Shown piece by piece: positions 1 to 64,000 of a stretch of 64,000 bases of DNA. Below the pieces are notes generated by a model. It saw only the letters and a program-made list of their open reading frames with translations. It did not search any database and was not told where the DNA came from. Where the stretch lies: NCBI GenBank assembly GCA_021737275.1, contig JAIPEE010000018.1:8970-72969 (forward strand), in the 5' to 3' direction. Made by a program: the position numbers and the translations under genes. This stretch comes from Desulfobacterales bacterium (lineage in GTDB: Bacteria; Desulfobacterota; Desulfobacteria; Desulfobacterales; JAIPEE01). Every line of letters starts with the position of its first letter. Within the stretch, counting starts at the first letter, position 1.

Positions 1-1
1 T

Positions 2-388
2 GCAAAAAAAGCAGCTCAATCTCTTCTGAATCTTGAAAACAGGCCCACAGCCATTTTTGCACAGGACGATAATATGGCCATTGGTGCAAGAGAAGCTATC
101 ATTGAAGCGGGTTACACCGTCCCAGAGGATATTGCCCTGATTGGATTTGATGACATTGATATGGCATCCCTTGCCGGCATTGATCTGACCACAATCAGTC
201 AGAAAAAATATGAGATGGGCGCTGCGGGTATGGAAATACTGTCACAAAAAATTGAAAAAGGAAACTCCGCCAAGCTTAGCCGGATAAAGCTTAAAGCGGA
301 ACTGATTATCCGCAAATCATGCGGCTATAATCTTTATGGTTATAAAAAAACTAAAATAATTGGAGGGCATGTCAATGATGAAAGATGA
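2..388 (+). CDS. LacI family transcriptional regulator, C-terminal fragment (5' end outside window)
   Basis: The frame is open from base 2. The translation ...PTAIFAQDDNMAIGAREAIIEAGYTVPEDIALIGFDDIDMA... is the typical LacI/PurR periplasmic-binding-fold effector domain. Confidence 0.8.
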   Translation, partial: AKKAAQSLLNLENRPTAIFAQDDNMAIGAREAIIEAGYTVPEDIALIGFDDIDMASLAGIDLTTISQKKYEMGAAGMEILSQKIEKGNSAKLSRIKLKAELIIRKSCGYNLYGYKKTKIIGGHVNDER

Positions 389-1691
389 TACACACCTGAT
401 ACTTCATCGTACTTCTCAAACTGAAATTAGAAACGGTATTACCGTTATAGTAAAAGGTGAGGGCATAAATGTTTTTGATCAGGATGGAAAGAAATTTATG
501 GATCTTGATTCCGGTGTCACCCGCCCTGTTCATGTCGGGCATGGCCGTGAAGAAATTGCAAAAGCGGTTTATGATCAGATCTGTAATCTTGCATACTTCA
601 CTCCCTGCCAGTTTGCCAATAAACCGGCCATTGACCTTGCAGGCATTCTGGCTGAAATCACACCTGACCCCATTAATAAAATAATGTTTGAATGTGACGG
701 CAGTGAAGCGGTGGAATCCGCTATGAAACTCGCCAAACATTATCATTACTACCAGGGCGACAAGAGCCGCTTTAAAGTTATCTCCCGCAAGGGCGCTTAT
801 CATGGTGTTAATGGTATGGGCGTTCGTGCACTGGGAACCGTCATGCCGATGCGCCAGATCATGGAACCGGTAGCCCCGGGTGGTATTTTTGCAGAATCGC
901 CCTACTGTTATCGGTGCCCTTATGGATTAAACTACCCGGATTGCGAGATCAAATGTGCCCGGGATCTTGAAAATATTATCGAGTTTGAAGGCCCTGATCA
1001 AATTTCAGCATTTATAGGGGAACCCGTACAACAGGGCTTTGGCGCTTATCATCCGCCCAAAGAGTACTGGCCCATTGTTCGCGAAATTTGTGACAAATAT
1101 GGCATCCTCATCATTGTTGATGAAGTCATCTGTGGTTTTGGCCGGACCGGTAAAATGTTTGCCACCGAACATCTGAACATTAAACCGGATATCCTAACCA
1201 TGGCCAAGGGACTCACAAGCGGTTATGTGCCGCTTGGTGCTGCGGGCTGTTCTGATAAGGTATATGAACCCATCGAAGCTCTTGCCCACCTTCATACATA
1301 TGGCAATCATCCGGTCTCCTGCGCGGCGGGGATTAAAAACATTGAAATTATACAAAGAGAAAAACTGGTAGATAATTCAGCTGAGATGGGCAATTACTTT
1401 CTTGACGGTTTACGTTCCCTTGAAAAGCATCCTTCTGTTGGAGAAACAAGAGGTACCGGGCTTTGGTTAGCGGTTGATTTTACTACCAACAAGGAGACGA
1501 GAGCACCCTTTCCGGTAAGTAATCTGATGAACATTGTCGCACGGGCCAAAGAAAAAGGTTTTATCATAAAGTGTATGGGTATGGCTCTCGAATTTGCGCC
1601 ACCGCTGATCATCACAAAAGAGAACATCAACCAGTTCATTCCGGTGCTTGATGAATGCATTCGTGAAGAAGAAAACGCAATGGGATTATAA
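375..1691 (+). CDS. Class III (omega/aspartate-family) PLP-dependent aminotransferase
   Basis: The ORF is about 440 aa. It has the DEVICGFGRTG motif and a PLP-lysine context (DILTMAKGLTSGYVPLG). GGAGGG at 362-367 favours ATG 375 or 378 over the track's TTG at 360. Confidence 0.85.
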   Translation: MMKDDTHLILHRTSQTEIRNGITVIVKGEGINVFDQDGKKFMDLDSGVTRPVHVGHGREEIAKAVYDQICNLAYFTPCQFANKPAIDLAGILAEITPDPINKIMFECDGSEAVESAMKLAKHYHYYQGDKSRFKVISRKGAYHGVNGMGVRALGTVMPMRQIMEPVAPGGIFAESPYCYRCPYGLNYPDCEIKCARDLENIIEFEGPDQISAFIGEPVQQGFGAYHPPKEYWPIVREICDKYGILIIVDEVICGFGRTGKMFATEHLNIKPDILTMAKGLTSGYVPLGAAGCSDKVYEPIEALAHLHTYGNHPVSCAAGIKNIEIIQREKLVDNSAEMGNYFLDGLRSLEKHPSVGETRGTGLWLAVDFTTNKETRAPFPVSNLMNIVARAKEKGFIIKCMGMALEFAPPLIITKENINQFIPVLDECIREEENAMGL

Positions 1692-1727
1692 AATAATGAA
1701 TTCAATAACCTAACAGGAGCAATAAAA

Positions 1728-2954
1728 ATGAAAAAGATCATTATTATCGGTGTCGGTGCTCAAGGAAGTACAATAGCAAAGCGCATGGATGAAGAACCCA
1801 ATGTTTCTGAAATTATATGTGCGGACTATGATCTAAAAGCAGCCGAATCTCTTGGCAGTACTTTAAACAAGGCAACCGCCGTTCAGCTTGATGGTAGTAA
1901 ACTTCAGAATGTGATTGATACCTGCCAGGGTTGTGACCTGATTGTCAATGGGCTTCCGCTGGAATACAATCTCATAATAATGGAAGCTGCCCTTACGCTT
2001 AATACACCATACATAGATATGGCCGGCCCCATGATAGAAGAACTCGGGTACATTGGCAGTTATGAACATATTTTTTCCGAATGGCATGAAAAGTTCAAGG
2101 CAAAGGGTTTGACGGCACTTATTGGCGGTGGCTCTGCACCTGGCCTGACCAGTGTTATGGTCCGGGAAGCGGTTGAAAAACTGGATACCTGTGAAACAAT
2201 CAGCATGTGCTTATACGACGGCATATGGGCCAAAAAATTCACACCTTTCTGGTGGTCACCGGAAGTGGCTTTTGGTGATATGGGATATAAAACATTCCGT
2301 TATGAAAATGGTGAATTCGTCACGGACACCCCGTTCAGCCGACCGGTTATGATGGACTTTAAAGGCGTTGATCATAAAGTCAGGATGGTTGATCATGAAC
2401 ATGATGAACCGGTTACCATGGGGCTTTTGGCCAACAAGGTTCTTAAGGGAGCAAAAAATATTGAATTTAAATATGGCGGCCCTGCAGTTGATCTTTCTGA
2501 ATCTTTCTATAAAATGGGACTCCTTTCTCTGGAACCGGTTGATGTCAAAGGTACACAGATTGTACCCATGGACCTGATACTCAAACTTTCTCCACCGGCT
2601 CCCAAATATCCCGATGAAATCCAGGCAATTATCAACGAAGGGATGGAGATGGAAGAAGGTGCATTTCTGGTCCGTGTTGAAGGAAAAAAAGATGGTCAAA
2701 ATATTAGAATAGATCTTTATGCCAACGCACCTGGTCTACAGGAAGCATTTGAAAAATCGGGCATAACCCATGAGTCCTATTCTACCGGCCAATGCGCTTC
2801 TATTTTCACAAAGATGATGGTTAATGATGTCATTACTGAAAAAGGTGTCTTCCCTCCGGAAGTGCTGGGTGATGATGCACGGCAGTATTTTTTCCGTGAG
2901 GCTGCAAAGCTGGGAATCACCATTGATGAAACTATAGAAAAACGACTTTATTAA
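1728..2954 (+). CDS. Saccharopine dehydrogenase family NAD(P)-binding protein
   Basis: The N-terminal Rossmann motif is MKKIIIIGVGAQGSTIA. The length (408 aa) and overall pattern match the saccharopine dehydrogenase-like family. AGGAG lies 7 nt upstream of the ATG. Confidence 0.7.
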   Translation: MKKIIIIGVGAQGSTIAKRMDEEPNVSEIICADYDLKAAESLGSTLNKATAVQLDGSKLQNVIDTCQGCDLIVNGLPLEYNLIIMEAALTLNTPYIDMAGPMIEELGYIGSYEHIFSEWHEKFKAKGLTALIGGGSAPGLTSVMVREAVEKLDTCETISMCLYDGIWAKKFTPFWWSPEVAFGDMGYKTFRYENGEFVTDTPFSRPVMMDFKGVDHKVRMVDHEHDEPVTMGLLANKVLKGAKNIEFKYGGPAVDLSESFYKMGLLSLEPVDVKGTQIVPMDLILKLSPPAPKYPDEIQAIINEGMEMEEGAFLVRVEGKKDGQNIRIDLYANAPGLQEAFEKSGITHESYSTGQCASIFTKMMVNDVITEKGVFPPEVLGDDARQYFFREAAKLGITIDETIEKRLY

Positions 2955-2970
2955 AATCTTATATATCTTA

Positions 2971-2997
2971 GCCCGGATTAATTTCCGGGCTTTTCTT
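2971..2997 (+). terminator. Rho-independent terminator-like hairpin
   Basis: The stem is gcccgga (2971-2977) pairing with tccgggc (2984-2990), with a 6-nt loop, followed by ttttctt. Confidence 0.6.
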
Positions 2998-3008
2998 ATG
3001 GAGCTGTT

Positions 3009-4088
3009 ATGAAAAACTATCGTATTGCTTATATTCCGGGTGATGGTGTTGGAACTGAAGTTACTGCAGAAGCGGAAAAAATATTAAATACGGTTGCGGC
3101 AAAACATAACTTCACTATTGAAGGACAGTATTTTGACTGGAGCTGTGATTACTTCCTTAAAAATGGTGTTATGATGCCCGATGATGCGCTTGAAACCTTA
3201 AAATCATTTGATGCCATTTTCCTGGGCTGCATAGGAGATGCGGCAAAGGTTCCGGACCATATCTCACTGACCATGCTGCTGGCCATCAGGAAAGGATTTG
3301 ATCAGTACGTTAACCTGCGTCCGATTAAAATCTTTCCGGGTGTTACGTCTCCGGTAAAAGGGGTAACACCCGAAACACTTGATATGATTGTTGTCCGGGA
3401 AAATACTGAAGGTGAATATTCTGCCAATGGCGGCTTTTTTAAAATGGGGACGCCGGATGCCTTTGCACTCCAGACAGCTATTTTTACACAAAAAGGCTGC
3501 GAACGTGTCATCAAATATGCTTTTGAACTGGCCCAAAAACGTAAGAAACTCGGCACCAAATCGCCTGTCGGTATGGTTACCAACTGTACAAAATCAAATG
3601 CCCTGAACTATTCCATGGTTTTCTGGGATTCCGTTTTTAACCGGGTGTCCGTAAACTATCCGGATATCAAAACAGACATGGCACTGGTCGATGCGCTGAC
3701 GATGTGGTTTGTCAAAAATCCGGATTATTTTGATGTCATTGTCGCATCAAATCTTTTTGGTGACATCATCACTGACCTTGGAGCCATGCTCCAGGGGGGG
3801 ATGGGCTTTGCAGCCGGTGGAAATATTAACCCGGAAAAAAAATATCCATCCATGTTTGAGCCGATTCATGGTTCTGCACCCAAATACACGGGCAAAGGGA
3901 TTGTTAATCCCGTCGCCAGTATTGAATCGGCCAGGATGCTGCTGGAACATCTGGATGAATATCAGGCTGCCCGGGATATTGAGAACGCAACAGCAACCAT
4001 TTTATCAGATGGTAAATTCCGGACTGCGGACATGGGCGGCACATTTAAAACCCATGAGGTCGGTGATGCCATTGCAACTGCCATTTAA
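3009..4088 (+). CDS. Tartrate dehydrogenase/decarboxylase / D-malate dehydrogenase-like (isocitrate/isopropylmalate dehydrogenase family)
   Basis: The ORF is 359 aa. Motifs YRIAYIPGDGVGTEV..FDWSCDYFLKNGVMMPDD..KVPDHISL..FDQYVNLRP match the tartrate dehydrogenase subfamily of beta-decarboxylating dehydrogenases. Confidence 0.8.
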   Translation: MKNYRIAYIPGDGVGTEVTAEAEKILNTVAAKHNFTIEGQYFDWSCDYFLKNGVMMPDDALETLKSFDAIFLGCIGDAAKVPDHISLTMLLAIRKGFDQYVNLRPIKIFPGVTSPVKGVTPETLDMIVVRENTEGEYSANGGFFKMGTPDAFALQTAIFTQKGCERVIKYAFELAQKRKKLGTKSPVGMVTNCTKSNALNYSMVFWDSVFNRVSVNYPDIKTDMALVDALTMWFVKNPDYFDVIVASNLFGDIITDLGAMLQGGMGFAAGGNINPEKKYPSMFEPIHGSAPKYTGKGIVNPVASIESARMLLEHLDEYQAARDIENATATILSDGKFRTADMGGTFKTHEVGDAIATAI

Positions 4089-4266
4089 CTATTCAAAACC
4101 GGCCGGGCATCTGACCGCTGCTTTCTGACACTCGGCCGGTACAAATCCGTTAAACAATTCTTTTTTTCTATTATTGATTATCAAATTTGTGATCTTGATA
4201 TTAACCCGCCGATATGATAGCAAAATAGAATTACGGATCATATAATAACATCCAAAGGGAGCGCAG

Positions 4267-4692
4267 ATGGTAGACCGGGACATATATGAACGCCTGTCCG
4301 CTTCATCAGAACGTCTTATTGAATTATTAAAAGAACTGCCTGATAATCAGGATCAAAATATTGAAGCCGGCAGGTTTCATCGTCTTAGAAAAAATCCAAG
4401 GCGACCCTGTATTTTTATTGTGGATTATGAAGTGGATGGAAAGTTATATGATAATTATATTCTTGATTTAAGCCTCGGCGGTGTTTTTATTGAATCAGAA
4501 GAACCTTTTGGACCTGGCCGGAAAATCAGAATAAAATTTTTTTACCCTGACGGACGCGGATTTTTTTGGGTGAAAGGAACAATTGAATGGCGATCGTCAC
4601 AGGGTATTGGCGTCCATTTTAATAAGATGGAACCCGATATGAAAAACAAACTGGCCAGAATCATTACCTGTGTCAGTAAAATGCTTGAATAA
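4267..4692 (+). CDS. PilZ domain protein (c-di-GMP receptor-like)
   Basis: The RxxxR motif (RKNPRR) and the DxSxxG motif (DLSLGG) are both present with correct spacing. Confidence 0.8.
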   Translation: MVDRDIYERLSASSERLIELLKELPDNQDQNIEAGRFHRLRKNPRRPCIFIVDYEVDGKLYDNYILDLSLGGVFIESEEPFGPGRKIRIKFFYPDGRGFFWVKGTIEWRSSQGIGVHFNKMEPDMKNKLARIITCVSKMLE

Positions 4693-4703
4693 TTCTGGAA
4701 CTG

Positions 4704-6026
4704 GTGACTTATATGAGCTCAATCGTAATTGCATGTTCAAATGAACCCGAAGCTGAACTTTTAAAAAAGAGTCTTGCTTCCGATTTTAAGGTTACGGTAA
4801 TTTCATCTGAAAAGGAATTTAAAAAGCTTGGTAACGGTACTGACTTTTTACTTATTGATGAGGATTTTTCCAAAAAAGGCGGCCTTGACTTCCTCGAAAC
4901 GGTTTCCAATGGAAATTCCCTTCCAACCATCGTTCTTGCGCCTGATCATAACCGGAAAAATGCAACCCGCGCATTCCTCCTTGGCGCATACAACTATATC
5001 GTTAAATCAGGCAACTATACCCAGCTGCTGGGTATTATCATAAAGTCAACTATCCGGCGGCATAACGAAGTTATAAAACTGAAGAATACAATAGTTGAAC
5101 TTAAAGATCGTATTGCCTCACTGGAAATACAGCTTGAAGATATCCCCACAACCCAACCTACTGCCGGAAAACCAACTCCGAAAAGTTCTCTTGTTGAAGA
5201 AATTATTTCAAAATTCAAACGGGGAGAAATTGCACTTCCCAAAATACCGGAAATCAATATTGAGCTTAAAAAAATTATTGACCTGGGTGCGTCAAATGAT
5301 GAAATCACTAAACTGGTTAAACGTATTCCGGATATTTCAACCAAACTGATCAAGGTTGCTAACACACCCTATTACAGGAGCAGTGCCGATATAACGGATA
5401 TCGGTATGGCCGTTGAATGCCTTGGACCGGCAGTCGTCAAACAATATCTCGACGTTATTGCAAATCGTTCATTTTATACCACTGATAATAAAAGATATTC
5501 ACCGATCATTGAAAAACTTTGGATACATACACTTTCCTGTGCCTATTCCACACAGACAACAGCAGCATTTATTAAATTTGAAATTAATGCCGATGCCTTT
5601 ATTATGGGGCTTATACATGATATCGGTAAACTTGTTTTAATTCAGATTATTGCTGAAATTGATCTTCAGAATAGATTAAGCAAGGATATTCATGAATTAG
5701 ACATTCATAAATCACTCGACACTTTCCATGGTGACTTTGGCGCAATAATCCTGAAACGATGGAAACTTCCCCAAATTTATCTTAATGCAGCCCTGTTTCA
5801 TGATAATATTGAAAAGGCAAAACCGGTCACAAAAGACCTGCTGCTAATTTATTTTTCTAATCTTCTGGTCAAGCATATGGGGTTTGATATCAAAGATAAT
5901 ACGCCGGATATCGATATAACAAAGATCCCTGCAGCAAAACTGCTTGAACTTGACCCGACAACAATCGGAGAAATTCAGTACCAGGTGAAAGAAAGCATGA
6001 AAGCTGTTAAAGGTATATTCTTTTAA
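4704..6026 (+). CDS. HDOD domain protein with N-terminal receiver-like domain
   Basis: The C-terminal half carries HDOD hallmarks (LWIHTLSCAY, GLIHDIGKLVL). The N-terminal ~120 aa has a CheY-like layout, followed by a coiled-coil linker. The start is either GTG 4704 or ATG 4713. Confidence 0.7.
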   Translation: MTYMSSIVIACSNEPEAELLKKSLASDFKVTVISSEKEFKKLGNGTDFLLIDEDFSKKGGLDFLETVSNGNSLPTIVLAPDHNRKNATRAFLLGAYNYIVKSGNYTQLLGIIIKSTIRRHNEVIKLKNTIVELKDRIASLEIQLEDIPTTQPTAGKPTPKSSLVEEIISKFKRGEIALPKIPEINIELKKIIDLGASNDEITKLVKRIPDISTKLIKVANTPYYRSSADITDIGMAVECLGPAVVKQYLDVIANRSFYTTDNKRYSPIIEKLWIHTLSCAYSTQTTAAFIKFEINADAFIMGLIHDIGKLVLIQIIAEIDLQNRLSKDIHELDIHKSLDTFHGDFGAIILKRWKLPQIYLNAALFHDNIEKAKPVTKDLLLIYFSNLLVKHMGFDIKDNTPDIDITKIPAAKLLELDPTTIGEIQYQVKESMKAVKGIFF

Positions 6027-6093
6027 CTATCTCTGCAAATAGTCATTTATACAAAATAATACTTTCATTCATTGAGGGAATAAGGAGGCGCAA

Positions 6094-7182
6094 ATGATTA
6101 TCGGAATTCCCAAAGAGCTTAAATCAGGAGAAAGAAGAGTTGGAATAGATCCTTACTGGACAGGCATCTTTGTCCGGAAAGGCCACAAGGTGTTGATTGA
6201 AAAAGAAGCCGGTGTCCTTTCAGGTTTCGGTGATAAGGATTATATTGAGGCAGGTGCCAAAATTATCGATACCAGGGAGATATTATGGGCCGATGCGGAG
6301 ATGATCATCAAGGTTAAGGAACTGGAACCTCAGGAGTATGCGCTACCGCAAAATGGCCAGATTCTCTATTCCTTTATTCATCTCGGTGAGGAAGAGGATA
6401 TGAAGGTGTTTACCTTGCTTAAAGAGTCCGGTGCTACCGTTATTGCTTTTGAGCATCTTATTGACAATAATGTCAAGTTGGCCTTAGCACCTATGAGCGA
6501 ACTGGCAGCATGGAATGCTGCCATCCAGATGGCGAAACTCCTCTATGAACCTGAGGGATCGATGGGTATCGCCCTGGGAAATTTCTCAGGGTTTCCTTCA
6601 GCGAGAATAACGATTCTGGGTGGGGGAACAGTAGGACAGTTTGCGGCAAAAACACTTATCGGCATAGGTGCGGAGATCACCATTCTGGAAAAAAATTATA
6701 ACCGAATTGTTGAACTGAAAAAGTATTTTGAAGGTTCCGCACGCGTGCTTTACTCCAATGATGAAAACCTTCGTCTGTCCCTTGGGGAATCGGTTGGACT
6801 GATCAATGCACTTTATCCCGGACCGGGATGCATCAACCTGGTAACACGCGAACACCTCACCCTGATGCCTGAAAAATCAGTCATCATTGATGTAGGTGGC
6901 GGTAATGTGATTGAAACCATGCGTTATACCAAATTGGAAGATCCGACATTCATAGAAGAAAACCGGATTCATTACTGCGTAGATAATTCTCCGGCCCAGA
7001 TGGCAAAAACAGCTTCCAAGATTCTGGCCAACATCACCATACCATATGGTATTATCATTGCTGACAAAGGCCTTATCGAAGCTGCGAAAGTAAATCCAAT
7101 TATAAAGAATGCCATTAACTTTTATAACCGCAAGGTCGTTCACCCCGAAATAGCAGTCATGCATCAGGCTGAAGTAGAATGA
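6094..7182 (+). CDS. Alanine dehydrogenase / PNT family protein (divergent)
   Basis: MIIGIPKELKSGERRVG, IIKVKELEP, IHLG and ILGGGTVG are colinear with L-alanine dehydrogenases. AGGAGG precedes the ATG. Confidence 0.7.
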   Translation: MIIGIPKELKSGERRVGIDPYWTGIFVRKGHKVLIEKEAGVLSGFGDKDYIEAGAKIIDTREILWADAEMIIKVKELEPQEYALPQNGQILYSFIHLGEEEDMKVFTLLKESGATVIAFEHLIDNNVKLALAPMSELAAWNAAIQMAKLLYEPEGSMGIALGNFSGFPSARITILGGGTVGQFAAKTLIGIGAEITILEKNYNRIVELKKYFEGSARVLYSNDENLRLSLGESVGLINALYPGPGCINLVTREHLTLMPEKSVIIDVGGGNVIETMRYTKLEDPTFIEENRIHYCVDNSPAQMAKTASKILANITIPYGIIIADKGLIEAAKVNPIIKNAINFYNRKVVHPEIAVMHQAEVE

Positions 7183-7256
7183 TTTATCTAATAAAACAAA
7201 AGGGGCACCTTGATTCATGAAATAACACCGTTACACTTAACCAACAGGAGGCCCTT

Positions 7257-9293
7257 ATGGCTGAATCCACACTACTCATTCACAAAAACATAGATCCTGA
7301 CTATGGTTTTTATATTGCCACAAAATTAACGGAATTTGTAAACAGCGACATGGGAGGCCGCACAGCCGGCAGCAAAGCTGAACATGAAGCCGCTGAATGG
7401 CTGACCCATGAAATGAAGCGCATCGGGTTATCCGATGTTACCAAAGCACCATTTCCCTGTGACATCTGGCAATTCAATCGCAGCACACTAAATGTGATTG
7501 AGCCTGAAAATATCAAAAAAACGATAAAACCATATCCATACCCATCCGGATCCACACGATCCGAAGCAATTGACGGAGAGTTGCTTTTTATCGGAAAAGG
7601 CTCAAAACGGGATTATGAAAATATTGACGCACATGGTAAAATTGTCCTGATCGGAATTGATATGGAAAAAGACTGGTGGATCACCCATCCAACCGTTGAA
7701 GCCGAACTTCAGGGAGCTGTTGCAATTATCAGCTACTGTACAGGAAGTTATAGCCAGTTAAATGCCGACACGATGAATACCCAGAACTTTGCGGGCCCGC
7801 GTACAATTCCATCCGTTAACATCAGTAAAAATGATGCGGATTATCTCAAGGATCTGCTCAATAAGGGTTCTGTTCGTATCAATCTGACGATAGATAAGCT
7901 TCTTGAATCAGGCGGCACAAGTTATAATATTATTGGAACGCTGCCCGGCAAAAGAGATGATGAGTATGTTCTGTGCGGGGATCACTATGACTGCCACTTT
8001 TGGGGTGTTCAGGATAATAATGCCGGTGTTGCCATGACACTGGCCATTGCCAAAACCATGATTGATGCCGGATATCAGCCGGAACGCACCATCAAATTTA
8101 TTCTCCATGGTGCCGAAGAGTGGGGTGCCATTGGTACACCCTATGATTTCGCCGTCGGCGGATGGCACCAGGTGTTTACCATAAATCCGGAATGGGCTGG
8201 GAAATCCCTTGCTTTCATTAATTTCGAGCATCCGGCACACCGTTTTGGTGATACTTTTTTTGCCAACTCTACACCGGAGTTTTATACTTTTTTACAGGAC
8301 CGATATACATCAGCACCGGACAGAGGTAATCTTTTTAAAAATGGATTTGCGGATGAAGGCCGCCATTTTTCTACAGATATTGACGGATGGAGCTACGCAA
8401 TCTCAGGAATTCCCGTAATTGTTAATGGTCGTGCACCATTAACAGGTCGCAACAATTACTATGAAGATATTTATCATTCAAACTTTGACGATGTCGATAC
8501 ATGGGAAAACGATATCTTTCTTTATAATCTTAAATTCTACGGTGGATTGCTGATCTCCCTTGATAAACGCCCTGCCTTGCCGCTTGATTTCAGTCAGCAG
8601 GCGAGACGATTAAAAAATTCTGTAAATATTGATGTTTTTACCCAATCGGATGTTGATCCGGATCAGTTCTTATCGGCTATAGATAAATTTGAAGCAGCTT
8701 CATCACAGTTATACAAAACGATTAATGGCCTCAACGAAGAATTCATAATAGCAGCGTCTAATCCTGATAACAGCCCTGAAAAAATGGATGGAATTACCTC
8801 TCTTGCACAAACGGCAAACCAGAAGATCCTATCCACCTATAAAGTGATTTTCGATGTCTTTTATAAAATGGATTTCAATGATGATCCGATCTTTGCACAT
8901 GAACATCCCCAGAGAAACATCCTTCTCTTAAACGGGGCAATTGATGCACTCAAAAATGGAAATACAGCCGCTGCAGTTGAAAATGCACTTGAACGGATTG
9001 ATGACAACCGTCTTTGCAGACATTTCAGCAAAGAGACCCTGTCTCGTTTCAAGAAAAACCTCTCTGAAGCGACTGCTGCTAAACGGCTTTACTGGGCAAA
9101 AGATAAAATTGTAACACCGCTGGATCTTTTTGAAATCCTTAACGCTCTGTCTGCAAAAGCTAAAAAAGGTGAAACAGACTTTTCGAATGAAATTTTAGCA
9201 CTGACAACAGCTCTTGAAGCACAAAAAAATTCATTTGAAGCAGCTGTAAATGCTGAAAGGGAAGGCCTGAAACAGATTATGGAATTGCTTTAG
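7257..9293 (+). CDS. M28 family metallopeptidase with PA domain and long helical C-terminal extension
   Basis: Zn-ligand contexts are CGDHYDC and HGAEEWGAIG. A PA-like insert (GKIVLIGIDME) is present. The ORF is 678 aa and is preceded by AGGAGG. Confidence 0.75.
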   Translation: MAESTLLIHKNIDPDYGFYIATKLTEFVNSDMGGRTAGSKAEHEAAEWLTHEMKRIGLSDVTKAPFPCDIWQFNRSTLNVIEPENIKKTIKPYPYPSGSTRSEAIDGELLFIGKGSKRDYENIDAHGKIVLIGIDMEKDWWITHPTVEAELQGAVAIISYCTGSYSQLNADTMNTQNFAGPRTIPSVNISKNDADYLKDLLNKGSVRINLTIDKLLESGGTSYNIIGTLPGKRDDEYVLCGDHYDCHFWGVQDNNAGVAMTLAIAKTMIDAGYQPERTIKFILHGAEEWGAIGTPYDFAVGGWHQVFTINPEWAGKSLAFINFEHPAHRFGDTFFANSTPEFYTFLQDRYTSAPDRGNLFKNGFADEGRHFSTDIDGWSYAISGIPVIVNGRAPLTGRNNYYEDIYHSNFDDVDTWENDIFLYNLKFYGGLLISLDKRPALPLDFSQQARRLKNSVNIDVFTQSDVDPDQFLSAIDKFEAASSQLYKTINGLNEEFIIAASNPDNSPEKMDGITSLAQTANQKILSTYKVIFDVFYKMDFNDDPIFAHEHPQRNILLLNGAIDALKNGNTAAAVENALERIDDNRLCRHFSKETLSRFKKNLSEATAAKRLYWAKDKIVTPLDLFEILNALSAKAKKGETDFSNEILALTTALEAQKNSFEAAVNAEREGLKQIMELL

Positions 9294-9352
9294 CCGAGGG
9301 TTTCAGCAGATAGAATCCATATCAAAAAAGAGATAGGGTAATAGCCTTAATG

Positions 9353-10879
9353 CTACATCCTTTCCAGAATGGCAATATTTTGCATATGGATAGAAACGGT
9401 CAAATGCTCAAAAAAGATATTCCGTATTCTTCCCTTTATTCTCACAAGCTGACCATGGCTGAGGCCATATACATCATCTTTATTCATATTGAAAATATGA
9501 ATGGACACACCATTAGACACCATTGAAGAAACACTGAATGAACCATCCATATTATCTTCAATTTTATCTATCAACGCAAGAAGCGAGACAGGCTTTCCTT
9601 TCATACTGTCCAGAAATACGGTTCGTTCACCAGGTTCCATATTGCGAATTTCCTGGGAAAAGTCAGAATTTTTTATCTCTTGGTAAACCGGAATTTCTTC
9701 AAAATTCTGATAGCTTTCCATATTTGACTGGTTATTTAGGCACCCATGCAAACCGATTTTTTCTGCAATGCTCCCTGTTTGAGCAATGTCAAAAGGCCGC
9801 CGGCCGTGGGCATTCATAAGGCATGAATCTGCCCCATTTTCCACAAGAAATTTAGCCGTTTTTATTTCGCCGGCTCTAAGTGCCATATGAAGGGGTGTAT
9901 CACCATTATCTGCCTGCATATTTACATCTGCACCTTTTGAAATCAAAATTTTTACCATCGATTTTTTACCGTTAAGTGCGGCAAGATGCAGGGGCGTCCA
10001 GCCATCACTTCTTTTATGATTTACATCAGCACCCATCTCAATCAGGTAGGTCGCCGACATTGTGTTTCCATAAATAGCGGCTTCATGAAGTTTGCTGTTT
10101 TTGGATATAGTAATATTGTGCCATTGCGCCTCCAGGGGCTTCGGATTAAGTTCTCCACCGGACGCTACAAATCTTTTTGACCTTTGAAGCGCTATCAGTT
10201 TGGGAAAAGCAAACATAAATAAACCAATTAGCAGAAGGATTGATATAATTTTGACCTGGTGTTGCCGTTTTTTTTCTGAGGAAAACCTTTGGTTGTAACT
10301 TTTCTCAACAGTAATATCCTGCTCTTCAAGGTATCCGGCAAGGGCCCCGAGCAAAACGCCGCCGACTGATCCTGATAAACAAAATGATACAAAAATTGAA
10401 AGTGTCCCCGGCAACATAAGAAGCGCTGTTGCCCCAAGGATTCCTCCTGAGCCAAAAGCAATACCGCCAATAAATATCAGGGTGGTAATTGAAGCGGAGA
10501 AATGCCGCTTAAGAAGAAAAGGGGTGCCGATGGCACCAGCTATACCATATGCTAAAGAATACCCTGCCAGGGCAGAAACTATTCCGGTTGTGCCGCCTTC
10601 ATAAGCAGCGGCCATGGATACCACAGGAACAGCAAATGCCGGGACAATAAAACCCAACCCAAAAGAAATGCAGCCGGGCATCAGTGAACCCTGTAACTTT
10701 AATCCTGATCCTAAAATATATGCACCGGTTATTCCGGAAAGCATAAAGCCTGAAATTGGGCCGGTAAAACCACCGAACGGAGATATTGGCAAAAAAAGAG
10801 ACCCCAATATACAGAAAATGCTGCCTGCAGCAAATCCATATAAGCCATGAAACGCATATAGGGTTGAATATCTCTTCAC
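9353..10879 (-). CDS. Polytopic membrane protein with ankyrin repeats and unknown C-terminal domain
   Basis: The N-terminal ~190 aa consists of Gly-rich TM helices, with a further TM at about aa 210-230. At least three ANK repeats follow (GWTPLHLAALNGKKSMVKILISKGADVN, GDTPLHMALRAGEIKTAKFLVENGAD). Confidence 0.8.
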   Translation of the reverse strand: MKRYSTLYAFHGLYGFAAGSIFCILGSLFLPISPFGGFTGPISGFMLSGITGAYILGSGLKLQGSLMPGCISFGLGFIVPAFAVPVVSMAAAYEGGTTGIVSALAGYSLAYGIAGAIGTPFLLKRHFSASITTLIFIGGIAFGSGGILGATALLMLPGTLSIFVSFCLSGSVGGVLLGALAGYLEEQDITVEKSYNQRFSSEKKRQHQVKIISILLLIGLFMFAFPKLIALQRSKRFVASGGELNPKPLEAQWHNITISKNSKLHEAAIYGNTMSATYLIEMGADVNHKRSDGWTPLHLAALNGKKSMVKILISKGADVNMQADNGDTPLHMALRAGEIKTAKFLVENGADSCLMNAHGRRPFDIAQTGSIAEKIGLHGCLNNQSNMESYQNFEEIPVYQEIKNSDFSQEIRNMEPGERTVFLDSMKGKPVSLLALIDKIEDNMDGSFSVSSMVSNGVSIHIFNMNKDDVYGLSHGQLVRIKGRIRNIFFEHLTVSIHMQNIAILERM

Positions 10880-10943
10880 AAGTTACCCGCTATTTTGGGT
10901 ATTGACTGAAGTTATCAATTTTCTGAGCTATTTGCCGTGTCTT

Positions 10944-11957
10944 TTATTTAAAAAATTCCTTAAACACCAGAATGGTTCTCCGGATATCCTCCTCATTGAT
11001 ATCAAGATGCGTTACCAGCCTTATTGTCTCATCACCCCAAATCAAAATCCCTTTTTGTGCAAGATGTTCAGAAAGTGAAACAGCATAATCTTTGGCCGCT
11101 TCAAGAAAAACCATATTGGTCTGTGCCGTTGTATAATTGACTTGCAGTTCCTCAATCTCTTCCAGACCCTTTGCTAAAATCAATGCATTTTCATGATCCT
11201 CTGCCAGTCTTTCGACATGGTTTTTCAATGCATATACGCCTGCTGCCGCCAATATGCCGACCTGCCGCATACCACCACCCAGAACTTTTCGCCATCGACG
11301 TGCTGATTGAATAACTTGATTTGTGCCGCAAAGCACGGAACCGACCGGTGAACCAAGCCCTTTTGAAAGGCACACGGATATCGAGTCGAAATGTTTTGCT
11401 ATCTCTTTTGCGGAAACATTTTCTTTTACTGCGGCATTAAAAATACGGGCACCGTCCAGATGCAGGCTCAGACCATATTTTTCTGTAAAAGATTTTGCTT
11501 TATAAAAATAATCCATCGGCAATGCCAGGCCATTGTGTGTATTTTCAAGGCATAATAATTTTGTACGGGCAAAGTGAAAATCATCCGGTTTAACAGCAGC
11601 TGCAACCTGTTTAAGGTCAAACGTTCCGTCTTCTCTGAAATCCAGAGGTTGCGGCTGAATGGCGCCCAGGACGGCTGCCCCGCCGCCTTCATACTTATAG
11701 ATATGGGCTTTTTGTCCGACAATATACTCATCTCCCCGTGAACAGTGACTCATCAACGCCAGCAGATTACTCTGCGTCCCACTGGATGCAAATATCGCCG
11801 ATTCCGTACCCAGCATTTCTGTAGAAAGCCGTTCAAGTTCATTGACGGTGGGGTCTTCACCATAAACATCATCACCCACTTCGGCTTCAAACATTGCTGT
11901 CCGCATAGCTTTCGTGGGTCTGGTTACCGTATCACTTCTTAAATCGATATATTTCAT
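10944..11957 (-). CDS. ltaE: Low-specificity L-threonine aldolase
   Basis: IDLRSDTVTRPTKAMRTAM..GDDVYGEDPTVNELE and the 337-aa length are typical of the LtaE/beta-eliminating lyase family. Confidence 0.85.
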   Translation of the reverse strand: MKYIDLRSDTVTRPTKAMRTAMFEAEVGDDVYGEDPTVNELERLSTEMLGTESAIFASSGTQSNLLALMSHCSRGDEYIVGQKAHIYKYEGGGAAVLGAIQPQPLDFREDGTFDLKQVAAAVKPDDFHFARTKLLCLENTHNGLALPMDYFYKAKSFTEKYGLSLHLDGARIFNAAVKENVSAKEIAKHFDSISVCLSKGLGSPVGSVLCGTNQVIQSARRWRKVLGGGMRQVGILAAAGVYALKNHVERLAEDHENALILAKGLEEIEELQVNYTTAQTNMVFLEAAKDYAVSLSEHLAQKGILIWGDETIRLVTHLDINEEDIRRTILVFKEFFK

Positions 11958-12085
11958 TTTACAATCCTACCCTCCGGAATATGGGCCGTCATATGTATCC
12001 GTCAGTGTGCGATGCTTAAATAGAAAGAATTCAAACAAACCCGCTTATGCCCTATAAAGAAAGATTACCAAAAGCATCATAGCCT

Positions 12086-12781
12086 TTACTTTTTATCATT
12101 TTGCCATGGCTTCAATCGCATTGGTTCAAAAAATGGCGCCTGGTCAGGGCTTTTTTCCAGTATCTCATTCGCATCTGCGTATAACGCATCCATCTGTTTC
12201 TGTGATTCCGGTGTTGTCTTAAAAAAATCTGAATTAATTATATCACATATTATTTTTACAGCGTGATCGACAGAAATTTTATTGATATTTATAACCAGAT
12301 CATACATCCGGGAATCCCATGTATCGATACCATATAATTTCCGGCCCCACTTTTGCCGCTCCTCATCAACGCCCACAACCTGATTTTTTGCCTCTTCTTC
12401 AGATATTTTTTCCCGTTCCATCATACACTTAACCCTGTAGCTCATATCTGCACAAATTCTTATCTTCATTACATGAGGAATATCTTTCACGAAAAAATGA
12501 CCGGCAAAACCGTGATAGACCATATTATCTTTTACCAGATATTTTAATATTTCAGCCCGAATATAATTGATGTATCGATCACGGCCAAAGGTAAATCGCT
12601 CAAGCACTCTGGGGGCATCATGAATGGCGCGGGTAAGTTTTATTTCAGGAACATTAAATTTTTTAGATACATCCAGAAGAACTTCACGTGAGATACACTC
12701 ATAACCGAGTTTTTCAGCTACCTTTTCCGCCACAACACCGCCGTGTGTAAATGAACCCCTTGAAATGGTAATAATAGACAT
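12086..12781 (-). CDS. Cytidylate kinase-like family protein
   Basis: The N-terminus MSIITISRGSFTHGG and the ~230-aa length resemble the AAA/cytidylate-kinase-like family. The P-loop is degenerate. Confidence 0.6.
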   Translation of the reverse strand: MSIITISRGSFTHGGVVAEKVAEKLGYECISREVLLDVSKKFNVPEIKLTRAIHDAPRVLERFTFGRDRYINYIRAEILKYLVKDNMVYHGFAGHFFVKDIPHVMKIRICADMSYRVKCMMEREKISEEEAKNQVVGVDEERQKWGRKLYGIDTWDSRMYDLVININKISVDHAVKIICDIINSDFFKTTPESQKQMDALYADANEILEKSPDQAPFFEPMRLKPWQNDKK

Positions 12782-12877
12782 ATCCGGCCTCCTTAATTTT
12801 CAGGCAATCATGCCTGAAGATATATTTGTGACCCAATCTCCTTTTATCATACTTAAAAAAAATACCGGGTCCTGCAC

Positions 12878-13666
12878 TTATCCTTTCAGCAACTTTAAAG
12901 CCTTTGCAACAGACATCCCGTTATGCACCATTTCACTGGCAACCCTTACAAACAGTTCCGGATTTTCATGCTGAAATGCATTTCGCCCCATAGATAATCC
13001 TGCTGCGCCGGCTTTCATAGCGCCCTCAATCATCTTGAGTGTCTCTTCATCACTCATCTTGGAACCACCGGCGATAACGACCGGTACCGGACATCCTTTC
13101 ACAACCTCCTCAAACGATTCAGCACTTCCGGTATAAGGACACTTTATAATGTCTGCACCAAGCTCTGCCCCAACCCTTGCAACAAGCTTTACTGTTTCCA
13201 GATTTTCCTTAACCTGGCTGCCCCGGGGATACATCATTGCAAGCAATGGCAATCCCCAGCGGTTACACTCTTTTGCCGTTTTGCCGAGCGATTCCAGCAT
13301 AATTGATTCTGCGCCGGATCCGATATTAACATGAACCGATACGGCATCCGCACCCAGAGACAATGCTTCTTCAACATCACAGACCGAAATTTTCATGTTT
13401 GATTTCGGACTGAGTGATGTAGATGCCGAAAGATGAATAATCAGACCGATATCCGTATCTTCTGTTCTGTTTGTTGAAGTGACGATGCCTTTATGAACGA
13501 CAGTAGCATTGGCGCCGCCACGAATAATCATATTGACCGTTTTGTCGATATCCTCAAGACCTGGAATGGGCCCCACAGTGACGCCATGATCCATAGGTAC
13601 AATAACGGTTTTCCCTGACACCCTGTTTAAAATTCTTTTAATTCTTATTTGTTTTCCTACATTCAT
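12878..13666 (-). CDS. Class I aldolase of the DhnA/FbaB family (2-amino-3,7-dideoxy-D-threo-hept-6-ulosonate synthase-like)
   Basis: The ORF is 262 aa. Motifs VIVPMDHGVT, GADAVSVHVNIG and ADIIKCPYTG (Schiff-base Lys context) match archaeal-type AroA'/FbaB/LsrF aldolases. Confidence 0.7.
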   Translation of the reverse strand: MNVGKQIRIKRILNRVSGKTVIVPMDHGVTVGPIPGLEDIDKTVNMIIRGGANATVVHKGIVTSTNRTEDTDIGLIIHLSASTSLSPKSNMKISVCDVEEALSLGADAVSVHVNIGSGAESIMLESLGKTAKECNRWGLPLLAMMYPRGSQVKENLETVKLVARVGAELGADIIKCPYTGSAESFEEVVKGCPVPVVIAGGSKMSDEETLKMIEGAMKAGAAGLSMGRNAFQHENPELFVRVASEMVHNGMSVAKALKLLKG

Positions 13667-13722
13667 TTTTTCATCTCCACTTAATGGTTAGTAATCATCA
13701 TATATTCTTTCCATAATAAATT

Positions 13723-14166
13723 TTAGGGGTGGAGTAATTTAAACCCCAGGTCAGAATCGGTGATTCGTCTTGCGGTTGTATCAATCAGTTCAAATAAAAT
13801 AACTTCCATAATCTGCCATACATTGACACCGCTCCGTATGCAGCCCGTTATTGTCTCCCGGTTCCTCCCGCAAGCCATGTGCATATGGATAACAGGATTT
13901 CCGTTTTCATCCGGAAACAGTGTTCCCGTCCCTGAGATTTCATGAACATTGCCCAGAATGTGTGTCATCGGGCTAATCGGTCTGACGCTTCCATTCTCAG
14001 GACCAACAACCAGTTTGCTGTTTTTGTTCGCACCGCCGACAATAACCAATGCCGCTGCAGAAACAGATTGTTCTCTGGCAAACTTTTCAATTTCTTCATG
14101 AACAATTTCATTATCTTCCAGCCGGATTACAAAAACACGACCCTGCTTTACTTCTGAAAATTTCAT
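13723..14166 (-). CDS. PPC (DUF296) domain protein
   Basis: The ORF is 147 aa. The pattern GRVFVIRLEDNEIVHEEIEKFA...ISGTGTL resembles PCC/DUF296 proteins. This call rests on recollection only. Confidence 0.55.
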   Translation of the reverse strand: MKFSEVKQGRVFVIRLEDNEIVHEEIEKFAREQSVSAAALVIVGGANKNSKLVVGPENGSVRPISPMTHILGNVHEISGTGTLFPDENGNPVIHMHMACGRNRETITGCIRSGVNVWQIMEVILFELIDTTARRITDSDLGFKLLHP

Positions 14167-14194
14167 TTTAGATAATTTATTCCAGTATTATGAG

Positions 14195-15094
14195 CTATAG
14201 TAAATTATACAATATCGGAAGCGTAAAAAAGGATGCCACAATGCCAAGACCGACCAGCGCCGCCGTTAACCGGGGTGATAAGCCTGCAATTATTGCCAGG
14301 GCGCCTGCCGAAACCATAGGCGGCATCCCTGCTTCAAATACAGATACACGAGCTGCTTCACTGTCAATCTTCAGAATTAGACATATCAATAATGCGGTCA
14401 TCGGTGCAACTACCAGTTTTAAAAGCAGTCCGATTCCCAATGGAACGATTGATTTCAAATCAAGTTTTAACGTCAGCTGAAAACCTACTGCAATCATTAC
14501 CACAGGGACCAGTGTTGATGCAAGGGAAGCCAGGAGCGAATCAAGCCAGGAAGGATACGTATAATTTCCTGCAAACATAAAGCCGGCCAGAAGTGCAATA
14601 AAGGGCGGAAAAGAGAGAATTCGCAATAAAATATTCATAAAACCGGGTTTTTCTCCGCCACTATATAAAGCCAGGACAACCGAACCATAGGTGGCAAATG
14701 CCAGAAAAGACCCAAGCTGATCATAAACAACCGCATATGGAACGCCTGATCTGCCAAAGAATGCCTGCACCATGGGTATCCCCAGAAAAGAGGTGTTCCC
14801 CAGGGGGACAAGCAGCATCAGAGCACCGGTTATATTTCTATGCCATCCCATTATCCTGGAAAGGAGTAAAACAATTAATGCCGAGGTCAGGACCATAATC
14901 CAGGGCATTAATGTCGGGACCAGCAGATGTTTTGAAAAAGCCAGTTTCGGAACCTCAATAAGTATCAATGCGGGCAGAGAAACATATATCACAAAAAGGT
15001 TCAGCGAATTTGCTGTTTCCCTGGGAAACGCCGGCAACCTTTTCAATACCATGCCGATCAGCAGGTAAGATATGGTAAGAATAAAATTATCCAT
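14195..15094 (-). CDS. AEC (auxin efflux carrier) family transporter
   Basis: The protein is polytopic. I moved the start to ATG 15094 (MDNFILTISYLLIG...), which forms a TAATG overlap with the upstream MBL gene's stop codon. The track's start was 15121. Confidence 0.75.
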   Translation of the reverse strand: MDNFILTISYLLIGMVLKRLPAFPRETANSLNLFVIYVSLPALILIEVPKLAFSKHLLVPTLMPWIMVLTSALIVLLLSRIMGWHRNITGALMLLVPLGNTSFLGIPMVQAFFGRSGVPYAVVYDQLGSFLAFATYGSVVLALYSGGEKPGFMNILLRILSFPPFIALLAGFMFAGNYTYPSWLDSLLASLASTLVPVVMIAVGFQLTLKLDLKSIVPLGIGLLLKLVVAPMTALLICLILKIDSEAARVSVFEAGMPPMVSAGALAIIAGLSPRLTAALVGLGIVASFFTLPILYNLL

Positions 15095-15792
15095 TACATC
15101 AGCGACAACATAGATTTCCAACGATCATATTCTGTTTTGACCGGCAGGTCTCTCTTTTTCAAAATTGAAATTATCTTTTCATCATTAAATCTTAAAAACG
15201 GATCCACCCGCATCTCATCTTCAAGGGTCGCAAAAACATGATCCGGATCATACGCCTGCAAATATGGATCGAGGTGTTCGTTGTCCGGATCCAGCGACCG
15301 TGCAAACTCAATATACTCTTCAACGTAGTCATGTCCGGCATAAATAATGGTATTTTCCGGAAAAGCCATAATTGTTTTGATAGCTTTATAAAACGCCTTG
15401 ATATCTCCGGTAAAACAACGGCCGATTTTCCCGTTAAAGATGGTATCACCGGAAACAAGAATATTGTCGAAATAGAAACATATGGAATCCGGAGTATGGC
15501 CGGGCGTATGAAGGGTACCGATTTTTTCTCCGTCAATTTCTACAGTTTCCTTTTTTAACAGTGTCGATATATCCAGAAATTCGGCATCTGTCTGTTTGAG
15601 CAAAGATTGATTACCAACAGTATGGTCCAGGTGAGTATGGGTATTAGCAACATATTTAAGTTCAAGGTTGCTCTGATTGATAAATGAGAGAATATTACTA
15701 ACAGCCCCACCGTCTATCGCCATAGCTGATTTATTGCCATAAACCACATAGCCCAGATTATCTGCAGAATATCTGAATTGTTTGATGTTCAT
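15094..15792 (-). CDS. MBL-fold metallo-hydrolase (glyoxalase II-like)
   Basis: The THTHLDH metal motif, HTPGHTPDS and GHDY are present in a 232-aa ORF. Confidence 0.8.
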   Translation of the reverse strand: MNIKQFRYSADNLGYVVYGNKSAMAIDGGAVSNILSFINQSNLELKYVANTHTHLDHTVGNQSLLKQTDAEFLDISTLLKKETVEIDGEKIGTLHTPGHTPDSICFYFDNILVSGDTIFNGKIGRCFTGDIKAFYKAIKTIMAFPENTIIYAGHDYVEEYIEFARSLDPDNEHLDPYLQAYDPDHVFATLEDEMRVDPFLRFNDEKIISILKKRDLPVKTEYDRWKSMLSLM

Positions 15793-15808
15793 GTAAGCGC
15801 TCTTCCTT

Positions 15809-16267
15809 TTAATTTTTTTTTAGGTTTTCAGTGATCTCTTTTATACGGATGGAAATATCTCTCACATTCATTTTCCGGTTATCTACCCACCATTTTGCAA
15901 CTGTTTGTTCCTGCCACTCTTTAAAAAACCGTTCAAAAGCCTTTTCTGAAAGTTCCTTTTCTTCATCATTTATAAAAGAGAGACTCTGCTGCAAATATTT
16001 AACCTTATTTATAAGCTCCCCCCTTACCTTAACACCCCATGAAATCATCTTCCGGGTCCCTGTAAGTTCCGGCAACCCTATCTCCTTATGCGCTTTAGTC
16101 AGTTCTTCCGTCTGTTTGCTGAAATAGGCTTTTTTACACTTTTCACAATACCAGTCCTTTTTAGCGGCCACAAACAGGTTTTTATCGTGGCTGTCAAAAA
16201 GCTGAACCTTGAAAATGGTACGACATGTACGGCATCTTACATCATAATCATATGTTTCTTCAGTCAT
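15809..16267 (-). CDS. Hypothetical protein with N-terminal CxxC...CxxC zinc ribbon
   Basis: The CRTCRT ... CEKCKK pair is followed by a helical, Lys/Glu-rich tail. I do not recognise a family. Confidence 0.5.
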   Translation of the reverse strand: MTEETYDYDVRCRTCRTIFKVQLFDSHDKNLFVAAKKDWYCEKCKKAYFSKQTEELTKAHKEIGLPELTGTRKMISWGVKVRGELINKVKYLQQSLSFINDEEKELSEKAFERFFKEWQEQTVAKWWVDNRKMNVRDISIRIKEITENLKKN

Positions 16268-16344
16268 AATTCATTAACGGGCCCATGGGTAGCCCGGCAC
16301 CTTTCAATGTTAAAAATAATGGTTGGTAAAAATCAAACACATTC

Positions 16345-16373
16345 TTGACATATACCGTTCGATGGATTAAAAA
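16345..16373 (+). promoter_or_regulatory. Candidate sigma-70 promoter upstream of the cytochrome pair
   Basis: TTGACA (16345-16350), a 17-nt spacer, then TAAAAA (16368-16373), about 145 nt upstream of the 16517 start. This is a pattern match only. Confidence 0.3.
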
Positions 16374-16516
16374 TAAATATCTTTTTTTGTTCAACTTATT
16401 CCAGCCAAAATTAACCATTTATAATGGGAATTTTGTTACTACACCCTTTTAGCATGTTATGGAATCTCCATCATATTAAGAAAACAGTTTTTTTGCATTG
16501 CTGATCTGGAGGGATA

Positions 16517-17110
16517 ATGGCTCAGGAAAATAAAGTGCCTCATGTACACAAAAAGCGTAAGACATTTATTAAGCCTGCCGTTTTCATTATTATCGGGATT
16601 ATTATCGCTTTCCCCATCTTCAGTATGACCTATTATACAATGGTACGTACCTCTACCCCTCAATTCTGTGCGTCATGCCATGAAATCCAACCCGCTTATG
16701 ATGCATGGAAAACATCAAGCCATGCCAATAATGCCCAGGGCTTTGTTGCGGACTGTATGGACTGCCATCTGCCGGCCCCACATGAAACCATAGATTTCTT
16801 TTACGCCAAAACAATTCACGGCATTAAAGATGTCGTCGCCCACTTTGTGGGGGAGGAATATGACCGGGCTGAAATGCGTGAACTGGCTTACCGTAGCATT
16901 AAAAATTCCCAGTGCATGAAATGCCACCGGAATTTACTCTATATCCCGGATAAACGCGGAGCCATGCTGGCTCATCGTACCGTTATTTACCCTGTTGACG
17001 GTAATGAAAAACGGTGTACGGACTGCCATCGCAATCTGGTTCATATCCCTAAAGAAACTTATAATTACAAACAGTATGCATCTGAACCATACAGGGGACT
17101 GGGGCTTTAA
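16517..17110 (+). CDS. NapC/NirT/NrfH family membrane-anchored tetrahaem cytochrome c
   Basis: There is an N-terminal TM helix and four CXXCH sites (CASCH, CMDCH, CMKCH, CTDCH). GGAGGG precedes the ATG. Confidence 0.85.
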   Translation: MAQENKVPHVHKKRKTFIKPAVFIIIGIIIAFPIFSMTYYTMVRTSTPQFCASCHEIQPAYDAWKTSSHANNAQGFVADCMDCHLPAPHETIDFFYAKTIHGIKDVVAHFVGEEYDRAEMRELAYRSIKNSQCMKCHRNLLYIPDKRGAMLAHRTVIYPVDGNEKRCTDCHRNLVHIPKETYNYKQYASEPYRGLGL

Positions 17111-17182
17111 TTAAATGAAAACCTGTCAGCATTGTTGACTGAAATTTTTCAATATTAACATAAACAAAAGGAGGCGTCCAAA

Positions 17183-18580
17183 ATGAAAAGGGTCTTACCG
17201 GTATTGGCATTGATAGTCGGTCTTGGAGTGCTGTCTTATGCCGCAGGTGACGCACTCGCTCAATCGGATCTTTCGAAGGAAAAAGAGTTCAGAATTGAGC
17301 GCAGCATGTCGAAAGAGGCCATGGCATGTCTCGATTGCCATAAACGTGAACATCCCGGACTGTTTGCAGACTGGGCCAACAGCCGGCACGCCAGTGCCAA
17401 TATTACCTGTCTGGACTGCCATCAGGCCGAAGAACATGATGGTGATGTGAGCCGGGAGCATTACAAACAGTATGAGCGATCCGACACAAAGTTCGGCACC
17501 AAAGAATATAAAACACCGGTTACAGCAGTCGTCACGCCAAAGGACTGCTCCCGCTGTCATCCGGATGAAGCCAAACAATATAGCAGGAGCAAGCATGCCA
17601 ACACCATGGAAATCATCTGGAAAATAGACCCGTGGCTGAATAAAGGAATGAATAGTGATTTTGAGCGTGCTGCAGGCTGCTATCATTGCCACGGAACAAT
17701 CCTGAAAACTGATGAGAACGGCAAACTTGATTCTGAAACATGGCCGAATGTCGGTGTGGGCAGAGTCAATCTTGACGGCAGTCTGGGCAGTTGTTCAAGT
17801 TGTCATACGCGCCATCGTTTTTCTGTAATGGAAGCCCGAAAACCTGAAGCCTGCGGCCAGTGTCACCTCGGACCTGACCATCCCCAGATAGAGATCTACA
17901 TGGAATCCAAACATGGTGATATTTACACCGCATTTGGCGATGAATATAACTGGAATTCCGCTCCCGGCACATGGACAGCCGGTGTTGATTTCAGAGGGCC
18001 GACATGCGCATCATGTCATATGTCCGGTTCCGGTACGATTATGACATCCCATGATGTAACCGAAAGACTCTCATGGGAACTTCAGGCACCACTGACCATT
18101 CGTCCGGAAGATTTCCCGGCATTTCCGGCTAAAACGGATTGGAAAGTTGAGCGCAGCAAAATGCAGGAAGTTTGTATGCAGTGCCATGGAAAGACCTGGG
18201 TGGAAGATCATTATTACAAACTGGACAGGGTAGTTGAAGAATATAATGAGGTTTACTTCAAACCGGCTAAAGAGATGCTGGGCACATTATATGAAAAAGG
18301 CCTGCTTGATGAAACAAGGTTCTTTGATGAACGCCTGGAGGTTGAATATTATGAACTCTGGCACCATGAGGGCCGGCGAGCAAGAATGGGTACGGCCATG
18401 ATGGCACCTGATTATGCCTGGTGGCACGGCTTTTACGAGTGTAAAAAGCGTTACAGCAACTTTATGGAAGAGGCCAGGGAGCTGATTGAGCATGGCAAAC
18501 CGGCATATAAAGCCGAAGACTTTCCGAATGCGACCGGAAGTACTGAAAAACCGCCAATGCTTTTCCCTGACGGTAAATAA
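17183..18580 (+). CDS. Periplasmic octahaem cytochrome c, hydroxylamine-oxidoreductase (HAO)-like
   Basis: There is a signal peptide (..SYAAGDALA) and eight CXXCH sites (CLDCH x2, CSRCH, CYHCH, CSSCH, CGQCH, CASCH, CMQCH). The CGQCHLGPDHPQIEIYMESKHG and WHHEGRRARMG blocks resemble HAO-family proteins. Confidence 0.75.
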   Translation: MKRVLPVLALIVGLGVLSYAAGDALAQSDLSKEKEFRIERSMSKEAMACLDCHKREHPGLFADWANSRHASANITCLDCHQAEEHDGDVSREHYKQYERSDTKFGTKEYKTPVTAVVTPKDCSRCHPDEAKQYSRSKHANTMEIIWKIDPWLNKGMNSDFERAAGCYHCHGTILKTDENGKLDSETWPNVGVGRVNLDGSLGSCSSCHTRHRFSVMEARKPEACGQCHLGPDHPQIEIYMESKHGDIYTAFGDEYNWNSAPGTWTAGVDFRGPTCASCHMSGSGTIMTSHDVTERLSWELQAPLTIRPEDFPAFPAKTDWKVERSKMQEVCMQCHGKTWVEDHYYKLDRVVEEYNEVYFKPAKEMLGTLYEKGLLDETRFFDERLEVEYYELWHHEGRRARMGTAMMAPDYAWWHGFYECKKRYSNFMEEARELIEHGKPAYKAEDFPNATGSTEKPPMLFPDGK

Positions 18581-18600
18581 TATAAAAACCGCATAAAAAT

Positions 18601-18646
18601 ATTAAGTCCCCTGTAACGAAAGTTGCAGGGGACTTAATATTTTTCA
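18601..18646. terminator. Bidirectional intrinsic terminator between convergent genes
   Basis: A 13-bp perfect stem joins attaagtcccctg (18601-18613) and caggggacttaat (18626-18638). An inner aac/gtt extension closes a GAAA loop. The hairpin is flanked by aaaaat upstream and atttttc downstream. Confidence 0.7.
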
Positions 18647-18694
18647 AAGATTTTCTCAACCGTTTTTTATTTGCATGCCGGCATGTTTTGCCGT

Positions 18695-19936
18695 TTAAAT
18701 GGTTATTATTTCAAAGTTTTCTCCGGTAAGGCTCTTCCCGCCATCTGCCGTAACTTCGAATGTATTTTCAACACCCACCATACCGAAATCCGGAATACCT
18801 ATTTTGGGTTCTACGGCTAACACCATACCTTCTTCAAGGGGCATATCAAAGCCCCCGGCCAGAGCAGGAAATTCATCTATAGCAAGGCCGATACCATGGC
18901 CGACAAAAAATACCTTGTTCCCATTCAGCCCCATAAACCCTTCCTGCCACTCCGAGTTTTCAGTTTTCTCAAGACATAAATTCCAGAGTTCATCCGGCCG
19001 GGTACCCGGCTTCAGACGCTCTGCAATACGGTTCTGAAGATCTGTACAAAAGGCTTGCGCTTTCAGCGCCTTAGCTGGAATATTTTTTTTATTGCCGAGC
19101 CAGTAAACCTGTGTCTTGTCCGACATGTAACCGGCATATGTAAACCCATTATCAATAGTAAGCGGCGTTCCTGCTGTCCATATGACATCTTCAGAACCGA
19201 TAAACGGAACAGCCGGATGCACACCACGAAGCCCCAAAGGGCCGTTAAAAACACTGGGATAATTACCACTGTCTCCGACCGAGATATGTCCCAGGTAAAC
19301 TTCCTCTCCATAGTTTTCCATCCTCAACATTCCAAGATGGCCTTCGGAAAAGAATACTTCTGAAACCTTGTGACCGATTTCCAGTTCACTCATGCCCTCC
19401 CGGATAAATACCGGGAGCAGCTCCGTCAAACATTTATTATGTCTGGCACCGGCCTCCCTGAGTATTTCAAGTTCCAGTTTTGTTTTTTTTGCCCGGCACA
19501 TACGGATGATTATATCCGCAGGAATGAACGAACAGTCCGCCATATATCCGGTAAGGCTGTTTGAAAGCGCCCATGTAAGGCCATTCATCTCGGCACCGAT
19601 TGTACAGGAAATGGTATATCCAAGATCTTTTAAAATGACTTCGATATCCTTATAAGAGCGAAACGGATAAATATGGTCTATGGGAGATTCCAGTTTTGCC
19701 CGTTCAACACCGCGTTTGCAGAGCAAAACAGGATCACCCTCAACAGGCAGCCATAAAACGCCGCTGGCAAATGATCCGGTAAAGTAATAAATATTTAAAC
19801 GGGAAAATATCAATAAACCTTCAGCCTGGGGAGAAAATCGGCCCATCAAATTCCTGCATCTCTCCCACCGAATTTTCAGCTCTTGTAATGAAACAATGTT
19901 ATTCAATATTTCTATCTCCTTAAACAATATTTTCAA
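18695..19936 (-). CDS. M24 family Xaa-Pro aminopeptidase-like protein
   Basis: The ORF is 413 aa with a creatinase/prolidase N-domain and a pita-bread C-domain (HGIGLAIDEFP, VLAVEPKIG, VGVENTFEVT). Confidence 0.8.
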   Translation of the reverse strand: MKILFKEIEILNNIVSLQELKIRWERCRNLMGRFSPQAEGLLIFSRLNIYYFTGSFASGVLWLPVEGDPVLLCKRGVERAKLESPIDHIYPFRSYKDIEVILKDLGYTISCTIGAEMNGLTWALSNSLTGYMADCSFIPADIIIRMCRAKKTKLELEILREAGARHNKCLTELLPVFIREGMSELEIGHKVSEVFFSEGHLGMLRMENYGEEVYLGHISVGDSGNYPSVFNGPLGLRGVHPAVPFIGSEDVIWTAGTPLTIDNGFTYAGYMSDKTQVYWLGNKKNIPAKALKAQAFCTDLQNRIAERLKPGTRPDELWNLCLEKTENSEWQEGFMGLNGNKVFFVGHGIGLAIDEFPALAGGFDMPLEEGMVLAVEPKIGIPDFGMVGVENTFEVTADGGKSLTGENFEIITI

Positions 19937-20026
19937 TAATACTGTTCATATATGTATGTATAGTGCCGGCAAAGGATACAATATATCACTGCAACACTGG
20001 GTAGTATGCCATTTCTTTACTAAGGG

Positions 20027-20701
20027 TCAATAGCGACTAATTGCATCATTAAGTTTATCAAGACTGCTTACCGTTAATGTGGGTTCTATCCCCCATGGGT
20101 CAAAGACCGCACCTTCAGATCTCTTTACCCATGCAGCCCGCATACCTGATGAAATTGCACCGATAACATCAAATGGATTACTTGAAATCATCCACGCGCT
20201 GTTTCCGGATGCCCCGGATGTTCTTAAAAAATGGCAGTATACAGCAGGATTCGGTTTAAATGATTTGATAGTGTCCGTACTGACAACCCCGAGAAAAAAT
20301 TCTTTTATGCCTGCTGTTGAAAGCAGCATATCAACAGCTTCTGCACTGCCGTTGGAAAATGCAAATATTCTGAAATTATCATTTTTAAACCGGGCCAATC
20401 CCTCTTTGACATCATTGAATGCAGGAAGTGTGCGGTAAGTGTCCAGAAGTTCGTTTTTTTGTTCTGCTGAGAATAATATCTTGAAGTAACTACAGGTATA
20501 GTCAAGTGCATTACGCGTACATACGGCAAAATTTTCATAATTTTGCATCAAACCCCGGCGAAAGGAATACTCCAGCTGTTTCTCCCGCCAGGTTTGAGAA
20601 AAAGCAAAAGCCTTGTCTCCCATGAACGTCTGTAATTTTGTAACAACACCGTGCGTATCAATTAATGTTCCATAAACGTCAAAAGCGAGTGTAATACTCA
20701 T
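20027..20701 (-). CDS. Haloacid dehalogenase type II (HAD superfamily)
   Basis: The LAFDVYGTLID nucleophile motif, SNGS and KPNPAVY are present in a 224-aa ORF. Confidence 0.8.
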   Translation of the reverse strand: MSITLAFDVYGTLIDTHGVVTKLQTFMGDKAFAFSQTWREKQLEYSFRRGLMQNYENFAVCTRNALDYTCSYFKILFSAEQKNELLDTYRTLPAFNDVKEGLARFKNDNFRIFAFSNGSAEAVDMLLSTAGIKEFFLGVVSTDTIKSFKPNPAVYCHFLRTSGASGNSAWMISSNPFDVIGAISSGMRAAWVKRSEGAVFDPWGIEPTLTVSSLDKLNDAISRY

Positions 20702-20710
20702 GATATCCCC

Positions 20711-21622
20711 CTATAAATTCCATAGACATAAAGCCGCATAAGCCCTGTAGGGTCGCCATTTTTCGGCAATTTTTATTATCTCTTTTCCGGATATTTTTTG
20801 GCCGTCTTTTGACAGCGCTTTAACAACACCTAAATCACCGGCAGGAAAACTGTCCATCATACCCAGACCCCTCATTGCAACATAGTTAACCGTCCAGTCA
20901 CCAATACCTTTAAGCGCAGAAAAATCTTTATAAAATTTATCAAAAGTCTGTTTAGCCGTCAGCTTTATATCACTGTTCAAAATAGCCCGGGCAACAACCC
21001 TTAATGTTGCTTGCCTTGTTTTGGTTATTCCCAGGCCTTCAAGATCTAATGCCAGAAGCTCTGAAGGGTTTGGGAAAAAAAGCGCCAATCCTTCAGGAAA
21101 ATTTTTATCACTTTTCAGTGCAGCTTTTGCAGCAATTCTTGTCGCCAGGGTGGTTGCGGCCTTCACGGTAATTTGCTGCCCAAGTACGGCTCTGACTACA
21201 AATTCAAATGTGTCAAAAACAATTGGCAAATGCGGTACATGGCCGTTTACCATACCTTTTGAAAGAAGCCGGTCTTTTGAAAATCTTTCATTTATACCTG
21301 TAAAGTCTGTATCAAGGTCAAACATCTTACGGACTTTATTATAAATTTTCTTATAAAATTTTATATCGCTGCAACCGATCCTTAATTCCAAAGCAGATTG
21401 TTCCGGGCGGTTTGTAACCGTAAAGAAGCCTTTTGTGTTCTCTGTTCTAAATGTTCTTCCGTAGCCATCCCCTGTTACCACTTCGACCCCTTCAATTACC
21501 CTGAGGCCTATAAAAGACAGTATCTCTTTGAAATTATACTGTTTCCCATATTTCAGCAAAAGCGTCGTATTATCCTGATTGATCTTTTGATCATTCAACT
21601 CATTTCTTATCTTGTTTGACAT
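20711..21622 (-). CDS. DNA-3-methyladenine glycosylase 2 (AlkA-like, HhH-GPD)
   Basis: An AlkA N-terminal domain is followed by an HhH-GPD core (LGQQITVKAATTL, LKGIGDWTVNYVAMRGLG..D.FPAGDLGV). Confidence 0.75.
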   Translation of the reverse strand: MSNKIRNELNDQKINQDNTTLLLKYGKQYNFKEILSFIGLRVIEGVEVVTGDGYGRTFRTENTKGFFTVTNRPEQSALELRIGCSDIKFYKKIYNKVRKMFDLDTDFTGINERFSKDRLLSKGMVNGHVPHLPIVFDTFEFVVRAVLGQQITVKAATTLATRIAAKAALKSDKNFPEGLALFFPNPSELLALDLEGLGITKTRQATLRVVARAILNSDIKLTAKQTFDKFYKDFSALKGIGDWTVNYVAMRGLGMMDSFPAGDLGVVKALSKDGQKISGKEIIKIAEKWRPYRAYAALCLWNL

Positions 21623-21688
21623 GATTTTTTCCCGCTCTGCTGAATGATTTTTCCATTTTAATATTTTGTACTGTTCTTAATTATGCTG

Positions 21689-22408
21689 TTAATCCGATAG
21701 GTAGTACTCCACAGTAGAGACGACACGAATCTTTTTAATATGCGGGTTATTTTTGTCTCTGGCAGTTATGCTGAACTGGCCTTGATACGCTTTTTTTATT
21801 TTACCAAGCTTACTTTGTGAATCTGTCGCAAATTTTTCTGCAACTTCCCTGGCTTTTCTTGTCGCTTCTTCGATCATTTCAGGTTTAACTTCATTCAGCC
21901 TGTTGAAAATATACTCCGTTTGAGTTTGATAATTACCACCGGTAAAGACAATGCCTTTTTTACCGAGCTCAGACAATGACCCCATAACGGATTGTGCCGC
22001 ATCAATATTATTTGAATACACAGTAACAACCTGAAGCGCAGTATAGCGAAATTCAGGCTTTGTATTATTTCCATACTGCTGTGCGGATTTATCCGTAATT
22101 GCAGGGGAGGACAATGTTATTTCATTTGACTTAATACCGTTTTTTTCAAGAAATTCCTTGATTTTTGAAGTGCTCTCTTCGATTGAATTATACAGGCTTT
22201 CCAAATCATTACCGGCTGCTGTGAATTGAATAGGCCATATAACGATATCGGCTTTGTACTCTCGTTCAGACAGTCCTTTTACAGTCACACTCCTTTCATA
22301 CTGTTTATATTCAATCGCAGCGTTACCTAACAAATACCCCAGAACTGAAAGCCCCGAAAATAAAAATATCCCCAGGATGAAAGCGCTTACCTTAGTCTTT
22401 TCTTTCAT
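21689..22408 (-). CDS. SIMPL (DUF541) domain periplasmic protein
   Basis: An N-terminal TM/signal segment is followed by a SIMPL-like pattern (SVTVKGLSEREYKAD...). The ORF is 239 aa. Confidence 0.65.
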   Translation of the reverse strand: MKEKTKVSAFILGIFLFSGLSVLGYLLGNAAIEYKQYERSVTVKGLSEREYKADIVIWPIQFTAAGNDLESLYNSIEESTSKIKEFLEKNGIKSNEITLSSPAITDKSAQQYGNNTKPEFRYTALQVVTVYSNNIDAAQSVMGSLSELGKKGIVFTGGNYQTQTEYIFNRLNEVKPEMIEEATRKAREVAEKFATDSQSKLGKIKKAYQGQFSITARDKNNPHIKKIRVVSTVEYYLSD

Positions 22409-22481
22409 TTTATTCTCCTTTATGTATAACGGACCTGTAAGATATACTTTCAGACCCTTTTATATCTTTGACCTGAAAAGA

Positions 22482-23225
22482 TCAATGTCTGTAAGCAGTA
22501 TCGACCTGCTTGCAAACCAGCAGAATCTCACCAACCGCATCCGTATTTATCAGCCCTTCATGCAGATGGAGAGGTTTCTGACGACGTACCGTAAAAGGCA
22601 TAACCCGGTTATACCACCACATGGCGCGCGCTCGTCGATGTTTCAGAAACCACAGGCCAAAATCCAGAAAAATCGAAGGGCGGGGTTTCATGCCAAAAAC
22701 AGCACTGAGCTTAATCGTAAAACCATGTCGGAGCAACAGTGTCCGGATCTGCTGTGGTTCATAACGACGTCGATGACCGACGAAATCATCAAAATATGTC
22801 CACATATCGGGATGCAGCGGTGTTGACAGTAACAGGGTCGCGCCCTTTGTCGTAACCCTGGCTATTTCCGCCATCGCCCTATCATCATCATCCACATGTT
22901 CGATGATATCAAGGGCACACAAAAGATCGAACGTATGATCGGCAAAGGGCAAACTGTTAATGGGGGCAAGCGTGGGAATGCCGCCATGTGAAGCCAGCTT
23001 TGTCAAAGCCTGCATACTGATGTCGACAAATTGGGTACCGGCAATAGGCAATCGTGGCCGCAATCCGGGAGCTACTTCCAAACGGTTACGAGCTTTAGCC
23101 AGCATCGGACTGACTAATGGCCAGGTGTTAAAATGCTGCGGCTCAACCAGCCGGCAATCACGCCAGAGAGGTTCATAAAAGTTCCGGTTTGCATCCAACA
23201 GTTTGCTGTCATTAAGATCGTTCAA
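22482..23225 (-). CDS. Class I SAM-dependent methyltransferase
   Basis: The post-I/II region FDLLCALDIIEHVDDD..MAEIARVTTKGATLLLSTP is typical of the Methyltransf_11/23 families. Confidence 0.65.
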   Translation of the reverse strand: MNDLNDSKLLDANRNFYEPLWRDCRLVEPQHFNTWPLVSPMLAKARNRLEVAPGLRPRLPIAGTQFVDISMQALTKLASHGGIPTLAPINSLPFADHTFDLLCALDIIEHVDDDDRAMAEIARVTTKGATLLLSTPLHPDMWTYFDDFVGHRRRYEPQQIRTLLLRHGFTIKLSAVFGMKPRPSIFLDFGLWFLKHRRARAMWWYNRVMPFTVRRQKPLHLHEGLINTDAVGEILLVCKQVDTAYRH

Positions 23226-23376
23226 TATTATTACTATTCCATAATATAAAAGCGTTAGCAGATGGACCTTTTTAAAGAGCTGATATCACATATCAGGGTA
23301 CTCCCTTCAGACGCCTTTATTTACTATCTGATTTCCTTTAGTAATCTCTGGGTGTTGCGAAAAAAGAACGGCCGGC

Positions 23377-23868
23377 TCAGACATCATCTAAGCTTATGCC
23401 GGCTGATTGATCTTGTTCTTTCCGAAACTTATGCCGTAACGCTTCAACTCGTCTTCGGTTGGCCCCAAAGTCCCAATATCCAACACGGGAGGCAGAACGG
23501 ATATGAATCAGTTGATTGGCGGCATCCATCCTGAGCTCCATATCGTCCACGAATCTGAATAGCGTTGTTTTAAAGGTTATACCCATATAGTCGTTCTCTT
23601 TTCGCTCGATAGTTCCGCCCATTCCCAGTACTATCCGCTCCAGACGTATCCATGCGGTTTCGGATCTGCCCGTGAAGGTAAGAGGTTCAATTTGATTCGA
23701 CCCTGAAGAACCTTCGCTCGATACACAATTCGGGCTTTCAGGGCAGGGCGCCAGCTTGCCCCCGGCCATACCAACTGGCCTCTTGCCGGACGGCGCACAG
23801 GATAAAATCAACATTGCGAAAACCATCAGTCCGGATATTAAAAAGTACATTGGTTTTATTGTAATCAT
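23377..23868 (-). CDS. DUF1499 family lipoprotein
   Basis: The lipobox is LILSC. The conserved LAPCPESPNCVSS block is present. GGAG lies 8 nt before the second ATG (23868), so I prefer it over the track's 23883. Confidence 0.6.
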   Translation of the reverse strand: MITIKPMYFLISGLMVFAMLILSCAPSGKRPVGMAGGKLAPCPESPNCVSSEGSSGSNQIEPLTFTGRSETAWIRLERIVLGMGGTIERKENDYMGITFKTTLFRFVDDMELRMDAANQLIHIRSASRVGYWDFGANRRRVEALRHKFRKEQDQSAGISLDDV

Positions 23869-23932
23869 CTGTTCAACTCCCATATCGTTTAACGGAGATT
23901 TAAAGCATCAGCATTGGTAACGTGTCAGATAT

Positions 23933-24364
23933 TTACAGTTCTTTCTTGAAAGCACAGTACTCATCCGTCTTGTAACCGAGCGATCTGTAAAAATTCTGAG
24001 ATCCGATTCGATCGATATCGGTAATAAGCATTATGTAAGAGCAGTTATTGTCCTTTGCATACGTTTCAATATAGTGCATAAGTGCTGCGCCTACTCCTGA
24101 TCGCCGGTGATCTTCGTCAACTACCACATCTTCAATAACCATGAATGATTTACACTGGCCAAAGAGCATATCACATGTTACGGCTAATAGCGTTCCAATG
24201 ACTTTCCCGTTTTCTCTTGCGGCTAAAACAAGATGGTTTGAATTATCTTTGTTCTCCTCAAGATTTTTTTTCATTTTCGGAATTGAAATTTCATTGGAGA
24301 TAAGCTGCTGATATAAAACGGCTAATTCATGAATATCTTTTTCAGTTACGGGAGATATTTCCAT
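23933..24364 (-). CDS. GNAT family N-acetyltransferase
   Basis: The acetyl-CoA motif VVVDEDHRRSGVGAALM occurs in a 143-aa ORF. Confidence 0.8.
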   Translation of the reverse strand: MEISPVTEKDIHELAVLYQQLISNEISIPKMKKNLEENKDNSNHLVLAARENGKVIGTLLAVTCDMLFGQCKSFMVIEDVVVDEDHRRSGVGAALMHYIETYAKDNNCSYIMLITDIDRIGSQNFYRSLGYKTDEYCAFKKEL

Positions 24365-24453
24365 TTCAGATTCCTGATTTCAGTCAGACATAACCGTCAG
24401 ATAAAAAACCCTGATCATGGTTACGTATCTCAAATGATCATATATTACAAACT

Positions 24454-25617
24454 TCAAAACTCTTTGTTTTTTATGGTAAACAAAGCAAGAAACAGCATTG
24501 AAGCCAGTGTCAGTGTAACCGTAAATCCATCCGGATTTAAAAGCTGCATGCTGAACCCTGTGGCCAGAGGACCTAAAAGACTGCCAATGCCCCATACAAA
24601 TCCAAGGGTAGCATTAGCCGTTATTAATTCCGCACCTTTAAACTTCTGGCCAATCAGTGTTATGGTCACAATATAAATTCCACCCACTGCGCCACCAAGA
24701 AGAACCAGAACGGGCCACAGAAGAATGGGTATAGAAATGACAAAGGACAAAGAAGCCGCACAGACAAAAAATGCGATACCGCAAATAAGTAAAAGCGTGT
24801 ATCTTTTCATATTGTCGGCAAGCCATCCCAAAGGGATCTGAAGAACGGTGCCTCCTGCAACAAGCACGGTTACCATCATGGCAGCCGTGGAATCGGTATA
24901 TCCATGACGAACACCAAATATCGGCAATAATGAGATGGACGAAATGTCCATAAACGCATGAATCATAACGGCATAACAAAGCAGGGGTGCCATTTTCAAA
25001 AACAAAAACACATTAAAGCCGGATTTACCTTCCAGCCGGGGAATCCGGACCCTGGTAAAAAACAGCGGAATAGCACCGGCATATAAAATTAATGCCGCGA
25101 CAACAAACGGAAGCGGGCCCTTTGTACCCAGAAAATAGATAAGGACCGGGCCACCGGCAAAGCATAGCGAAAGCACCACGGAATAAAGTGAGATCAGCTT
25201 TCCCCTGTTCTTTTCAAATGCGATATGATTAATCAAGGTTTCACTGGTCGCAAAAAGAATTCCGTTTGCACAACCTAATACAAGTCTTAAAAACAGCCAG
25301 GCATAGATGCTTTCCATAAAAGGCAGAAGAAGAATACTGGTACCGCCTGTGAAAATGGCGGAATAAAGCGTGGAAGTGGACCCTGCAAAGGTAATAATCC
25401 TGGGAATAATAGGCGAAATGACAATAATTCCAAAAGCGGTCATGGATGCCACAAGCCCGATTAAACTGCTGCTGACCCCCCTGGCTTCAAGAACCAGGGA
25501 TATGAGGGGCGATGTAAGTCCGAGAGAAAGACCGACAATGGAAATGGATATGATAACGATTATCAGGATTTTCCAGCGATCGGATTTTGAAAGGTCCTGT
25601 TTATCAGGTAAAGCCAT
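24454..25617 (-). CDS. MFS transporter
   Basis: About 12 predicted hydrophobic segments occur in 387 aa, with an MFS-like loop pattern. Confidence 0.8.
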   Translation of the reverse strand: MALPDKQDLSKSDRWKILIIVIISISIVGLSLGLTSPLISLVLEARGVSSSLIGLVASMTAFGIIVISPIIPRIITFAGSTSTLYSAIFTGGTSILLLPFMESIYAWLFLRLVLGCANGILFATSETLINHIAFEKNRGKLISLYSVVLSLCFAGGPVLIYFLGTKGPLPFVVAALILYAGAIPLFFTRVRIPRLEGKSGFNVFLFLKMAPLLCYAVMIHAFMDISSISLLPIFGVRHGYTDSTAAMMVTVLVAGGTVLQIPLGWLADNMKRYTLLLICGIAFFVCAASLSFVISIPILLWPVLVLLGGAVGGIYIVTITLIGQKFKGAELITANATLGFVWGIGSLLGPLATGFSMQLLNPDGFTVTLTLASMLFLALFTIKNKEF

Positions 25618-25874
25618 GTGTAAACCTCAAATTGATGATACCATCTGTATTCTGAAATGAAAAACCGAAATGACGTTTACACGTATCCGATAAAATTTCA
25701 ACCAAAATCATATTTATTGTATTTTCAAAAACTTAGAAATATCTTTGACATAAGCTGCTTCTCTAATATCCCTCTCATACGCTGAAAAGTATTCAGCTGT
25801 CATGCCGTTATTAAGAGTCCCTATAATAATGTCGGTCATGATTATGCATAATAATCGGTTTTGTTCCGAACAAA

Positions 25875-26702
25875 TTATAACTGAGCAGATAGATCTTTAT
25901 ACAATCGACGCCCTTCCGCCTCAGTAACCAGAACACCAAGCTCATCGACCAGTATTCGCCTTAACTGTTCACAATCTCTGATCTTTTTTTTCTGCGTTCC
26001 GGACGTTGTGATCACCCGATATTCCAAATCATACAATGATCGGGTCTCTTGAGCCTGATTTAACGATACCACCAGGTGATTAACAAAAATCGCTTCAGGA
26101 TGACGGTGTGAATAAAAATGTCCCAGCTCACAATCGGCTTCACCGTATTGAGAAAGTTCAAACCGATATAGAGAAAAAAAATCACCGTCCCTGAATACCT
26201 GCAGATGAAACTCACCAGCGCTGCATTCCTCAATGCGGAAAACCTTATCACCATCATTCGATTCAGATCCCGACATGCTGACAGGAATCCTGGGCCCATC
26301 GGACCCGAAACCGGCATCAAGTAAATATTTCTGCCCCTCATATGTAACAACAGAAATTCTATGAGTTAAACCAGGGTGGATATCCTGGTTATAAATCACA
26401 CGCGCCAGGTAAAGTTCCGGCGAAAAGTTTAGATCTTCCAATATCCCGAAGAGTAAGCCGTTTTGTTCAAAACAATATCCGCCACGTCTGTTAACAACTA
26501 TTCGCTGAAACAGTGCCTCAAAATCCAACGGCAAATTTTCACCGAGCCGGCACCCAACACTGCTGAATGCAAAAGTGGCAACGTGCCGCTCAATAATATC
26601 ATTAAGAAACTTGAAGTCCGGTTGGCGATCGTTAAGACCAAGAATCTGAAGGTACTTTTGGACCATTTCACTTCGTTTCATTTGTGACTTTTCAGGTTGC
26701 AT
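25875..26702 (-). CDS. Arylamine N-acetyltransferase
   Basis: The catalytic Cys motif RRGGYCFEQN and the downstream H..L and D elements occur in 275 aa. Confidence 0.8.
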   Translation of the reverse strand: MQPEKSQMKRSEMVQKYLQILGLNDRQPDFKFLNDIIERHVATFAFSSVGCRLGENLPLDFEALFQRIVVNRRGGYCFEQNGLLFGILEDLNFSPELYLARVIYNQDIHPGLTHRISVVTYEGQKYLLDAGFGSDGPRIPVSMSGSESNDGDKVFRIEECSAGEFHLQVFRDGDFFSLYRFELSQYGEADCELGHFYSHRHPEAIFVNHLVVSLNQAQETRSLYDLEYRVITTSGTQKKKIRDCEQLRRILVDELGVLVTEAEGRRLYKDLSAQL

Positions 26703-27369
26703 ATCTCAATACAGCGATGAAGTGACATGCTGTACCCGCTATAACAAACAGGTGCCAGACAAAGTGTGCATACCGAATCCGCGGAGCGGCAAAAAAGACT
26801 ACCCCTGCTGTGTAAGCAGCGCCTCCTGCTATCAGCCAAAACAGACCCCGCGCCGGCATATTGAGCCACAGCGGCTTTACGGCAATTACAATGAGCCAGC
26901 CCATGGCAAGATACAGAAATGTTGAGAGTTTTTGGCATCTTACGCCCCCGACAGACTTGAGGACAATACCCATAACAGCCATACCCCAAACCAGCCCAAA
27001 CAGGGTCCAGCCCCAGGCACCTCGAAGAACGCCAAGCGTAAATGGCGTATATGTGCCCGCAATCAGCAGGAAGATGGCGCCGTGGTCAAGAATCTGGAAT
27101 ACCCGTTTTGCCTTATTTCTTGCCAGTGTGTGATAAAGTGTGGATGTGATATATAGCAGCACCATTGTAAAAGCAAAGATGCTTGCGCCCACAATGCCGG
27201 CAGCATTGTTATGCTGTACCGCAGAGATGACAAGAATCGGTGAGGTGGTGGCGGCCGCCAGAAAACCTACACCGTGGCTAATACTGTTCGCAATTTCCTC
27301 TCCACGGGTCTGGACTCGTTTTTGTGATTCGATTGGCCTGGTCATAAAAAAACAATCCTCTGTGGTCAT
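26692..27369 (-). CDS. Hemolysin III / PAQR family channel protein
   Basis: Seven TM segments, EEIANSISHG and the C-terminal HLFVIAGTACHF motifs are present. Confidence 0.8.
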   Translation of the reverse strand: MTTEDCFFMTRPIESQKRVQTRGEEIANSISHGVGFLAAATTSPILVISAVQHNNAAGIVGASIFAFTMVLLYITSTLYHTLARNKAKRVFQILDHGAIFLLIAGTYTPFTLGVLRGAWGWTLFGLVWGMAVMGIVLKSVGGVRCQKLSTFLYLAMGWLIVIAVKPLWLNMPARGLFWLIAGGAAYTAGVVFFAAPRIRYAHFVWHLFVIAGTACHFIAVLRYAT

Positions 27370-27433
27370 TTACTTAGCTCTGTCTGAAAAAACACTATAT
27401 ATTTGCACCCCGTATAAAAATTAATAGTTTGAG

Positions 27434-30130
27434 CTATTTTTTTATATCGGTCTGTTTATACTCCCTGAACACTTCCATTAACTCATTAAAATTTTTCGGT
27501 TTATACTTCTTAAAACCATCATCATCTACAAAAACAAAGTCATATTCGATTTCTGACTGCACAGTATTAATATCCTCACACCACTGTTTCAAACGAGATA
27601 TTTTGGGCGACACATCAAGATCCGACAAACCTTTTGTTTCCACAACAACAATTTTGCCGCCTGACAGTTTCACCAGAAAATCAGGATAGTAATTTGAAAT
27701 ATCGCCATCTGCATTGACATAATCAAGCTTGAAATGGACTGCCAGGTAGTTTTTGGCATATGAAACAACATCATGACACTGTTCCAGAAAACCGGCAAAC
27801 TCCAGTTCAAAATAGCTGTCCCCGATGATTCGATTAAATACGGATTTTCTGGGCATCATATAGCCCTGATCCTTGACCACAAATGGCCGGGTCCGGCGCA
27901 GCTTGATCGTATCCCGAATCTCGGCATCCCCTTTATCACGAATGGTAAGTTCGTTGATCGCCTGTTTGAATGTTTCAATTATCGATTTGGTGGCAATCAG
28001 TTCAGACAGATTGCGCAAAGTATTTAGAGACTCCAGTTCAACGGCTTTCCCAAACAGATCATTTTGTACAAAAACTTTGATTTTGCCATACAGCACATCA
28101 TAGCCGCTAACCAGCCGCAACTCCTTCATAACCGTTTGGGCAAAATACCCGATCACACTCCGGTAATCAGCAATACCGGCGCTGTCCAGTACCGTAGTAT
28201 GATCCACTTCTCCAGTGGTAATATCCTTAAACACAATTTCACGCTGTTCTTCTTCTGTAAACTGCTGATAATCTACTGTTTTATAAGCCACCTTACCGGT
28301 ATCAAGATCGGCAAGATTTTTGTACGCCCGGTAAACTCGAGGTGTCAAAACGGGTATTTCAATATCAAGTGCATCGATATCCTTGTCCGTATTTTCGTTG
28401 TCTACTTCAACTACCAACGGCGTTTTCGGACCGGTGCCTTCACCCATTGCCTTTCGTTCAAGCTCAACCCCCTCAGCCTGTATGGACTCAACAAAATCCA
28501 TAAATGCATCAGTGCCGACCACACTAACATACTCTTCCGTACCGCCCGGATACATCTTGCGCAGTCCACGCCCCAACGTCTGTTCCGGTAAAATATTACT
28601 TTGGGCCGTATATGCTCGTAAGCCGACAATGGTTGTCACATTTCGCACGTCCCATCCCTCTTTCAGCATAATCACCGATACAATGGCTTTCCAGGGGCTG
28701 GTCTCTTCATCAATTTTATTTGCCTGTTTACGTAATTGCTCCAGTTCTTCCTTTTTCTTGCCCGAAGTCGCTTCGGAAATCTCACCATTATTCTTGGTGT
28801 GAATCGTCAGCACACCACCTTTCAGATCCGGGTAGCGATTTTCCAGATATTCCGCCACATCATCACAATTTCGGGTATCATCCGTCATTACAAACAAAAT
28901 TGCCTTCTTGCCCAGTTTCTGATGTTCCTCATATGCCTTGCGCCATTCGATAACACCCAGGTCAATATAATCCGCGTACTTTTCTGTAAACTTTGAACTT
29001 GTCTGTTCCGTCAACTTTTCTCTGCTTGCGGCATCAGGCAATACCGGATGTTTCACCACATTTTGTGAAATCGCTTCCACCAGCGGATAATCCGCTACTG
29101 TCTGCACAAAAATCGCCCCGTTATTATGTTTTGGTGTTGCCGTCACATCTAGCTGTAAGCTCAAGTGACCGCCTTTCTGCAAGAGCCGGTTGTGAATATC
29201 CTCAATCGACTTGAACCATGCAAGCCGAGCATCATGAATATGGTGTGCTTCATCGTTAAGCACCATCAGTTCACTAATATCTCTTACAATTGAGCCCAGA
29301 TCCACCTTGGAATCCGTCGTCGCGCCCGTCGGTCGCTTACCCAGGAAATAATCCATTGTATTTTCATCATCAGGAGACGGCGGAATATCTTCTCCTGAAT
29401 AAATGCGATGAATATTCGTCAGAAAAATATTTCCTGTCGGGCACACCACCCGAACCTCATCCTGAACATGCAGCGTCAGCTGGAACTCGTCTCTCCAGTT
29501 GCGCCCGTCATAGCCGTTATCCGGCAGCACGGGATCTTCAAAAAATATCCGCAGCCCCTGAAAATCTTTATAGATTCGATCAAGCACAATAATGTTCGGT
29601 GTAATCAGTAAAAAGTTGCGGGACAGTTCCGATTCCGGCTCATACAGTTTGTGAAAAAAGCTCCAGGCCAGCGCCAGACTCATAACCTTGGTTTTACCGC
29701 TGCCCGTGGCCATCTTGATTACATACCGCCGCCAGGTTTCGTCAAACATGCCGGCTGACACTGAACCTCCTGAATCAAACCGCATCAAGTCAAATTTATC
29801 CTTCGCGCCCACTACATCATAAAGATAAACAATCGTCTCCAGCGCCTCACGCTGGGCAAAATAGTATTCAAAGTGTTCCGTACTGCCGTCTGCTTTCGGT
29901 ATCAAATGAGGTTCCTTAAACCACCAGTTCAGCAGGCTTTTGCTCGTACCGGTTACCCCTGCATACCCGCTGTCGCGAAACTCTTTTACCTTACGCCGGA
30001 GGTTTGCCACCAGCGGCGGCATCAGTTTCTCCATACTTGTATCACGCAAAGCCTCGTCCGCAGGAAACCATCGGATGCCGGGGTCAAGAATTGCATGTGG
30101 AGAATCCGGGAAGTCCTTATGCAGCGCCAT
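27434..30130 (-). CDS. res: Type III restriction enzyme Res subunit (SF2 helicase + PD-(D/E)xK nuclease)
   Basis: Walker A is MATGSGKTKV and the DEAH box is VLNDEAHHI. Helicase motif VI (TLGRGLR) is present. The C-terminal nuclease motif is YYPDFLV...VVVETKG. Confidence 0.85.
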   Translation of the reverse strand: MALHKDFPDSPHAILDPGIRWFPADEALRDTSMEKLMPPLVANLRRKVKEFRDSGYAGVTGTSKSLLNWWFKEPHLIPKADGSTEHFEYYFAQREALETIVYLYDVVGAKDKFDLMRFDSGGSVSAGMFDETWRRYVIKMATGSGKTKVMSLALAWSFFHKLYEPESELSRNFLLITPNIIVLDRIYKDFQGLRIFFEDPVLPDNGYDGRNWRDEFQLTLHVQDEVRVVCPTGNIFLTNIHRIYSGEDIPPSPDDENTMDYFLGKRPTGATTDSKVDLGSIVRDISELMVLNDEAHHIHDARLAWFKSIEDIHNRLLQKGGHLSLQLDVTATPKHNNGAIFVQTVADYPLVEAISQNVVKHPVLPDAASREKLTEQTSSKFTEKYADYIDLGVIEWRKAYEEHQKLGKKAILFVMTDDTRNCDDVAEYLENRYPDLKGGVLTIHTKNNGEISEATSGKKKEELEQLRKQANKIDEETSPWKAIVSVIMLKEGWDVRNVTTIVGLRAYTAQSNILPEQTLGRGLRKMYPGGTEEYVSVVGTDAFMDFVESIQAEGVELERKAMGEGTGPKTPLVVEVDNENTDKDIDALDIEIPVLTPRVYRAYKNLADLDTGKVAYKTVDYQQFTEEEQREIVFKDITTGEVDHTTVLDSAGIADYRSVIGYFAQTVMKELRLVSGYDVLYGKIKVFVQNDLFGKAVELESLNTLRNLSELIATKSIIETFKQAINELTIRDKGDAEIRDTIKLRRTRPFVVKDQGYMMPRKSVFNRIIGDSYFELEFAGFLEQCHDVVSYAKNYLAVHFKLDYVNADGDISNYYPDFLVKLSGGKIVVVETKGLSDLDVSPKISRLKQWCEDINTVQSEIEYDFVFVDDDGFKKYKPKNFNELMEVFREYKQTDIKK

Positions 30131-30954
30131 TATTTACCTCCATCCAGTAGTTTGACACGGCTTTCATCTGTCAGCAATTTCATCTGTTCAATGGCAATCC
30201 GGTTTAACTTTGTCAGACGTTCGGCCTGGCTCAGACCCTCTTTAATAAAAAGTGCATTCAAATTTTCCATGTTGGCCAGGCAAACCAGTTGGGAGGCATT
30301 GGCCTGATCACGAACATTTCCTTTTTCACCAGGGTTGGCTCCGCGCCATTCTTTGGCCGTTATGCCGAAAAGCGCCATATTCAATACATCCGCCTCACTG
30401 GCATAAACCAGATTGACCTGCTGTCCCGTCAGTTCCGGCGGAATCAGGTTGTTTTTGATCGCATCTGTGTGAATCCGGTAATTAATTTTGGCAAGGTTGC
30501 GTTTAATATCCCAGCCAAGTTGTGCCTGTTCAGCCTCTTTGAGCCTTTGAAACTCTTTGATCAGATAAATCTTGAATTTTGGACTGATCCACATGCCAAA
30601 CTCAAATGCAAGGTCTTTATGGGCAAATGTCCCGCCATATCTGCCTGCTTTTGCTGTCAAGCCGATTGCCTTTGTTTTTTCGACCCATTCCTTGACGCTA
30701 ATCTTGTAACTGTTCAAACCAGCCTGACTTTTAATTATGGCGAATTCGCCATAATTAAAATCGGGGTTATGCACGGACTCCCAGATTCCCAAGAACTCCA
30801 CCGTGTTGCGGTTCCGCAGCCAGTCAGAGATAAAAAAGTCTCCATCCTTTGCCTTCAGCATATCTGTCAGCGAGATGTAATCTTCTGTATCAACAGGAAC
30901 AACACGAATATCATTTTCCAGAACGGATATAGTTTTTACGACTTTTTTATTCAC
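30130..30954 (-). CDS. KilA-N domain protein embedded in the R-M operon
   Basis: The N-terminal half matches the KilA-N pattern (ISLTDMLKA...FISDWLRNRNTVEFLGIWE...TFAHKDLAFEFGMWISPKFKIYL). The GTG start overlaps the mod stop (GTGA). Its own stop overlaps the res ATG (TAATG). Confidence 0.75.
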   Translation of the reverse strand: MNKKVVKTISVLENDIRVVPVDTEDYISLTDMLKAKDGDFFISDWLRNRNTVEFLGIWESVHNPDFNYGEFAIIKSQAGLNSYKISVKEWVEKTKAIGLTAKAGRYGGTFAHKDLAFEFGMWISPKFKIYLIKEFQRLKEAEQAQLGWDIKRNLAKINYRIHTDAIKNNLIPPELTGQQVNLVYASEADVLNMALFGITAKEWRGANPGEKGNVRDQANASQLVCLANMENLNALFIKEGLSQAERLTKLNRIAIEQMKLLTDESRVKLLDGGK

Positions 30955-33233
30955 ACACTCACCTCCACAATCGTCATGGTATCATTACCAAAAATATCCA
31001 CCACCTTGACCGCAATCTTGCGTCTGCCGGGGGTACATTCATGGGGGATGCTTTTTAATTCCAGTGAGCGGTCTTTTTTTGTACGAAAGCTCTGCCATTC
31101 ATTTTCAAAAATATATTCTCCGGTCCACTGCTCTTCCACCTCATCTGTTTCTGGATTCTGAACCCGGATAATCTCCCGTTTGCTTTCAAAATCAAAATCC
31201 ACCGACCAGTAATCGATCCAGTCCGTCCAGTGCTCTGTCAGTATCTCACGCCGGATAATTCCCTTTTTATCCTTGACCAACTTAACAATATTACCCTTTT
31301 CCACCACTATTTTGCTGCCGGTTTTTTTCTTGCTCAGGGCAGCCTCGGCATTGGAAATGGAATCCTGTGAATAGAATACTGAAAAATCCGTCAGTTCCAC
31401 AGCTATGGAGGAGGGCTTTTTCTTTTTACCTTTTCCCTTGCCTTCGATCACAACAGGTTTCACTTCGATATAGGAAACATCATGGAACACCACCTGATTT
31501 TTCTCCACCGCCCGCTTGTCAAAAACTTCCGCCGGAATATATTTCGGCGCGATATCAATACCTTTACCCCGTGCCTCATCCAGCACATTGGGAAACAGGC
31601 CCATTTCAAATTCAAAGCCGAGAATATCCACTTTGGTAATATGCTTTTTACGACACTCCAGGATAATCTCTTCCACAAACAGCCGCGTCACCGGCATATT
31701 GACCGGCCCGATCGCCACCAAACGACCTGACCGTTTTCCATGAAATGCCGCAAACTGGTCTGTTTTCTCAGCCCGGTACGCCTTAAGAATCAAATCAAGA
31801 AAAGCAGCTTCCTTCAGTTTTAACTGCTCCTGCTGTTCCTCTTCACGCAGGTTGGGATTAATACCCACAAAATGCTGTCGTTCATATTTCCCGAGATTAA
31901 GAATTTCAAAAGCACGATAATCTTTTCCATCCTCCTTGATCTGTCGCTGCACACCGATCATCCGCTTTCGGGTGGTGTGAATGGCAAACTTGCCGAGGTC
32001 CGTACAGATCCACTTGCGATTCAGTTTTTCCGCTACAGCAGCAGTGGTGCCGGAACCGCAAAAGAAGTCGGCAATGAGATCGCCCTCATTGGTAGATGCT
32101 TTGATGATGCGTTCGAGAAGGGCTTCGGGTTTTTGGGTTGAGTAGCCAGTCAATTCGGCTGATTGGTTGTGTATTTTACTTATGTCCGTCCAAATATCCT
32201 GAACAGGAACACCCTCGTGCTCACTTTCATATTTTTTAAGCCTCGGAACTCCCCCTTTTTTTTGGGGCCAGTGTAAACGGCCAGCCTTATCATGCTTCTT
32301 CAGTGTTTCTACGGGACAACGCCAAAGCGTATCAACGCCTTTATATTCATATCTGTATCCTCCTCCAGAAAGACCTCCGGCGGATAAACTGAGTCTTTGA
32401 TATCTTTCTTTACGCACAGGATCATATTGATCAAAAAAAGTATCAATATATCCTGGATCAGCAGGCTGTAATGGAAAATTCCAGATAGGGTTAAAGGCTT
32501 TTCCGTAAAAGAATAGGGAATCATGAATCATCCCATATCTTCCGGAATCACTGTGCCCAAATGCTCGACGCCATACTATTTCATTACGAAAACAAGATGA
32601 ACCAAAAACTTCATCAAGAACTGAACGAACTAAGTGATTTACTATTGGCCCCATATGCACATAAATACTTCCATCATCAGCCAGCAAGTCCCGCATCAAA
32701 ACCAGCCGTTCATAAATCATGGAAATAAAGGAATCCGCACCCTTTCCCCAGGTATCACGATAGGCAATCTCTTCAAGAATATTCGGCTTTTTAGTAAAAG
32801 TATCCCCGCCAATCTGGATATCCATGGAAAAATCTGCACCCACATCAAAGGGCGGATCAATATAGATCAATTTCAAACCGCCCTGCTTTTCAATCTCTTC
32901 CCGCATCGGCCCGTTTTTGAGTGATGCCAAAATCAGCTTGTTATCGCCCCAGATCAGCTTGTTCGTCCAACCCTTGAGCTGTCGTCCCCGCTCATCAAAT
33001 AGTGACAATTGCGGATCGGTATCCTCAGGTGTTTCCGCGCGTGGTTCATCCACCTGCTCGATTACCTGAAACGGCAGCACAATATTACAAATTTCATTGG
33101 TCTTACCGTTCCAGACCAGCTCCACTTCCCGTTTATCTTCAAACAGCAGAAAACGGTACTTCTCCGGCAGTTCCCTGTCCGACTCCAGAAACCGGACAAC
33201 TTCCTGCTTTTCCTGTTCACTGAGTTTTAACAT
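30951..33233 (-). CDS. mod: Type III-like DNA methyltransferase Mod subunit (beta-class N6A/N4C)
   Basis: Motif IV IYIDPPFDVG lies upstream of motif I DFFCGSGTTAAVA, and GYSTQKPEALLERII is present. The ORF is 760 aa, with about 340 aa after motif I. Confidence 0.85.
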   Translation of the reverse strand: MLKLSEQEKQEVVRFLESDRELPEKYRFLLFEDKREVELVWNGKTNEICNIVLPFQVIEQVDEPRAETPEDTDPQLSLFDERGRQLKGWTNKLIWGDNKLILASLKNGPMREEIEKQGGLKLIYIDPPFDVGADFSMDIQIGGDTFTKKPNILEEIAYRDTWGKGADSFISMIYERLVLMRDLLADDGSIYVHMGPIVNHLVRSVLDEVFGSSCFRNEIVWRRAFGHSDSGRYGMIHDSLFFYGKAFNPIWNFPLQPADPGYIDTFFDQYDPVRKERYQRLSLSAGGLSGGGYRYEYKGVDTLWRCPVETLKKHDKAGRLHWPQKKGGVPRLKKYESEHEGVPVQDIWTDISKIHNQSAELTGYSTQKPEALLERIIKASTNEGDLIADFFCGSGTTAAVAEKLNRKWICTDLGKFAIHTTRKRMIGVQRQIKEDGKDYRAFEILNLGKYERQHFVGINPNLREEEQQEQLKLKEAAFLDLILKAYRAEKTDQFAAFHGKRSGRLVAIGPVNMPVTRLFVEEIILECRKKHITKVDILGFEFEMGLFPNVLDEARGKGIDIAPKYIPAEVFDKRAVEKNQVVFHDVSYIEVKPVVIEGKGKGKKKKPSSIAVELTDFSVFYSQDSISNAEAALSKKKTGSKIVVEKGNIVKLVKDKKGIIRREILTEHWTDWIDYWSVDFDFESKREIIRVQNPETDEVEEQWTGEYIFENEWQSFRTKKDRSLELKSIPHECTPGRRKIAVKVVDIFGNDTMTIVEVSV

Positions 33234-33344
33234 AAAATATCCTTCATCTCTTTATTTCACCATTTCATCATAATGCGCTATGTAATTACTTTTCACGAAA
33301 ACCAATCGAATGGTTTACCTTCAGATAATACTCTGCGGTTGCCG

Positions 33345-33848
33345 TTATCCAATAAAATTTAATTGTTCGATAAACATCTCAACAGGGCGATTGTAACCAA
33401 TCGGACTTAAAATATACCTGTTCAGTTTGTGGTTCAGTTTAAAAATATCGGTTCTTTCCAGACCGCCCTCATTTTGTATAACGGCTTCAAGATAGGCCCT
33501 TTGATTATTCATTGAACCGAGAACACTTCTATTATTTGTTTTCCGGTATTGTATTTTCTCACATCCGGACAGGACTATTTCAATCCGGTTCTGGGGTATT
33601 TTTTCATGCAGTAAATTTTTAAATAACTGCTGCCCGAATATTAATTTAAAATTCTGAAAATCCGGCTTTTTGAGAGCAGGGATGAAAAGCGTGAATAATG
33701 TTATGTCATTTGTTATCAATACACATTTGTGTCTCTCAATATAAAACATATTGGCATGCCAGCTCCAGAAAGGATCTGTTGAATCGTATTCGAGGACCGG
33801 TTTTTCCTTTAATTCCGAGAGCATTTTTTGTGTACAGCGAATTTTCAT
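33345..33848 (-). CDS. Hypothetical protein (167 aa), upstream of mod
   Basis: A clean ORF with no competing frame. I cannot assign a family confidently. Confidence 0.5.
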   Translation of the reverse strand: MKIRCTQKMLSELKEKPVLEYDSTDPFWSWHANMFYIERHKCVLITNDITLFTLFIPALKKPDFQNFKLIFGQQLFKNLLHEKIPQNRIEIVLSGCEKIQYRKTNNRSVLGSMNNQRAYLEAVIQNEGGLERTDIFKLNHKLNRYILSPIGYNRPVEMFIEQLNFIG

Positions 33849-33938
33849 TGACTTCCTTCACCAACTTTTTGTTGTTAACGTATTACGGTTCTTCTCTTTA
33901 TTCGCGGTTACTTTTCCATTTTTTCCATAAATTCAAAA

Positions 33939-34160
33939 TCAATCTTTCATGGGCCATTCTCCATCATCCAATATTTCCGCCTGGTAACAAAACCTGTTCC
34001 ATTCAAATTCCCGATTTGAAATCGGGCACCGTAACTTTACTTTTCGATCACTGATACCCACAACTTCCCAATCTCCACCGCGTGATCCACCATCAATTCG
34101 TATTTTTTCGCCTTCTGAAAAGTTATAAGGTTTAAAAATTGTCACTTTATGTTTCGGCAT
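33939..34160 (-). CDS. Hypothetical small protein (73 aa)
   Basis: The ORF is preceded by GGAGGAAAAAATG on the minus strand (RBS-like). No family recognised. Confidence 0.45.
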   Translation of the reverse strand: MPKHKVTIFKPYNFSEGEKIRIDGGSRGGDWEVVGISDRKVKLRCPISNREFEWNRFCYQAEILDDGEWPMKD

Positions 34161-34294
34161 TTTTTCCTCCGGAGAATGAATATTTTCGCTATATAAAAGA
34201 TATAAGAATTAAGAGGTGGCCTTGAGCCTGGTTTCCCTCATTCGTTATTTATCTCATATTGATTATTTTTTAAATACCTAATACTTTTCCATAT

Positions 34295-35092
34295 ATGATT
34301 TATGATGATGAACAATTAAAAAAAAGGCTGAACAGCTTTTACATATCATATAATAAACGGAAGTATGTCCATCCTGATCCACTTGAATTTCTTTATAACT
34401 ATACAGACATTCGCGATATTGAAATTGTCGGACTGGTTGCATCTTCACTGGCTTATGGTCGGGTTGCACAGATTCTAAAAAGCGTCTCTTTGGTTCTTGA
34501 TGTAATGGGATCTTCTCCCCGTCAATTCATAAATAAATCTACATTGCGTTCTCTGAAAAAGACTTTCAAAGGTTTCAGACACCGGTTTGCATCCGGTGAT
34601 CATCTTGCGGCTTTACTTTTTGAAACTAAAAAGACAATCGCAAAATTCGGATCCTTAAATGAGTGTCTGCTTGCCGGTTACTCAAAAAAAGATGAAACCG
34701 TTCTGCCGGCGCTTTCATTTTTCTGTAACCGGTTAACCGGTGAAGTAAATAAAGCGGGGCATCTTGTTGCCATGCCTGAAAAGGGAAGTGCCTGCAAGCG
34801 AATGAACCTCTATTTGAGATGGATGCTCAGAAAAGACAGTGTCGATCCGGGCGGATGGAAAGGAATTCCCAAATCAAAACTGATTATCCCTCTGGATACA
34901 CACATGCACAAAATCGGCCTGGTGTTTGGACTTACCATTCGGAAACAGGCCGATATGAAAACAGCAATTGAAATCACGTCGGGGTATCAAAAGTTTTCGC
35001 CTTTAGATCCGGTTAAGTTCGATTTTGCACTGACCCGGCTGGGTATAAGGAATGAAATGAGTATTGATGATTTTTTTAAGAAGGATTTTTAA
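34295..35092 (+). CDS. Conserved hypothetical protein, TIGR02757/DUF2400-like
   Basis: The ORF is 265 aa. The pattern EIVGLVASSLAYGRVAQIL...IPLDTHM resembles the DUF2400 family. This call rests on recollection only. Confidence 0.5.
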   Translation: MIYDDEQLKKRLNSFYISYNKRKYVHPDPLEFLYNYTDIRDIEIVGLVASSLAYGRVAQILKSVSLVLDVMGSSPRQFINKSTLRSLKKTFKGFRHRFASGDHLAALLFETKKTIAKFGSLNECLLAGYSKKDETVLPALSFFCNRLTGEVNKAGHLVAMPEKGSACKRMNLYLRWMLRKDSVDPGGWKGIPKSKLIIPLDTHMHKIGLVFGLTIRKQADMKTAIEITSGYQKFSPLDPVKFDFALTRLGIRNEMSIDDFFKKDF

Positions 35093-35143
35093 AATAGTGA
35101 TATCCTTTGACAATATCCACCAAATATTCTATCTAAACGTTCT

Positions 35144-36496
35144 ATGAGCACCATTTCCCTAAATAAAATATTTGCAAGCCGGAACAATCTTGAACGCATT
35201 CTGGATAATCTTAAAGACGGCATTATCGCCCATGATCTGAATAGAAATATTTTTTATTTCAATAAAATGGCTGAAAAGATTACCGGATACAACCGTAGTG
35301 ACGTTGTCGGGAAAGACTGTCATATTGCCATGGGCGGTCCTTTCTGCGGAGACTCATGTTCTTTTTGCGGAAAAAGCCCGGATATTCACGGCAACAAAGA
35401 GTATGAAGTTATCATTACCACCAAAAGCGGCAAACAGAGCCATATTGAAATGTCGGTTACCCCTATTGATGATGAGAATGGTGAAACTTTCGGTGTGCTG
35501 GCATCATTCAAGGATATAACCGAAATATTAGATCTCAGGCTGATACACCGGAAAGTGACCGGATATTCCAATATTATCGGTCAGGACAACAAGATGATCC
35601 AGGTGTTCAAGCAGATCAGAAATGTTTCCGAATATGATTATCCTGTTCATATTTATGGAGAAACCGGAACCGGAAAGGAGCTGGTGGCTGCTGCTATTCA
35701 TAATGAAAGTCGCCGCAGAAATGCACCTTTTGTTCCCATAAATTGCGGTGCCCTGCCCGAAGGGTTGATTGAAAGTGAACTTTTCGGGCATGTTAAAGGC
35801 GCCTTTTCCGGTGCAATAAGAGACAGGAAAGGCCGTTTTGAACTGGCCGGTGGCGGAACCGTATTCCTTGATGAAGTTGCAGAACTGTCCAAACCCATGC
35901 AGGTCAAACTATTGAGATTTTTGCAGGAAAGCACCTTTGAACGCGTGGGAGGAGAAAAAACAATAAAATCAGATACCCGTATTATCAGTGCAACCAACAA
36001 GGATCTGAAAAAAGAGGTCCAACGCGGTACTTTTCGTGAAGATCTTTTTTATCGGTTAAATGTTATTCCCATCATGCTGCCGCCCCTGCGTAAAAGAAAA
36101 ATGGATATTCCTGTTTTGATAACCCATTTTCTGCATCAGGCTGCTGAAAGCAACGATGAAAAAAAGCTTATGATGTCCGATGAAGCCATGTCCTTACTCG
36201 TAAACTACCAATGGCCGGGTAATGTCCGTGAGCTTCAGAATGCAATACAATATGCCATCGTAAAAAGCACCGGAAAAATAATTGTACCGGATGATCTGCC
36301 TCTGGAGTTCAGGGAACAGCCGGCCATCAGACCCAAACGCGGCCCTTCCGCCTCAATGGATATCAATGCCATAGAAGCGGCGCTGAAAAAAGCGGGCGGC
36401 AACAAGGCCAAGGCGGCTAAGCTGATGGGTATCGGCAGAGCCACATTATACCGCTATATCAATAAACATCCGGAAATTATGAACGGCCTTCCTTAG
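35144..36496 (+). CDS. Sigma-54-dependent Fis-family transcriptional activator with Cys-rich PAS sensor
   Basis: A PAS domain is followed by an AAA+ core (GETGTGKE, ESELFGHVKGAFSGA, the GAFTGA-variant motif) and a C-terminal Fis HTH (AAKLMGIGRATLYRYI). Confidence 0.85.
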   Translation: MSTISLNKIFASRNNLERILDNLKDGIIAHDLNRNIFYFNKMAEKITGYNRSDVVGKDCHIAMGGPFCGDSCSFCGKSPDIHGNKEYEVIITTKSGKQSHIEMSVTPIDDENGETFGVLASFKDITEILDLRLIHRKVTGYSNIIGQDNKMIQVFKQIRNVSEYDYPVHIYGETGTGKELVAAAIHNESRRRNAPFVPINCGALPEGLIESELFGHVKGAFSGAIRDRKGRFELAGGGTVFLDEVAELSKPMQVKLLRFLQESTFERVGGEKTIKSDTRIISATNKDLKKEVQRGTFREDLFYRLNVIPIMLPPLRKRKMDIPVLITHFLHQAAESNDEKKLMMSDEAMSLLVNYQWPGNVRELQNAIQYAIVKSTGKIIVPDDLPLEFREQPAIRPKRGPSASMDINAIEAALKKAGGNKAKAAKLMGIGRATLYRYINKHPEIMNGLP

Positions 36497-36558
36497 ACTT
36501 AATCCCGATTAGAATTATTTAAAATTGATTGTATGAGAAAAAGGCAGTTGATATATAT

Positions 36559-37086
36559 ATGAATTGGTACATTGAAATAGTAGAAACAAACCCGATTATC
36601 ACGGCAATGATCCAGTTTGCCATTCTGGGTACACTCGGTGATATAATTTCCAAGTGGATAATTAAAAAGAAATTTTTTCTGCCATTTGGTGTAAAGGTGT
36701 TGATGCTGAAGATGACAGAATGGGCGCTGCTTTCCATATTTGTCAAATATGCCTTTGTGGGTTTTCATGGATTCATCGACAGCCTGGTTGTACATAATTT
36801 ACTTCCGGACATGAACACAGCCGGATATGCATTTTCAGTCTCTGTTTCAATGAATCTTCTGTTTGGTCCCTTTTTGGTGGTCATGCACCGGTTTCTGGAA
36901 AATACCATTGCCGGAGCAAAAAACTGGGAACGGATTGATAAAGCCCTGCTTTCACTTGTATGGTTCTGGATACCGGCCCATACAATTACGTTCATGCTGC
37001 CTAAACCTTTCCAGATCGGAATTGCTGCATTATTGTCGATTGTACTGGGCTTAATTTTGGGCGCTTATAATCGTAAGGGAGAGTAA
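36559..37086 (+). CDS. Small integral membrane protein, unknown function
   Basis: There are four to five hydrophobic segments. I prefer ATG 36559 (MNWYIEIV...) over the track's TTG 36529. Confidence 0.5.
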   Translation: MNWYIEIVETNPIITAMIQFAILGTLGDIISKWIIKKKFFLPFGVKVLMLKMTEWALLSIFVKYAFVGFHGFIDSLVVHNLLPDMNTAGYAFSVSVSMNLLFGPFLVVMHRFLENTIAGAKNWERIDKALLSLVWFWIPAHTITFMLPKPFQIGIAALLSIVLGLILGAYNRKGE

Positions 37087-37199
37087 AGTTACCGTTACCG
37101 TTACCGTTTTTTTAAAAGCAGTGCTGCCGTGACGGGCTCTTTATCGGAAACGATAACCCGGATCGTGTTTACAACATCGCCACGATCCGGGGTTTATGT

Positions 37200-37562
37200 T
37201 CAACAGTTGATTTCTTTTTCGAGCCAGTTCCTCACGTCACCTTCAATAGAGTAAACGCCCTTGTTGTGGCCGATGGAATCCAGAAATTTTTCTTTAATAT
37301 CATCCGGCATTTCAAATTCCGCCAGTTCCACCGCCTCATCAGAATTTCTTCTGATCAGGTAAACAACCGGTTTTTCACCCCAGGTATTAACAGTAAAGTA
37401 GTGAGAAACATCATCCTTTGAGCGGATAACATAATTACCGCCACGTGCCCAGTTATTCCCCCACTCAAGATATAGTGTTACAGCTTCCGTTGGTGTCATG
37501 TCCCAGTCAATTTCATTTTTCAATTCATTATTTTTTTTAATATCTTCCAGTGTCATCATCAA
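37200..37562 (-). CDS. Hypothetical protein (120 aa)
   Basis: A clean ORF with AGGAGGGATTTTGATG upstream on the minus strand. No family recognised. Confidence 0.5.
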   Translation of the reverse strand: MMMTLEDIKKNNELKNEIDWDMTPTEAVTLYLEWGNNWARGGNYVIRSKDDVSHYFTVNTWGEKPVVYLIRRNSDEAVELAEFEMPDDIKEKFLDSIGHNKGVYSIEGDVRNWLEKEINC

Positions 37563-37893
37563 AATCCCTCCTTATTTACAAATAAATAATCGATATGCTT
37601 TCTATCGGTTCATTCAGATTATCTGAAATATGATCTCTTTTTATGTTTTTTGTTGTATTATGATACACTTTTGTTTTATATAAAACACAATACACTTTAT
37701 TTTAATAATTTTTTATTTAATATCAATAACTTATTCTTTTTTTAATTTTTTTGTTTCACCATGTTCTGTTTCATTAATATGTTTCATAAGCATTATTCCG
37801 TTACAATTTATTATCTGATTCGATTATCTCTTAAGTTTTATATCTAATTGATATCATTATGTTTTAAATATTTATGCTTACTTTTTAAAGTTA

Positions 37894-37910
37894 TTGGCAT
37901 CGTTTTTGTA
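37894..37910 (+). promoter_or_regulatory. Weak sigma-54 (-24/-12)-like element upstream of the rubrerythrin cluster
   Basis: TTGGCAT-cgttt-TTGTA has the GG and the correct spacing. The -12 element is TTGT rather than the consensus TTGC. It sits about 80 nt upstream of GTG 37987. Confidence 0.25.
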
Positions 37911-37986
37911 ATATACATGCCTTATAATCAAGCTTACATGGTAAGTATACATTGCATAACTGATACCAACTTAGGAGACCGGCCCG

Positions 37987-38190
37987 GTGAAAAAATGTGA
38001 TCAAAACATACAAACGGCATTAACGCTTGTTGATGAGATGCTTCGACTGGCAGACAAAGGTGAAGCGGATCGCGAAGACACCGGATGCGGCATCCTTTAT
38101 GGGGTCCTCAGAGATTCTGCCTATAAACTTAAGAAAATGGCTGAGCAGGAAAAAGACGCCCATATAAATAAAGGCTGGTGGAAAAAATAA
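37987..38190 (+). CDS. Hypothetical small helical protein (67 aa, GTG start)
   Basis: AGGAG (37973-37977) lies 9 nt upstream of the GTG. It is the first ORF of the + strand cluster. No family recognised. Confidence 0.4.
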   Translation: MKKCDQNIQTALTLVDEMLRLADKGEADREDTGCGILYGVLRDSAYKLKKMAEQEKDAHINKGWWKK

Positions 38191-38235
38191 AATCTTAACA
38201 AACATTAATTATTAACTTTAAAAGGAGAGAAAAGA

Positions 38236-38811
38236 ATGTCATCATTAAAAGGAACCCAGACTGAAAAAAATATTCTGACCGCTTTTGCAGGAGAATCTCA
38301 AGCCCGAAACCGATACACCTACTTTGCAAGTAAAGCCAAAAGCGAAGGTCTGGTTCAGATCTCCGCCATTTTCGAAGAAACCGCAAACCAGGAAAAAGAA
38401 CACGCCAAACGTCTGTTCAAGCTCCTTGAAGGTGGCGAAGTTGAAATTACCGGTGCGTTTCCTGCCGGGAAAATCGGTTCAACTCTTGAAAATCTGATGG
38501 AATCTGCTGCCGGTGAAAATTATGAGCATACTGAAATGTATCCCGGATTTGCAAAAGTGGCTCGTAAAGAGGGGCTCAACGACATTGCAACCATTTTTGA
38601 AGCTATTGCTGTTGCCGAAAAACAGCATGAGAACCGCTACAAGGCACTTGCTGCAAATATTGAAGCCGGCACAGTCTTCAAAAGAGGCGATACCGTTATC
38701 TGGCGCTGTAGAAACTGCGGCTATTTGCATGAAGGTACTGAAGCCCCGGATGTTTGCCCGGCATGCGCTCATGCACAGGCTCATTTTGAACTGTTAGGCG
38801 AAAACTATTAA
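38236..38811 (+). CDS. rbr: Rubrerythrin
   Basis: Diiron four-helix motifs (E..ARNRY, EKEHAKR, E..HTEMY, EKQHENR) are followed by a C-terminal rubredoxin-like CRNCG...CPAC. Confidence 0.9.
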
Positions 38812-38870
38812 TTGTTTTGAATAATACTTTTATCTAAACCCTCAAACCCAAAAAGATGGAGGCAAATAAA

Positions 38871-39245
38871 ATGGCTGAAAGACTTCAGGTTTATAAATGT
38901 GAATTGTGCGGAAATATTGTCAGTGTTTTTCATGGTGGAGCCGGTGAGCTCGTATGTTGCGGACAGGCAATGAAGCTGCTGGTGGAAAACACCGTTGATG
39001 CGGCAAAAGAAAAACATGTACCGGTTATTGAAAAAGTTGACGGCGGTTTTAAGGTAACTGTCGGCACCGTTCCCCACCCCATGGAAGAAAAACATTTTAT
39101 AGAGTTCATTGAACTCTGTGCGGACGGAAAGTATTATGTACAATTCCTGAATCCGGGAGATGCGCCCGAAGCAGTTTTTAAAATTGATGCCGACCAGGTA
39201 ACAGTACGTGAATTCTGCAACCTGCATGGCCTCTGGAAAGTGTAA
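38871..39245 (+). CDS. dfx: Desulfoferrodoxin (2Fe superoxide reductase)
   Basis: The N-terminal desulforedoxin site is [10 protein letters not shown]...CCG, and the neelaredoxin domain has [14 protein letters not shown] lies 7 nt before ATG 38871, so I prefer it to 38856. Confidence 0.9.
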
Positions 39246-39250
39246 TTATT

Positions 39251-39763
39251 ATGAAAGAAACTATTGAAAAGGCCTTAAATGCCCAGTTAAATGCAGAGAT
39301 GTATTCGTCATACCTGTATCTTTCCATGGAAGCATATTTTAAATCCATCAATCTGGATGGTTTTGCAAATTGGATGAACTGCCAGATGCAGGAAGAGTCG
39401 GCACATGCCAGAAAATTTTATGACTTTATCAACCAGCGAGGCGGTCGGGTTACGCTGACAACCATTGACGGGCCTGAAACAGAATGGGATTCACCGGTTG
39501 CGGTTATGGAAGCAACACTGGCCCATGAGCAAAAAGTTACCGCTCTTATCAATGACCTTCTGGATCTGGCCCTTGATGAGCGTGATCATGCGACCAATAT
39601 TTTTCTGCAATGGTTTGTAACTGAACAGGTCGAAGAAGAAGACAGTGTCAACAGTGTGCTTCAACAGCTTAAACAGACAGGTGCATCAGAAGGCGGGCTG
39701 TTTCTTGTTGATAGAGAACTGGCTCAAAGAACATTCACGCCTCCGTCAGTCACTGCAGCGTAA
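39251..39763 (+). CDS. Ferritin (non-haem, Ftn-type)
   Basis: The ferroxidase-centre pattern LNAEMYSSYLYLSM...QEESAHARKF...LAHEQKVT occurs in 170 aa. Confidence 0.85.
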   Translation: MKETIEKALNAQLNAEMYSSYLYLSMEAYFKSINLDGFANWMNCQMQEESAHARKFYDFINQRGGRVTLTTIDGPETEWDSPVAVMEATLAHEQKVTALINDLLDLALDERDHATNIFLQWFVTEQVEEEDSVNSVLQQLKQTGASEGGLFLVDRELAQRTFTPPSVTAA

Positions 39764-39796
39764 TTGAAATGTTGTTGATGTTTTGTTAAACTAAAG

Positions 39797-39849
39797 GCTG
39801 CCCTGCAATATTGCCATTAAAATAATTACCGGCAATCATGCAGGGTAGC
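39797..39849 (+). other. Large intercistronic RNA stem-loop
   Basis: gctgccctgca (39797-39807) pairs with tgcagggtagc (39839-39849), giving 11 bp with one G-U. An inner attgcc/ggcaat helix is also possible. No U-tract follows. Confidence 0.5.
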
Positions 39850-39871
39850 CCCTTAGATTGAGGAGGTGAAC

Positions 39872-40045
39872 ATGATGGATCAGCACTGTCCGGGGTTTGA
39901 AGCAAACAAGACGCTTAATGAGGTTATTTGCAAATGCCCCGACTGCGGCACACAAATTGAACTCTTTTCCGATGAACTGGAAAAAGAAATCGTTTGTAAA
40001 AAATGTGGTAAAAAGCTGGACAAATCACATTGTACACCGGCCTGA
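39872..40045 (+). CDS. Small CxxC...CxxC zinc-ribbon protein (57 aa), not in ORF track
   Basis: AGGAGGTGAAC precedes the ATG. My translation is MMDQHCPGFEANKTLNEVICKCPDCGTQIELFSDELEKEIVCKKCGKKLDKSHCTPA. It lies directly upstream of cydA. Confidence 0.6.
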   Translation: MMDQHCPGFEANKTLNEVICKCPDCGTQIELFSDELEKEIVCKKCGKKLDKSHCTPA

Positions 40046-40103
40046 TTTGGAATATAATGCAGTTTTATTAAATTTTAACCCCCCTTTAAGGAAGGAATAA
40101 CAC

Positions 40104-41420
40104 ATGGACGCCTTATTGCTCTCACGTCTGCAGTTTGCCGCCGCAACCATGTTTCATTTTCTCTTTGTTCCGCTCACACTCGGCCTTTCATTTCTGCTGG
40201 CCTACATGGAGACCCAGTATGTTCGTACGGGTGATGAAACATATCTTAGAATGACAAAATTCTGGGGAAAATTTTTTATTATCAATTTTGCCCTGGGCAT
40301 TGTGACGGGCATTACGCTTGAGTTTCAGTTTGGCACAAACTGGTCCCGCTATTCAAGTTATGTGGGCGACATTTTCGGATCCCTGCTTGCCATTGAAGCC
40401 ACAGCCAGTTTTTTTCTTGAATCCACCCTGATCGGTGTCTGGATCTTCGGATGGAACAAATTATCCAAAAAAGCGCATGCTGCTGTCATGTGGCTGATTG
40501 CAGGAGCAGGGACGCTGTCCGGAGTCTGGATCCTGATTGCCAATGCATGGATGCAGCACCCTGTGGGTTACGTGATTCGGAATGGCCGTGCAGAGCTGGA
40601 TGATTTTATGGCTGTCATCACCCAGAAGTTTGCCATATTGGAGTTTTTCCATACAATTGCTGCAGCCTATATCCTGAGCGCTTTCTTTGTTATGGGTATC
40701 AGTGCTTACCATCTTCTTAAAAAGAATAATATTGATTTTTTTACTCGCTCCTTCAGAATTGCACTTGTTTTCGGTCTTGTTTTTTCATTTTTTGAAATTG
40801 CCGAGGGTCATCTGCATGGTGCAGACCTTGCTGAAGCGCAACCTGCCAAAGTCGCCGCAATGGATGCCCATTGGGAGACTGAAACTCGTGCGCCGATTTT
40901 CATGTTTGCCATACCTGATGAGAAAAATGAAAGAAACCTCGTTGAAATCTTTCCGATACCCGGCATGCTAAGCTTTATGGCTTACCATGATTTTAATGCT
41001 GAGGTTAAGGGACTTAAAGATTTCCCCTTAGACGAACGGCCGCCGGTTCTTATTCCTTTTGTCTCTTTTAAGATAATGGTCATGCTGGGTTTTTACTTTG
41101 GATTTGCAACGATTCTTGGATGGATTTACAGGAACCGCCTCCTTGAAAAACCGTGGTATCTGAAAATGATGCTGCTTTCAATCCCCCTGCCCTACATCGC
41201 AATAGAGATGGGCTGGGTGCTGGCAGAGGTCGGCAGGCAACCATGGATTGTTTATGGTCTCATGAAAACATCAGATGCGGTATCACCCATTGCAGGATCC
41301 CAGGTCATGATATCCCTGATTGCTTTTTTTGTCGTATATGGTCTTCTGGGGCTTATCGGATTCTGGCTGATGTTTAACCATGCCAGAAAAGGCCCGGCTG
41401 AAGTCATTGCACCGTCATAA
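40104..41420 (+). CDS. cydA: Cytochrome bd quinol oxidase subunit I
   Basis: The ORF is 438 aa. MDALLLSRLQFAAATMFHFLFVPLTLG, GW..AE.GRQPW and the overall colinearity are canonical CydA features. Confidence 0.9.
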   Translation: MDALLLSRLQFAAATMFHFLFVPLTLGLSFLLAYMETQYVRTGDETYLRMTKFWGKFFIINFALGIVTGITLEFQFGTNWSRYSSYVGDIFGSLLAIEATASFFLESTLIGVWIFGWNKLSKKAHAAVMWLIAGAGTLSGVWILIANAWMQHPVGYVIRNGRAELDDFMAVITQKFAILEFFHTIAAAYILSAFFVMGISAYHLLKKNNIDFFTRSFRIALVFGLVFSFFEIAEGHLHGADLAEAQPAKVAAMDAHWETETRAPIFMFAIPDEKNERNLVEIFPIPGMLSFMAYHDFNAEVKGLKDFPLDERPPVLIPFVSFKIMVMLGFYFGFATILGWIYRNRLLEKPWYLKMMLLSIPLPYIAIEMGWVLAEVGRQPWIVYGLMKTSDAVSPIAGSQVMISLIAFFVVYGLLGLIGFWLMFNHARKGPAEVIAPS

Positions 41421-41473
41421 TAAACAATCGGCAAATGCCTTAAATTCAAGGCATTTGTAATAAGGAGCATTTT

Positions 41474-42502
41474 ATGGAACTTCAAACTATATGGTTTTTT
41501 GTGTGGGGCCTGTTGTGGGCTGTGTTCTTCATGCTGGACGGATTCAACTTCGGTATCGGATCACTGATGCCGTTTCTGGCAAAAAAGGAGATGGATAAAA
41601 AAATTATGGTTCGGGCCATGGGGCCGTTCTGGGATGGAAACGAAGTCTGGCTTCTGACGGCAGGTGGCGTAACATTTGCAGCTTTTCCGGATGTTTATGC
41701 GGTTATGTTTTCATCACTTTATGCCGCACTCATGCTGGTTCTGTTCTCCCTTATTGTCAGGGGTGTCGGCATTGAGTTCAGAGGCAAACTGGATACACCG
41801 GCCTGGAAAAGACTCTGGGATACCTGTATTTTCATCGGCAGTGCCGCACCTGCAATACTCTTTGGTGTTGCCTTTGCCAATATTTTCCGGGGCATTCCAT
41901 TTGACGGCGAAGGCATCTATCACGGTACGCTGCTGACCCTGCTCAATCCATATGGATTACTTGGCGGTGTGCTTTTTCTCTGTCTTTTTCTACTGCATGG
42001 GGCCAATATGCTGGCGTGTAAAACTAAAGGCGTCTTACACCACTCTGCTGTCCGAACGGCAAACAGGTTGTGGCCGGTTACATTGGTTGTAACGGTAGTT
42101 TTTCTGATAGCCTCCTGGTTTGCCACCGACCTTTATGACAACTACCTGGCATCACCGGTACTGTTTCTGTTTATACTGCTGACAGCACTTTTTCTTGTGG
42201 GTGTAAAAATATTTTTAGTAAAAAATTCATTTATAAAGGCATGGACCGCATCAGCGCTTACGATCGTTGGTGCAACATTCTTTGGCATAATCGGTCTTTT
42301 CCCCAACATGTTTCCTTCCAGCATTAATGCTGATTTCAGCCTAACGGCATTTAACGCTTCGTCCAGCCCGATGACACTGAAAATCATGCTGGGCGTTGTA
42401 ATCATATTTGTTCCTGCTATAATAGCATATCAGTCATGGGCTTACCGGTTATTTAAAGATAAAATTACTGAAGAGTCGCTTGCACATGAAGAAGGATACT
42501 AA
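41474..42502 (+). CDS. cydB: Cytochrome bd quinol oxidase subunit II
   Basis: The ORF is 342 aa. LQTIWFFVWGLLWAVFFMLDGFNFGIG and GPFWDGNEVWLLTAGG are CydB hallmarks. Confidence 0.9.
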   Translation: MELQTIWFFVWGLLWAVFFMLDGFNFGIGSLMPFLAKKEMDKKIMVRAMGPFWDGNEVWLLTAGGVTFAAFPDVYAVMFSSLYAALMLVLFSLIVRGVGIEFRGKLDTPAWKRLWDTCIFIGSAAPAILFGVAFANIFRGIPFDGEGIYHGTLLTLLNPYGLLGGVLFLCLFLLHGANMLACKTKGVLHHSAVRTANRLWPVTLVVTVVFLIASWFATDLYDNYLASPVLFLFILLTALFLVGVKIFLVKNSFIKAWTASALTIVGATFFGIIGLFPNMFPSSINADFSLTAFNASSSPMTLKIMLGVVIIFVPAIIAYQSWAYRLFKDKITEESLAHEEGY

Positions 42503-42514
42503 GAAAGGATACGT

Positions 42515-42859
42515 ATGAAAATTTTTACAGTAGTTATTTGCTCTGTAATGTTGATAGCCGCTTTTGCCTTAGCTGAAAATGTACAGAATAATGGTGAAAG
42601 CATGATGACTATAAATGGCGGAAGCAGGGGCGAAGTTCCTTTTCCCCATGAAAAACACCAGCAGGTTCTGGGAGATTGCAACCATTGTCATAACATCTTT
42701 CCTCAGGAGGCCGGCGCCATTGAGAAACTGAATGCAGATGGAACCCTGTCTTCCAAACAGGTGATGAATCAGTGTAAAGGTTGTCACAAAACGTTGAAGG
42801 ATGCCGGCAAGACGACCGGACCGACAAAGTGCGGAGATTGCCATATCAGAAAGGACTAA
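42515..42859 (+). CDS. Periplasmic trihaem cytochrome c7 (PpcA-like, c3 family)
   Basis: A signal peptide is followed by VPFPHEKHQQVLGDCNHCH ... CKGCHKTLKDAGKTTGPTKCGDCH. This is colinear with Geobacter PpcA (FPHKAHQ..CKKCH..CKGCH..PTKCGECH). Confidence 0.8.
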   Translation: MKIFTVVICSVMLIAAFALAENVQNNGESMMTINGGSRGEVPFPHEKHQQVLGDCNHCHNIFPQEAGAIEKLNADGTLSSKQVMNQCKGCHKTLKDAGKTTGPTKCGDCHIRKD

Positions 42860-42865
42860 CTGTTT

Positions 42866-43834
42866 ATGTTTATTCTTGGTCTTCAGGGCAGCCCGAGAAA
42901 AAAGGGAAATACGGATATCTTGCTTTCAACGTTCATGGGAGAAGCTGAAAAACTGGGCGCAAGAACCCAAACCATTGATGTTACCAGAAAGAATATTGAA
43001 CCGTGCAAAGAGCTGGTCGTCTGTGAGAAAAAAGGGTATTGCCCCATTGAAGATGAAATGGAAAGTGAGGTCTATCCACTGATCAGACAGGCAGATATTA
43101 TTGTTATCGCCTCACCGGTTTTTTTCTACAGTGTATCTGCCCAGCTAAAAGCAGCAATTGATCGATGCCAGATGTTCTGGGCCAGAAAATACTGTCTCAA
43201 ACTGTCCGATCCCCTCAGAAATACACGACGGGGATTTATGCTGGCCGTTGGTGCAACAAAGGGAAAGCTTCTTTTTAGCGGCATTGAATTGCTGACCAAA
43301 ATTTTTTACGATGCGGTCGGTGCCAAATATGAAGGAAGCCTTACCTATCGAGGTGTGGAAAAACGCGGTGAGATAGCGGATCACCCTACGATGAAAGAAG
43401 ATGTTAAAAATGCGGTTGCTAAACTGTTGCAGCCGCTTATGAAACGGAAGAAAGTTCTTTTTGCCTGCCGGGAAAATGCCTGTAGGAGCCAGATAGCCGC
43501 AGCTTTTGCCCAGCAGCTGGCCGGCGATAGAATTGAAGCCCTGTGCGGCGGCAGCACACCCATTGAGAAAATCAATCCAATGATGTCTGAAGTTATGGCC
43601 GAATCAGGTATTGACATGGAATACAGGGTTCCGCAATCTATTGAAGATGCACTGGTTGACGGCAACCCGGAAATAATTGTAACAATGGGCTGCGGTGAGG
43701 CGTGCCCGATTTTGCCGGGTACTCAAAGAATTGACTGGGATCTTGAAGACCCGGCCGCACAATCAATTGAGTTCATGCGGAAAACAAGAGATGAAATTGA
43801 ACAAAAAGTAATAGATCTGATAAAGGATCTTTAA
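42866..43834 (+). CDS. Fusion protein: flavodoxin-like FMN reductase domain + ArsC/LMW-PTP domain
   Basis: The N-terminus ILGLQGSPRKKGNT...IVIASPVFFYSVSAQLK is NADPH-FMN-reductase/Isf-like. The C-terminus has VLFACRENACRSQ (the CX5R P-loop) and TMGCGEACP (the thioredoxin-type ArsC Cys pair). Confidence 0.75.
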   Translation: MFILGLQGSPRKKGNTDILLSTFMGEAEKLGARTQTIDVTRKNIEPCKELVVCEKKGYCPIEDEMESEVYPLIRQADIIVIASPVFFYSVSAQLKAAIDRCQMFWARKYCLKLSDPLRNTRRGFMLAVGATKGKLLFSGIELLTKIFYDAVGAKYEGSLTYRGVEKRGEIADHPTMKEDVKNAVAKLLQPLMKRKKVLFACRENACRSQIAAAFAQQLAGDRIEALCGGSTPIEKINPMMSEVMAESGIDMEYRVPQSIEDALVDGNPEIIVTMGCGEACPILPGTQRIDWDLEDPAAQSIEFMRKTRDEIEQKVIDLIKDL

Positions 43835-43852
43835 GAAAAGAGGTTATTTAAT

Positions 43853-44032
43853 ATGTCATCAACCGGTATGTGGCAATGCCAGGGAGCATCTTGTGGATTC
43901 ATCTATGATCCGGCAAGAGGAGATAAAAGAGGTAAAATTCCTAAAGGCATAAATTTTGAGGACCTTCCGGATGACTGGAAATGTCCGGTTTGCGGTGTAT
44001 CCAAAAGAATGTTTAAATCACTGGATGTTTAA
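43853..44032 (+). CDS. Rubredoxin-like protein with C-x4-C first site (59 aa), not in ORF track
   Basis: My translation is [59 protein letters not shown]. It has the rubredoxin core ([18 protein letters not shown]), but the first site is CQGASC rather than CxxC. Confidence 0.75.
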
Positions 44033-44098
44033 TAAACATATGAATTAAATGATATTTGATTCATTTCTTTTAACTCAACTTAAAATAAGGAGAAAACA

Positions 44099-44260
44099 AT
44101 GGAAAAGTATGTATGTGAAGTTTGCGGCTATGTTTATGACCCGGCAAAAGGCGATCCTGACAATGGTGTAGCTCCGGGAACAGCATTTTCAGATGTTCCC
44201 GATGATTGGGAGTGCCCTGTTTGCGGTGCCGGAAAAGATGATTTTGTTGTTGAAGAATAA
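44099..44260 (+). CDS. rub: Rubredoxin (53 aa), not in ORF track
   Basis: AAGGAG precedes the ATG. The translation [53 protein letters not shown] is a canonical CxxCG...CPxCG rubredoxin. Confidence 0.9.
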
Positions 44261-44283
44261 AAAAATAATCGCAGGGGAAAAGA

Positions 44284-45468
44284 ATGAAGCCTTTTGAAAT
44301 TGCAGATGGAATCTACAGTGTCGGTGTTGCTGACTGGAATGTAAGGAACTTTCACGGCTATTCAACTGAAAAAGGAACGACCTATAATGCGTTTCTGCTC
44401 ATTGATGAAAAGGTTACTCTCATTGATACAGTCAGGCGGGAGTTCAAGGATCAGTTTTTAAAAAACATCTCAAAAATCATTGATCCAAAAAAAATTGACT
44501 GTGTCATTAGCAACCATACTGAAATGGATCACTCCGGATCTTTGCCTTTTTTGATGCATATAATCGGTGCTGAAAAACCGGTGTACTGTTCCAAAATGGG
44601 TTTTAAGAGTCTTCCGCTTCATTTCAGGCCGGAACTGAATTATCAGGCGCTTGAAAATGGCAGTAAATTAAGCATCGGCAAGCGAACACTCCAATTTCTT
44701 GAAACAAGAATGCTGCACTGGCCGGACAGTATGTTTACCTATCTCAAAGAGGATAAAATTCTTTTTTCCAGCGATGCCTTTGGCCAGCATTATGCCGGTC
44801 CCAAAAGGTTTGATGATGAAATTGATGATCTGATTTTACATCAGGCCAAAAAGTATTATGCCAACATTCTGATGCTTTATGGCAGGAAAACGGGTAAACT
44901 TCTAAAAACCGTTGAAGAGATGGGTCTTGATATTAAGATGATCTGTCCGGATCATGGTATTCTCTGGCGGAAAAATCCCGAAAGGATTATTCGCAAATAT
45001 GAAAAATGGAGTAGCCAGGAATCCAAACGTAAAGCGGTTATTGTTTATGATACCATGTGGCATAGTACGGAGCAGATGGCAGAAAAAATTGCAGAGGGCA
45101 TCTCTGATGAAGGTGTGGAGGCCATGCCACTTCGCCTTGGGAGATGCCACCGGAGCGACATTATGACGGAGGTTCTTGATGCAAAAGCCGTTATTGTCGG
45201 CTCTCCGACATTAAACAACCAGCTCTACCCATCCGTCAGTGAGTTTTTAACTTATATGAAGGGCCTTAAGCCTAGGGGAAAAGTGGGTGCTTCATTTGGA
45301 TCATTTGGATGGAGCGGCGAAGCTGTCCGGCTTATCCGTCAAGAACTTGAGGAGATGGAGTTTGAAATCCCGGATCCGGGTCTCAAAATCAAATATGTTC
45401 CCGACGCAGCAGGTAATGACGCCTGTTATGAGTTCGGTCGAAAAGTTGGAAAAGCGATAGGAAAATAA
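44284..45468 (+). CDS. roo: Flavodiiron protein (FprA family; rubredoxin:oxygen oxidoreductase-like)
   Basis: An MBL-like diiron domain (SNHTEMDHSGS) is followed by a C-terminal flavodoxin domain. The gene sits immediately downstream of rubredoxin, as in Desulfovibrio rub-roo. Confidence 0.9.
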   Translation: MKPFEIADGIYSVGVADWNVRNFHGYSTEKGTTYNAFLLIDEKVTLIDTVRREFKDQFLKNISKIIDPKKIDCVISNHTEMDHSGSLPFLMHIIGAEKPVYCSKMGFKSLPLHFRPELNYQALENGSKLSIGKRTLQFLETRMLHWPDSMFTYLKEDKILFSSDAFGQHYAGPKRFDDEIDDLILHQAKKYYANILMLYGRKTGKLLKTVEEMGLDIKMICPDHGILWRKNPERIIRKYEKWSSQESKRKAVIVYDTMWHSTEQMAEKIAEGISDEGVEAMPLRLGRCHRSDIMTEVLDAKAVIVGSPTLNNQLYPSVSEFLTYMKGLKPRGKVGASFGSFGWSGEAVRLIRQELEEMEFEIPDPGLKIKYVPDAAGNDACYEFGRKVGKAIGK

Positions 45469-45475
45469 GACAATA

Positions 45476-45667
45476 ATGAAATTTCCTGTTGTAGAACTTG
45501 ATCAGTGTATTCTCTGCGGTGTCTGTGAAGATGTATGTCCTGAAGTGTTTCATTTAAATGATAGTGGATATATAGAAGTAAAAGACCTTTCCGAATATCC
45601 GGAAAACGAAGTTGATGATGCTATAAAAAACTGCCCTGCTGATTGCATTGACTGGCAGGGCAGTTGA
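45476..45667 (+). CDS. Small [4Fe-4S]/[3Fe-4S] ferredoxin
   Basis: CILCGVCEDVCP ... CPADC occur in 63 aa. Confidence 0.8.
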   Translation: MKFPVVELDQCILCGVCEDVCPEVFHLNDSGYIEVKDLSEYPENEVDDAIKNCPADCIDWQGS

Positions 45668-45678
45668 ACTGTTATTAT

Positions 45679-46359
45679 ATGACAAACAATACTTTAAAAG
45701 GAAGACAACTTAAAAAGATTGTTTATCAGTCATTGAAACGCAACAATCCGGACGATCTGAAACCGTATCCCCCACGCCAGGTTGTCAACCCCCTTTTTTC
45801 CTTTCTATATAGCAATGAAGAGATCATTAAATGGCGGGCCATAACGGCAATGGGCATTGTTGTATCCGGTCTGGCCAATACAAATATTGAATCAGCGCGT
45901 GTTATCATGCGCCGCTTTTTGTGGAATCTGAATGATGAATCAGGCGGCATAGGCTGGGGTTCTCCTGAAGCTTTAGGTGAAATAATGGCACATCATCAAA
46001 AGCTTTCCGATGAATATTCCAATATTCTGATTTCATATATCAGGGAAGACGGTAATTATCTTGAGCATGAAGTGCTGCAATGCGGCGCTCTCTGGGGCGT
46101 TGGCCGCCTTGCCCGATTCCGCCCGGATCTTGTACAACAGGCCGAACCACATCTTATCCCGTTTCTGACATCAGCTATAAGGGCACATCGCGGATTAGCA
46201 GCATGGGCCATCAAACCGATCATAACGAATCTGTCAAAACCCTTTTTAAAAAAGCTGAAAAATGATACAGAAATAGTCACTGTATTTGAAAATAACCAGT
46301 TAAACAGATGGCCGATAAATCAGATCGTAAAATCAGATCATATCAACGTATCGGATTAG
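45679..46359 (+). CDS. Hypothetical soluble helical-repeat (HEAT-like) protein
   Basis: The ORF is about 226 aa and helix-rich (WRAITAMGIVV..., ALWGVGRLA...). No catalytic motif is recognised. The start is ATG 45679 or TTG 45664. Confidence 0.5.
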   Translation: MTNNTLKGRQLKKIVYQSLKRNNPDDLKPYPPRQVVNPLFSFLYSNEEIIKWRAITAMGIVVSGLANTNIESARVIMRRFLWNLNDESGGIGWGSPEALGEIMAHHQKLSDEYSNILISYIREDGNYLEHEVLQCGALWGVGRLARFRPDLVQQAEPHLIPFLTSAIRAHRGLAAWAIKPIITNLSKPFLKKLKNDTEIVTVFENNQLNRWPINQIVKSDHINVSD

Positions 46360-46391
46360 AATAATTTTTTTAAAAAACCGGAATTCTGAAC

Positions 46392-47474
46392 ATGGACCCT
46401 TTATCACTTATACCCTCACCTGATGCCCTGCCGGTATCTTATGGCTGGCTCAAGGCATTATTACTTTCAACCTTCACGCTTCATATCGTTTTTATGAATA
46501 TTATGGTCGGGTCATGTATTGTTGCACTCTTTTCAGGACAGGGCAAATACGATGCCGCTAATACCCCATCCGTACAGAATGACTTAACCGGAAAGTTGAC
46601 ATTTATCGTCGCCTTTACCATTAACCTGGGTGTAGCTCCGCTGCTTTTCCTGCAGGTCCTCTACGGCAACTTTTTTTACACCAGTTCTGTTTTAATGGCA
46701 TCTTACTGGCTTTCAGTAATCCCCTTGCTGATTATTGCATATTACAGTGTCTATATCAGCAAGATGAAATTTCAGTCTCCGGGACCCCGGTGGCGTTTTT
46801 TAATGTGGCTCACCACCGCTATCTTTCTTATTATCGGATTTCTGTTTTCTAGCAATATGACCATGATGCTTCGTCCGGACACCTGGTCTGCTTATTTCAG
46901 TGCACCTGGCGGCACCATATTAAATCTCGGTGACAAAACACTCTGGCCAAGATATCTCCACTTTATGACCGCTTCAATTGCAGCGGGCGGTCTTTTTTCG
47001 GCCTTTCTTGGAAACCAAAGACTTAAAAAAGGCCTGGCGGGCAACGATAAAAGAATAGCTGCCGGCATGAAGTGGTTTACCCATGCCACCATGCTCCAGC
47101 TAGTAATCGGTACCTGGTTTCTCATGAGTCTGCCTTCACATATTAGCCGCCAGTTCATAGGTGGCAATACAACAGCTACGATTTTATTTACTTTAGGCTT
47201 TGCAGCTGCAATAGTTGCCATTTTTTTCGGATACAAGAAGAAAGTCCGGCTGTCATCGGTAATGTTTCTCATCACCGTGATTCTGATGGTATTGATGCGA
47301 GATCTTCTCAGAACAGCATTTCTGAAACCGTATATATCCCTGAGCGATATTCCTGTAACAAATGACTATTTACCCATGTTTATTTTTATAATATCGCTTG
47401 TCATCGGTATTGGTGTGATGGTTTATATGTTGCGGTTAACAGCAACAGCCGTGAAAAAACAGCAAAATATGTAA
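46392..47474 (+). CDS. Polytopic membrane protein, possible bd-like partner subunit
   Basis: The ORF is 360 aa with about 8-9 hydrophobic segments. The first helix carries His (FTLHIVFMNIMVG), and LGVAPLLFLQVLYG echoes the CydA block LGIVTGITLEFQFG. The similarity is weak. Confidence 0.5.
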   Translation: MDPLSLIPSPDALPVSYGWLKALLLSTFTLHIVFMNIMVGSCIVALFSGQGKYDAANTPSVQNDLTGKLTFIVAFTINLGVAPLLFLQVLYGNFFYTSSVLMASYWLSVIPLLIIAYYSVYISKMKFQSPGPRWRFLMWLTTAIFLIIGFLFSSNMTMMLRPDTWSAYFSAPGGTILNLGDKTLWPRYLHFMTASIAAGGLFSAFLGNQRLKKGLAGNDKRIAAGMKWFTHATMLQLVIGTWFLMSLPSHISRQFIGGNTTATILFTLGFAAAIVAIFFGYKKKVRLSSVMFLITVILMVLMRDLLRTAFLKPYISLSDIPVTNDYLPMFIFIISLVIGIGVMVYMLRLTATAVKKQQNM

Positions 47475-47482
47475 TTTTTTTT

Positions 47483-47518
47483 CTTAATCGTACACTTAAT
47501 CATAATCTTAATCGGTTC
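47483..47518. repeat. 3 x 12-bp imperfect tandem repeat (CTTAATC core)
   Basis: The units are cttaatcgtaca / cttaatcataat / cttaatcggttc, starting at 47483, 47495 and 47507. They lie in the 115-nt gap between the two bd-like genes. Confidence 0.6.
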
Positions 47519-47589
47519 TTAAAAAACTGTGATTACGGGTACGGTCAAGATTCTGATCAAAAACGACTAATATAACTTTGGACGATACT

Positions 47590-50226
47590 ATGAATTATCC
47601 GGTCTGGGACCTTTCAACATTCGGTGGCGGTTTTTGGATAGCATTTATTGCTGTCATTCATGTTTATGTTGCTCACTTTGCCGTTGGCGGTGGTTTTTTC
47701 CTTGTAATCACGGAAATGTGGGCAGCACGTGAAGACAGCTCTGAAATACTTGCCTATGTCAAAAAACATACGCAGTTTTTCCTTTTATTATCTGTAGTTT
47801 TTGGCGCTGTAACAGGTGTCGGAATCTGGTTTACCATCTCCCTGCTCAGCCCTGCCGGCACTTCTTCTTTGATTCATACCTTTGTTTTTGCCTTTGCTAC
47901 GGAGTGGGTCTTTTTTCTGGGTGAAATTATAGCCATTTTTATCTATTATTATACGTTTGATAAAATGGCTCCCAAACAACATCAGTTTATCGGGTGGTGT
48001 TATGTCGGTTTTGGCTGGCTTTCACTTTTTACCATAAACGGCATTGTCTCTTTTATGCTGACGCCCGGCGACTGGCTCACAACACATAATTTTTGGGATG
48101 CATTCTTCAATCCTACATTTTCACCGGCGCTGTTTTTCAGAACATTTATGGCATTAATGCTTGCCGGACTTTTTGGGTTTGTGACGTCTGTCTATATAAA
48201 GGGGAAACCTCTTCGGGACAAAATGCTCAAGTATTGTGCCGTATGGCTGATTCTTCCGATGATATTACTTGTTCTTTCTGCTTTCTGGTATGCGGCTGCG
48301 CTTCCGGAAGCTCAAACGGAAATGATGTTCAGTTTATCACCTGAAATCATGCCGTTTTTGAAACTGTTTACCTGGCTGACACCTGTCATTATGCTGACAG
48401 CCATATTTTTGGCCATACGGTTTTTTCCTGTTTCACTTAAAAAAGTAACCGCTTTTTGCCTGATCATAATGGGTCTTTTATATATGGGTTCATTTGAATG
48501 GATGCGGGAAGCAGCCAGAAAACCGTATATTATTTTCGGATACACATTTTCAAATTCCATTAATACGGCAGATTTAGAAGCTGTTACAAAAACCGGCATT
48601 CTAAAATCAGCCCGATGGGTCTCTCATAAAGAGATTACACCGGAAAATCAAATGACGGCAGGCCAGGAGATATTCAGACTGATGTGCAGTCCATGCCACT
48701 CTGTCGGGGGGCCGATAAATGATATTCTTCCCGTTACAAAAAAATACCCGGTTTTTGCAATGGATGCCATGATCAACGGCATGGGCAAAATTGATACTTA
48801 CATGCCCATATTTCCCGGCACTAAAATTGAAAGAGAAGCCCTCGCAGCCTATATTGTAAAAGGGCTTCATGACAGGCCGGATGAAAAAACACCGCCTGAA
48901 CCGAACACGCTTGTCGCAGAAAAGATACCGCCATTTAATGCGGACAAAGATGAATATATTCTCCTTGCATGGAATAACACCGGCATGCAGACGATTTCAG
49001 ACAGCGACCCGTTCTGGTCCATTCAACCGCCGGGAAATACGATCTATGCCCAGTTGATCCGAAGAGGTGAACTTCCGGAACTAGTGACAGATGATGTTAT
49101 TATTGAATACAGTGCGCCGCCTGAGTTTGCGTTTCCGGCCAGACATGTTTCTTTCTGGAGCTATGCGGAATCACTCTTTGGCAAAACACCCCAACTTGAT
49201 ACCGGCTTAACCGGGAACGGTCTTAAAGGCGAAATGGCGCCACACCCATCGGAGAATGCCTTTATCGCAGAGATGGTTCCTGTAGTACCCTATCCGGAAA
49301 ACGCTGTATACAATCCCTATCCTGTTTTTACAGTAACCGCTCGGGAAGCTGATTCCGGAGATATTCTTGCAACTGCAAAAACGGTTGTACCGGTCTCTAC
49401 GGAAATGGGGTGCAGAAATTGTCACAATGGTAATTGGCGAATTGATGATCGCACCGGCATAGGGGCTGTCACCTCATCTGATATACTTGCGGTACATGAT
49501 GAAAAAACCGGAACAACGCTGCTTGAACAGGCAGAGAATGGCTCACCCAAAGCATGTAAATCCTGTCATACGCCGGATGATCCGAAAATATTGAACCTTT
49601 CGGCATCCATTCATGGTTTCCATGCCAATTACCTTGCCGGTATGGGTGATGCGGCCTGTCATACGTGCCACCCGTCATCACCGGATGGTGCGACAAGGAG
49701 CTTCAGGGGTTTTCATAACAGTATGGATTTTTCATGCTCAAGTTGCCATGGCCGTATGGAAGACCATGCCCTGGCTCTTCTGATTAATGAAAAAAAGACA
49801 GGAAAGGAAAGGGCCGAAACACTTTTAAAATATCTTTCCCCGAAAGCGGTAAAAAAGATATCTGAAATCAACCCGAGAAAGCCCTGGGTAAATGAACCGG
49901 ATTGTCTGCACTGTCATATTAATTTTGAGATGCCGGATACCGATGAAGTAGAAATTAACAGCCGGACCACATCTGAATCCGGGCTGTTCCGTAACCGGAC
50001 AGATGATGCCGGCATTATGTGTGCCGCCTGTCACGGTATCACCCATGCGGTTTATCCGGCAGAAAACCCGTTCAGTTCAAACAGGGATGTTCTGCAGCCC
50101 ATGCAGTACCAGGGCAATGCTTACCCGATAGGTGCCAATAAAAACTGCCGTTTATGCCATACCATAGATATGGAAGATGAAATGCATCATCCCAATACAT
50201 TGACAATGTTCAGGAACACATATTGA
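47590..50226 (+). CDS. Cytochrome bd subunit-I-like membrane domain fused to a monohaem and a heptahaem c-type cytochrome region
   Basis: The N-terminal ~330 aa is colinear with the window's own CydA: AVIHVYVAHF vs ATMFHFLFVP, FGAVTGVGIWF vs LGIVTGITLEF, and ATEWVFFLGE vs IEATASFFLE. CSPCH follows at 48685-48699, then seven CXXCH between 49411 and 50160. ATG 47590 is preferred over TTG 47578. Confidence 0.75.
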   Translation: MNYPVWDLSTFGGGFWIAFIAVIHVYVAHFAVGGGFFLVITEMWAAREDSSEILAYVKKHTQFFLLLSVVFGAVTGVGIWFTISLLSPAGTSSLIHTFVFAFATEWVFFLGEIIAIFIYYYTFDKMAPKQHQFIGWCYVGFGWLSLFTINGIVSFMLTPGDWLTTHNFWDAFFNPTFSPALFFRTFMALMLAGLFGFVTSVYIKGKPLRDKMLKYCAVWLILPMILLVLSAFWYAAALPEAQTEMMFSLSPEIMPFLKLFTWLTPVIMLTAIFLAIRFFPVSLKKVTAFCLIIMGLLYMGSFEWMREAARKPYIIFGYTFSNSINTADLEAVTKTGILKSARWVSHKEITPENQMTAGQEIFRLMCSPCHSVGGPINDILPVTKKYPVFAMDAMINGMGKIDTYMPIFPGTKIEREALAAYIVKGLHDRPDEKTPPEPNTLVAEKIPPFNADKDEYILLAWNNTGMQTISDSDPFWSIQPPGNTIYAQLIRRGELPELVTDDVIIEYSAPPEFAFPARHVSFWSYAESLFGKTPQLDTGLTGNGLKGEMAPHPSENAFIAEMVPVVPYPENAVYNPYPVFTVTAREADSGDILATAKTVVPVSTEMGCRNCHNGNWRIDDRTGIGAVTSSDILAVHDEKTGTTLLEQAENGSPKACKSCHTPDDPKILNLSASIHGFHANYLAGMGDAACHTCHPSSPDGATRSFRGFHNSMDFSCSSCHGRMEDHALALLINEKKTGKERAETLLKYLSPKAVKKISEINPRKPWVNEPDCLHCHINFEMPDTDEVEINSRTTSESGLFRNRTDDAGIMCAACHGITHAVYPAENPFSSNRDVLQPMQYQGNAYPIGANKNCRLCHTIDMEDEMHHPNTLTMFRNTY

Positions 50227-50240
50227 GGTAAAAATTAAAA

Positions 50241-51722
50241 ATGAAAATCAAGCGTAACTGGATTTTTCACCTGACCCTTATGACTGCTTCCGCACTATTG
50301 ATACAAGGGTGCGTCTATCCAAAAAACCATACCTACGAAAGTATTCAAAAAGAATATGCGGATATTATCTGTAACATAACACCTACGGATGATATGGTTG
50401 CCGCGCAGGACGGCTGTATAATGGATAAAAAAATATCGCTTCGTGAAGCTGTATCCATAGCCATTTCAAATAACCCTGACAGTAAAATAGCGGTTTCCCG
50501 CATCATGCAGGCCTATGCATCACTTGAAAAAACCAATGCGCCGTTCCTCCCTGCTATCGGTTTTTATACGGAATATATGCAGGGTGATTCGCCATCCGCC
50601 TATCTTTTTAAAACAGTAGACCGGAGAGAACTGCCGGCAGCAGCTGATTTTAATTATCCCGGCTGGTTTGAAAACTATGAAACAGGCGTCAATGTTCGCA
50701 TGAATCTGTATAAAGGTGGAAAGGACATCATGAATCACCGAATGGCCGAACGCGAACTTGAAGCAATGCAGTATGACCGCCGGCGTGTTGAAAATGAACT
50801 GATCACAGCGGTTATTCATTCCTATTACAATTGCCTCTCAGCAAAAAAGTTTGTCGATATCGCCATTGAATCTGTTGAAACGGTTGAGTCCCAGCTCAAG
50901 GTTATGACGGTTCGTTATAATGCCGGTGGTGCGCTCAGGTCGGATATACTCACACTGGATGTACGACTTGCAGAGGCTATGGAGGAATCGGTAAGGAGTA
51001 AAAATAATTTGGAAATTTCCATGGCGGTTCTGGCCAATGTTTTAGGCGCCGACCCGGACAGCAGGATTTTGCTTTCGGAAGAAAACACCTGTCTTCTAAC
51101 CGTACCGGAAGATTATGATGCCGGCATTACGCATGCGCTTCTGTACCGGCCTGAACTGAACAAACTCAGGGCACACCTCAGGCAATCAAGAATTGCGCTG
51201 GATGCAGCCAAAACCGATTACTATCCCACGGTTGATTTTGAGACAAGATACTATTTTGATGATGAAAACATGAACTATGATCGTGATAAGGATAACTGGA
51301 CGGCCGGCATTCTTCTGAACTGGGATATTTTCACAGGTTTCAGCACGGTTTCTGATACAAAAAAGGCGGAAGCCGTTGTCGAAGAATTGCTGGCCGCAGA
51401 TCGGAAAACCGGGCTGGATATCAAGCTGGATGTAAAAACAGCATATCTGAAGCTTGACGGCGCTACAGCTCGGCTTAATGTCGCCAAGCGTAGTGTCGCC
51501 ATGGCAGAAGAGTCGCTGAAGCTTGTTAAACAGCAATATGAGGGCGGATCTGCAACGATAACCCGCTATCTCGAAGCTGAGCTGGACAATAACCGGTCAA
51601 AAATCAGAGCAACGGCAGCCTTTTATGACAGGGAAAAAGCCCTGGCCGACGTCGGCAGGGCAATCGGATTCTGGTCAAAACCATTCACATCAGAACAGGA
51701 CAGCCAAAATGAAGTTGAATAA
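50241..51722 (+). CDS. Efflux transporter outer-membrane lipoprotein (TolC/NodT family)
   Basis: The lipobox is LIQGC. There are two OEP repeats with typical coiled regions, in 493 aa. Confidence 0.8.
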   Translation: MKIKRNWIFHLTLMTASALLIQGCVYPKNHTYESIQKEYADIICNITPTDDMVAAQDGCIMDKKISLREAVSIAISNNPDSKIAVSRIMQAYASLEKTNAPFLPAIGFYTEYMQGDSPSAYLFKTVDRRELPAAADFNYPGWFENYETGVNVRMNLYKGGKDIMNHRMAERELEAMQYDRRRVENELITAVIHSYYNCLSAKKFVDIAIESVETVESQLKVMTVRYNAGGALRSDILTLDVRLAEAMEESVRSKNNLEISMAVLANVLGADPDSRILLSEENTCLLTVPEDYDAGITHALLYRPELNKLRAHLRQSRIALDAAKTDYYPTVDFETRYYFDDENMNYDRDKDNWTAGILLNWDIFTGFSTVSDTKKAEAVVEELLAADRKTGLDIKLDVKTAYLKLDGATARLNVAKRSVAMAEESLKLVKQQYEGGSATITRYLEAELDNNRSKIRATAAFYDREKALADVGRAIGFWSKPFTSEQDSQNEVE

Positions 51723-52848
51723 AAGATTAATTCTTATAAGTGCCGCAATCGGAATTGGCGTTATTCTTATTGTCATGTTTGTTGTCTCATCCTTCAAGAT
51801 CTCTCCCGGGCTTGAAAAAGTGTCGGGAATTAAGAGAGATATTCCTTCAAATACGGCCCGTGCCGAAATAAAAACTATAACGGAATGGTATGAAGCCGTC
51901 GGTACGGTTCGCCCCCATACGGAAATCAGAATTGAAGCACAGGTAACGGCACAGGTGACGGATGTAAAAGTCAATCATGGCGACAAGGTGGAAAAAAATC
52001 AACTCCTTGTCGTCCTTGACAGTCGGCAGTTTCTTTCCAGACTGGATCAGGCCAGGGAGGGATTGAAAATAGCTAATGCTGCAAAGAAAAAGGCTTCACA
52101 GGCAAAGATTTCAGCACAGGCTGCTATGTCAGAGGCAGCGTCAGCATATAAAAGAACAAAAACCTATTTTGAATCACAGGCGGCAACCGCCCAGGATCTT
52201 GAACAGTCAGAATCCGCATTTCTTCAGGCACAAGCCGGTTTGAATCAGGCCGAAGAGTCACTAACGGCAACTGCAGCCGGAATTCGCCACGCAGAAGAAG
52301 TCATCAAGGAAGCGGAATTTGCTTTAGAATATACAAAAATCAAAGCACCTGAAACCGGTGAAGTTTTAAAACGTCTGGTCGAACCGGGGGACCTGGCCCT
52401 GCCGGGCAAGCCGCTGGTTATATTGCAGGCCAGTGGTGCATTGCGCCTTGAAGCAAATGTTCGGGAAGGCATGATCTCCCAAATTGGCCCCGGCACAAAA
52501 CTCCAGGCTTCCATTGATCCGCAAGATGACAATATTGATGTCACGGTCGAAGAGATAGTGCCTTATGCCGATCCGGAAACCCGCACATTTATCGTAAAGG
52601 TCTCTCTGCCCATGGATATCGGCCTCTACCCCGGCATGTATGGTAAGCTTCTGATTCCGGTAGAAGAGGTACGGATAGTAGCCATTCCGCAAAGTGCGGT
52701 TAAGCAGATTGGCCAACTGGAACTTGTTTCCGTTAAGGTGGATGAAATTTGGACAATCCGATATATCAAAACCGGAAAAAAAATTGACGGTCTGGTAGAA
52801 GTACTTTCCGGTTTGAGCGGTAATGAAATCATAGGGCTGGAGGGATGA
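51709..52848 (+). CDS. Efflux RND periplasmic adaptor (MFP/HlyD family)
   Basis: I chose ATG 51709 (MKLNKRLILISAAIG..., a TM anchor), which overlaps the upstream stop codon. Coiled-coil hairpin, lipoyl and beta-barrel motifs are present. Confidence 0.8.
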   Translation: MKLNKRLILISAAIGIGVILIVMFVVSSFKISPGLEKVSGIKRDIPSNTARAEIKTITEWYEAVGTVRPHTEIRIEAQVTAQVTDVKVNHGDKVEKNQLLVVLDSRQFLSRLDQAREGLKIANAAKKKASQAKISAQAAMSEAASAYKRTKTYFESQAATAQDLEQSESAFLQAQAGLNQAEESLTATAAGIRHAEEVIKEAEFALEYTKIKAPETGEVLKRLVEPGDLALPGKPLVILQASGALRLEANVREGMISQIGPGTKLQASIDPQDDNIDVTVEEIVPYADPETRTFIVKVSLPMDIGLYPGMYGKLLIPVEEVRIVAIPQSAVKQIGQLELVSVKVDEIWTIRYIKTGKKIDGLVEVLSGLSGNEIIGLEG

Positions 52849-52852
52849 GGAC

Positions 52853-55800
52853 ATGACCCTTCTTAAGTCCATTGTTGCCGGTTTCCTGAATTCAAGACTC
52901 TCCATCATCCTGATTATCGCTTCACTTTGTCTGGGCATAGCTGCCGTAATGATAACACCAAGGGAAGAGGAGCCCCAGATTGTAGTTCCACTGGCAGATG
53001 TTTATATCTATGCACCCGGTGCCGGCGCCGGCGAAATTGAAAAACTGGTTGCCACACCCCTTGAAAGACTGCTGTGGCAAATAGATGGTGTGGAATATGT
53101 ATACTCCATGTCACGGCAGGATATGGCAATTGTCACTGTCCGGTTTTTCGTTGGTGAGGACAGAGAAAATTCTCTGGTAAAACTTCACAACAAAATTTCC
53201 ATGAATATTGACAGTGCACCGCCCATTGTTTCCGGCTGGGTGATAAAACCTGTTGAAATTGATGACGTCCCGATAACTAATATTACGCTTTATGCAGAGC
53301 AATACAATGACCATGAACTCCGTAGAATTGGCGAAGAGGTTCTTTCAAGGCTTTCAAGTATTGAAGATATATCCAGAGTAAATATCATCGGCGGTCGAAA
53401 ACGCGAAATACTGGTCGAACTCATTCCGGAAAAGCTTTCCGGATACGGCATCTCAATTAATGAAGTTCAGCAGGTTCTCCGGGGCGCAGATGTTTCAGTT
53501 TATGCCGGGAGCTTTTCCCGATTTAACAAGGAACATGAAGTCATCAGCCACTCTTTTTTATCTTCTGCCGGTGATGTATCAGCGCTTATGGTTGGCGTTA
53601 AAGGGGATCGGCCCGTATACCTTCGGGATATTGCATCTGTAACGGATGGGCCCGAAGAGATGAAAAGCTATTCTCATATCGGCCACTCCTATTACTTTCG
53701 TAAAACCCATAACATTGAAAATGAACCGTTGTCTTATCCGGCAGTAACCCTTGCGCTGGCCAAGAAAAAAGGTACCAATGCCGTTACGGTTTCGCGTAAT
53801 ATTATTAAGGAATTGGAGATACTTAAGAAAACAATTATTCCTGACAGTGTAAAAGTTGAAATCACCCGAAATTATGGTGAAACAGCCCAGCAGAAGGTAA
53901 ACGGCCTTTTAGGATCACTTGCATTTGCCATTGTTTCGGTTGTTATCCTGCTGGCGTTGACGCTCGGCTGGCGTGAAGCGGTAGTGGTTGCACTGGCTGT
54001 TCCCATCAGCTTCTCGCTTGCCCTTTTTGTCAATTACCTTTTCGGCTATACCATTAACCGGGTAACCCTGTTTGCCCTGATTCTCTCTCTGGGCCTGGTT
54101 GTCGATGATCCGATTACCAATGTTGACAATATCCAGCGTCATATTCTGACCGGTGCAAGGAACTCTGTTGAGGCAACACTTTTTGCCGTTGGCGAAGTAC
54201 TTCCGCCGGTAATCATGTCCACCCTGGCTATTATTATCTGTTTTATTCCCCTCTTCTTTATAACCGGCATGATGGGACCCTATATGGCGCCCATGGCGTC
54301 AATGGTTCCTGTAACGGTTGTTTTCTCCACTTTCTGTGCATTAACCATTGTCCCGTGGCTGACACATCTGCTTTTAAAAAATAAAAGTAAAACGGGAGTT
54401 ACCGGCTCAAAACAAAATAAGCCGGAAAATTCAGCCATCCACAAAATTTACAGAAAGATTGTTGATCCTTTTCTGGAATCAAGTCAAAAGAGAAAAGCCC
54501 TCTTTTTAACGGTTATCGGGCTCTTAATTGTACCTATTCTTCTGGCTGTTGTAAGACTTGTACCTTTAAAAATGCTGCCGTTTGATAACAAGAACGAGTT
54601 TCAGGTTATTATTGATATGCCCGAAGGTACAACCCTTGAACATACCGGCATGGTCGTTCAGGATTTTGAAAACTACCTCAGGCAAATCAGGGAAGTAACT
54701 AATTTTGTCTCCTATGTCGGCACTGCATCACCCATCGATTTCAATGGCCTTGTCAGACATTACTATCTGAGAAACAGCGGACACCTTGCCGATATCCGGG
54801 TCAACCTGGTAGATAAAAGTCAGCGCAAGCAGCAGAGTCATGGAATTGTACTTCGTATCCGTAAGGATCTTGAGCAGCTCGCATTAAAGCACAATGCATC
54901 CATCAAGCTTGTTGAAGTACCGCCGGGGCCACCTGTGTTATCGACCATTGTAACGGAAATATATGGTGAACCGGATCGCTCCTATGAGCAGTTGATTGAA
55001 GGCGCGGATCATATCAAAAAAATCATGGCGGATGAGCCTTTTCTGGTTGATATTGATGACTCCTCTGAAGAACCCCGGTCCAGAATCAACTTTATACTGG
55101 ATAAGGAAAAAGCAGCACTTCATGGTGTAACCGCCCAGACAATTATTACCTCTTTACAAATTGCGCTGGGCGGCTCAACGGTAGCAACCGTTCATGCACC
55201 CGGAGAACGCCAACCGCTTATGGTTAAAACAATTCTTCCGGTCGATAAGCGATCCGGCGTTACAGCCCTAAAACAGATACCGGTCAAAACAATGTCCGGA
55301 AGCCTGGTGCCGCTAGCCGAGCTTGTGCGGATTGACTATTCTTCTGAAGATCAGCCCATCTATCACAAAAACCTTAAACGTGTTGTTTTTGTTTATGGCG
55401 AAATGGCCGGGCGGGCACCTGGTGAAGCCGTTCTTGATATGCAGAAACGGTTAAAAAATGATCCTTTGCCGAAAGGATTGGTGGCGGAATGGGCCGGTGA
55501 AGGAGAATGGAAAATTACACTGAGTGTATTCCGGGATATGGGCATTGCATTTGCAGCCGCACTTTTAGGTATATATATTCTCCTGATTCTGACAACCAAT
55601 TCTTTTTTCATGCCCGTGCTGATCATGATGGCTATTCCCCTGACGTTGATCGGTGCTATGCCGGGATTCTGGCTGCTTAACCTTATTACCGGCAATACGG
55701 TTGGCGGATTTTCAAACCCGGTATTTTTTACGGCTACCGGTATGATCGGAATGATTGCCCTTGGCGGCATTGTTATACGAAACTCGCTGGTACTGATTGA

Positions 55801-56050
55801 ATTTATTCAGCAAGAAATAAAGGCAGGCACCCCCTTTAAGGAAGCCATCCTGCAAAGCGGCGCTATTCGGATGCGGCCCATTGTGCTGACAGCAGCGACA
55901 ACAGCACTGGGGGCATGGCCGATTACGCTTGACCCTGTTTTTTCAGGATTGGCCTGGACACTAATATTCGGATTACTGGCATCTACTGCTTTTACATTAT
56001 TGATTGTGCCGGTAACATATTATGCGCTTTTTAAAGACAAGATCAGTTAA
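52853..56050 (+). CDS. RND family efflux permease (AcrB/CzcA superfamily)
   Basis: The ORF is 1065 aa with a 12-TM architecture and two large periplasmic loops. The conserved TM4 context is GLVVDDPIT. Confidence 0.9.
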   Translation: MTLLKSIVAGFLNSRLSIILIIASLCLGIAAVMITPREEEPQIVVPLADVYIYAPGAGAGEIEKLVATPLERLLWQIDGVEYVYSMSRQDMAIVTVRFFVGEDRENSLVKLHNKISMNIDSAPPIVSGWVIKPVEIDDVPITNITLYAEQYNDHELRRIGEEVLSRLSSIEDISRVNIIGGRKREILVELIPEKLSGYGISINEVQQVLRGADVSVYAGSFSRFNKEHEVISHSFLSSAGDVSALMVGVKGDRPVYLRDIASVTDGPEEMKSYSHIGHSYYFRKTHNIENEPLSYPAVTLALAKKKGTNAVTVSRNIIKELEILKKTIIPDSVKVEITRNYGETAQQKVNGLLGSLAFAIVSVVILLALTLGWREAVVVALAVPISFSLALFVNYLFGYTINRVTLFALILSLGLVVDDPITNVDNIQRHILTGARNSVEATLFAVGEVLPPVIMSTLAIIICFIPLFFITGMMGPYMAPMASMVPVTVVFSTFCALTIVPWLTHLLLKNKSKTGVTGSKQNKPENSAIHKIYRKIVDPFLESSQKRKALFLTVIGLLIVPILLAVVRLVPLKMLPFDNKNEFQVIIDMPEGTTLEHTGMVVQDFENYLRQIREVTNFVSYVGTASPIDFNGLVRHYYLRNSGHLADIRVNLVDKSQRKQQSHGIVLRIRKDLEQLALKHNASIKLVEVPPGPPVLSTIVTEIYGEPDRSYEQLIEGADHIKKIMADEPFLVDIDDSSEEPRSRINFILDKEKAALHGVTAQTIITSLQIALGGSTVATVHAPGERQPLMVKTILPVDKRSGVTALKQIPVKTMSGSLVPLAELVRIDYSSEDQPIYHKNLKRVVFVYGEMAGRAPGEAVLDMQKRLKNDPLPKGLVAEWAGEGEWKITLSVFRDMGIAFAAALLGIYILLILTTNSFFMPVLIMMAIPLTLIGAMPGFWLLNLITGNTVGGFSNPVFFTATGMIGMIALGGIVIRNSLVLIEFIQQEIKAGTPFKEAILQSGAIRMRPIVLTAATTALGAWPITLDPVFSGLAWTLIFGLLASTAFTLLIVPVTYYALFKDKIS

Positions 56051-56079
56051 TTTATAATGAGATAATAATGGAGCATGAA

Positions 56080-56490
56080 ATGTCATTTTTTGATTGGGAA
56101 GAAAAATACAGTGTTGGCATAACTGAGATTGACGAGCAGCATAAAAAACTGGTGGGCCTGTTAAATCAGCTTCATGAAGCAATGAGTGACGGTAAGAGTA
56201 CAGAAGTAATTAAGCCTGTGCTTATCGGCCTGATTGAATATGTTAAAACACATTTTTCTACTGAAGAAAATTACTTAATTAAGTATGCCTACCCTGATTA
56301 TGAATCCCATAAAAAAGCACATGATCAGTTCACCAATAAGGTTCGGGATTTGAGGGATAAATATATTGATGATACAACTTCATCTCTGGCCATAGAGATA
56401 TCCGATTTTTTGAAAGACTGGCTGGTAAAACATATTATGGGTACAGATAAACTTTACGTCTCTTTTCTCAAGGAAAAAGGCGTGAAATAA
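56080..56490 (+). CDS. Bacteriohemerythrin
   Basis: MSFFDWEEKYSVGITEIDEQHKKL, HFSTEE, HKKAH and DWLVKHIMGTD are the His/Glu/Asp diiron ligand pattern. GGAG lies 6 nt before ATG 56080. Confidence 0.85.
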   Translation: MSFFDWEEKYSVGITEIDEQHKKLVGLLNQLHEAMSDGKSTEVIKPVLIGLIEYVKTHFSTEENYLIKYAYPDYESHKKAHDQFTNKVRDLRDKYIDDTTSSLAIEISDFLKDWLVKHIMGTDKLYVSFLKEKGVK

Positions 56491-56653
56491 AATCAAAAAC
56501 CTCGCTTTATAAATCAGGTTTCGTAATCTCAATTCATTGAGGGATTACGATTACGAACATGGTTAATATTCAGCGTTATTTACATATATCCGCTCTCATC
56601 TTCACACATAAACAGGTAAAACGCATCATCTGCATTTTTAAATAGCTTTCCCG

Positions 56654-56950
56654 TCAAAGTTTACTTTTCACACTGTCAATTTTTTCGGCCATTGTCTGTT
56701 TGCGGTCAACACGGGTACCCATCTTCAGGGTTGTCGTAATCCTGGGCGCGCCCATGGCATGTATCCGTTTATGACACTTTTTTACAACGGCAAATACAGC
56801 GTCCCAATCGCCCTCAATATTGGTACCAAAGGCATGCAGGGTATGTTCCAAACCTGAGTCGGATATAATTTTCTGGCATTCGGCAACATGTTTTGAAACG
56901 GACACGCCAACACCCATGGGGACTATGCAAAGGTCTACTATGACATTCAT
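56654..56950 (-). CDS. MTH1187/YkoF-like thiamine-binding protein (DUF77)
   Basis: The ORF is 98 aa. IVDLCIVPMGVGVSVSKHVAEC...GTNIEGDWD is typical of the family. AGGAGG precedes the ATG. Confidence 0.75.
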   Translation of the reverse strand: MNVIVDLCIVPMGVGVSVSKHVAECQKIISDSGLEHTLHAFGTNIEGDWDAVFAVVKKCHKRIHAMGAPRITTTLKMGTRVDRKQTMAEKIDSVKSKL

Positions 56951-57043
56951 AATTATAACCTCCTGAAATAAAACAATTTTTTTTAAAATTACTTACTATT
57001 CAGTACGAATAATCTCCAGGCCGAACCTGTTAACACAAGATCC

Positions 57044-57970
57044 TTATTCCTTGAGCAGCAGATCCGTACTGAGGTATCTTTCTCCGGTATCAGGTAGTAA
57101 TGTTACAATCTGCTTGCCTTTATTCTCCGGCTTTGATGCAATCTGAAGGGTGGCCCATACTGCTGCGCCTGAAGAGATGCCACACAGAATGCCTTCAAGA
57201 GCAGCCATTCTCCGTGCCGTTTCAAAAGCCTGATCATTGGTTACAGTAACAATTTCATCTATAATATCCGTATTCAAAACACCGGGTATAAAACCTGCTC
57301 CTATGCCCTGGATTTTATGTGGTCCGGGACTGCCGCCTGAAAGAACCGGCGAATCGGCCGGTTCAACAGCGACAGCATGAAAAGACGGTTTTTTAGCTTT
57401 CAGCACCTCGGCAACACCGGTAATGGTGCCACCGGTACCAACGCCGCATACAAAAATATCAACATTGCCATCCGTTGCATACCAGATCTCCTCGGCCGTT
57501 GTTTTTCTGTGAACCTCCGGGTTGGCGGGGTTGTTAAACTGATCCGGCATAAAACTATCCGGGGTCGAATCTACAAGCGACTGTGCTTTTGCAATGGCAC
57601 CTTTCATCCCGTCAGGACCCGGTGTCAACACCAGTTCAGCCCCCAGATGTTTTAGCAACATTCTTCGTTCAATGCTCATTGTCTCCGGCATGGTAAGCAT
57701 CAGCCGATAGTTCTTCAATGCACAAATAAGAGCAAGAGCAAGCCCTGTATTGCCGCTTGTAGGTTCGATAATTGTTGAACCCTGGCCAATTTTGCCCTCT
57801 TTTTCAGCAGCTTCAATCATTGAAAAACCGATACGATCTTTTACACTGGACAGTGGATTAAAAAATTCCGGTTTTACTAAAATATCCGCGCCCAGATCAA
57901 TGCTTAATGCCTTAAGGCGAACCAGCGGTGTACACCCAATTGTACTACTGATATTTTCCTGGATTTTCAT
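57044..57970 (-). CDS. cysK: Cysteine synthase A (O-acetylserine sulfhydrylase)
   Basis: The PLP-Lys context is NPLSSVKDR, and TSGNTG and GTGGTITG are present. AGGAG lies 6 nt before ATG 57970, so I prefer it to the track's 58018, which would overlap cysE. Confidence 0.9.
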
Positions 57971-58004
57971 AGCGGACTCCTTTTTTACTATATTTTTATG
58001 ATAA

Positions 58005-58955
58005 TTATTTATATACAAGTCGCGGAACTTCTATCAGCACCTTTGTATCAGGCGGCACAGATTCAGTTAACCAGACATTTCCACCTATTACGGATCTGCT
58101 GCCGATAATAGTTTCACCACCCAGAATTGTTGCACCCGAATAAATGATAACATCATCTTCAATTGTCGGATGCCGTTTTGAATTTCTTAACTTTTCACCT
58201 GCATCTTTGGGCAAAGAAAGCGCACCCAGAGTTACACCCTGGTAGATTCTAACATTTTTACCAATAACGGTTGTCTCACCAATAACCACTCCGGTACCAT
58301 GATCAATAACAAATCTCTTACCGATTTTTGCTCCCGGATGGATATCAATACCCGTCAATCCATGTGCATGCTCTGTCATAACCCTTGGAAGCAGTGGTAC
58401 ATTATACTCAACCAGCTTGTGTGCAATTCTGTAAACAGTAATCGCATAAACACCCGGATAGCTGAAAATAATCTCATCATAACTTTTTGCAGCCGGGTCT
58501 CCATCAAAAACAGCTCTTACATCAGTTGCCAGTATTTTTCTGAGCGAGGGAATAGTTTCCAGTATTTTGATGGCAAGATTATACCCCCGCTCCTCACATT
58601 CGATACAAGCCTGACGGTCATATCTGAGACAGTCGTGCCGCAAAACATGGGTAATCTGATCGGCAAGCAGATCAGAAAGAGAAGAAACCGTCTGCCCGAT
58701 ACTGTACTTCAGGTTGACTTTATCAAGCTTATGACTGCTGAAGTATCCGGGGAAAAGAAGTTCCCTGAAGCCGTCAATCAATTCAACAACTTTACTATTT
58801 GAGTGGATCGCCTCATAATCTATATGTGTAAAACATTCCGGATCATCACAATGATCAACGATTAAAGAAGCTGTGGTCTCAAGCTTAGCCCTGTATTCCT
58901 GAAGCATATCCATATCTGTCCGGCAAACTTTTTTTTCTATTTTTGTATTTTCCAT
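58005..58955 (-). CDS. cysE: Serine O-acetyltransferase
   Basis: A SATase N-domain is followed by hexapeptide repeats ([31 protein letters not shown]). Confidence 0.85.
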
Positions 58956-59032
58956 AAAGGCTTACCTCCGAGATCTTCTTTTCATAAAATACGCATGATT
59001 TTTTAATCGTCCATTAATATTTTTCCTTGCTG

Positions 59033-60085
59033 TCAATTGACCAGCTCAAGCATTCGATCAAGTGCTTTTTTAGCATCATTTTTCACTTTATCCGATACCT
59101 TTATAATATTCTCTTTACCGATATTTTCAAGCGTATGGAGAAGTTTCTCCGGCGATATTTTATACATATTGGGGCATAGCGAATCGTGGAGCGTAAGGAT
59201 GTTTTTGTCAGGGTAATTGTCACTCAAACGACGAACAAGATTTATCTCGGTACCGATAATAATCGTTGAACCGGCCGGTGCTTCCTTGACATAATCAACA
59301 ATAAAGCTGGTAGAACCAACGGCATCTGCCAGCGCCACAACCTCTTGCCTGCATTCCGGATGCACCACCAGTTTTGCATCAGGATATTTAGCCCGTTTTT
59401 CAGCAATATGATGGGTGGTAAAACGGGTATGTACAAGACAGTATCCATCCCACAACAAAATCTTTGCTTTTTTTATTGTTTCAGGTGTGTTTCCGCCAAG
59501 CGGCTTTCCGGGCTGCCAGACAACCATTTCATCCGGTGAAAATCCCATTTTGTTACCGGTATTGCGTCCAAGATGCTGATCCGGGAAAAAGAATATTTTT
59601 TCGCCACGTTCAAAACTCCAGTCAAAGGCGGCATGTGCATTGGAAGATGTGCAGACAACACCGCCATTTCTGCCGCAAATGGCCTTTATTTCGGCATCGG
59701 CATTCATGTAAACAACCGGAATAACTGTTGTGTCACCTAAAAACGCTGTCACCTCTTCCCAGGCCTTTTCAACAATATAATGGTCGGCCATATCCGCCAT
59801 CCAGCATCCGGCATTGGTGTCCGGCATCTGAACGATCTGATGTGGCTGGGAGAGAATTTCCGCACTTTCTGCCATAAAATGGACACCGCAAAAAACAATA
59901 TATTCCGCATTCTTATCTGCTGCGGCCTGTTTTGAGAGCCCGTATGAGTCGCCGATATAATCAGCCAGCGCCACAATCTCTTTTCGCTGATAGTGATGTG
60001 CCAGTATAATCAGCTTGCCACCAAGGTCTTTTTTCTTTTCGTTAATTTTGTTAACGATAACGTCAATGTTATTCTGTTCCGACAT
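59033..60085 (-). CDS. nadA: Quinolinate synthase
   Basis: The ORF is 350 aa with NadA blocks (ILAHHYQR, VHFMAESA, CSLCPNM-like LCPNMYK). Confidence 0.9.
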   Translation of the reverse strand: MSEQNNIDVIVNKINEKKKDLGGKLIILAHHYQRKEIVALADYIGDSYGLSKQAAADKNAEYIVFCGVHFMAESAEILSQPHQIVQMPDTNAGCWMADMADHYIVEKAWEEVTAFLGDTTVIPVVYMNADAEIKAICGRNGGVVCTSSNAHAAFDWSFERGEKIFFFPDQHLGRNTGNKMGFSPDEMVVWQPGKPLGGNTPETIKKAKILLWDGYCLVHTRFTTHHIAEKRAKYPDAKLVVHPECRQEVVALADAVGSTSFIVDYVKEAPAGSTIIIGTEINLVRRLSDNYPDKNILTLHDSLCPNMYKISPEKLLHTLENIGKENIIKVSDKVKNDAKKALDRMLELVN

Positions 60086-60122
60086 TGCCCTGAATCCTTT
60101 AAAACAATATGTTTTTCTATGC

Positions 60123-60557
60123 TTATTCGGTTATAATATTTATATCATCACCACAACGAACCATGCCTTCTTCAAGCACACGACCAAATACACCCTTTTT
60201 AGGCATGATGCAGTCTCCGGCTTTATAATAAATAGCACACTTCTTATGGCACTCTTTTCCGATCTGCGTAATTTCTACTACCGCACTTTCTCCAAGCTGA
60301 ACTTTCATGCCGACCGGAAGTTCTTCCCACACAATCCCGACGGTTGAAATGTTTTCAGCAAAATTGCCAAAGGTCACATCAAGGCCCTTTTCTTTCATCG
60401 TTTCAATACTTTCCGAAGATAAAAAACTGACCTGTCTGTGCCAGTCACCGGCATGGGCATCTCCTTCAAGGCCATATTCTTTTTTGAGGAATGCCTCTTT
60501 TACGCAGTTTTTTGTTGTCCCCTTCTTTTTACTGACCGCTATTGATACAATTTCCAT
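60123..60557 (-). CDS. MOSC domain protein
   Basis: The ORF is 144 aa. FAENISTVG...LGESAVVEITQIGKECH is the MOSC beta-barrel pattern. Confidence 0.75.
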   Translation of the reverse strand: MEIVSIAVSKKKGTTKNCVKEAFLKKEYGLEGDAHAGDWHRQVSFLSSESIETMKEKGLDVTFGNFAENISTVGIVWEELPVGMKVQLGESAVVEITQIGKECHKKCAIYYKAGDCIMPKKGVFGRVLEEGMVRCGDDINIITE

Positions 60558-60567
60558 TTTTTTACCT

Positions 60568-61194
60568 TCACTTTCCTATCAAAAATATACCGTAAGTCGC
60601 CCTCAAATCAGACAGAAAAGTTACAATCCTGCCTTCCTTTTCCTGATTGTTTGTTTTAATGGCGGCTTCACGAATAATTTTAAAACCAGTCTCTTTGGAA
60701 AATGCCCTGAAATCACTTAAGGTAATCACCCGAATATTCGGTGTGTCATGCCACTGGTACGGAAGCTGTTTTGTAACAGGCGCATGACCGGTTAACAGGA
60801 GTTGCCGACGGATCTTCCAGTGACTGAAATTTGGAAAACTGACCACACTTTTTTTACCAATCCGGAGCATCGCTTTTATCAGGCCCGACGGTCCAAAAAC
60901 CTGCTGCAATGTCTGACTGAGAACGACATAGTCAAAACTGTCATCCGGATAATCTTCCACCTCTTCATTGATATCACCCTGGAGCACGGAAAGACCTTTT
61001 TCAATACATTGCGCAACTTTGGCCTCATCTATTTCAACACCGGTTTCCTTTACCTGTTTCTCCTTTTTAAGATAGTAAAGAAGTTCACCGTCACCGCAGC
61101 CAAGGCCCAGAACTTTTGAACCCGGTTCTATCCAGGAGGCAATGAGTCTGAAATCATATCGGACGTTTGTATTTTCAGCGTTCATTGTAAACAC
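60568..61194 (-). CDS. metW: Methionine biosynthesis protein MetW
   Basis: The SAM-MTase-like motif VLGLGCGDGELL and the position immediately downstream of metX support the call. Confidence 0.8.
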   Translation of the reverse strand: MFTMNAENTNVRYDFRLIASWIEPGSKVLGLGCGDGELLYYLKKEKQVKETGVEIDEAKVAQCIEKGLSVLQGDINEEVEDYPDDSFDYVVLSQTLQQVFGPSGLIKAMLRIGKKSVVSFPNFSHWKIRRQLLLTGHAPVTKQLPYQWHDTPNIRVITLSDFRAFSKETGFKIIREAAIKTNNQEKEGRIVTFLSDLRATYGIFLIGK

Positions 61195-62338
61195 GTTCCA
61201 GAAAACCTTTCTGTAGTTTTGTCAGCCGCTCACTGGGCAGCAGAAATGCGTCATGTCCCCACTCTGCATCAATTTCACAAAAGCTCACATCAAGGCCATT
61301 TTTTTTCATGGCCTTTACCATTTTTTTTGACTGGTATGTTGGATAGAGCCAGTCGGATGTAAACGAAGCCACCAGAAATTTTGCTTTTGTTTTTGAAAAT
61401 GCCGCCACAGAAGTCCCGCCATACTGCTGTTGAAGATCAAAGTAATCGGCGGCCTTGGTAATATATAAAAAAGAGTTGGCATCAAAACGCTCTACAAACT
61501 TTGCACCCTGGTGTCTCAGATAACTTTCAACCTGAAAGTCGGCATCAAAATTAAAAGAAAAGACTTCTTTGTCCTGAAGCCGACGGCCGAATTTCATGCG
61601 CATGGATTCATCAGACAGATATGTAATATGGCCGATCATCCGCGCAACAGAAAGCCCCAGTGCCGGTTTTTCACCCGAGTAATAATCGCCATTGTTCCAG
61701 TTGGGGTCGGCAACAATCGACTGCCGTGCAACCTCATTGAAAGCAATCGCCAGAGCCGAATGCCGCATGGTTGTTGCGAGCGGAATACCTGAAACCACCA
61801 TATCAGGATAGCGTATACACCATTCCAACACCTGCATACCGCCAACTGAGCCGCCAATTACAGAAAGAATTTTTTCAATGCCCAGATGATCCACCAGTGC
61901 TTTCTGCACATTAACCATATCGCCAATGGTCACTACCGGAAACTTAAGCCCATAAGGTTTTCCTGTATCCGGATTGATGGATGACGGACCGGTTGTGCCC
62001 ATACAGCTTCCCAGAATATTGGAACAGATAATAAAGTACTTATCCGTATCAATCCCCTTGCCCGGACCGACCATAATATCCCACCATCCGGGCTTGGTAT
62101 CATCCTCACTGTAATAACCGGCCACATGGGCATCTCCGGTAAGGGCATGGGCCACAAGAATAACATTACTTTTATCTGCATTTAATTTGCCGTATGTTTC
62201 ATAGGCAATTGTTATCGGCCCAAGCTTTGCCCCGCTCTCCAGCATCATTTCATCCGGCGGTGCGGCAAAGGTGAATACCTTTTTCTTAACAACGCCTACT
62301 GAAACTGAATCTCTGTTTTGATCAATATATTCACTCAT
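61175..62338 (-). CDS. metX: Homoserine O-acetyltransferase
   Basis: The alpha/beta hydrolase nucleophile context is GGSVGGMQ. The ORF is 387 aa with typical MetX blocks (HALTGDAH, GWWD). Confidence 0.9.
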   Translation of the reverse strand: MSEYIDQNRDSVSVGVVKKKVFTFAAPPDEMMLESGAKLGPITIAYETYGKLNADKSNVILVAHALTGDAHVAGYYSEDDTKPGWWDIMVGPGKGIDTDKYFIICSNILGSCMGTTGPSSINPDTGKPYGLKFPVVTIGDMVNVQKALVDHLGIEKILSVIGGSVGGMQVLEWCIRYPDMVVSGIPLATTMRHSALAIAFNEVARQSIVADPNWNNGDYYSGEKPALGLSVARMIGHITYLSDESMRMKFGRRLQDKEVFSFNFDADFQVESYLRHQGAKFVERFDANSFLYITKAADYFDLQQQYGGTSVAAFSKTKAKFLVASFTSDWLYPTYQSKKMVKAMKKNGLDVSFCEIDAEWGHDAFLLPSERLTKLQKGFLERVYNER

Positions 62339-62340
62339 AA

Positions 62341-63624
62341 TTAAATAGCGCCAAGTGCCTGCGCAAGATCCGCTTTAATATCGTTAAATGTTTCTATACC
62401 AATAGAGAGCCTTACCAGGTCAGGCGTAATTCCACCTTCTGCCTGCTCCGATTCTGTGAGTTGAGAATGTGTCGTACTTGCCGGATGAATGGCCAGACTC
62501 TTTGCATCGCCCACATTGGCAAGATGAGAAATAAGCTTGAGGCTGTCTATAAACTTTTGACCGGCTTCAAGACCACCTTCAATACCAAAAACAACCATGC
62601 CGCCAAAACCGTTTGTAAACTGCTTTGAGGCAATTGCATAAGCCGGATCAGTTTCGAGTCCGGGATATCTTACCCATTTTACCTTTGGATGTTCTGTCAG
62701 AAATTTAGCAATACCGAGCGCATTATCGCAATGGCGCTGCATTCTCAGGGCAAGTGTTTCAATGCCCTGCAAAAAAGCCCATGAATTGTCCGGTGAAATA
62801 CAAGCGCCAAGATTTCTCAACGGCACCAGCCTCATTCTCAGAATAAAGGCCAGTGGATTCAGATCACCCAAATCATGGGCATATCTCAGGCCATGATAGG
62901 AACCGTCCGGTTCGTTATAAAAACGGAACTTTGGGTCCGTCCAGTCAAATTTTCCGCCATCAATAACAATGCCGCCAATCCCGGTTCCATGCCCTCCCAG
63001 CCATTTGGTGAGGGAATGGACGACGATATCTGCACCATGCTCAAGCGGTCTGAACAGATAGGGTGTTGTAAATGTCGAATCCACTGCAAGAGGCAGGTGA
63101 TGTTTTTTCGAAATTTCAGAAACGGCCTCAAAGTTTACCACATCCAGAACAGGATTACCGATACTTTCGGTAAACAACAGCCTTGTTTTGTCATTGATGG
63201 CTTTTTCAAAATTATCCGGATATAGCGGGTCTATCAGTCTGACCTTTATACCGAAATCAGGCAGAATATTATTAAACATCGTGAATGTACCGCCATAAAG
63301 ATTATTGGCAGCCACAACTTCATCTCCTTGCCCGCAGATATTTATTACCGTATAGAAAATTGCCGAAGTTCCCGAGGCCAGTGCCAGAGCTGCAGCACCA
63401 CCCTCAAGCGCTGCCATTCTTTTCTCCAGTACATCCTGGGTAGGGTTCATCAGTCGTGTATAAATATTTCCCGGCTCTTTCAATGCAAAAAGATTGGCGG
63501 CATGTTCCGTATTCTTGAACACATAGGAACTTGTCCGATAAAGAGGAACGGTGCGGGCGCAGGTCTCATCTATTTCAGCACCTGCATGTAATGATAATGT
63601 TTCAAATCCGGGTTTTTCAATCAT
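62341..63624 (-). CDS. metY: O-acetylhomoserine sulfhydrylase (aminocarboxypropyltransferase)
   Basis: The Cys/Met-metabolism PLP family Lys context is HSLTKWLGGHG. The ORF is 427 aa. Confidence 0.9.
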   Translation of the reverse strand: MIEKPGFETLSLHAGAEIDETCARTVPLYRTSSYVFKNTEHAANLFALKEPGNIYTRLMNPTQDVLEKRMAALEGGAAALALASGTSAIFYTVINICGQGDEVVAANNLYGGTFTMFNNILPDFGIKVRLIDPLYPDNFEKAINDKTRLLFTESIGNPVLDVVNFEAVSEISKKHHLPLAVDSTFTTPYLFRPLEHGADIVVHSLTKWLGGHGTGIGGIVIDGGKFDWTDPKFRFYNEPDGSYHGLRYAHDLGDLNPLAFILRMRLVPLRNLGACISPDNSWAFLQGIETLALRMQRHCDNALGIAKFLTEHPKVKWVRYPGLETDPAYAIASKQFTNGFGGMVVFGIEGGLEAGQKFIDSLKLISHLANVGDAKSLAIHPASTTHSQLTESEQAEGGITPDLVRLSIGIETFNDIKADLAQALGAI

Positions 63625-63642
63625 TTTTCAATCTCCGTTTAT

Positions 63643-64000
63643 TCAGGTGGTATCTTTTTTAAACAGCTCATTTAAAACTTCACATTCCCGGCAGATTTTA
63701 ATTTTTTCATCCCAGCTACGTTGGGGTTTTCCGGCACAAATAGTACCATTGATGAACCAGCAAAATTTACCGGAATTGAACTCCCAGGCCGGACATTTCT
63801 TTTTTTGTTCCGGCGGACATTTAAGAATTTTCCAGCATGGTTTTCTGCTTTTATCGTCAGATTCAGCCCTGGATACAAGGAACAGTATCTGGCGCTCCAC
63901 ATCAGTCGGAATAGCCCGCCACCCTTGTTCATAGCTGTGGATTGCCTTGATAGATTTTCCCAAAAGCTGTGCCATCAGTTTCTGGGTTTTGTTTAATCTT
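63643..64000 (-). CDS. XRE-type HTH protein with C-terminal Cys-rich (two CW motif) domain; 5' end outside window
   Basis: The frame stays open past the track's ATG to the window edge (..KTQKLMAQLLGKSIKAIHSYEQG is an HTH_3 pattern). The C-terminus has KPCWKILKCP and KFCWFINGTIC plus CRECE. Confidence 0.65.
   Translation of the reverse strand, partial: RLNKTQKLMAQLLGKSIKAIHSYEQGWRAIPTDVERQILFLVSRAESDDKSRKPCWKILKCPPEQKKKCPAWEFNSGKFCWFINGTICAGKPQRSWDEKIKICRECEVLNELFKKDTT

Follow-up and report, generated by a model that had tools for sequence, protein, structure and literature searches.

The locus analysed here is a Type III-like restriction-modification (R-M) system in which the junction of mod and res is a cargo slot that recurs among relatives. 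The slot is occupied by a KilA-N gene, itself a recurrent embedded cargo gene: its insertion recurs among relatives, yet is not obligatory, and the gene is therefore neither an obligate subunit nor a one-off passenger. We consider it highly likely that KilA-N is an autonomous gene carried as embedded cargo rather than part of the Type III system; the overall reading, in which this cargo is an autonomous second-line module, is less secure but still the probable one. Moreover, a conserved hairpin, previously undescribed, lies within the KilA-N coding sequence.

Organization of the locus

A sequence-only reading of this DNA had proposed five minus-strand ORFs, in the order 73-aa ORF, 167-aa ORF, mod, KilA-N and res, and all five are present where it placed them in the window (the whole 64-kb stretch analysed). 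The features are as follows:

27434-30130, minus strand: res, 898 aa; SF2 helicase with a C-terminal PD-(D/E)xK endonuclease
30130-30134, minus strand: KilA-N stop and res start overlap in TAATG; resembles the canonical mod-res junction GGAGGGAAGAAATAATG
30130-30954, minus strand: KilA-N gene of 274 aa, starting with GTG; occupies the mod-res junction as cargo
30729-30760, minus strand: 32-nt palindrome in the KilA-N ORF, from a repeat search of the window
30951-30954, minus strand: mod stop and KilA-N start overlap in GTGA; translational coupling
30951-33233, minus strand: mod, 760 aa; beta-class N6-adenine DNA methyltransferase of a Type III-like R-M family
33267-33296, minus strand: promoter-like site GTGAAA-18-TATGAT; consensus match only
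33345-33848, minus strand: DUF6933 gene, 167 aa; Pfam DUF6933, PADLOC PDC-S63
33939-34160, minus strand: 73-aa ORF without detectable family

Both overlaps are borne out by the sequence. The mod/KilA-N junction reads GAG GTG AGT GTG TGA, with GGAGG 9 nt upstream, and the KilA-N/res junction reads GGA GGT AAA TAA TGG, also with GGAGG upstream; the GTG start of KilA-N is consistent with the N-termini of its homologues. Since mod, KilA-N and res are co-oriented and overlap at both junctions, their co-expression is very likely, which retains the co-expression claimed earlier but not its obligatory character. As the KilA-N gene is inserted ORF-precisely, the mod promoter would drive it as well, and its translation would be coupled to that of both mod and res. 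The 111-nt gap 5' of mod holds the promoter-like site, a possible operon promoter; note that 13 such sites were found against 15.4 expected, so that this site alone is no evidence for a promoter. In agreement with the sequence-only reading, the island bears no mobility signature: there are no tRNA genes in the 64-kb window and no convincing flanking repeats around the locus.

The assignment of mod and res to a Type III pair stands in the form of a Type III-like one. Mod matched Pfam N6_N4_Mtase (5e-42) and PADLOC MTase_III PDLC03633 (2e-101), and is similar to the EcoP15I Mod 4zcf (5e-12) and to the H. pylori Mod 6k0w. The motifs recognized earlier are visible in the translations: DPPF and then FCGSGTT in Mod, and GSGKT (Walker A), DEAH and PD...ExK (YYPDF...VVETKG) in Res. 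The stretch of Mod after motif I, about 350 aa, is indeed long, as the ~180 aa left in 6k0w (618 aa) beyond residue 441, where the aligned part stops, indicate; yet it is conserved throughout the Mod family, whose members in 60+ loci are 65-72% identical across all 760 aa. The final four codons (GGKK) of canonical relatives are missing from Mod. Res matched Pfam ResIII (7e-15), PADLOC REase_III (3e-19) and, at 264 bits, below the cut-off of 800, NCBIfam BPTD_3080, with weak TnsA-like and RE_endonuc matches at aa 762-853; no sequence relative was found in the PDB. Relatives of Res occur in at least 576 metagenome stretches, the best 80 being 77-84% identical over ~892 aa, and the family is very conserved and distant from EcoP15I Res.

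The two ORFs upstream of mod had been regarded either as further accessory components or as unrelated genes, and our results show the latter to be right. The 167-aa ORF matched Pfam DUF6933 (2e-45) and PADLOC PDC-S63 (7e-27). The 73-aa ORF, called as a gene in an independent assembly (L177), gave no Pfam, NCBIfam, PADLOC or PHROG match. Homologues of either were absent from ~176 related Res/KilA-N loci; DUF6933 homologues adjoin Fic, Gp49/HTH, ParE/RelB and MjaI R-M in other, variable contexts, and no 73-aa partner was found upstream of them. The DUF6933 gene is a neighbouring stand-alone candidate outside the R-M unit, and the 73-aa ORF is an orphan without conserved association with either DUF6933 or the R-M genes.

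The mod-res junction is a recurrent cargo slot

We surveyed the junction in 69 Res-family loci that reach from the 3' end of mod to the start of res. Direct mod-res coupling through the canonical 13-14-nt overlap was found in 32 of the 69, among the closest Res relatives (77-84% identical), and a 115-nt spacer in three. About 33 loci carry cargo of 0.67-3.8 kb, which is KilA-N in ~10 and unrelated to it in the others: Bro-N, RhuM, AAA_21+DUF4276, Schlafen/AlbA_2, AAA+S8 peptidase, HATPase+PIN, GIY-YIG, Zeta-like, HTH-M78 and DUF488 genes. ABC-ATPase pairs of the PARIS/AbiL kind are among the cargo.

The mod-KilA-N-res triad was seen in about 15 loci. Divergence of KilA-N and of Res is nearly uncorrelated (Spearman 0.24); L124 and L136, for example, share 89% identity in Res but 60% in KilA-N. 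Since the two phylogenies are discordant, capture was repeated, KilA-N having entered the slot several times independently. A further sign of this is the existence of two kinds of 5' junction, the GTGA/ATGA type of the window, also present in L026, L096, L109, L113, L129 and L154, and an intact mod followed by TAATG/TAGTG (L027 and L173).

A widespread and highly conserved KilA-N family

The KilA-N protein matched Pfam KilA-N (1e-23, aa 17-140) and, over its full length, the PADLOC candidate PDC-S22 (4e-129) and phrog_2657, "transcriptional regulator" (2e-57). Pfam and PHROG searches gave no match to a KilAC/ANT domain; the C-terminal half is conserved and all-helical, and structure predictions were of low confidence (pLDDT 47 and 51). 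More than 8000 homologues were found, the top 120 at 75-87% identity, and the family retains 61-88% amino-acid identity across Bacteria and Archaea. Synonymous sites are saturated (pS 0.84; pN 0.19) and the GC content of the gene follows that of host and flanks (r=0.93, in hosts of 23-63% GC). This ameliorated composition and synonymous saturation indicate long residence and strong purifying selection on the 270-aa protein. The family is very widespread, exceptionally conserved and stand-alone.

Relatives that are ~80% identical lie within operons of Type I R-M, Type IIG and CRISPR-Cas I-E/I-F systems, and others are solitary genes. In a type I-E locus the relative lies 5' of cas3, and in a type I-F locus between cas1 and cas2-3. 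Direct neighbours in 80 genomes include HsdS (6), HsdM (5), ResIII (5) and Cas3 (3), and tightly coupled partners include PDDEXK_3, RecQ, TerB_N, DUF4391, an Eco57I MTase and an archaeal HsdS. Note that about three quarters of the 80 genome loci have no R-M or CRISPR gene directly beside KilA-N, some neighbours being ABC transporters. Other relatives are placed in prophage and satellite lysogeny modules, as in phage EW and a Streptococcus satellite, where the gene lies between ImmA-like/repressor genes and an integrase, and one plasmid copy adjoins a Qat system. The family is rare on plasmids (27/72,556) and in phages (18/50,697).

A conserved hairpin inside the KilA-N gene

A perfect 32-nt palindrome, TTTTAATTATGGCGAA followed by TTCGCCATAATTAAAA, covers KilA-N codons F66-K75; it occurs once in the window, with 0 copies expected. 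It would fold into a stem of 14 bp capped by an AAUU loop, with an RNA folding energy of -21.6 kcal/mol (z -4.4). Among 79 KilA-N orthologues, pairing is 16/16 in 30 and 15/16 in 26, and synonymous entropy is ~0.1 at codons 65-76 compared to ~0.83 across the gene. In divergent members the stem is kept by compensatory changes, with a covariation of 0.383 against 0.152 in shuffled alignments (0 of 500 shuffles reached the observed value). The loop-proximal TCGAATTCGA and the distal TTTAA bases are conserved, and the middle covaries. Standard pairing is 94.2% when read on the sense strand and 91.8% when read on the antisense strand, values that do not separate RNA, ssDNA and dsDNA. The Bro-N and RhuM genes that serve as cargo contain analogous palindromes, each family its own. 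K-type palindromes are also found solitary in slots and beside KilA-N genes (L124, L128, L164, L166 and an array in L045), and in phage intergenic DNA.

Because the KilA-N gene has no flanking non-coding DNA, a control element must be within the ORF, and the candidate for it is the conserved hairpin of 14 bp in codons 66-75. It may be the gene's own cis-regulatory or recognition element, either an mRNA hairpin that would limit or sense expression or a site that the KilA-N protein itself would bind. Any particular role of the hairpin remains doubtful.

What the KilA-N gene may do

The sequence-only reading had raised the possibility that KilA-N belongs to the system as an integral third component, such as a controller, a target-recognition accessory or a sensor; a C-protein-like delay of res would be one form of this. 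The stop/start overlaps on both sides, the triad in about 15 loci, the DNA-binding domain and the recurrent position directly 5' of a nuclease gene (Res, Cas3, Cas2-3) are consistent with such a role. However, nearly half of the loci surveyed, the closest relatives, couple mod directly to res, unrelated cargo fills the same slot, the same protein sits in unrelated operons or on its own, and KilA-N and Res do not co-diverge. Moreover, 53 stand-alone KilA-N genes revealed no operator conserved upstream of them and the protein is not an HTH C-protein, and we regard an integral component as very unlikely. Rather better placed, albeit still unlikely, is a selfish ORF-sized mobile cassette that would mainly spread itself by settling in often-transferred, constitutively expressed operons, for which the palindrome and its solitary copies would be a recombination or mobility signal. 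Several observations suit a cassette: the gene joins its neighbours ORF-precisely, with gaps of -4, -1 or 0 nt, in many unrelated operons; its captures were repeated and independent; L113 and L034 hold decayed copies, and L115 a 72-nt KilA-N relic that starts at the palindrome; and K-type palindromes are dispersed. The lack of any accompanying transposase, integrase or HUH gene, the fully ameliorated composition with saturated synonymous sites, the mid-gene rather than terminal palindrome and the rarity of the family on plasmids and in phages speak against it.

A portable expression governor is another candidate. Here, the protein would bind the hairpin or palindrome of its own ORF, either in RNA form or as a DNA roadblock, and the binding would set the KilA-N level and, by polarity, that of a downstream toxic nuclease or specificity gene; we consider this improbable. 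Conserved loop-proximal and distal bases around a covarying middle are the pattern to be expected of a protein-recognised stem-loop, extra K-type copies adjoin KilA-N genes, downstream genes are often nucleases or helicases, and the Bro-N and RhuM palindromes fit as well. Yet many KilA-N copies lack a partner gene downstream, or the gene there is convergent, and the canonical mod-res junction does without a governor.

The autonomous module that we prefer would not be a subunit of the Type III enzyme; it may act as a DNA- or hairpin-binding growth-arrest or abortive-infection effector, gaining co-transfer and co-expression from the host operon and backing it up when a phage disables it, as PrrC, PARIS and CreP do. 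That its job is phage defence is a possibility we put at slightly below even. PDC-S22 is a catalogued "guilt-by-embedding" candidate, and because no PDC-S22 experiments were found in the literature searched, the case for defence is solely one of guilt by embedding. Defence effectors do not typically keep an identity of at least 61% between domains of life, a level that would suit a regulator or a universal-partner protein.

Relationship to known systems

Classical Type III systems (EcoP15I/EcoP1I) have the same mod-then-res order, a similar beta-class Mod and a Res that combines a helicase with a C-terminal PD-(D/E)xK nuclease. In contrast to them, the Mod of the window has a C-terminal extension ~170 aa longer, its Res lacks a PDB sequence relative and belongs to a family unusually conserved across very different metagenomes, and the mod-res junction of this family is a cargo slot.

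P1 KilA, Bro-N and ORF6N/RhuM are phage KilA/antirepressor-type proteins, and the KilA-N/Bro-N phage families were reportedly described by Iyer et al. in 2002. They share the layout of the window protein, in which the N-terminus is a KilA-N DNA-binding domain and the C-terminus a separate module, and Bro-N and RhuM members fill the same mod-res slot. The window family differs in that its C-terminal half is not KilAC by sequence and in that it is mostly chromosomal.

PrrC is the anticodon nuclease of the EcoprrI Type I R-M locus, a backup against phage anti-restriction. Like KilA-N, PrrC and PARIS are extra co-expressed genes in R-M operons, and their proposed backup logic, firing when a phage disables the R-M enzyme, is the one that KilA-N may follow. 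PrrC, an ABC-ATPase joined to an anticodon nuclease, has no sequence or domain relationship with KilA-N, and is almost exclusive to Type I loci, whereas the KilA-N family is promiscuous.

In CrePA, a CRISPR-repressed protein toxin system, CreP is a phage KilA-derived toxin in a cas operon that acts in anti-anti-defence; this KilAC-only protein of 103 aa is encoded between cas3 and csy1 in Acinetobacter I-F systems and repressed by the crRNA-like CreA (Shu et al., bioRxiv 10.1101/2024.01.05.574328). KilA-N relatives likewise lie inside I-E and I-F cas operons, but 5' of cas3; the window protein has the KilA-N domain that CreP lacks, and the window contains no CreA-like element.

Finally, the PDCs are genes found inside BREX, DISARM or Type I R-M systems, from a study that mined Hma, BREX, DISARM and Type I R-M and did not analyse embedding in Type III or CRISPR-Cas systems (Payne et al., bioRxiv 10.1101/2024.01.29.577857). 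KilA goes unmentioned in its text and in the supplements consulted. The window KilA-N fits PDC-S22 end to end and DUF6933 fits PDC-S63, and the embedded architecture, a co-oriented gene nested within a multi-gene defence system, is the same, whereas that study describes neither a hairpin inside the gene nor its extreme conservation, nor a census of the mod-res slot.

Operon layout and Type III features

The ORF listing recovered all five minus-strand ORFs that the sequence-only reading had placed in this region:

27434-30130, minus strand: res, 898 aa
30130-30954, minus strand: KilA-N ORF, 274 aa, GTG start
30951-33233, minus strand: mod, 760 aa
33345-33848, minus strand: DUF6933 ORF, 167 aa
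33939-34160, minus strand: small ORF, 73 aa

The junctions were also as described: mod ends and KilA-N begins within a shared GTGA, KilA-N ends and res begins within a shared TAATG, and GGAGG stands a few bases 5' of both. The Mod and Res motifs quoted in that reading were present in the translations. In beta-class Mod proteins motif IV (DPPF/Y) is N-terminal to motif I (FxGxG), with the target-recognition domain (TRD) between them. The window Mod has DPPF at about aa 127 and FCGSGTT at about aa 403, the order of a beta-class N6-adenine MTase, and matched Pfam N6_N4_Mtase, the PADLOC model MTase_III (its best, 2e-101) and EcoP15I Mod (5e-12). Res carries GSGKT, DEAH and PDF...VVETKG, those of an SF2 helicase with a C-terminal PD-(D/E)xK endonuclease; it matched ResIII (7e-15) and, as its best PADLOC model, REase_III (3e-19), and its C-terminal TnsA-like and RE_endonuc matches were weak. 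Res had no match among PDB sequences, and against NCBIfam NF046055 (BPTD_3080 family restriction endonuclease) it reached 264 bits over aa 37-387 only, short of the cut-off of 800. The hallmarks of Type III systems are ATP-dependent cleavage at two inversely oriented unmethylated sites and hemimethylation by Mod.

Relatives of Res occur in at least 576 metagenomic stretches, the best 80 of which are 77-84% identical over ~892 aa. Note that such conservation (27434-30130 in the window; L096-L175 among the fetched loci) is unusual for a restriction enzyme, and that the sources are marine, gut, sediment and freshwater. In canonical relatives mod and res overlap by TAATG; the window pair is split by KilA-N.

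The mod-res junction as a cargo slot

We surveyed the junction in 69 Res-family loci, taken from the best 80 of at least 576, in which the 3' end of mod and the start of res are both present. It was canonical in 32 of the 69, Mod ending in ...V-G-G-K-K and its TAA overlapping the res ATG (GGAGGGAAGAAATAATG). In three loci the genes were separated by a 115-nt spacer, and in about 33 by 0.67-3.8 kb of cargo.

Cargo found between mod and res
KilA-N family: about 10 loci
Separate Bro-N family, likewise highly conserved: 6 loci
AAA_21 ATPase with a small partner (DUF4276 in L104): 4 loci
Schlafen/AlbA_2 with HATPase_c_4: 2 loci
AAA with S8 peptidase: 2 loci
HATPase with PIN: 2 loci
GIY-YIG pair: 2 loci
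DUF488: 2 loci (one of them alongside KilA-N)
RhuM: 1 locus
Zeta-toxin-like kinase: 1 locus
HTH-M78: 1 locus

KilA-N is thus one of many alternative occupants, and about half of the closest relatives leave the slot empty. It had been proposed, from the sequence alone, that KilA-N may be an integral third component of the system; the 32 cargo-less loci, the other cargo in the slot and the presence of the same family in unrelated operons speak against this. The mod-KilA-N-res triad does recur, in about 10 of the 69 loci, but it is not conserved across the Res family.

Direct BLAST of KilA-N against the Bro-N, RhuM and Zeta-like slot genes revealed no similarity; a link suggested by clustering was discarded because it came from over-long ORF calls running into the mod 3' end. 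One locus (L012, 166-5480) holds two cargo genes in the slot, in the order mod, KilA-N, PDDEXK_3 nuclease (144 aa, overlap -4), res.

The upstream ORFs and the edges of the island

The 167-aa ORF scored 154.8 bits against Pfam DUF6933 (cut-off 27) and 7e-27 against the PADLOC phage defence candidate PDC-S63, and the 73-aa ORF had no match in Pfam. DUF6933 was found in 0 of 80 Res loci (the best 80 of at least 576), and homologues of neither ORF occurred in any Res or KilA-N locus compared. Of the two possibilities raised for these ORFs, unrelated genes is thus the one that stands, and accessory components the one that falls. Elsewhere, DUF6933 homologues adjoin Fic, Gp49/HTH, ParE/RelB or MjaI-type R-M genes, and no small upstream ORF is conserved beside them. 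In one homologue (P0467, 195 aa) DUF6933 is joined to a GIY-YIG nuclease in a single protein, a hint that DUF6933 may have a nuclease-associated role.

The upstream edge of the island is a DUF2400/TIGR02757 gene at 34295-35092 (plus strand), divergent from the 73-aa ORF; this gene and ordinary metabolic genes flank the island. As previously reported for the flanks, no mobility signature was seen: the window has no tRNA gene, and the repeat search gave no credible flanking repeats. A 50-nt near-perfect palindrome at 18595-18644 (AAAAATATTAAGTCCCCTGTAAC GAAA GTTGCAGGGGACTTAATATTTTT; 22/23 pairs, 4-nt loop, A and T runs outside) is probably a bidirectional terminator, unrelated to the KilA-N finding.

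The KilA-N family is widespread and embedded in many defence operons

The KilA-N protein scored 83.5 bits against Pfam PF04383 (gathering threshold 23.8) over aa 17-140, and matched PDLC04962, the model of the PADLOC phage defence candidate PDC-S22, with an E of 4.1e-129, residues 1-269 aligning with positions 1-272 of the 281 in the profile. The window gene lies, in the same orientation, inside a known defence system, which is the embedding that defines PDC-S22, and its relatives are embedded in Type I, Type III and Type IIG R-M and CRISPR-Cas operons. Our literature search found no experimental report of anti-phage activity for PDC-S22.

More than 8000 homologues were obtained in a protein search, the best 120 being all 75-87% identical and ~270 aa long. 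When one genome per species was scanned, at least 584 genomes had a relative; the 80 best matches, 69-81% identical, belong to many bacterial phyla and to Archaea (Altarchaeum, ANME-1, Woesearchaeota). Their loci are very diverse, with 543 neighbours falling into 426 clusters. The genes directly upstream of KilA-N in these 80 loci included HsdM (5), Type III/II MTases (3), Cas1 (2), DUF1016 and ORF6N, and those directly downstream HsdS (6), ResIII (5), Cas3 (3), UvrD, RhuM and others. The PADLOC neighbour tables were dominated by redundant R-M models and gained little over Pfam. Partners at -4, -1 or 0 nt included a PDDEXK_3 nuclease, RecQ, TerB_N, DUF4391, an Eco57I-type MTase and an archaeal HsdS.

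A homologue lies between the WYL regulator and cas3 in a type I-E CRISPR-Cas locus, as seen when the contig was looked up, and another between cas1 and cas2-3 in a type I-F locus, touching both neighbours. The CRISPR-Cas-embedded homologues, ~79% identical to the window KilA-N, are at L001 8001-8834, L006 7333-8160 and L022 7992-8819; in L006 (type I-F) a 40-aa ORF precedes the homologue. In Staphylococcus phage EW the gene is placed between an ImmA-like protease and the integrase, in a Streptococcus satellite between the repressor and the integrase, and on a Xenorhabdus plasmid it adjoins a Qat system. The family is scarce in phage records (18/50,697) and plasmid records (27/72,556).

The KilA-N profile gave only chance matches among PDB sequences (E >0.3), and AlphaFold2 models were poor (pLDDT 46.7 with a 27-sequence alignment, 51.1 with 46 sequences after the Streptococcus subfamily was added). 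A search with the C-terminal half against 1.84 billion representatives returned 2563 matches, with the same architecture or fragments and no informative new fusions.

R-M controller (C) proteins are small HTH proteins with a conserved C-box operator upstream of their own gene. The window protein has no HTH domain and its gene no upstream non-coding DNA, and this assignment was rejected. A k-mer search for operators upstream of 53 stand-alone KilA-N genes gave AT-rich words only, no better than shuffles.

KilA-N entered the slot repeatedly and is under strong constraint

Two forms of the 5' junction were observed. In the first (the window, L026, L096, L109, L129 and L154) Mod is four codons shorter and the genes overlap by GTGA or ATGA; in the second (L027 and L173) Mod is intact and KilA-N starts exactly at the res-start position (TAATG/TAGTG). 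Across 13 triad loci the pairwise identities of KilA-N and Res correlated weakly (Spearman 0.24). L124 and L136 are in open conflict, with Res 89% and KilA-N 60% identical; within sub-clades such as L096, L154 and L113 the two proteins co-diverge. The window KilA-N is nearer to the copies in the type I-F cas operon of L006 (79%) and in L012 (81%), the triad loci compared being only 63-76% identical to it. These two junction forms and the discordance between KilA-N and Res indicate that KilA-N entered the mod-res slot repeatedly.

Among 79 orthologues synonymous differences are saturated (0.84) and non-synonymous differences amount to 0.19, with a median amino-acid identity of 72% and a minimum of 61%. 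The GC and GC3 of the gene track those of the flanking genome (r=0.93) in hosts of 23-63% GC. Synonymous saturation and host-tracking GC thus argue against recent spread of one sequence and for long residence under very strong purifying selection. The mod-res slot is variable; the KilA-N family is old, at home in many kinds of operon and tightly constrained.

A covarying palindrome inside the KilA-N ORF

The repeat search revealed a perfect 32-nt palindrome at 30729-30760 (TTTTAATTATGGCGAA/TTCGCCATAATTAAAA), coding for F66-K75 of KilA-N and present as a single copy in the window, where none is expected by chance. As a stem-loop it would have a 14-bp stem and an AAUU loop. Its 32 nucleotides are almost invariant in the codon alignment of the 79 orthologues, the arms being complementary at 16/16 positions in 30 of them and at 15/16 in 26; in L089 both arms have changed in a compensatory way, TAT having become TGT and the opposite ATA having become ACA. 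Normalised synonymous-codon entropy is ~0.83 gene-wide and drops to ~0.1 at codons 65-76 only. The divergent copies in phage EW, the Streptococcus satellite, plasmids and other mod-res cargo encode different peptides here (FNSIEFDGIR, FKLVEFDQFK, FKPLEFEGFR), and in them the sequence of the inner stem has changed with 13-16 of 16 pairs kept.

Covariation was tested on 48 distinct sequences, over the 14-bp stem and 4-nt loop, against 500 shuffles. Paired cells made up 94.2% (81.5% in the shuffles), double-sided changes numbered 75 (19 in the shuffles) and the covariation score was 0.383 (0.152 in the shuffles), and on each measure 0/500 shuffles reached the observed value. Slid controls scored 0.06-0.15, and compensatory changes were found in 8 of the 14 stem pairs. 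A base-paired element is under selection inside the KilA-N ORF.

The predicted RNA fold of the hairpin has -21.6 kcal/mol (z -4.4). G·T cells outnumber A·C cells (33 vs 17) and pairing is 94.2% in the sense and 91.8% in the antisense strand; the G·T excess and the slight sense-pairing excess lean weakly towards a hairpin that acts as sense-strand RNA. Rfam had nothing above threshold at the hairpin; Bacteroides-1 reached 18.9 bits against a cut-off of 43, a chance-level match that failed to recur in five loci from Bacteroidota and others. No paper tying KilA-N or Bro-N genes to such a palindrome emerged from our literature search.

Palindromes in other cargo genes and outside genes

The Bro-N cargo genes carry a ~30-nt palindrome of their own, GAYCATTTYGYTGACGTCARCRAAATGRTC, in the region coding for the Bro-N domain, with compensatory differences between loci (L116 580-609, L135 311-340, L140 506-535, L164 3217-3246, L166 2178-2207, L115 6333-6362). 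A third type, ..CTGTTCGGAATTTCCGAACAG.. and compensated variants, occurs in RhuM-like genes beside KilA-N in Type I R-M loci (L035 3416-3442, L041 6561-6597, L058 6078-6108, L079 6373-6403). In L067 a free RhuM-type palindrome (7884-7916) lies between hsdM and KilA-N.

The 1.89 Mb of fetched loci contain 223 strong palindromes, compared with 5 per 0.68 Mb of shuffled sequence. Those of the KilA-N type account for 93 of the 223, 83 within KilA-N genes and 10 outside. The outside copies include some just 5' of KilA-N (L124 6100-6125, L128 983-1008, L083 712-743), an array just 3' of it (L045 3267-3538, 7854-7885) and copies in slots with Bro-N or GIY-YIG cargo (L164 2953-2986, L166 1917-1946, L145 3271-3519). 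In L145/L146, KilA-N- and Bro-N-type palindromes alternate. These stand-alone copies may be remnants, sites of binding or scars left by recombination. At L115 6043-6114, between mod and the Bro-N cargo, we found a 72-nt KilA-N relic (aa 66-89, 84-88% identical); since its homology starts at the palindrome, it suggests cargo replacement with a breakpoint there.

A scan of IMG/VR identified at least 120 viral contigs (L183-L302) with the KilA-N-type core TTTAA-N6-CGAATTCG-N6-TTARA. Only 44 of 122 viral sites fall in an ORF matching the KilA-N HMM; the others, which lie in short ORFs or between genes, pair more weakly (e.g. L184 7175-7204, L213 6215-6244).

Discussion

Our results indicate that KilA-N is very probably cargo embedded in the operon, autonomous rather than a component of the Type III system. 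A three-subunit Type III enzyme, with KilA-N integral to it, is a tempting misreading of the window, which the slot census corrects: half of the nearest relatives have no slot occupant and the family sits in many unrelated operons, making a third subunit most improbable. That KilA-N or its hairpin would act as a governor, setting the level of the downstream nuclease, also seems improbable to us, if slightly less so. We give a somewhat better, still low, chance to a selfish cassette in which the gene uses the palindrome for recombination, an explanation on which the breakpoint of the L115 relic bears.

As cargo, KilA-N would most plausibly serve as a module for second-line defence or growth arrest, to judge by its position and company, namely the PARIS-like ATPases, PIN, Zeta-like kinases and GIY-YIG proteins that share the slot, and its placement in the lysogeny modules of phages. 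Since the cassette has no non-coding flanks, the hairpin is a natural place for a control or recognition signal of its own. We tentatively propose, as a possibility, that KilA-N could be a self-contained one-gene module whose protein binds the hairpin in its own ORF, and that the Bro-N and RhuM cargo could be analogous. The bound form might be RNA, the hairpin then being a 'cis-antitoxin' or sensor, or else ssDNA or a cruciform, and the stand-alone copies in slots and phage genomes would be further targets. If true, such protein-plus-intragenic-hairpin elements would form a new class whose conservation reaches from Bacteria to Archaea; both the ORF-precise portability and the extraordinary sequence conservation would then be explained. 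In any case, the covarying hairpin is a concrete cis-element that could explain the self-regulation, or the operon-to-operon movement, of promoterless ORF-sized genes.

In this very widespread Type III-like family about half of the slots are filled, by diverse defence- or toxin-like modules, so that 'guilt by embedding' now reaches Type III R-M and CRISPR-Cas operons, with a candidate list ready. Bacterial and archaeal members are at least 61% identical despite saturated synonymous sites, and to our knowledge PDC-S22 ranks among the most conserved defence-associated proteins. Such conservation implies either that the target is universal or that the constraint is self-referential, and the family is on that account an experimental priority.

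That extra genes are embedded in defence operons was already known, and the family had been catalogued as the candidate PDC-S22. New are the Type III slot census, the CRISPR-Cas embedding of the KilA-N family, its degree of conservation and, above all, the covarying intragenic hairpin with its Bro-N and RhuM analogues and free copies. CrePA was considered as a relative and rejected. It pairs a KilAC-domain toxin with a neighbouring crRNA-like creA in the cas3-csy1 gap (Shu et al., bioRxiv 10.1101/2024.01.05.574328), whereas the window protein has no KilAC/ANT match, differs in domain, size and position, and lies in a region without cas genes. The supposed kinship had come from a review labelling CreP 'KilA-N'; in the primary paper CreP is KilAC-only. 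What KilA-N would gain from its host operon, co-transfer and co-expression, follows, by analogy, the logic of PrrC, PARIS and CreP (Payne et al., bioRxiv 10.1101/2024.01.29.577857; Shu et al., bioRxiv 10.1101/2024.01.05.574328).

Follow-up and report, generated by a model that had tools for sequence, protein, structure and literature searches.

An extended oxygen- and ROS-defence locus with a sigma-54-type promoter in an uncultured Desulfobacterales bacterium

Gene content and layout of the cluster

We analysed a 64-kb stretch of DNA (the window) from an uncultured Desulfobacterales bacterium and found, between positions 37987 and 56490 (~18.5 kb), 20 consecutive genes on the + strand (g1 to g20), both in the open reading frame listing and in an independent gene call made on the Logan contig L084, which is identical to the window. 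The coding fraction of this region is 96.6%, with intergenic distances ranging from -14 to 115 nt (successive gaps of 45, 59, 5, 108, 58, 53, 12, 6, 18, 66, 23, 7, -4, 32, 115, 14, -14, 4, and 29 nt). The initial annotation had counted 17 genes in a first block, followed after 14 nt by an RND trio and a hemerythrin gene; its own list sums to 16, giving a total of 16 + 4, and the 14-nt gap is exact (50226 to 50241). Start codons were revised for the desulfoferrodoxin (38871, which matches the L084 gene call), Zn-ribbon (39872), membrane-fusion protein (51709), and hemerythrin (56080) genes. All functional assignments made in that annotation were borne out by Pfam and NCBIfam matches. The genes of the conserved core, and a hairpin among them, are the following:

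37987-38190, + strand: g1, 67-aa helical-hairpin protein, first gene of the cluster (alignments, AF2)
38236-38811, + strand: g2, rubrerythrin (rbr), a peroxidase (NF045767, 298 bits, cutoff 200; Pfam)
38871-39245, + strand: g3, desulfoferrodoxin (dfx), a 2Fe superoxide reductase (TIGR00320, 207 bits, cutoff 147)
39251-39763, + strand: g4, non-haem ferritin (ftn), optional member (Pfam Ferritin, 4.6e-46)
39797-39851, + strand: strong RNA hairpin in the gap between ftn and the Zn-ribbon gene (MFE -40.6 kcal/mol, z -4.75)
39872-40045, + strand: g5, 57-aa Cys-rich Zn-ribbon protein with HCPG, CxCxxCG, CxxC, and C (Pfam Zn_ribbon_LysW, 1.2e-7)
42515-42859, + strand: g8, periplasmic trihaem c7-like cytochrome (3 CxxCH, N-terminal signal segment, Pfam Cytochrome_C7/CIII)
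42866-43834, + strand: g9, fusion of NAD(P)H-FMN-reductase-like and ArsC/LMW-phosphatase-like domains (Pfam FMN_red and LMWPc/ArsC)
43853-44260, + strand: g10, rubredoxin of the Rd-2/Rdl type (optional), and g11, canonical rubredoxin (Pfam Rubredoxin, 4.5e-20 and 5.3e-26)
44284-45468, + strand: g12, class A flavodiiron protein (FDP; ROO/FprA) (PDB matches)
45476-45667, + strand: g13, 63-aa single-cluster ferredoxin (Fd) (Pfam Fer4_13, 7e-13)
45664-46359, + strand: g14, uncharacterised HEAT-repeat protein of the DVU0298 family (NF045662, 230.5 bits, cutoff 75)

The g1 family comprises 513 clusters, every one annotated as hypothetical. Alignments showed that Cys4, Cys34, His59, R29-E30-D31, and W64-W65 are invariant, and the AF2 model (pLDDT 96.1) consists of two helices, for which a fold search returned no significant match; we suspect that the role of g1 is metal- or thiol-based. 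The Zn-ribbon protein g5 is 57 to 59 aa long with seven conserved cysteines and, where present, its gene always lies upstream of c7 or cydAB. None of 200 shuffles was as stable as the hairpin that precedes g5, the flanks of which pair with the g5 ribosome-binding region.

The cytochrome g8 scored 59.8 bits against NF043011, under the cutoff of 120. For g9, which has >2700 homologues, alignment revealed invariant C47, C53, and C59 in the N-terminal domain, and C201-x5-R207, C276, and C280 in the C-terminal one. Sequence matches in the PDB were ArsC 3t38 and 2l17, and AF2 modelling followed by Foldseek matched the C-terminal domain to pI258 ArsC (TM 0.85) and the N-terminal domain to NQO/AzoR/SsuE. 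The first knuckle of g10 is C-x4-C. The FDP g12 matched Moorella thermoacetica FprA 1YCF (E 2e-120) and Desulfovibrio gigas ROO 1E5D (E 8e-109), and its closest solved relative is annotated as an NO reductase.

The remaining genes of the run are as follows:

40104-42502, + strand: g6-g7, cytochrome bd quinol oxidase, CydA (438 aa) and CydB (342 aa) (Pfam, 1.3e-175 and 1.4e-100)
46392-47474, + strand: g15, OR-C1b-type CydA paralogue, 360 aa, ~8 TM (hhalign)
47590-50226, + strand: g16, OR-C1a-type cytochrome bd-like subunit, 878 aa (Pfam Cyt_bd_oxida_I, 1.9e-10)
50241-56050, + strand: g17-g19, outer-membrane factor, membrane-fusion protein, and RND permease (Pfam OEP, HlyD, ACR_tran)
56080-56490, + strand: g20, bacteriohemerythrin, last gene of the run (NF033749, 153.8 bits, cutoff 84)

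The g16 protein has eight TM segments with His24, Glu105, and Glu112, followed by a periplasmic domain with eight CxxCH motifs, the first of which is c6-like, and its family profile matched Geobacillus thermodenitrificans CydA 5DOQ (E 4e-7). In g15, His31 is conserved and the proton-channel glutamates are absent; compared with the g16 family by hhalign, g15 gave 93.8% probability (E 1.7e-7, 275 columns). By these sequence features, g15-g16 are classed as OR-C1b and OR-C1a, respectively, of the cytochrome bd superfamily described by Murali et al. NCBIfam matches of g17-g19 were generic RND and CzcB-like only.

A conserved core and lineage-specific add-ons

A 12-gene order, g1-rbr-dfx-(ftn)-Zn-ribbon-c7-FMNreductase/ArsC-(Rd2)-Rd-FDP-Fd-HEAT, recurs in 83 related loci. 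In 24 fully covered loci g1 to g14 lie in this order on the same strand and span a median of 7.5 kb, and the order is partially present in ~60 more. Neighbours were counted with g9 as the anchor and only in loci with enough flank. Core neighbours are present in 79% to 99% of informative loci: c7, which adjoins g9, in 72/73, FDP in 44/45, g11 Rd in 61/64, g1 in 37/39, the Zn-ribbon in 56/60, Fd in 39/42, and HEAT in 27/30; the optional ftn (22/43) and g10 Rd-2 (36/71) are each found in ~51%. Loss of gene order in relatives had been named in the initial annotation as grounds against a functional grouping, and the order turned out to be strongly conserved. This core, found in dozens of related marine genomes, includes four unstudied proteins.

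The conserved unit is the ~7.5-kb core without cydAB. CydA is linked to the core in 1 of 39 loci and CydB in 4 of 52, which agrees with the earlier statement that bd oxidase is normally encoded elsewhere. Insertion of cydAB between g5 and g8 was seen only in the window and in the related loci L001, L086 (D. limicola), and L166, with remnants in L087 and L157. Locus L001 keeps g1-g3 and g6-g16 in order, with 43% to 85% amino-acid identity. OR-C1b lies directly upstream of OR-C1a in 73 of 80 loci, forming a self-contained two-gene unit, and no recurrent neighbour of the pair was found across these 80 loci. The same RND trio follows HEAT in L090 (54% to 73% identity) and OR-C1 in L006 and L007, and the hemerythrin gene is unlinked to the cluster in all other loci examined. 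Altogether, linkage to the core is rare for cydAB, the OR-C1 pair, the RND genes, and hemerythrin, and the OR-C1 pair and RND trio are lineage-specific add-ons. Assigning function by association, as the initial annotation had proposed, is supported for some core unknowns (g1, Zn-ribbon, and HEAT); it is weak for OR-C1b/OR-C1a and for the RND genes because these are lineage-specific and the OR-C1 unit has no recurrent neighbour.

No terminator-like sites were found between the genes of the 20-gene run, the internal features of which are the strong ftn-g5 hairpin and two AT-rich gaps (108 and 115 nt). In relatives, a conserved hairpin (GATGCCCTTT..AAAGGGCATC, 46 loci) lies between rd and fdp, in a gap of 120 to 856 nt, and therefore the cluster is not always one transcription unit. 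Judged from these features, the core in relatives looks like at least two units; only the version in the window is this compact.

A sigma-54-type promoter and a candidate activator

The following features were located upstream of g1:

35144-36496, + strand: sigma-54 enhancer-binding protein (EBP), PAS-AAA+-HTH with a GAFSGA loop (Pfam Sigma54_activat, 1.8e-70, PAS, HTH_8)
36529-37086, + strand: u185, 185-aa membrane protein, ~5 TM (hydropathy)
37157-37191, no strand: hairpin with a perfect 11-bp stem (100% complementary) and a 13-nt loop (repeat search)
37200-37562, - strand: u120, 120-aa DVU0772-family protein, divergent from g1 (NCBIfam NF045682, 126.6 bits, cutoff 45)
37663-37733, + strand: candidate upstream activator region, a direct repeat followed by an IHF-consensus site (repeat search; putative function)
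37895-37909, + strand: sigma-54-type -24/-12 promoter element TGGCATCGTTTTTGT (motif search)

The promoter element is the single match to TGGCAY-N5-TTGH in the window when both strands are searched, which in the window alone is not significant (1 match vs 1.6 expected). In related loci, TGGCAY-N5-TTGW occurs 80 to 112 nt upstream of g1 in 39/39 cases, and these sites make up 39 of the 42 matches found across 767 kb; of the other three, two lie ahead of a DVU0772-family gene that comes first in an rbr-dfx-rd-fdp-fd cluster. The -12 element is non-canonical, TTGA/TTGT rather than TTGC, and transcription would be expected to start near 37920. The candidate activator region contains the direct repeat ATACACTTT(T/A)..TTTTA.TA twice (37663-37680 and 37690-37707) and the IHF-consensus site TATCAATAACTTA (37721-37733); WATCAANNNNTTR occurs just three times in the 64-kb window, once in this region. 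NorR-norVW is a precedent for NO-responsive sigma-54 control of an FDP, and PexR is one for sigma-54 control in the response to H2O2.

The EBP gene lies 1.4 kb upstream of the cluster. Its PAS domain carries Cys59, Cys68, and Cys72, plus His60 and Cys75, and the cysteine triad is invariant in 12/12 homologues. The triad spacing, C-x8-C-x3-C, is that of C52/C61/C65 of OrpR, a redox sensor in which these residues bind a [4Fe-4S] cluster; OrpR is active when reduced and, unlike what is considered here, targets cell-division genes, not ROS genes (PMC8359166). A passage of that paper, citing Kazakov 2015, states that EBP genes usually adjoin their promoters. In L001, an activator 50% identical to the EBP, with the same Cys triad, is encoded 7 kb from the cluster. 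No EBP was found within 8 kb upstream of the cluster in 21 other loci, and none of the upstream motifs conserved in relatives is present in the window; we therefore regard the EBP as a candidate redox-sensing activator of the cluster, linked to it by proximity only. The initial annotation mentioned neither a sigma-54-type promoter nor an OrpR-like activator.

The u185 gene, probably co-transcribed with the EBP gene, has no Pfam or NCBIfam matches and no homologue in any related locus fetched. The u185 and u120 genes are convergent, and the hairpin between them, at 37157-37191, is likely a bidirectional terminator separating the cluster from the activator unit. In L087 and L157, u120 homologues (64% to 68% identity) lie directly upstream of rbr, each with its own -24/-12 motif in front. 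We take DVU0772 to be D. vulgaris gene 206199. Gene 206199 is a predicted member of the PerR regulon (PMC545781).

Discussion

This uncultured Desulfobacterales bacterium carries a genuine oxygen/ROS-defence locus, built on a conserved core that is joined here, without terminators, to cydAB, the bd-like OR-C1 haem-c oxidase pair, the RND efflux trio, and hemerythrin. The earlier view that the locus gathers O2, superoxide, and peroxide defence functions is supported by gene identities and gene-order conservation. We consider it reasonably probable (about 60%) that this locus is an O2/ROS defence operon under redox control and dependent on sigma-54, the version in the window being the most extended.

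Electron transfer from rubredoxin to FDP, Dfx, and Rbr is established biochemistry in Desulfovibrio and Moorella. An EBP, possibly the one encoded at 35144-36496, would sense a redox or O2 signal through an Fe-S cluster in its PAS domain and would switch sigma-54 RNA polymerase at 37895-37909, giving rise to a transcript from ~37920 through g1 and beyond. In the cytoplasm, the rubredoxins would supply electrons for the reduction of O2 to H2O by FDP, of superoxide to H2O2 by Dfx, and of H2O2 to H2O by Rbr, and ferritin would sequester released iron. With no gene for a classical NADH:rubredoxin oxidoreductase present, g9 and/or Fd would be the likeliest electron-input modules. At the membrane, the bd oxidase would remove O2 with quinol, and OR-C1ab may do so with electrons of periplasmic c-type cytochromes, e.g. 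c7. Since the core recurs behind a conserved sigma-54-type promoter, the cluster is a real, only partly understood oxygen-survival system.

A run of twenty co-directional genes for oxygen and ROS defence

The ORF listing and an independent gene call made on the identical public contig L084 (Logan SRR12088349) agree on 20 consecutive + strand genes (g1-g20), with intergenic distances of -14 to 115 nt, 96.6% coding sequence and a base composition that is unremarkable relative to the flanks. The initial annotation had proposed an O2/ROS-defence supercluster of 17 plus 4 genes at this place. The supercluster is real, and gene identities and synteny support that interpretation; the gene count is really 16 plus 4, which was the sole error, and every functional call was confirmed with Pfam and NCBIfam. 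The features considered in this region of the window are:

35144-36496, + strand, candidate activator gene (sigma-54 enhancer-binding protein, EBP)
37157-37191, perfect hairpin separating the activator unit from the cluster
37200-37562, - strand, u120, a DVU0772-family gene divergent from g1
37663-37707, direct repeat upstream of the putative promoter
37721-37733, IHF-consensus site
37895-37909, -24/-12 motif (putative promoter)
37987-56490, + strand, g1 to g20
39797-39851, hairpin in the gap between ferritin (ftn) and g5
43853-44032, + strand, g10, rubredoxin

Downstream of the small ORF g1, rubrerythrin (rbr) and desulfoferrodoxin (dfx) both exceed NCBIfam equivalog cutoffs. Pfam and NCBIfam matches identify a ferritin (g4), a 57-aa Zn-ribbon protein (g5), CydA and CydB (g6/g7), two rubredoxins (g10/g11), a 63-aa ferredoxin (g13), a HEAT protein (g14), an OEP-MFP-RND trio (g17-g19) and a bacteriohemerythrin (g20), and g15 and g16 encode a 360-aa membrane protein and an 878-aa CydA-like protein with eight CxxCH motifs. 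The g8 cytochrome has three CxxCH motifs and a signal segment and scores 59.8 bits against NF043011 (cytochrome c7; cutoff 120), and we class it as c7-like rather than as an equivalog of c7 of the Geobacter PpcA type. The first knuckle of g10 is C-x4-C instead of C-x2-C, which we take to be the Rd-2/Rdl type of the Desulfovibrio perR-rbr-rdl operon; unlike g11, it is an optional member (36/71 loci). The flavodiiron protein (FDP, g12) belongs to class A (Pfam ODP and Flavodoxin_1) and matches, over the full length, Moorella FprA (1YCF, E 2e-120) and D. gigas ROO (1E5D, E 8e-109); its best NCBIfam matches are flavorubredoxin NO reductase, below the cutoff. An Rfam scan of 34-58 kb yielded no family up to its gathering score.

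Further upstream on the - strand, a type III restriction-modification-like block (27434-33233; ResIII helicase, KilA-N protein and N6/N4 DNA methylase) lies a few kb before the activator gene and is followed by DUF6933 and DUF2400 genes. Some 20 kb before the cluster lies a gene for another multihaem cytochrome c, of 465 aa (17183-18580; Pfam Multi-haem_cyto and Cytochrome_C554).

The cluster contains a conserved core

The product of g9, an FMN-reductase/ArsC fusion, has more than 2,700 homologues. We compared the gene neighbourhood of g9 in 83 loci, consisting of 80 metagenome loci, D. magnum, D. limicola and one JGI contig, and counted each neighbour only in loci with enough flank.

Neighbours of g9 in the g9-anchored set (loci with the gene/informative loci)
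g1: 37/39
rbr: 31/39
dfx: 41/43
ferritin: 22/43
Zn-ribbon (g5): 56/60
cydA: 1/39
cydB: 4/52
c7 (g8): 72/73
Rd-2-type rd: 36/71
rd: 61/64
fdp: 44/45
fd: 39/42
HEAT (g14): 27/30
g15: 1/22
g16: 0/18
RND: 1/18
hemerythrin: 0/18

The gene-order comparison that the initial annotation had called for found the order of the core (g1 to g14 without cydAB) kept in dozens of loci, and in 24 of them g1 to g14 all share a strand and cover a median of 7.5 kb. This synteny argues that the window holds the most extended version of a conserved core and is no isolated oddity. Relatives usually carry a flavodoxin gene between dfx/ftn and the Zn-ribbon gene, which the window lacks. In one relative (L090) an orthologous RND trio with 54-73% identity directly follows the HEAT gene. 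Another relative (L112) has the HEAT gene followed by a NIR_SIR/4Fe-4S protein (14251-15198) and, about 2 kb on, a CopA-type heavy-metal P-type ATPase (16474-18921), which echoes the efflux genes joined to the cluster of the window. The cultured Desulfonema were considered as references for the whole supercluster and rejected: D. limicola (dfx-fld-Znr-cydAB-c7-g9 only) and D. magnum (c7-g9-rd-fdp-fd-HEAT-g15 only) hold fragments without the -24/-12 motif.

Where cydAB is present (the window, L001, L086 and L166), it is always inserted between g5 and g8. In L087 (5345-5536) and L157 (about 8400-8500) cydA is a 63-aa fragment, while cydB, c7 and g9 are intact. The fragments and the fixed insertion point suggest that cydAB was ancestrally present in the cluster and later lost; in L087 and L157 this loss looks ongoing.

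One operon or several

In favour of a single unit in the window are its one -24/-12 motif and its overlapping or near-touching genes. There is no intergenic terminator-like site in the run, all + strand terminator-like matches lying inside genes; the terminator scan found 31 matches against 21.6 expected (sd 4.9), which is not a convincing enrichment, and the sigma-70 scan found 51 against 42.9, which is none. Against a single unit are AT-rich gaps of 108 and 115 nt and the very stable hairpin between ftn and g5 (-40.6 kcal/mol, z -4.75), the outer stem of which pairs with the g5 ribosome-binding region; this hairpin could serve for attenuation, as a processing site or in the control of translation.

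Among the relatives, 46 loci each have a single copy of a 10-bp inverted repeat, GATGCCCTTT..(variable loop)..AAAGGGCATC, immediately behind rd (for example L112 11673-11718 and L160 11871-11915), followed by a gap of 120-856 nt with a conserved ATGTTTATATT element inside, and then fdp. Between loci with about 75% amino-acid identity the stem has retained its sequence, as a plain terminator rarely does. The window has neither this hairpin nor the ATGTTTATATT element, and its rd-fdp gap is 23 nt. The post-rd hairpin and long gap of the relatives, both missing in the window, suggest that the core probably forms two units in most relatives, which are fused here.

Another reading is that independent modules (rbr-dfx-ftn; cydAB; c7-g9-rd; fdp-fd-HEAT; OR-C1ba, that is g15-g16; RND; hemerythrin) have come together by chance or convenience, each with its own promoter and regulation, and with no integrated function beyond the shared strand. 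Modules are indeed found apart in D. limicola and D. magnum, OR-C1ba stands alone in 73/80 loci with varying neighbours, relatives share the terminator-like hairpin after rd, and in the window a strong hairpin follows ftn and sigma-70-like matches precede cydA, c7 and hemerythrin. We hold this reading to be possible, if on the unlikely side: the core order is preserved in dozens of loci, the rd-fdp gap of the window has shrunk without a hairpin, the run has no intergenic terminator-like site and unenriched sigma-70-like matches, the sole -24/-12 motif lies at its head, and the cydAB insertion point is constant in at least four lineages.

A sigma-54-type motif upstream of g1

For 39 loci, the 400 nt preceding g1 were aligned. 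The element CTGGCACAGAATTTGAA (pattern TGGCAY-N5-TTGW) lies 80-112 nt before the start codon in 39/39 loci. In the + strand of all 83 g9-anchored loci (767 kb) the pattern has 42 matches, 39 of them before g1, 2 before a DVU0772-family gene heading rbr-dfx-rd-fdp-fd (L087/L157) and 1 elsewhere. Over both strands the window has a single match, 78 nt upstream of g1, with 1.6 expected; this match alone is not significant, whereas the comparative pattern is. The -24 half (TGGCAY) and the spacing are those of the sigma-54 consensus TGGCAC-N5-TTGC in 39/39 loci, and the -12 element is TTGA/TTGT instead of the canonical TTGC, with the G kept and the C replaced. We regard the motif as a putative promoter with sigma-54 geometry and a non-canonical -12 element, and its position and conservation argue for function. 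When 2 mismatches to the canonical TGGCAC-N5-TTGCW were allowed, the window alone had 29 matches where 37 were expected, and the window-only search gained meaning only because of the comparative analysis. No rpoN gene was found in the window. The direct repeat, the IHF-consensus site (one of only three in 64 kb) and the -24/-12 motif together give the classic UAS-IHF-promoter layout, as candidate elements. The other upstream motifs conserved in relatives, ATGTATCGCA, TTATTATGATATTC and the inverted repeat TGTCTTATGAGACA, were searched for upstream of g1 in the window and are all absent.

A D. vulgaris hypothetical gene has a predicted PerR box (Rodionov et al.). The u120 product belongs to the functionally uncharacterised DVU0772 family (126.6 bits, cutoff 45). 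We take the D. vulgaris gene with the PerR box to be DVU0772. For u120, a search of the minus strand for the -24/-12 motif found no more than a weak match in an unsuitable position. Its homologues in L087 (about 14142-14504) and L157 (17400-17747) lie on the same strand as rbr and directly upstream of it, with their own TGGCAY-N5-TTGH motif 78-84 nt upstream, which places them in the same putative sigma-54 regulon.

The neighbouring candidate activator resembles OrpR

The activator gene encodes a PAS-AAA+-HTH enhancer-binding protein (Pfam) with a GAFSGA loop, and its PAS domain carries DCHIAMGGPFCGDSCSFCG. In a search of 1.84 billion representative proteins its single-PAS homologues are all sigma-54 activators, and C59, C68 and C72 are invariant in 12/12 sequences. 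The Desulfobacterales locus L001 encodes a 50%-identical activator with the same Cys triad 7 kb from its cluster; within 8 kb upstream, 0/21 other loci have such an activator. OrpR of D. vulgaris (DVU2106) has the same PAS-AAA+-HTH architecture and an identical C-x8-C-x3-C spacing (C52/61/65, against C59/68/72 in the window), and its three cysteines are required for the redox-sensitive [4Fe-4S] cluster that gates sigma-54 activation (PMC8359166). OrpR is active when reduced, senses redox potential rather than O2 itself, and controls the orp cell-division operons via GGGCGYRTTTTGCGCCC sites (PMC8359166). The activator of the window instead lies beside a ROS cluster; the GGGCGYRTTTTGCGCCC box was not seen on reading 37050-38260 by eye, and a Pfam scan of the surrounding ORFs found no orp genes nearby. 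Because site and targets differ, we classify it as an OrpR-like paralogue, not an OrpR orthologue, with predicted Fe-S binding. EBP genes generally adjoin their promoters, according to the OrpR paper, which cites Kazakov 2015 for this (PMC8359166), and from this rule and their proximity we infer that the activator would be paired with the putative promoter of g1. The D. vulgaris sigma-54 regulome paper (PMC4641369) yielded no such operon under oxidative-stress terms.

Two homologues of the activator, P0464 (4.7e-20) and P0483 (1e-11), have an N-terminal LMWPc/ArsC-like domain before the Cys-triad PAS, and P0414, P0456, P0491 and P0499 probably have the same domain; some homologues have GAF instead. 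The LMWPc/ArsC-like domain is of the type that forms the C-terminal half of g9, and its presence at the N-terminus of homologous activators hints that one thiol module may serve both signalling and catalysis.

In E. coli, FDP-rubredoxin (norVW) is under sigma-54/EBP control through NorR, and bd oxidases and hemerythrins are also tied to NO tolerance. For peroxide defence, PexR-ahpC/katB of Myxococcus is a precedent for sigma-54/EBP control (PMC12754779). As in these systems, an EBP with a metal-based sensor would drive sigma-54-dependent detoxifying enzymes, which for NorR likewise include an FDP and rubredoxin; here, however, the sensor would be a Cys-triad PAS rather than a GAF domain, the cluster to be controlled is much larger and encodes many enzymes, and the activator-promoter pairing is a predicted one. 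The cluster might be an expanded NorR-norVW-like sigma-54 circuit, whose main concern would be nitrosative (NO) stress, or redox stress in general, instead of O2. Besides the NorR precedent and the bd oxidase and hemerythrin genes, this would fit the FDP, whose top solved relative, M. thermoacetica FprA, is deposited as a nitric oxide reductase and whose top NCBIfam matches, below cutoff, are NO reductases, as well as the response of OrpR to redox potential. We think it unlikely, since Dfx, Rbr and ferritin are ROS- or iron-specific and are conserved neighbours (41/43, 31/39 and 22/43), the FDP is almost equally close to D. gigas ROO, and the activator has a Cys-triad PAS and not the GAF/non-haem-iron domain of NorR.

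Four conserved uncharacterised proteins

The g1 family comprises only 513 sequence clusters, all annotated as hypothetical. Its AF2 model is a two-helix hairpin (pLDDT 96.1), with Cys4, Cys34, His59, R29-E30-D31 and W64-W65 invariant; a fold search returned generic helical hairpins only (best E 0.5), and a relationship to half-ferritin or encapsulated-ferritin helices was rejected, the likeness being insignificant. The Zn-ribbon protein g5 has seven conserved cysteines. The HEAT protein g14 belongs to the functionally uncharacterised NCBIfam DVU0298 family (230.5 bits, cutoff 75), the sole mention of which in the searchable literature is a typo for a CO dehydrogenase gene.

In its predicted structure, the C-terminal domain of g9 has the ArsC fold (TM 0.85 to pI258 ArsC), with C201-x5-R207 and C276/C280 (CxxxC) invariant; the second Cys pair of pI258 ArsC is presumably spaced x6, against x3 in g9. 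The N-terminal domain is modelled as a flavin reductase of the NQO/AzoR/SsuE type, and three invariant cysteines lie in one of its loops. This Cys-rich loop (residues 41-64) is of low confidence, so an Fe-S site in g9 stays speculation; the domain was also considered as an iron-sulfur flavoprotein, and no sequence match to Isf was found. Since the run encodes no classical NADH:rubredoxin oxidoreductase, g9 and/or the ferredoxin may be the electron source for the rubredoxins or for a thiol relay.

The ArsC fold with its CX5R loop, the naming of some g9 homologues as arsenate reductase by JGI, the CzcB-like matches of the MFP and the CopA-type P-type ATPase 2 kb downstream of the cluster in L112 might together mark g9, the RND trio and their neighbours as an arsenic or metal resistance island sitting among redox genes by chance. 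This is very improbable: arsR, acr3/arsB and arsA are all missing from the run by Pfam, g9 scores far under the cutoffs of the ArsC equivalog models (69 bits against 174 for TIGR02691; 82 against 158 for another), its fixed neighbours are c7, Rd and FDP, and by NCBIfam the RND permease is nearer multidrug-type models than CusA/CzcA.

An OR-C1 pair attached to the cluster

The OR-C1a and OR-C1b families of the cytochrome bd superfamily were described by Murali, Gennis and Hemp in 2021, O2 reductase activity with a cytochrome c donor being a proposal only in that description (bioRxiv 10.1101/2021.01.16.426971). The g16 product matches Pfam Cyt_bd_oxida_I (1.9e-10, residues 21-246), only the N-terminal part of CydA being detected, and its family profile matches 5DOQ_A (E 4e-7, residues 19-190), in keeping with the first four CydA-like helices of OR-C1a. 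Its His24 is invariant and equivalent to the haem ligand His19 of CydA, and E105 and E112, invariant with 6 residues between them, align to the CydA proton-channel glutamates (E99/E107 equivalents) with the one-residue-shorter spacing of the OR-C1a criterion. Eight hydrophobic segments before residue 305, without a Q-loop, are followed by 8 CxxCH motifs at residues 366-857 in a periplasmic tail, the first domain of which is c6-like. The g15 product is a paralogue of g16 (hhalign 93.8%, E 1.7e-7) with about 8 TM segments, an invariant His31 and no glutamates aligned. We assign g16 to OR-C1a and g15 to OR-C1b, with O2 reductase activity predicted only; structurally they do not differ from the families of Murali et al., and specific to the window is the attachment to an Rd/FDP/Rbr/Dfx cluster.

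More than 2,180 proteins make up the g16 family, the best non-self match being 58% identical. In 80 g16-anchored loci from a scan of one genome per GTDB species, g15 lies immediately upstream of g16 on the same strand in 73, the pair spanning Desulfobacterota, Bacteroidota, Ignavibacteria, Calditrichia and others. No recurrent neighbour beyond g15 was found (the top candidate family occurs in 7/80 loci), and some O2-related gene lies within 10 kb in only about 10/80. In L001, from another Desulfobacterales MAG, the order is g1, rbr, dfx, cydA, cydB, c7, g9, rd, rd, fdp, fd, HEAT, g15, g16, with 43-85% amino-acid identity to the window and only ferritin and Zn-ribbon missing, and L006 and L007 have fd-HEAT-g15-g16-OEP-MFP-RND at a contig edge. 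D. magnum and D. ishimotonii have a g16 homologue alone in unrelated contexts. The pair is split in D. magnum (CP061800): an OR-C1b-like gene (L085 15304-16395) stays beside the HEAT gene of the cluster fragment, near which lies an IS110 transposase, and the OR-C1a gene (L081 10001-12640) is some 5 Mb distant and lacks an adjacent OR-C1b. L064 has two OR-C1-like pairs (10001-12646 and 19926-22206), the second in reversed gene order, with canonical cydAB between them.

Two membrane oxidase systems with a periplasmic cytochrome could form an energy-conserving micro-aerobic respiratory island, in which the bd oxidase and OR-C1 would be terminal oxidases served via c7 and the detoxifying enzymes accessory. 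That g16 retains E105, E112 and the His19 equivalent, and that c7 always follows cydB wherever cydAB is present, would agree with this, but most related clusters have c7 and all else and lack the two oxidases, the run encodes no quinol- or cytochrome-reducing dehydrogenase, and OR-C1 activity is itself a proposal (bioRxiv 10.1101/2021.01.16.426971); we consider a respiratory island distinctly unlikely.

Relation to known oxygen-defence clusters and significance

The enzymology of the run is already known from the Desulfovibrio operons rbo-rub-roo and perR-rbr-rdl and from the five-gene oxidative-stress cluster of Moorella thermoacetica, reportedly described by Das, Coulter, Kurtz and Ljungdahl in 2001 (J Bacteriol 183:1560). 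The Desulfovibrio operons encode the same enzyme set, presumably acting in the same chain from rubredoxin to ROO/FDP, Dfx (Rbo) and Rbr; perR-rbr-rdl shares an Rdl/Rd-2-type rubredoxin with the window, and a member of the DVU0772 family, predicted to be PerR-regulated, adjoins the cluster. However, they comprise 3 genes against 12-20 here, the conserved extras being g1, Zn-ribbon, c7, FMN-reductase/ArsC, Fd and HEAT, and they have PerR boxes or a constitutive sigma-70 promoter in place of the -24/-12 motif; no PerR/Fur family match was found among the 20 cluster genes and the scanned flanking ORFs (33.3-60.1 kb). The Moorella cluster likewise unites Rbo/Dfx, Rd and Rbr with a type A flavoprotein, FprA (1YCF) being closest to the FDP of the window, but it consists of two divergent operons with a high-molecular-weight rubredoxin (Hrb) as reductase, whereas here all genes are co-directional, Hrb and NROR are missing, and the run also includes genes for membrane oxidases, a cytochrome, ferritin and efflux. 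The new features are how large and how conserved the unit is, its four conserved uncharacterised proteins, the putative sigma-54-type promoter, the neighbouring OrpR-like candidate activator and the OR-C1 attachment; no description of such a cluster was found in the searchable literature.

We give roughly one chance in four to the joint reading that marine Desulfobacterales defend themselves against O2 through an unrecognised OrpR-like EBP/sigma-54 circuit with four new chain parts and a recruited OR-C1 system. An OrpR-like Fe-S PAS EBP and sigma-54 would, in the place of PerR, switch on the conserved operon. The Cys/His helical hairpin g1, the Cys-rich Zn-ribbon g5, g9 and g14 would be new parts of a rubredoxin-dependent detoxification chain, with g9 a candidate for its missing input step, from NAD(P)H to rubredoxin or in thiol reduction. 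The operon would also have recruited OR-C1 as an O2 reductase that faces the periplasm and takes its electrons from cytochrome c.

In marine sediments the Desulfobacterales are the dominant sulfate reducers, and they inhabit oxic-anoxic interfaces; what is known of their O2 tolerance has so far been extrapolated from the three-gene, PerR-controlled operons of Desulfovibrio. The locus and its about 80 syntenic relatives define a much larger conserved unit and single out four conserved but functionally uncharacterised proteins whose occurrence follows that of Rbr, Dfx, Rd and FDP. The uncharacterised OR-C1 branch of the cytochrome bd superfamily gains its clearest genomic link to oxygen-handling genes, and the locus suggests that a different regulatory logic, sigma-54 with an Fe-S PAS activator, may operate in these bacteria.

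Follow-up and report, generated by a model that had tools for sequence, protein, structure and literature searches.

Oxygen uptake by sulfate reducers and other "strict" anaerobes is fast, and at the membrane it is attributed to canonical bd and haem-copper oxidases, which draw electrons from quinol or dedicated cytochromes. Does a gene pair from a Desulfobacterales bacterium, one member of which joins a CydA-like membrane domain to eight c-type haem sites, encode another way of bringing electrons to O2? The pair lies in the 64,000-nucleotide stretch of contig JAIPEE010000018.1 that we analysed (the window) and consists of two adjacent plus-strand ORFs of 360 and 878 amino acids (Table 1), both present as originally described. 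Their sequences identify them as OR-C1b and OR-C1a, respectively, a branch of the cytochrome bd oxidase superfamily. This pair was named by Murali, Gennis and Hemp (2021, bioRxiv 10.1101/2021.01.16.426971) and defined through phylogenomics only. The assignment of the longer protein rests on diagnostic residues and on numbering identical to that of their reference WP_151150981.1 (Supplementary Table 6), with H24, E105, E112, Y119, Y121, H131, S145 and F183 all at the published numbers. The window pair shares every feature that defines the family, namely a CydA-like subunit of 8 TM helices that lacks a quinol site, a periplasmic C-terminal haem c extension (1 to 8 CXXCH in the family; Murali et al. 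2021) and an adjacent paralogue, and nothing excludes its membership.

A haem-c-fused pair of this kind has thus already been catalogued and is not new as a kind. Supplementary Table 7 of Murali et al. (2021) holds dozens of eight-haem OR-C1a proteins from cultured sulfate reducers, and their OR-C1b list holds haem-free "hypothetical protein" partners from Desulfovibrio, Desulfomicrobium and Thermodesulfovibrio. Because the eight-haem form is tabulated there for many cultured Desulfovibrio and relatives, the pair is much less novel than first supposed. The original prediction mentioned surveys that had flagged haem-c-fused bd clades lacking biochemistry, and these clades are the OR-C family (Murali et al. 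2021). We found no biochemical study of any OR-C member in the literature, and none is known to have been purified; for the whole family, O2 reduction, the type of haem present (b versus d) and the electron donor are therefore inferred.

Table 1. Features of the OR-C1 pair and its surroundings, in positions of the window
Feature	Position	Strand	Evidence or remark
OR-C1b, 360-aa haem-c-free partner subunit, CydA-derived paralogue, nine predicted membrane helices	46392..47474	+	
OR-C1b invariant residues H31, H190, M299	46482-46484, 46959-46961, 47286-47288		
OR-C1a, putative catalytic subunit, 878 aa, CydA-like membrane domain fused to eight c-type haem sites	47590..50226	+	
OR-C1a membrane domain, residues 1-310, 8 TM helices, N-out/C-out	47590..48519	+	Pfam, hhalign, Foldseek, AF2
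OR-C1a class I (c6/c551-like) monohaem cytochrome c domain, residues 354-426	48649..48867	+	profile search, conservation
OR-C1a conserved beta-rich periplasmic domain, residues 431-607	48880..49410	+	AF2 strands, conserved motifs
OR-C1a heptahaem domain, residues 608-867, seven CXXCH and eight conserved candidate distal His	49411..50190	+	
Same-strand oxygen-defence cluster upstream of OR-C1b	38236..46359	+	context, outside conserved module
Canonical CydAB copy	40104-42502		

The ATG at 47590 gives OR-C1a the N-terminus MNYPVW, in agreement with the family consensus. From N- to C-terminus it comprises four parts, namely a CydA-like membrane domain of eight helices, a class I monohaem cytochrome c, a beta-rich domain of 180 aa and a heptahaem domain. 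The membrane domain scores 40.3 bits against Pfam PF01654 (Cyt_bd_oxida_I; cut-off 26.2) and aligns with a profile of 36 CydA sequences at 97.4% probability (hhalign, E 1e-11), as well as with 5doq_A. Its AF2 model has eight membrane helices, and each of the top 10 Foldseek matches is a CydA chain (E 9e-8 to 2e-5); the predicted fold agrees with every solved CydA. The original prediction had called this region colinear with the genuine CydA of the same window. The profile alignment bears this out; direct BLASTP between the two gives only E 0.003, spanning the Gly/Thr block and the paired-acid helix, and the proposed first-helix histidine match is recovered by profile methods only. The odd loops are rich in lysine and arginine, which together with the eight helices places the C-terminal haem c part, by prediction, in the periplasm.

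The residues expected of a bd active site are largely in place. In the profile alignment H24, E105, E112, H131 and S145 fall on canonical CydA positions, equivalent to E. coli H19, E99, E107, H126 and S140. H24 and the E-x6-E pair E105/E112 align to CydA H18, E98 and E106, with the shortened Glu-Glu spacing of qOR3/qOR4. By CydA equivalence, E105 would be the glutamate beside the O2-binding haem, and E112, S145 and H131 would form a proton pathway facing the cytoplasm. A local hhalign match (E 4.7e-6) sets REAARKPY of OR-C1a against AEVGRQPW of CydA, making E307 the equivalent of E445 and R310 that of R448, and the motif also lies within the BLAST HSP. These two equivalents appear as a dash for OR-C1a in Table S6 of Murali et al. 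(2021). Our alignments go beyond that work in showing that OR-C1a retains the E445/R448 motif and that its losses are confined to the quinol site and the ligands of haem b558. R184 stands where the b558 histidine would be: R184/F183 occupy the H186 position, the arginine is invariant, and both b558 ligands (H186/M393) are absent. The TM6-TM7 connection is two residues in the AF2 model, leaving no Q-loop, and OR-C1a has no counterpart of the CydA Q-loop residues K249/E254. H24, E105, E112, S145, R184, E307 and R310 are kept in all 79 orthologues, so that the candidate haem-ligating His and Glu (H24, E307) are never lost; H131 is kept in 71, the other 8 having arginine. OR-C1a therefore retains the bd active-site core, with the His and Glu ligands of two high-spin haems, E105 and a cytoplasm-facing proton pathway.

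All eight CXXCH motifs lie where they were first reported, with CSPCH at 48685-48699 and CRNCH, CKSCH, CHTCH, CSSCH, CLHCH, CAACH and CRLCH within 49411-50160. They are kept in 79/79 orthologues although identity to the window protein is only 46-58%, which is far beyond chance. The monohaem domain matches cytochrome c6 2v08 over its full length in a PDB profile search (E 0.0024) and reaches 24.2 bits against Pfam Cytochrome_CBB3, under the 27-bit cut-off. C366, C369, H370 and M405 (48802-48804) are kept in every orthologue, and M405 is likely the sixth ligand of a His/Met haem. The beta-rich domain has no Pfam match at E<=1; its AF2 strands (456-462, 483-491, 503-508, 557-563, 579-586 and 592-599) mostly have pLDDT 78-93, and the motifs PPGN, QLIRRG, PVVPY and NPYP are conserved. 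The heptahaem domain matches MtrC/MtrF domain II/IV (34.5 bits; cut-off 30), Cytochrome_C7 (33.4; 24.8) and Cytochrom_c3_2 (27; 25). Of its candidate distal histidines, H636, H675, H678, H709, H819 and H867 are kept in 78-79 of 79 orthologues and H726 and H866 in 76; all seven haems are probably bis-His.

Could a frameshift in assembly or annotation have joined unrelated membrane and multihaem genes? In a metagenome-assembled genome this is a general possibility, and nothing more specific speaks for it here. OR-C1a has more than 3000 homologues, the best 120 of which are about 850-910 aa long with the same domains, and the same fusion runs through uninterrupted frames with eight CXXCH in 79 independent genomes. 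The AF2 model is confident across the junction between the membrane and haem c parts (pLDDT 71-89, residues 310-360). An artefact is exceedingly improbable, and the comparative data led us to reject it; the continuous frame of the original prediction stands. Protein P0001 is 100% identical to the window's OR-C1a.

The smaller protein had been proposed as the partner subunit from a weaker echo of the same sequence blocks, and our results uphold this. Of the two Pfam searches suggested, that of OR-C1a succeeded, with Cyt_bd_oxida_I and multihaem families, and that of OR-C1b did not: it matches no Pfam or NCBIfam family and does not belong to CydB (PF02322), whereas the window's real CydB scores 337 bits. 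By hhalign, OR-C1b nevertheless aligns with OR-C1a at 94.9% (E 4e-8, 275 columns) and with the CydA profile at 86.6% (E 4.5e-6), which makes H31 the counterpart of H19 and H190 that of H186. Its AF2 model (pLDDT 82, pTM 0.83) finds its best Foldseek matches in CydB 5doq_B (TM 0.59-0.63) and CydA chains. The model has nine membrane-length helices and the distribution of lysine and arginine fits N-out/C-in, whereas Murali et al. (2021) describe eight TM helices; the discrepancy concerns how the protein is described and does not touch its homology. H31, R187, H190, M299, R303 and R307 are kept in 71/71 orthologues, the CXXCH count is 0, and the proton-channel glutamates are replaced (Y105, L112). 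Profile alignments and the predicted fold thus identify OR-C1b as a true paralogue and partner of OR-C1a. A second point beyond Murali et al. (2021) is that OR-C1b carries an invariant histidine at both the H19 and the H186 position. OR-C1b always precedes OR-C1a, and the genes are adjacent in 73 of 80 genomes; across the 80 loci no other neighbour is conserved.

Comparison with known systems brings out what is distinctive here. CydAB quinol oxidases (qOR1-3; E. coli 6RKO, G. thermodenitrificans 5DOQ) have in common with OR-C1 the fold of both subunits, the two high-spin haem ligands, the Glu-Glu proton pathway and a heterodimer of related 8-9-helix subunits. Unlike CydA, OR-C1a has no Q-loop, no H186/M393 b558 site and no TM9, and carries eight covalent c haems; OR-C1b, unlike CydB, falls outside PF02322 and retains CydA-type histidines. 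The donor is quinol in CydAB and predicted to be a cytochrome in OR-C1. CydAA' (qOR4a/qOR4b) of Caldivirga maquilingensis is alone among bd enzymes made of two CydA paralogues in having been tested biochemically, and its subunit II likewise has the H19-equivalent histidine and lacks the proton-channel Glu. However, its subunit I retains the quinol site and b558 ligands, it has no haem c, and A' lacks the H186 equivalent (A190) that OR-C1b retains. OR-N enzymes (Nitrospirota, Nitrospinota, Manganitrophus) resemble OR-C1 in lacking a quinol site, in their predicted cytochrome c or other periplasmic donors, in their a/b paralogue pairs with an H186-equivalent histidine in the b subunit, and in lacking biochemical characterisation. 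They differ in having 10-14 helices, no fused haem c domain, an H186 equivalent in most a-type subunits, and another taxonomic range and set of operon partners. The cbb3- and caa3-type haem-copper oxidases with fused or bound c-type subunits, in which a class I His/Met cytochrome c domain passes periplasmic electrons to a membrane-embedded O2-reducing haem centre, offer a functional analogy only; their catalytic superfamily is unrelated, their fold is different, and OR-C1 has no copper site.

We consider it rather probable that OR-C1 functions as a cytochrome-c-fed, proton-consuming O2 reductase. Most likely, it would let an anaerobic relative of the sulfate reducers reduce O2 with electrons from periplasmic cytochromes, not quinol. 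Low-potential periplasmic cytochromes may load the heptahaem wire of OR-C1a; the c3/c7 pool, to which hydrogenase or formate dehydrogenase supplies electrons, is one candidate, and the trihaem c7-like protein whose gene lies 5 kb upstream may be another. Electrons would pass from the heptahaem domain to the monohaem c, which would replace haem b558 as the entry to a b595/d-type haem pair, where O2 would be reduced to water with protons from the cytoplasm. Such an enzyme would therefore clear O2 and add to the membrane potential while leaving the quinone pool unused. The family's definers likewise proposed cytochrome c as donor and O2 as substrate (Murali et al. 2021).

The original prediction had left two functions side by side, an enzyme reducing O2 or another oxidant and a quinol-to-periplasm conduit, and the first is now better supported because the high-spin ligands and the Glu/Ser/His channel are kept while the Q-loop and the b558 ligands are gone. 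As a conduit, OR-C1 would carry electrons across the membrane between the menaquinone pool and periplasmic cytochromes and would itself reduce no terminal oxidant, like the Qrc/Cbc-type complexes of Desulfobacterota. In its Pfam matches (c7/c3/MtrC) the heptahaem extension does resemble cytochrome modules that these phyla have in their quinone-interacting complexes, OR-C1b retains the histidine that in CydA ligates the quinol-oxidising haem b558, and the cable-bacteria literature suggests a CydA homologue, possibly an OR-C1 member, as a quinol-to-periplasm route. Yet both subunits lack the Q-loop and K252/E257 and have short connections after TM6, and a simple wire would need neither the two high-spin haem ligands (79/79) nor the buried Glu/Ser/His pathway (H131 in 71/79). 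We regard the conduit as improbable.

The O2-reductase reading leaves the invariant OR-C1b His pair unaccounted for. It is tempting to speculate, and we do so tentatively, that OR-C1 is an energy-conserving cytochrome c oxidase of the bd type that works independently of quinone and links the anaerobes' periplasmic hydrogenase/formate-dehydrogenase-cytochrome c3 pool directly to O2, with putative OR-C1b haem(s) at H31/H190/M299. Redox cofactors would then lie in both subunits, unlike in every solved bd oxidase, and the second subunit would be an electron store or second entry point, not a passive scaffold.

H2O2 and NO-derived species are side substrates of canonical bd oxidases. At least 578 species-level genomes carry OR-C1, model Desulfovibrio strains included, and its hosts are mostly strict anaerobes; this concentration tells against O2 as the substrate and makes another oxidant conceivable. 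A bd-type site fed by cytochrome c might then serve a periplasm-fed detoxifying reductase of H2O2, NO or peroxynitrite, and the neighbours are in keeping with this: rubrerythrin and desulfoferrodoxin (peroxide/superoxide handling) and a flavodiiron protein whose top NCBIfam models are NO-reductase flavorubredoxins, below cut-off (448.7 against 635). However, the sequence holds nothing to tell such use from the reduction of O2, every characterised relative that has this site, two-paralogue CydAA' included, is an O2 reductase, and the gene context is not conserved across the family. We therefore think a different physiological substrate unlikely.

The same context had been taken to favour an O2-related role, and it does so weakly. 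Oxygen-defence homologues flank the pair in only 10 of 80 loci, which counts against the O2-reductase reading; this lineage-specific setting is our third point beyond Murali et al. (2021). If a bd-type oxidase is indeed fed directly from the periplasmic multihaem pool, anaerobes would have a third, quinone-bypassing route of O2 removal, possibly with energy conservation. Among bd enzymes it would be the first with demonstrated use of cytochrome c, and it would test how the di-haem site works with b558 replaced by a c haem.

The window's own value is modest, as one more family member, but its same-strand oxygen-defence cluster is unusually complete and gives a hint of the physiology. Locus L001 repeats most of the cluster's gene order at 58% identity; rubrerythrin and ferritin genes were not found there, its sequence reaching only 131 bases upstream of its desulfoferrodoxin (Dfx) match. 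In the window the cluster comprises rubrerythrin, desulfoferrodoxin, ferritin, CydA, CydB, a secreted trihaem c7-like cytochrome, an FMN_red-LMWPc fusion, two rubredoxins, the flavodiiron protein and a DVU0298-family HEAT protein.

The pair formed by OR-C1b and OR-C1a is a further member of the described OR-C1 family of the cytochrome bd superfamily, and our analyses support the original prediction of a bd-like membrane module fused to eight c-type haems. The superfamily comprises the qOR, OR-C and OR-N branches (Murali, Gennis and Hemp 2021, bioRxiv 10.1101/2021.01.16.426971), a classification cited as standard in a 2026 structural paper. As described by Murali et al., OR-C1a is an eight-helix CydA that lacks a quinol site and carries haem c in a periplasmic extension at its C-terminus, and OR-C1b is the adjacent paralogue (10.1101/2021.01.16.426971). 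All ten OR-C1a reference residues of their Supplementary Table 6 (H24, E105, E112, S145, H131, Y119, Y121, V77, W80 and F183; 10.1101/2021.01.16.426971) are present in the window protein with identical numbering. Their Supplementary Table 7 holds at least 70 OR-C1a proteins with eight CXXCH motifs, including Dde_0291, DGI_4051, Dbac_2631 and THEYE_A0176, from Desulfovibrio, Desulfomicrobium, Desulfobulbus, Thermodesulfobacterium, Thermodesulfovibrio and Draconibacterium, and their OR-C1b list includes haem-free partners named 'hypothetical protein' (10.1101/2021.01.16.426971). The discovery of the family itself was already made and published in 2021. Literature searches by family name, by the locus tags of twelve orthologues from cultured strains and by several combined terms turned up no study of an OR-C member, whether biochemical, genetic or of expression. 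OR-C1 is a worthwhile biochemical target, for which a few testable refinements are gained here.

Features of the OR-C1 pair and its surroundings in the window (nucleotide positions unless residues are stated)
Feature	Position	Strand	Description
Probable type III restriction-modification pair	27434-33233	-	898-aa ResIII helicase-like protein (weak TnsA-like C-terminal end) and 760-aa N6/N4 DNA methylase
Sigma-54-dependent activator gene	35144-36496	+	upstream of the oxygen-defence cluster
Secreted trihaem c7/c3-like cytochrome	42515-42859	+	signal peptide, 3 CXXCH; 12 nt after cydB
FMN-reductase fusion	42866-43834	+	NADPH-dependent FMN reductase plus low-molecular-weight phosphotyrosine-phosphatase/ArsC-like domain
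Rubredoxin	43853-44032	+	59 aa; Pfam Rubredoxin, 71.9 bits
Rubredoxin	44099-44260	+	53 aa; Pfam Rubredoxin, 90.8 bits
DVU0298-family HEAT-repeat gene	45664-46359	+	between flavodiiron gene and OR-C1b; NCBIfam, 230 bits
OR-C1b ORF	46392-47474	+	360 aa
CTTAATC repeats	47483-47513	+	three exact copies, 12-nt period, in the 115-nt OR-C1b/OR-C1a spacer
OR-C1a ORF	47578/47590-50226	+	start taken as ATG 47590; 878 aa
Class I cytochrome c domain	OR-C1a residues 354-426		region profile matches cytochrome c6 full length, E 0.0024
Beta-rich domain	OR-C1a residues 431-607		well conserved, mostly confident in the AF2 model
Heptahaem domain	OR-C1a residues 608-867		seven CXXCH sites
RND efflux set	50241-56050	+	outer-membrane factor, HlyD-type adaptor, AcrB-type pump

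Translation of OR-C1a from the chosen ATG gives an N-terminus, MNYPVW..., that agrees with the homologue consensus and thereby sets the length of the product. The eight CXXCH sites in this translation are exactly those first listed, CSPCH at 48685-48699 and then CRNCH, CKSCH, CHTCH, CSSCH, CLHCH, CAACH and CRLCH, all within 49411-50160, and the peptide blocks quoted as resembling CydA are found in the translations of both genes. The colinearity claimed with the window's own CydA holds, though a pairwise comparison shows it only weakly (BLASTP E 0.003, spanning the Gly/Thr block and paired-acid helix). Pfam Cyt_bd_oxida_I scores 40.3 bits over OR-C1a residues 17-242 (curated cut-off 26.2), and a CydA profile built from 36 diverse sequences of a representative search matches the OR-C1a family alignment over helices 1-6 (97.4% probability, E 1e-11). 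The AlphaFold2 (AF2) model (pLDDT 78, pTM 0.73) has eight membrane helices. When this model is compared with the PDB by Foldseek, the subunit I chains of all solved bd oxidases rank highest (E 9e-8 to 2e-5) and subunit II chains follow; every one of these structures belongs to the qOR branch. A phmmer search of the PDB with the whole protein gave only a marginal CydA match (5doq_A, E 0.001) and no useful match for the multihaem part, and residues 688-864 score above the Pfam cut-offs for MtrC/MtrF domain II/IV, Cytochrome_C7 and Cytochrom_c3_2. The abundance of K/R in the loops after helices 1, 3, 5 and 7 puts the N-terminus and the extension after helix 8 on the periplasmic side, the location that covalent haem attachment needs.

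The profile alignment places OR-C1a H24, E105, E112, H131 and S145 on H18, E98, E106, H125 and S139 of the window CydA and on H19, E99, E107, H126 and S140 of E. coli CydA, with the Glu pair spaced E-x6-E, one residue closer than in the window CydA. Where CydA has its haem b558 ligand (H183 in the window CydA, H186 in E. coli), OR-C1a has an invariant F183-R184. It has no Q-loop: in the AF2 model, helix 6 runs to residue 237 and helix 7 begins at 240. At the end of helix 8, FEWMREAARKPYIIFG aligns with the CydA motif AEVGRQPWIVYG in a BLAST HSP, and a local profile alignment pairs the two as well (86%, E 4.7e-6). This puts R310 on CydA R448 and E307 on E445, the Glu that ligates the second high-spin haem in CydA. 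This E445/R448 motif is a difference from the OR-C1a of Murali et al., for which Table S6 shows a dash. Across 79 species-level orthologues (46-58% identity), H24, H29, E105, E112, S145, R184, E303, R306, E307 and R310 are each present in 79/79, and position 131 is His in 71 and Arg in 8. The retained ligand and channel residues, together with the missing Q-loop and b558 ligand, indicate that OR-C1a keeps the di-haem active site and proton pathway and has lost the quinol-oxidising part only.

All eight CXXCH motifs and M405 are likewise found in every one of the 79 orthologues, and the invariant M405 is likely the sixth haem ligand of the monohaem domain. A Pfam search returned no family for the beta-rich domain. 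Besides those of its motifs, the heptahaem domain has eight conserved His residues, six of them in 78-79 of the 79 orthologues and two in 76. This number would be enough to give each of the seven haems a second His ligand, the bis-His arrangement of low-potential electron wires. A catalytic, octahaem-reductase-like multihaem domain was considered and rejected, as every one of the eight sites is a standard CXXCH and the conserved His and Met are sufficient for six-coordination.

That the preceding gene encodes a partner subunit is borne out by a profile link to OR-C1a, a bd fold and adjacency: OR-C1b lies directly upstream of OR-C1a in 73/80 genomes, commonly with overlap. Pfam and NCBIfam searches with OR-C1b gave no match, and sequence searches of the PDB, with the single sequence and with a profile, returned noise only, so the bd link comes solely from profile-profile and fold comparison. 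The OR-C1b family alignment matches OR-C1a over 275 columns (94.9%, E 4e-8) and the CydA profile directly (86.6%, E 4.5e-6), and the best structural matches of the AF2 model (pLDDT 82, pTM 0.83) are CydB (5doq_B, TM about 0.6) and CydA chains. The model has nine membrane-length helices, whereas the published description of OR-C1b gives eight. The channel glutamates are replaced by Y105 and L112, and His occurs at both CydA positions, H31 at that of H19 and H190 at that of H186. The H186-equivalent His is a further departure from the published description; the OR-N b-type subunits also retain it, whereas CydA' of the two-paralogue CydAA' lacks it. H31, H190, M299, R187, R303 and R307 are present in 71/71 orthologues (34-50% identity), and none of the 71 has a CXXCH motif. 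We did not adopt a b558-like haem ligated by H190 and M299, as M299 lies in the middle of TM8, off the M393 position.

We propose that periplasmic low-potential cytochromes would reduce the heptahaem domain, that the His/Met monohaem c would act in place of b558 as donor to the b595/d-type pair, and that protons from the cytoplasm would be used to reduce O2, so that charge would be separated with the quinone pool bypassed. The secreted trihaem cytochrome is a candidate electron donor to the heptahaem domain. The absence of the Q-loop argues against quinol as the OR-C1 substrate. The protein might instead be a mere electron conduit that reduces no oxidant, a role against which the conserved buried Glu residues of OR-C1a speak. 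For oxidant reduction, sequence alone cannot tell O2 from H2O2 or NO.

A protein search returned more than 3000 OR-C1a homologues, the best 120 of which are about 850-910 aa long with an identical domain set; one database entry is 100% identical to the window protein, and the annotation of a metagenome-assembled genome from Desulfobacterales includes an identical OR-C1b. Our genome scan confirmed OR-C1 in at least 578 species-level genomes, mostly Desulfobacterota, with others in Bacteroidota, Calditrichia, Krumholzibacteriia, Melioribacteraceae and further groups. When all genes within 6 kb of the pair were clustered across 80 loci, no other family occurred at more than 7; we therefore rejected a wider conserved operon and additional dedicated subunits, and the conserved module is OR-C1b and OR-C1a alone.

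In the window, the pair terminates a same-strand oxygen-defence run of rubrerythrin, desulfoferrodoxin (Dfx), ferritin, CydAB, the trihaem cytochrome, the FMN-reductase/LMW-phosphatase fusion, two rubredoxins, a flavodiiron protein and the HEAT protein. One other locus, L001, repeats the order from Dfx through CydAB, c7-like cytochrome, FMN-reductase fusion, rubredoxins and flavodiiron to HEAT (58% identity); rubrerythrin and ferritin homologues were not found in L001, where no more than 131 bases are available upstream of the Dfx match. In this lineage such surroundings support a role connected with O2, as originally argued, but they are not a family property: any oxygen-defence neighbour is near the pair in only 10/80 loci, and we dropped the association as a family-wide argument.

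The 115-nt spacer contains the only paired CTTAATC pattern in the window (0.01 expected), and the similar spacers of loci L007 and L008 lack the repeats; most other genomes have the two genes abutting or overlapping. A homologue of the sigma-54-dependent activator is encoded near the pair in L001 and L011, and the -24/-12 consensus TGGCAC-N5-TTGCW, with one mismatch allowed, has no match in the whole window. Sigma-70 and terminator scans gave counts near or modestly above shuffle background, with no + strand intergenic terminator at 44284-50241, and neither prove nor disprove a single transcript.

Several neighbouring genes merit mention. The two rubredoxin genes escape ORF lists with a cut-off of >=80 aa and fill an apparent gap just upstream of the flavodiiron gene, forming an rd-roo-like unit. 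The order of cydB followed by the trihaem cytochrome, an unusual companion for a quinol oxidase, recurs in L001. The HEAT protein seems to be linked with the flavodiiron protein, not with OR-C1, because in L011 its gene again follows the flavodiiron gene, on the strand opposite to the OR-C1 pair; the one literature match found for DVU0298 was a mis-citation for a CO dehydrogenase. The RND efflux set begins 14 nt past the OR-C1a stop codon, and RND parts or an outer-membrane factor also lie downstream of OR-C1a in L003, L007, L008, L020, L039, L040 and L061. The restriction-modification pair flanks the oxygen-defence region on the opposite strand.
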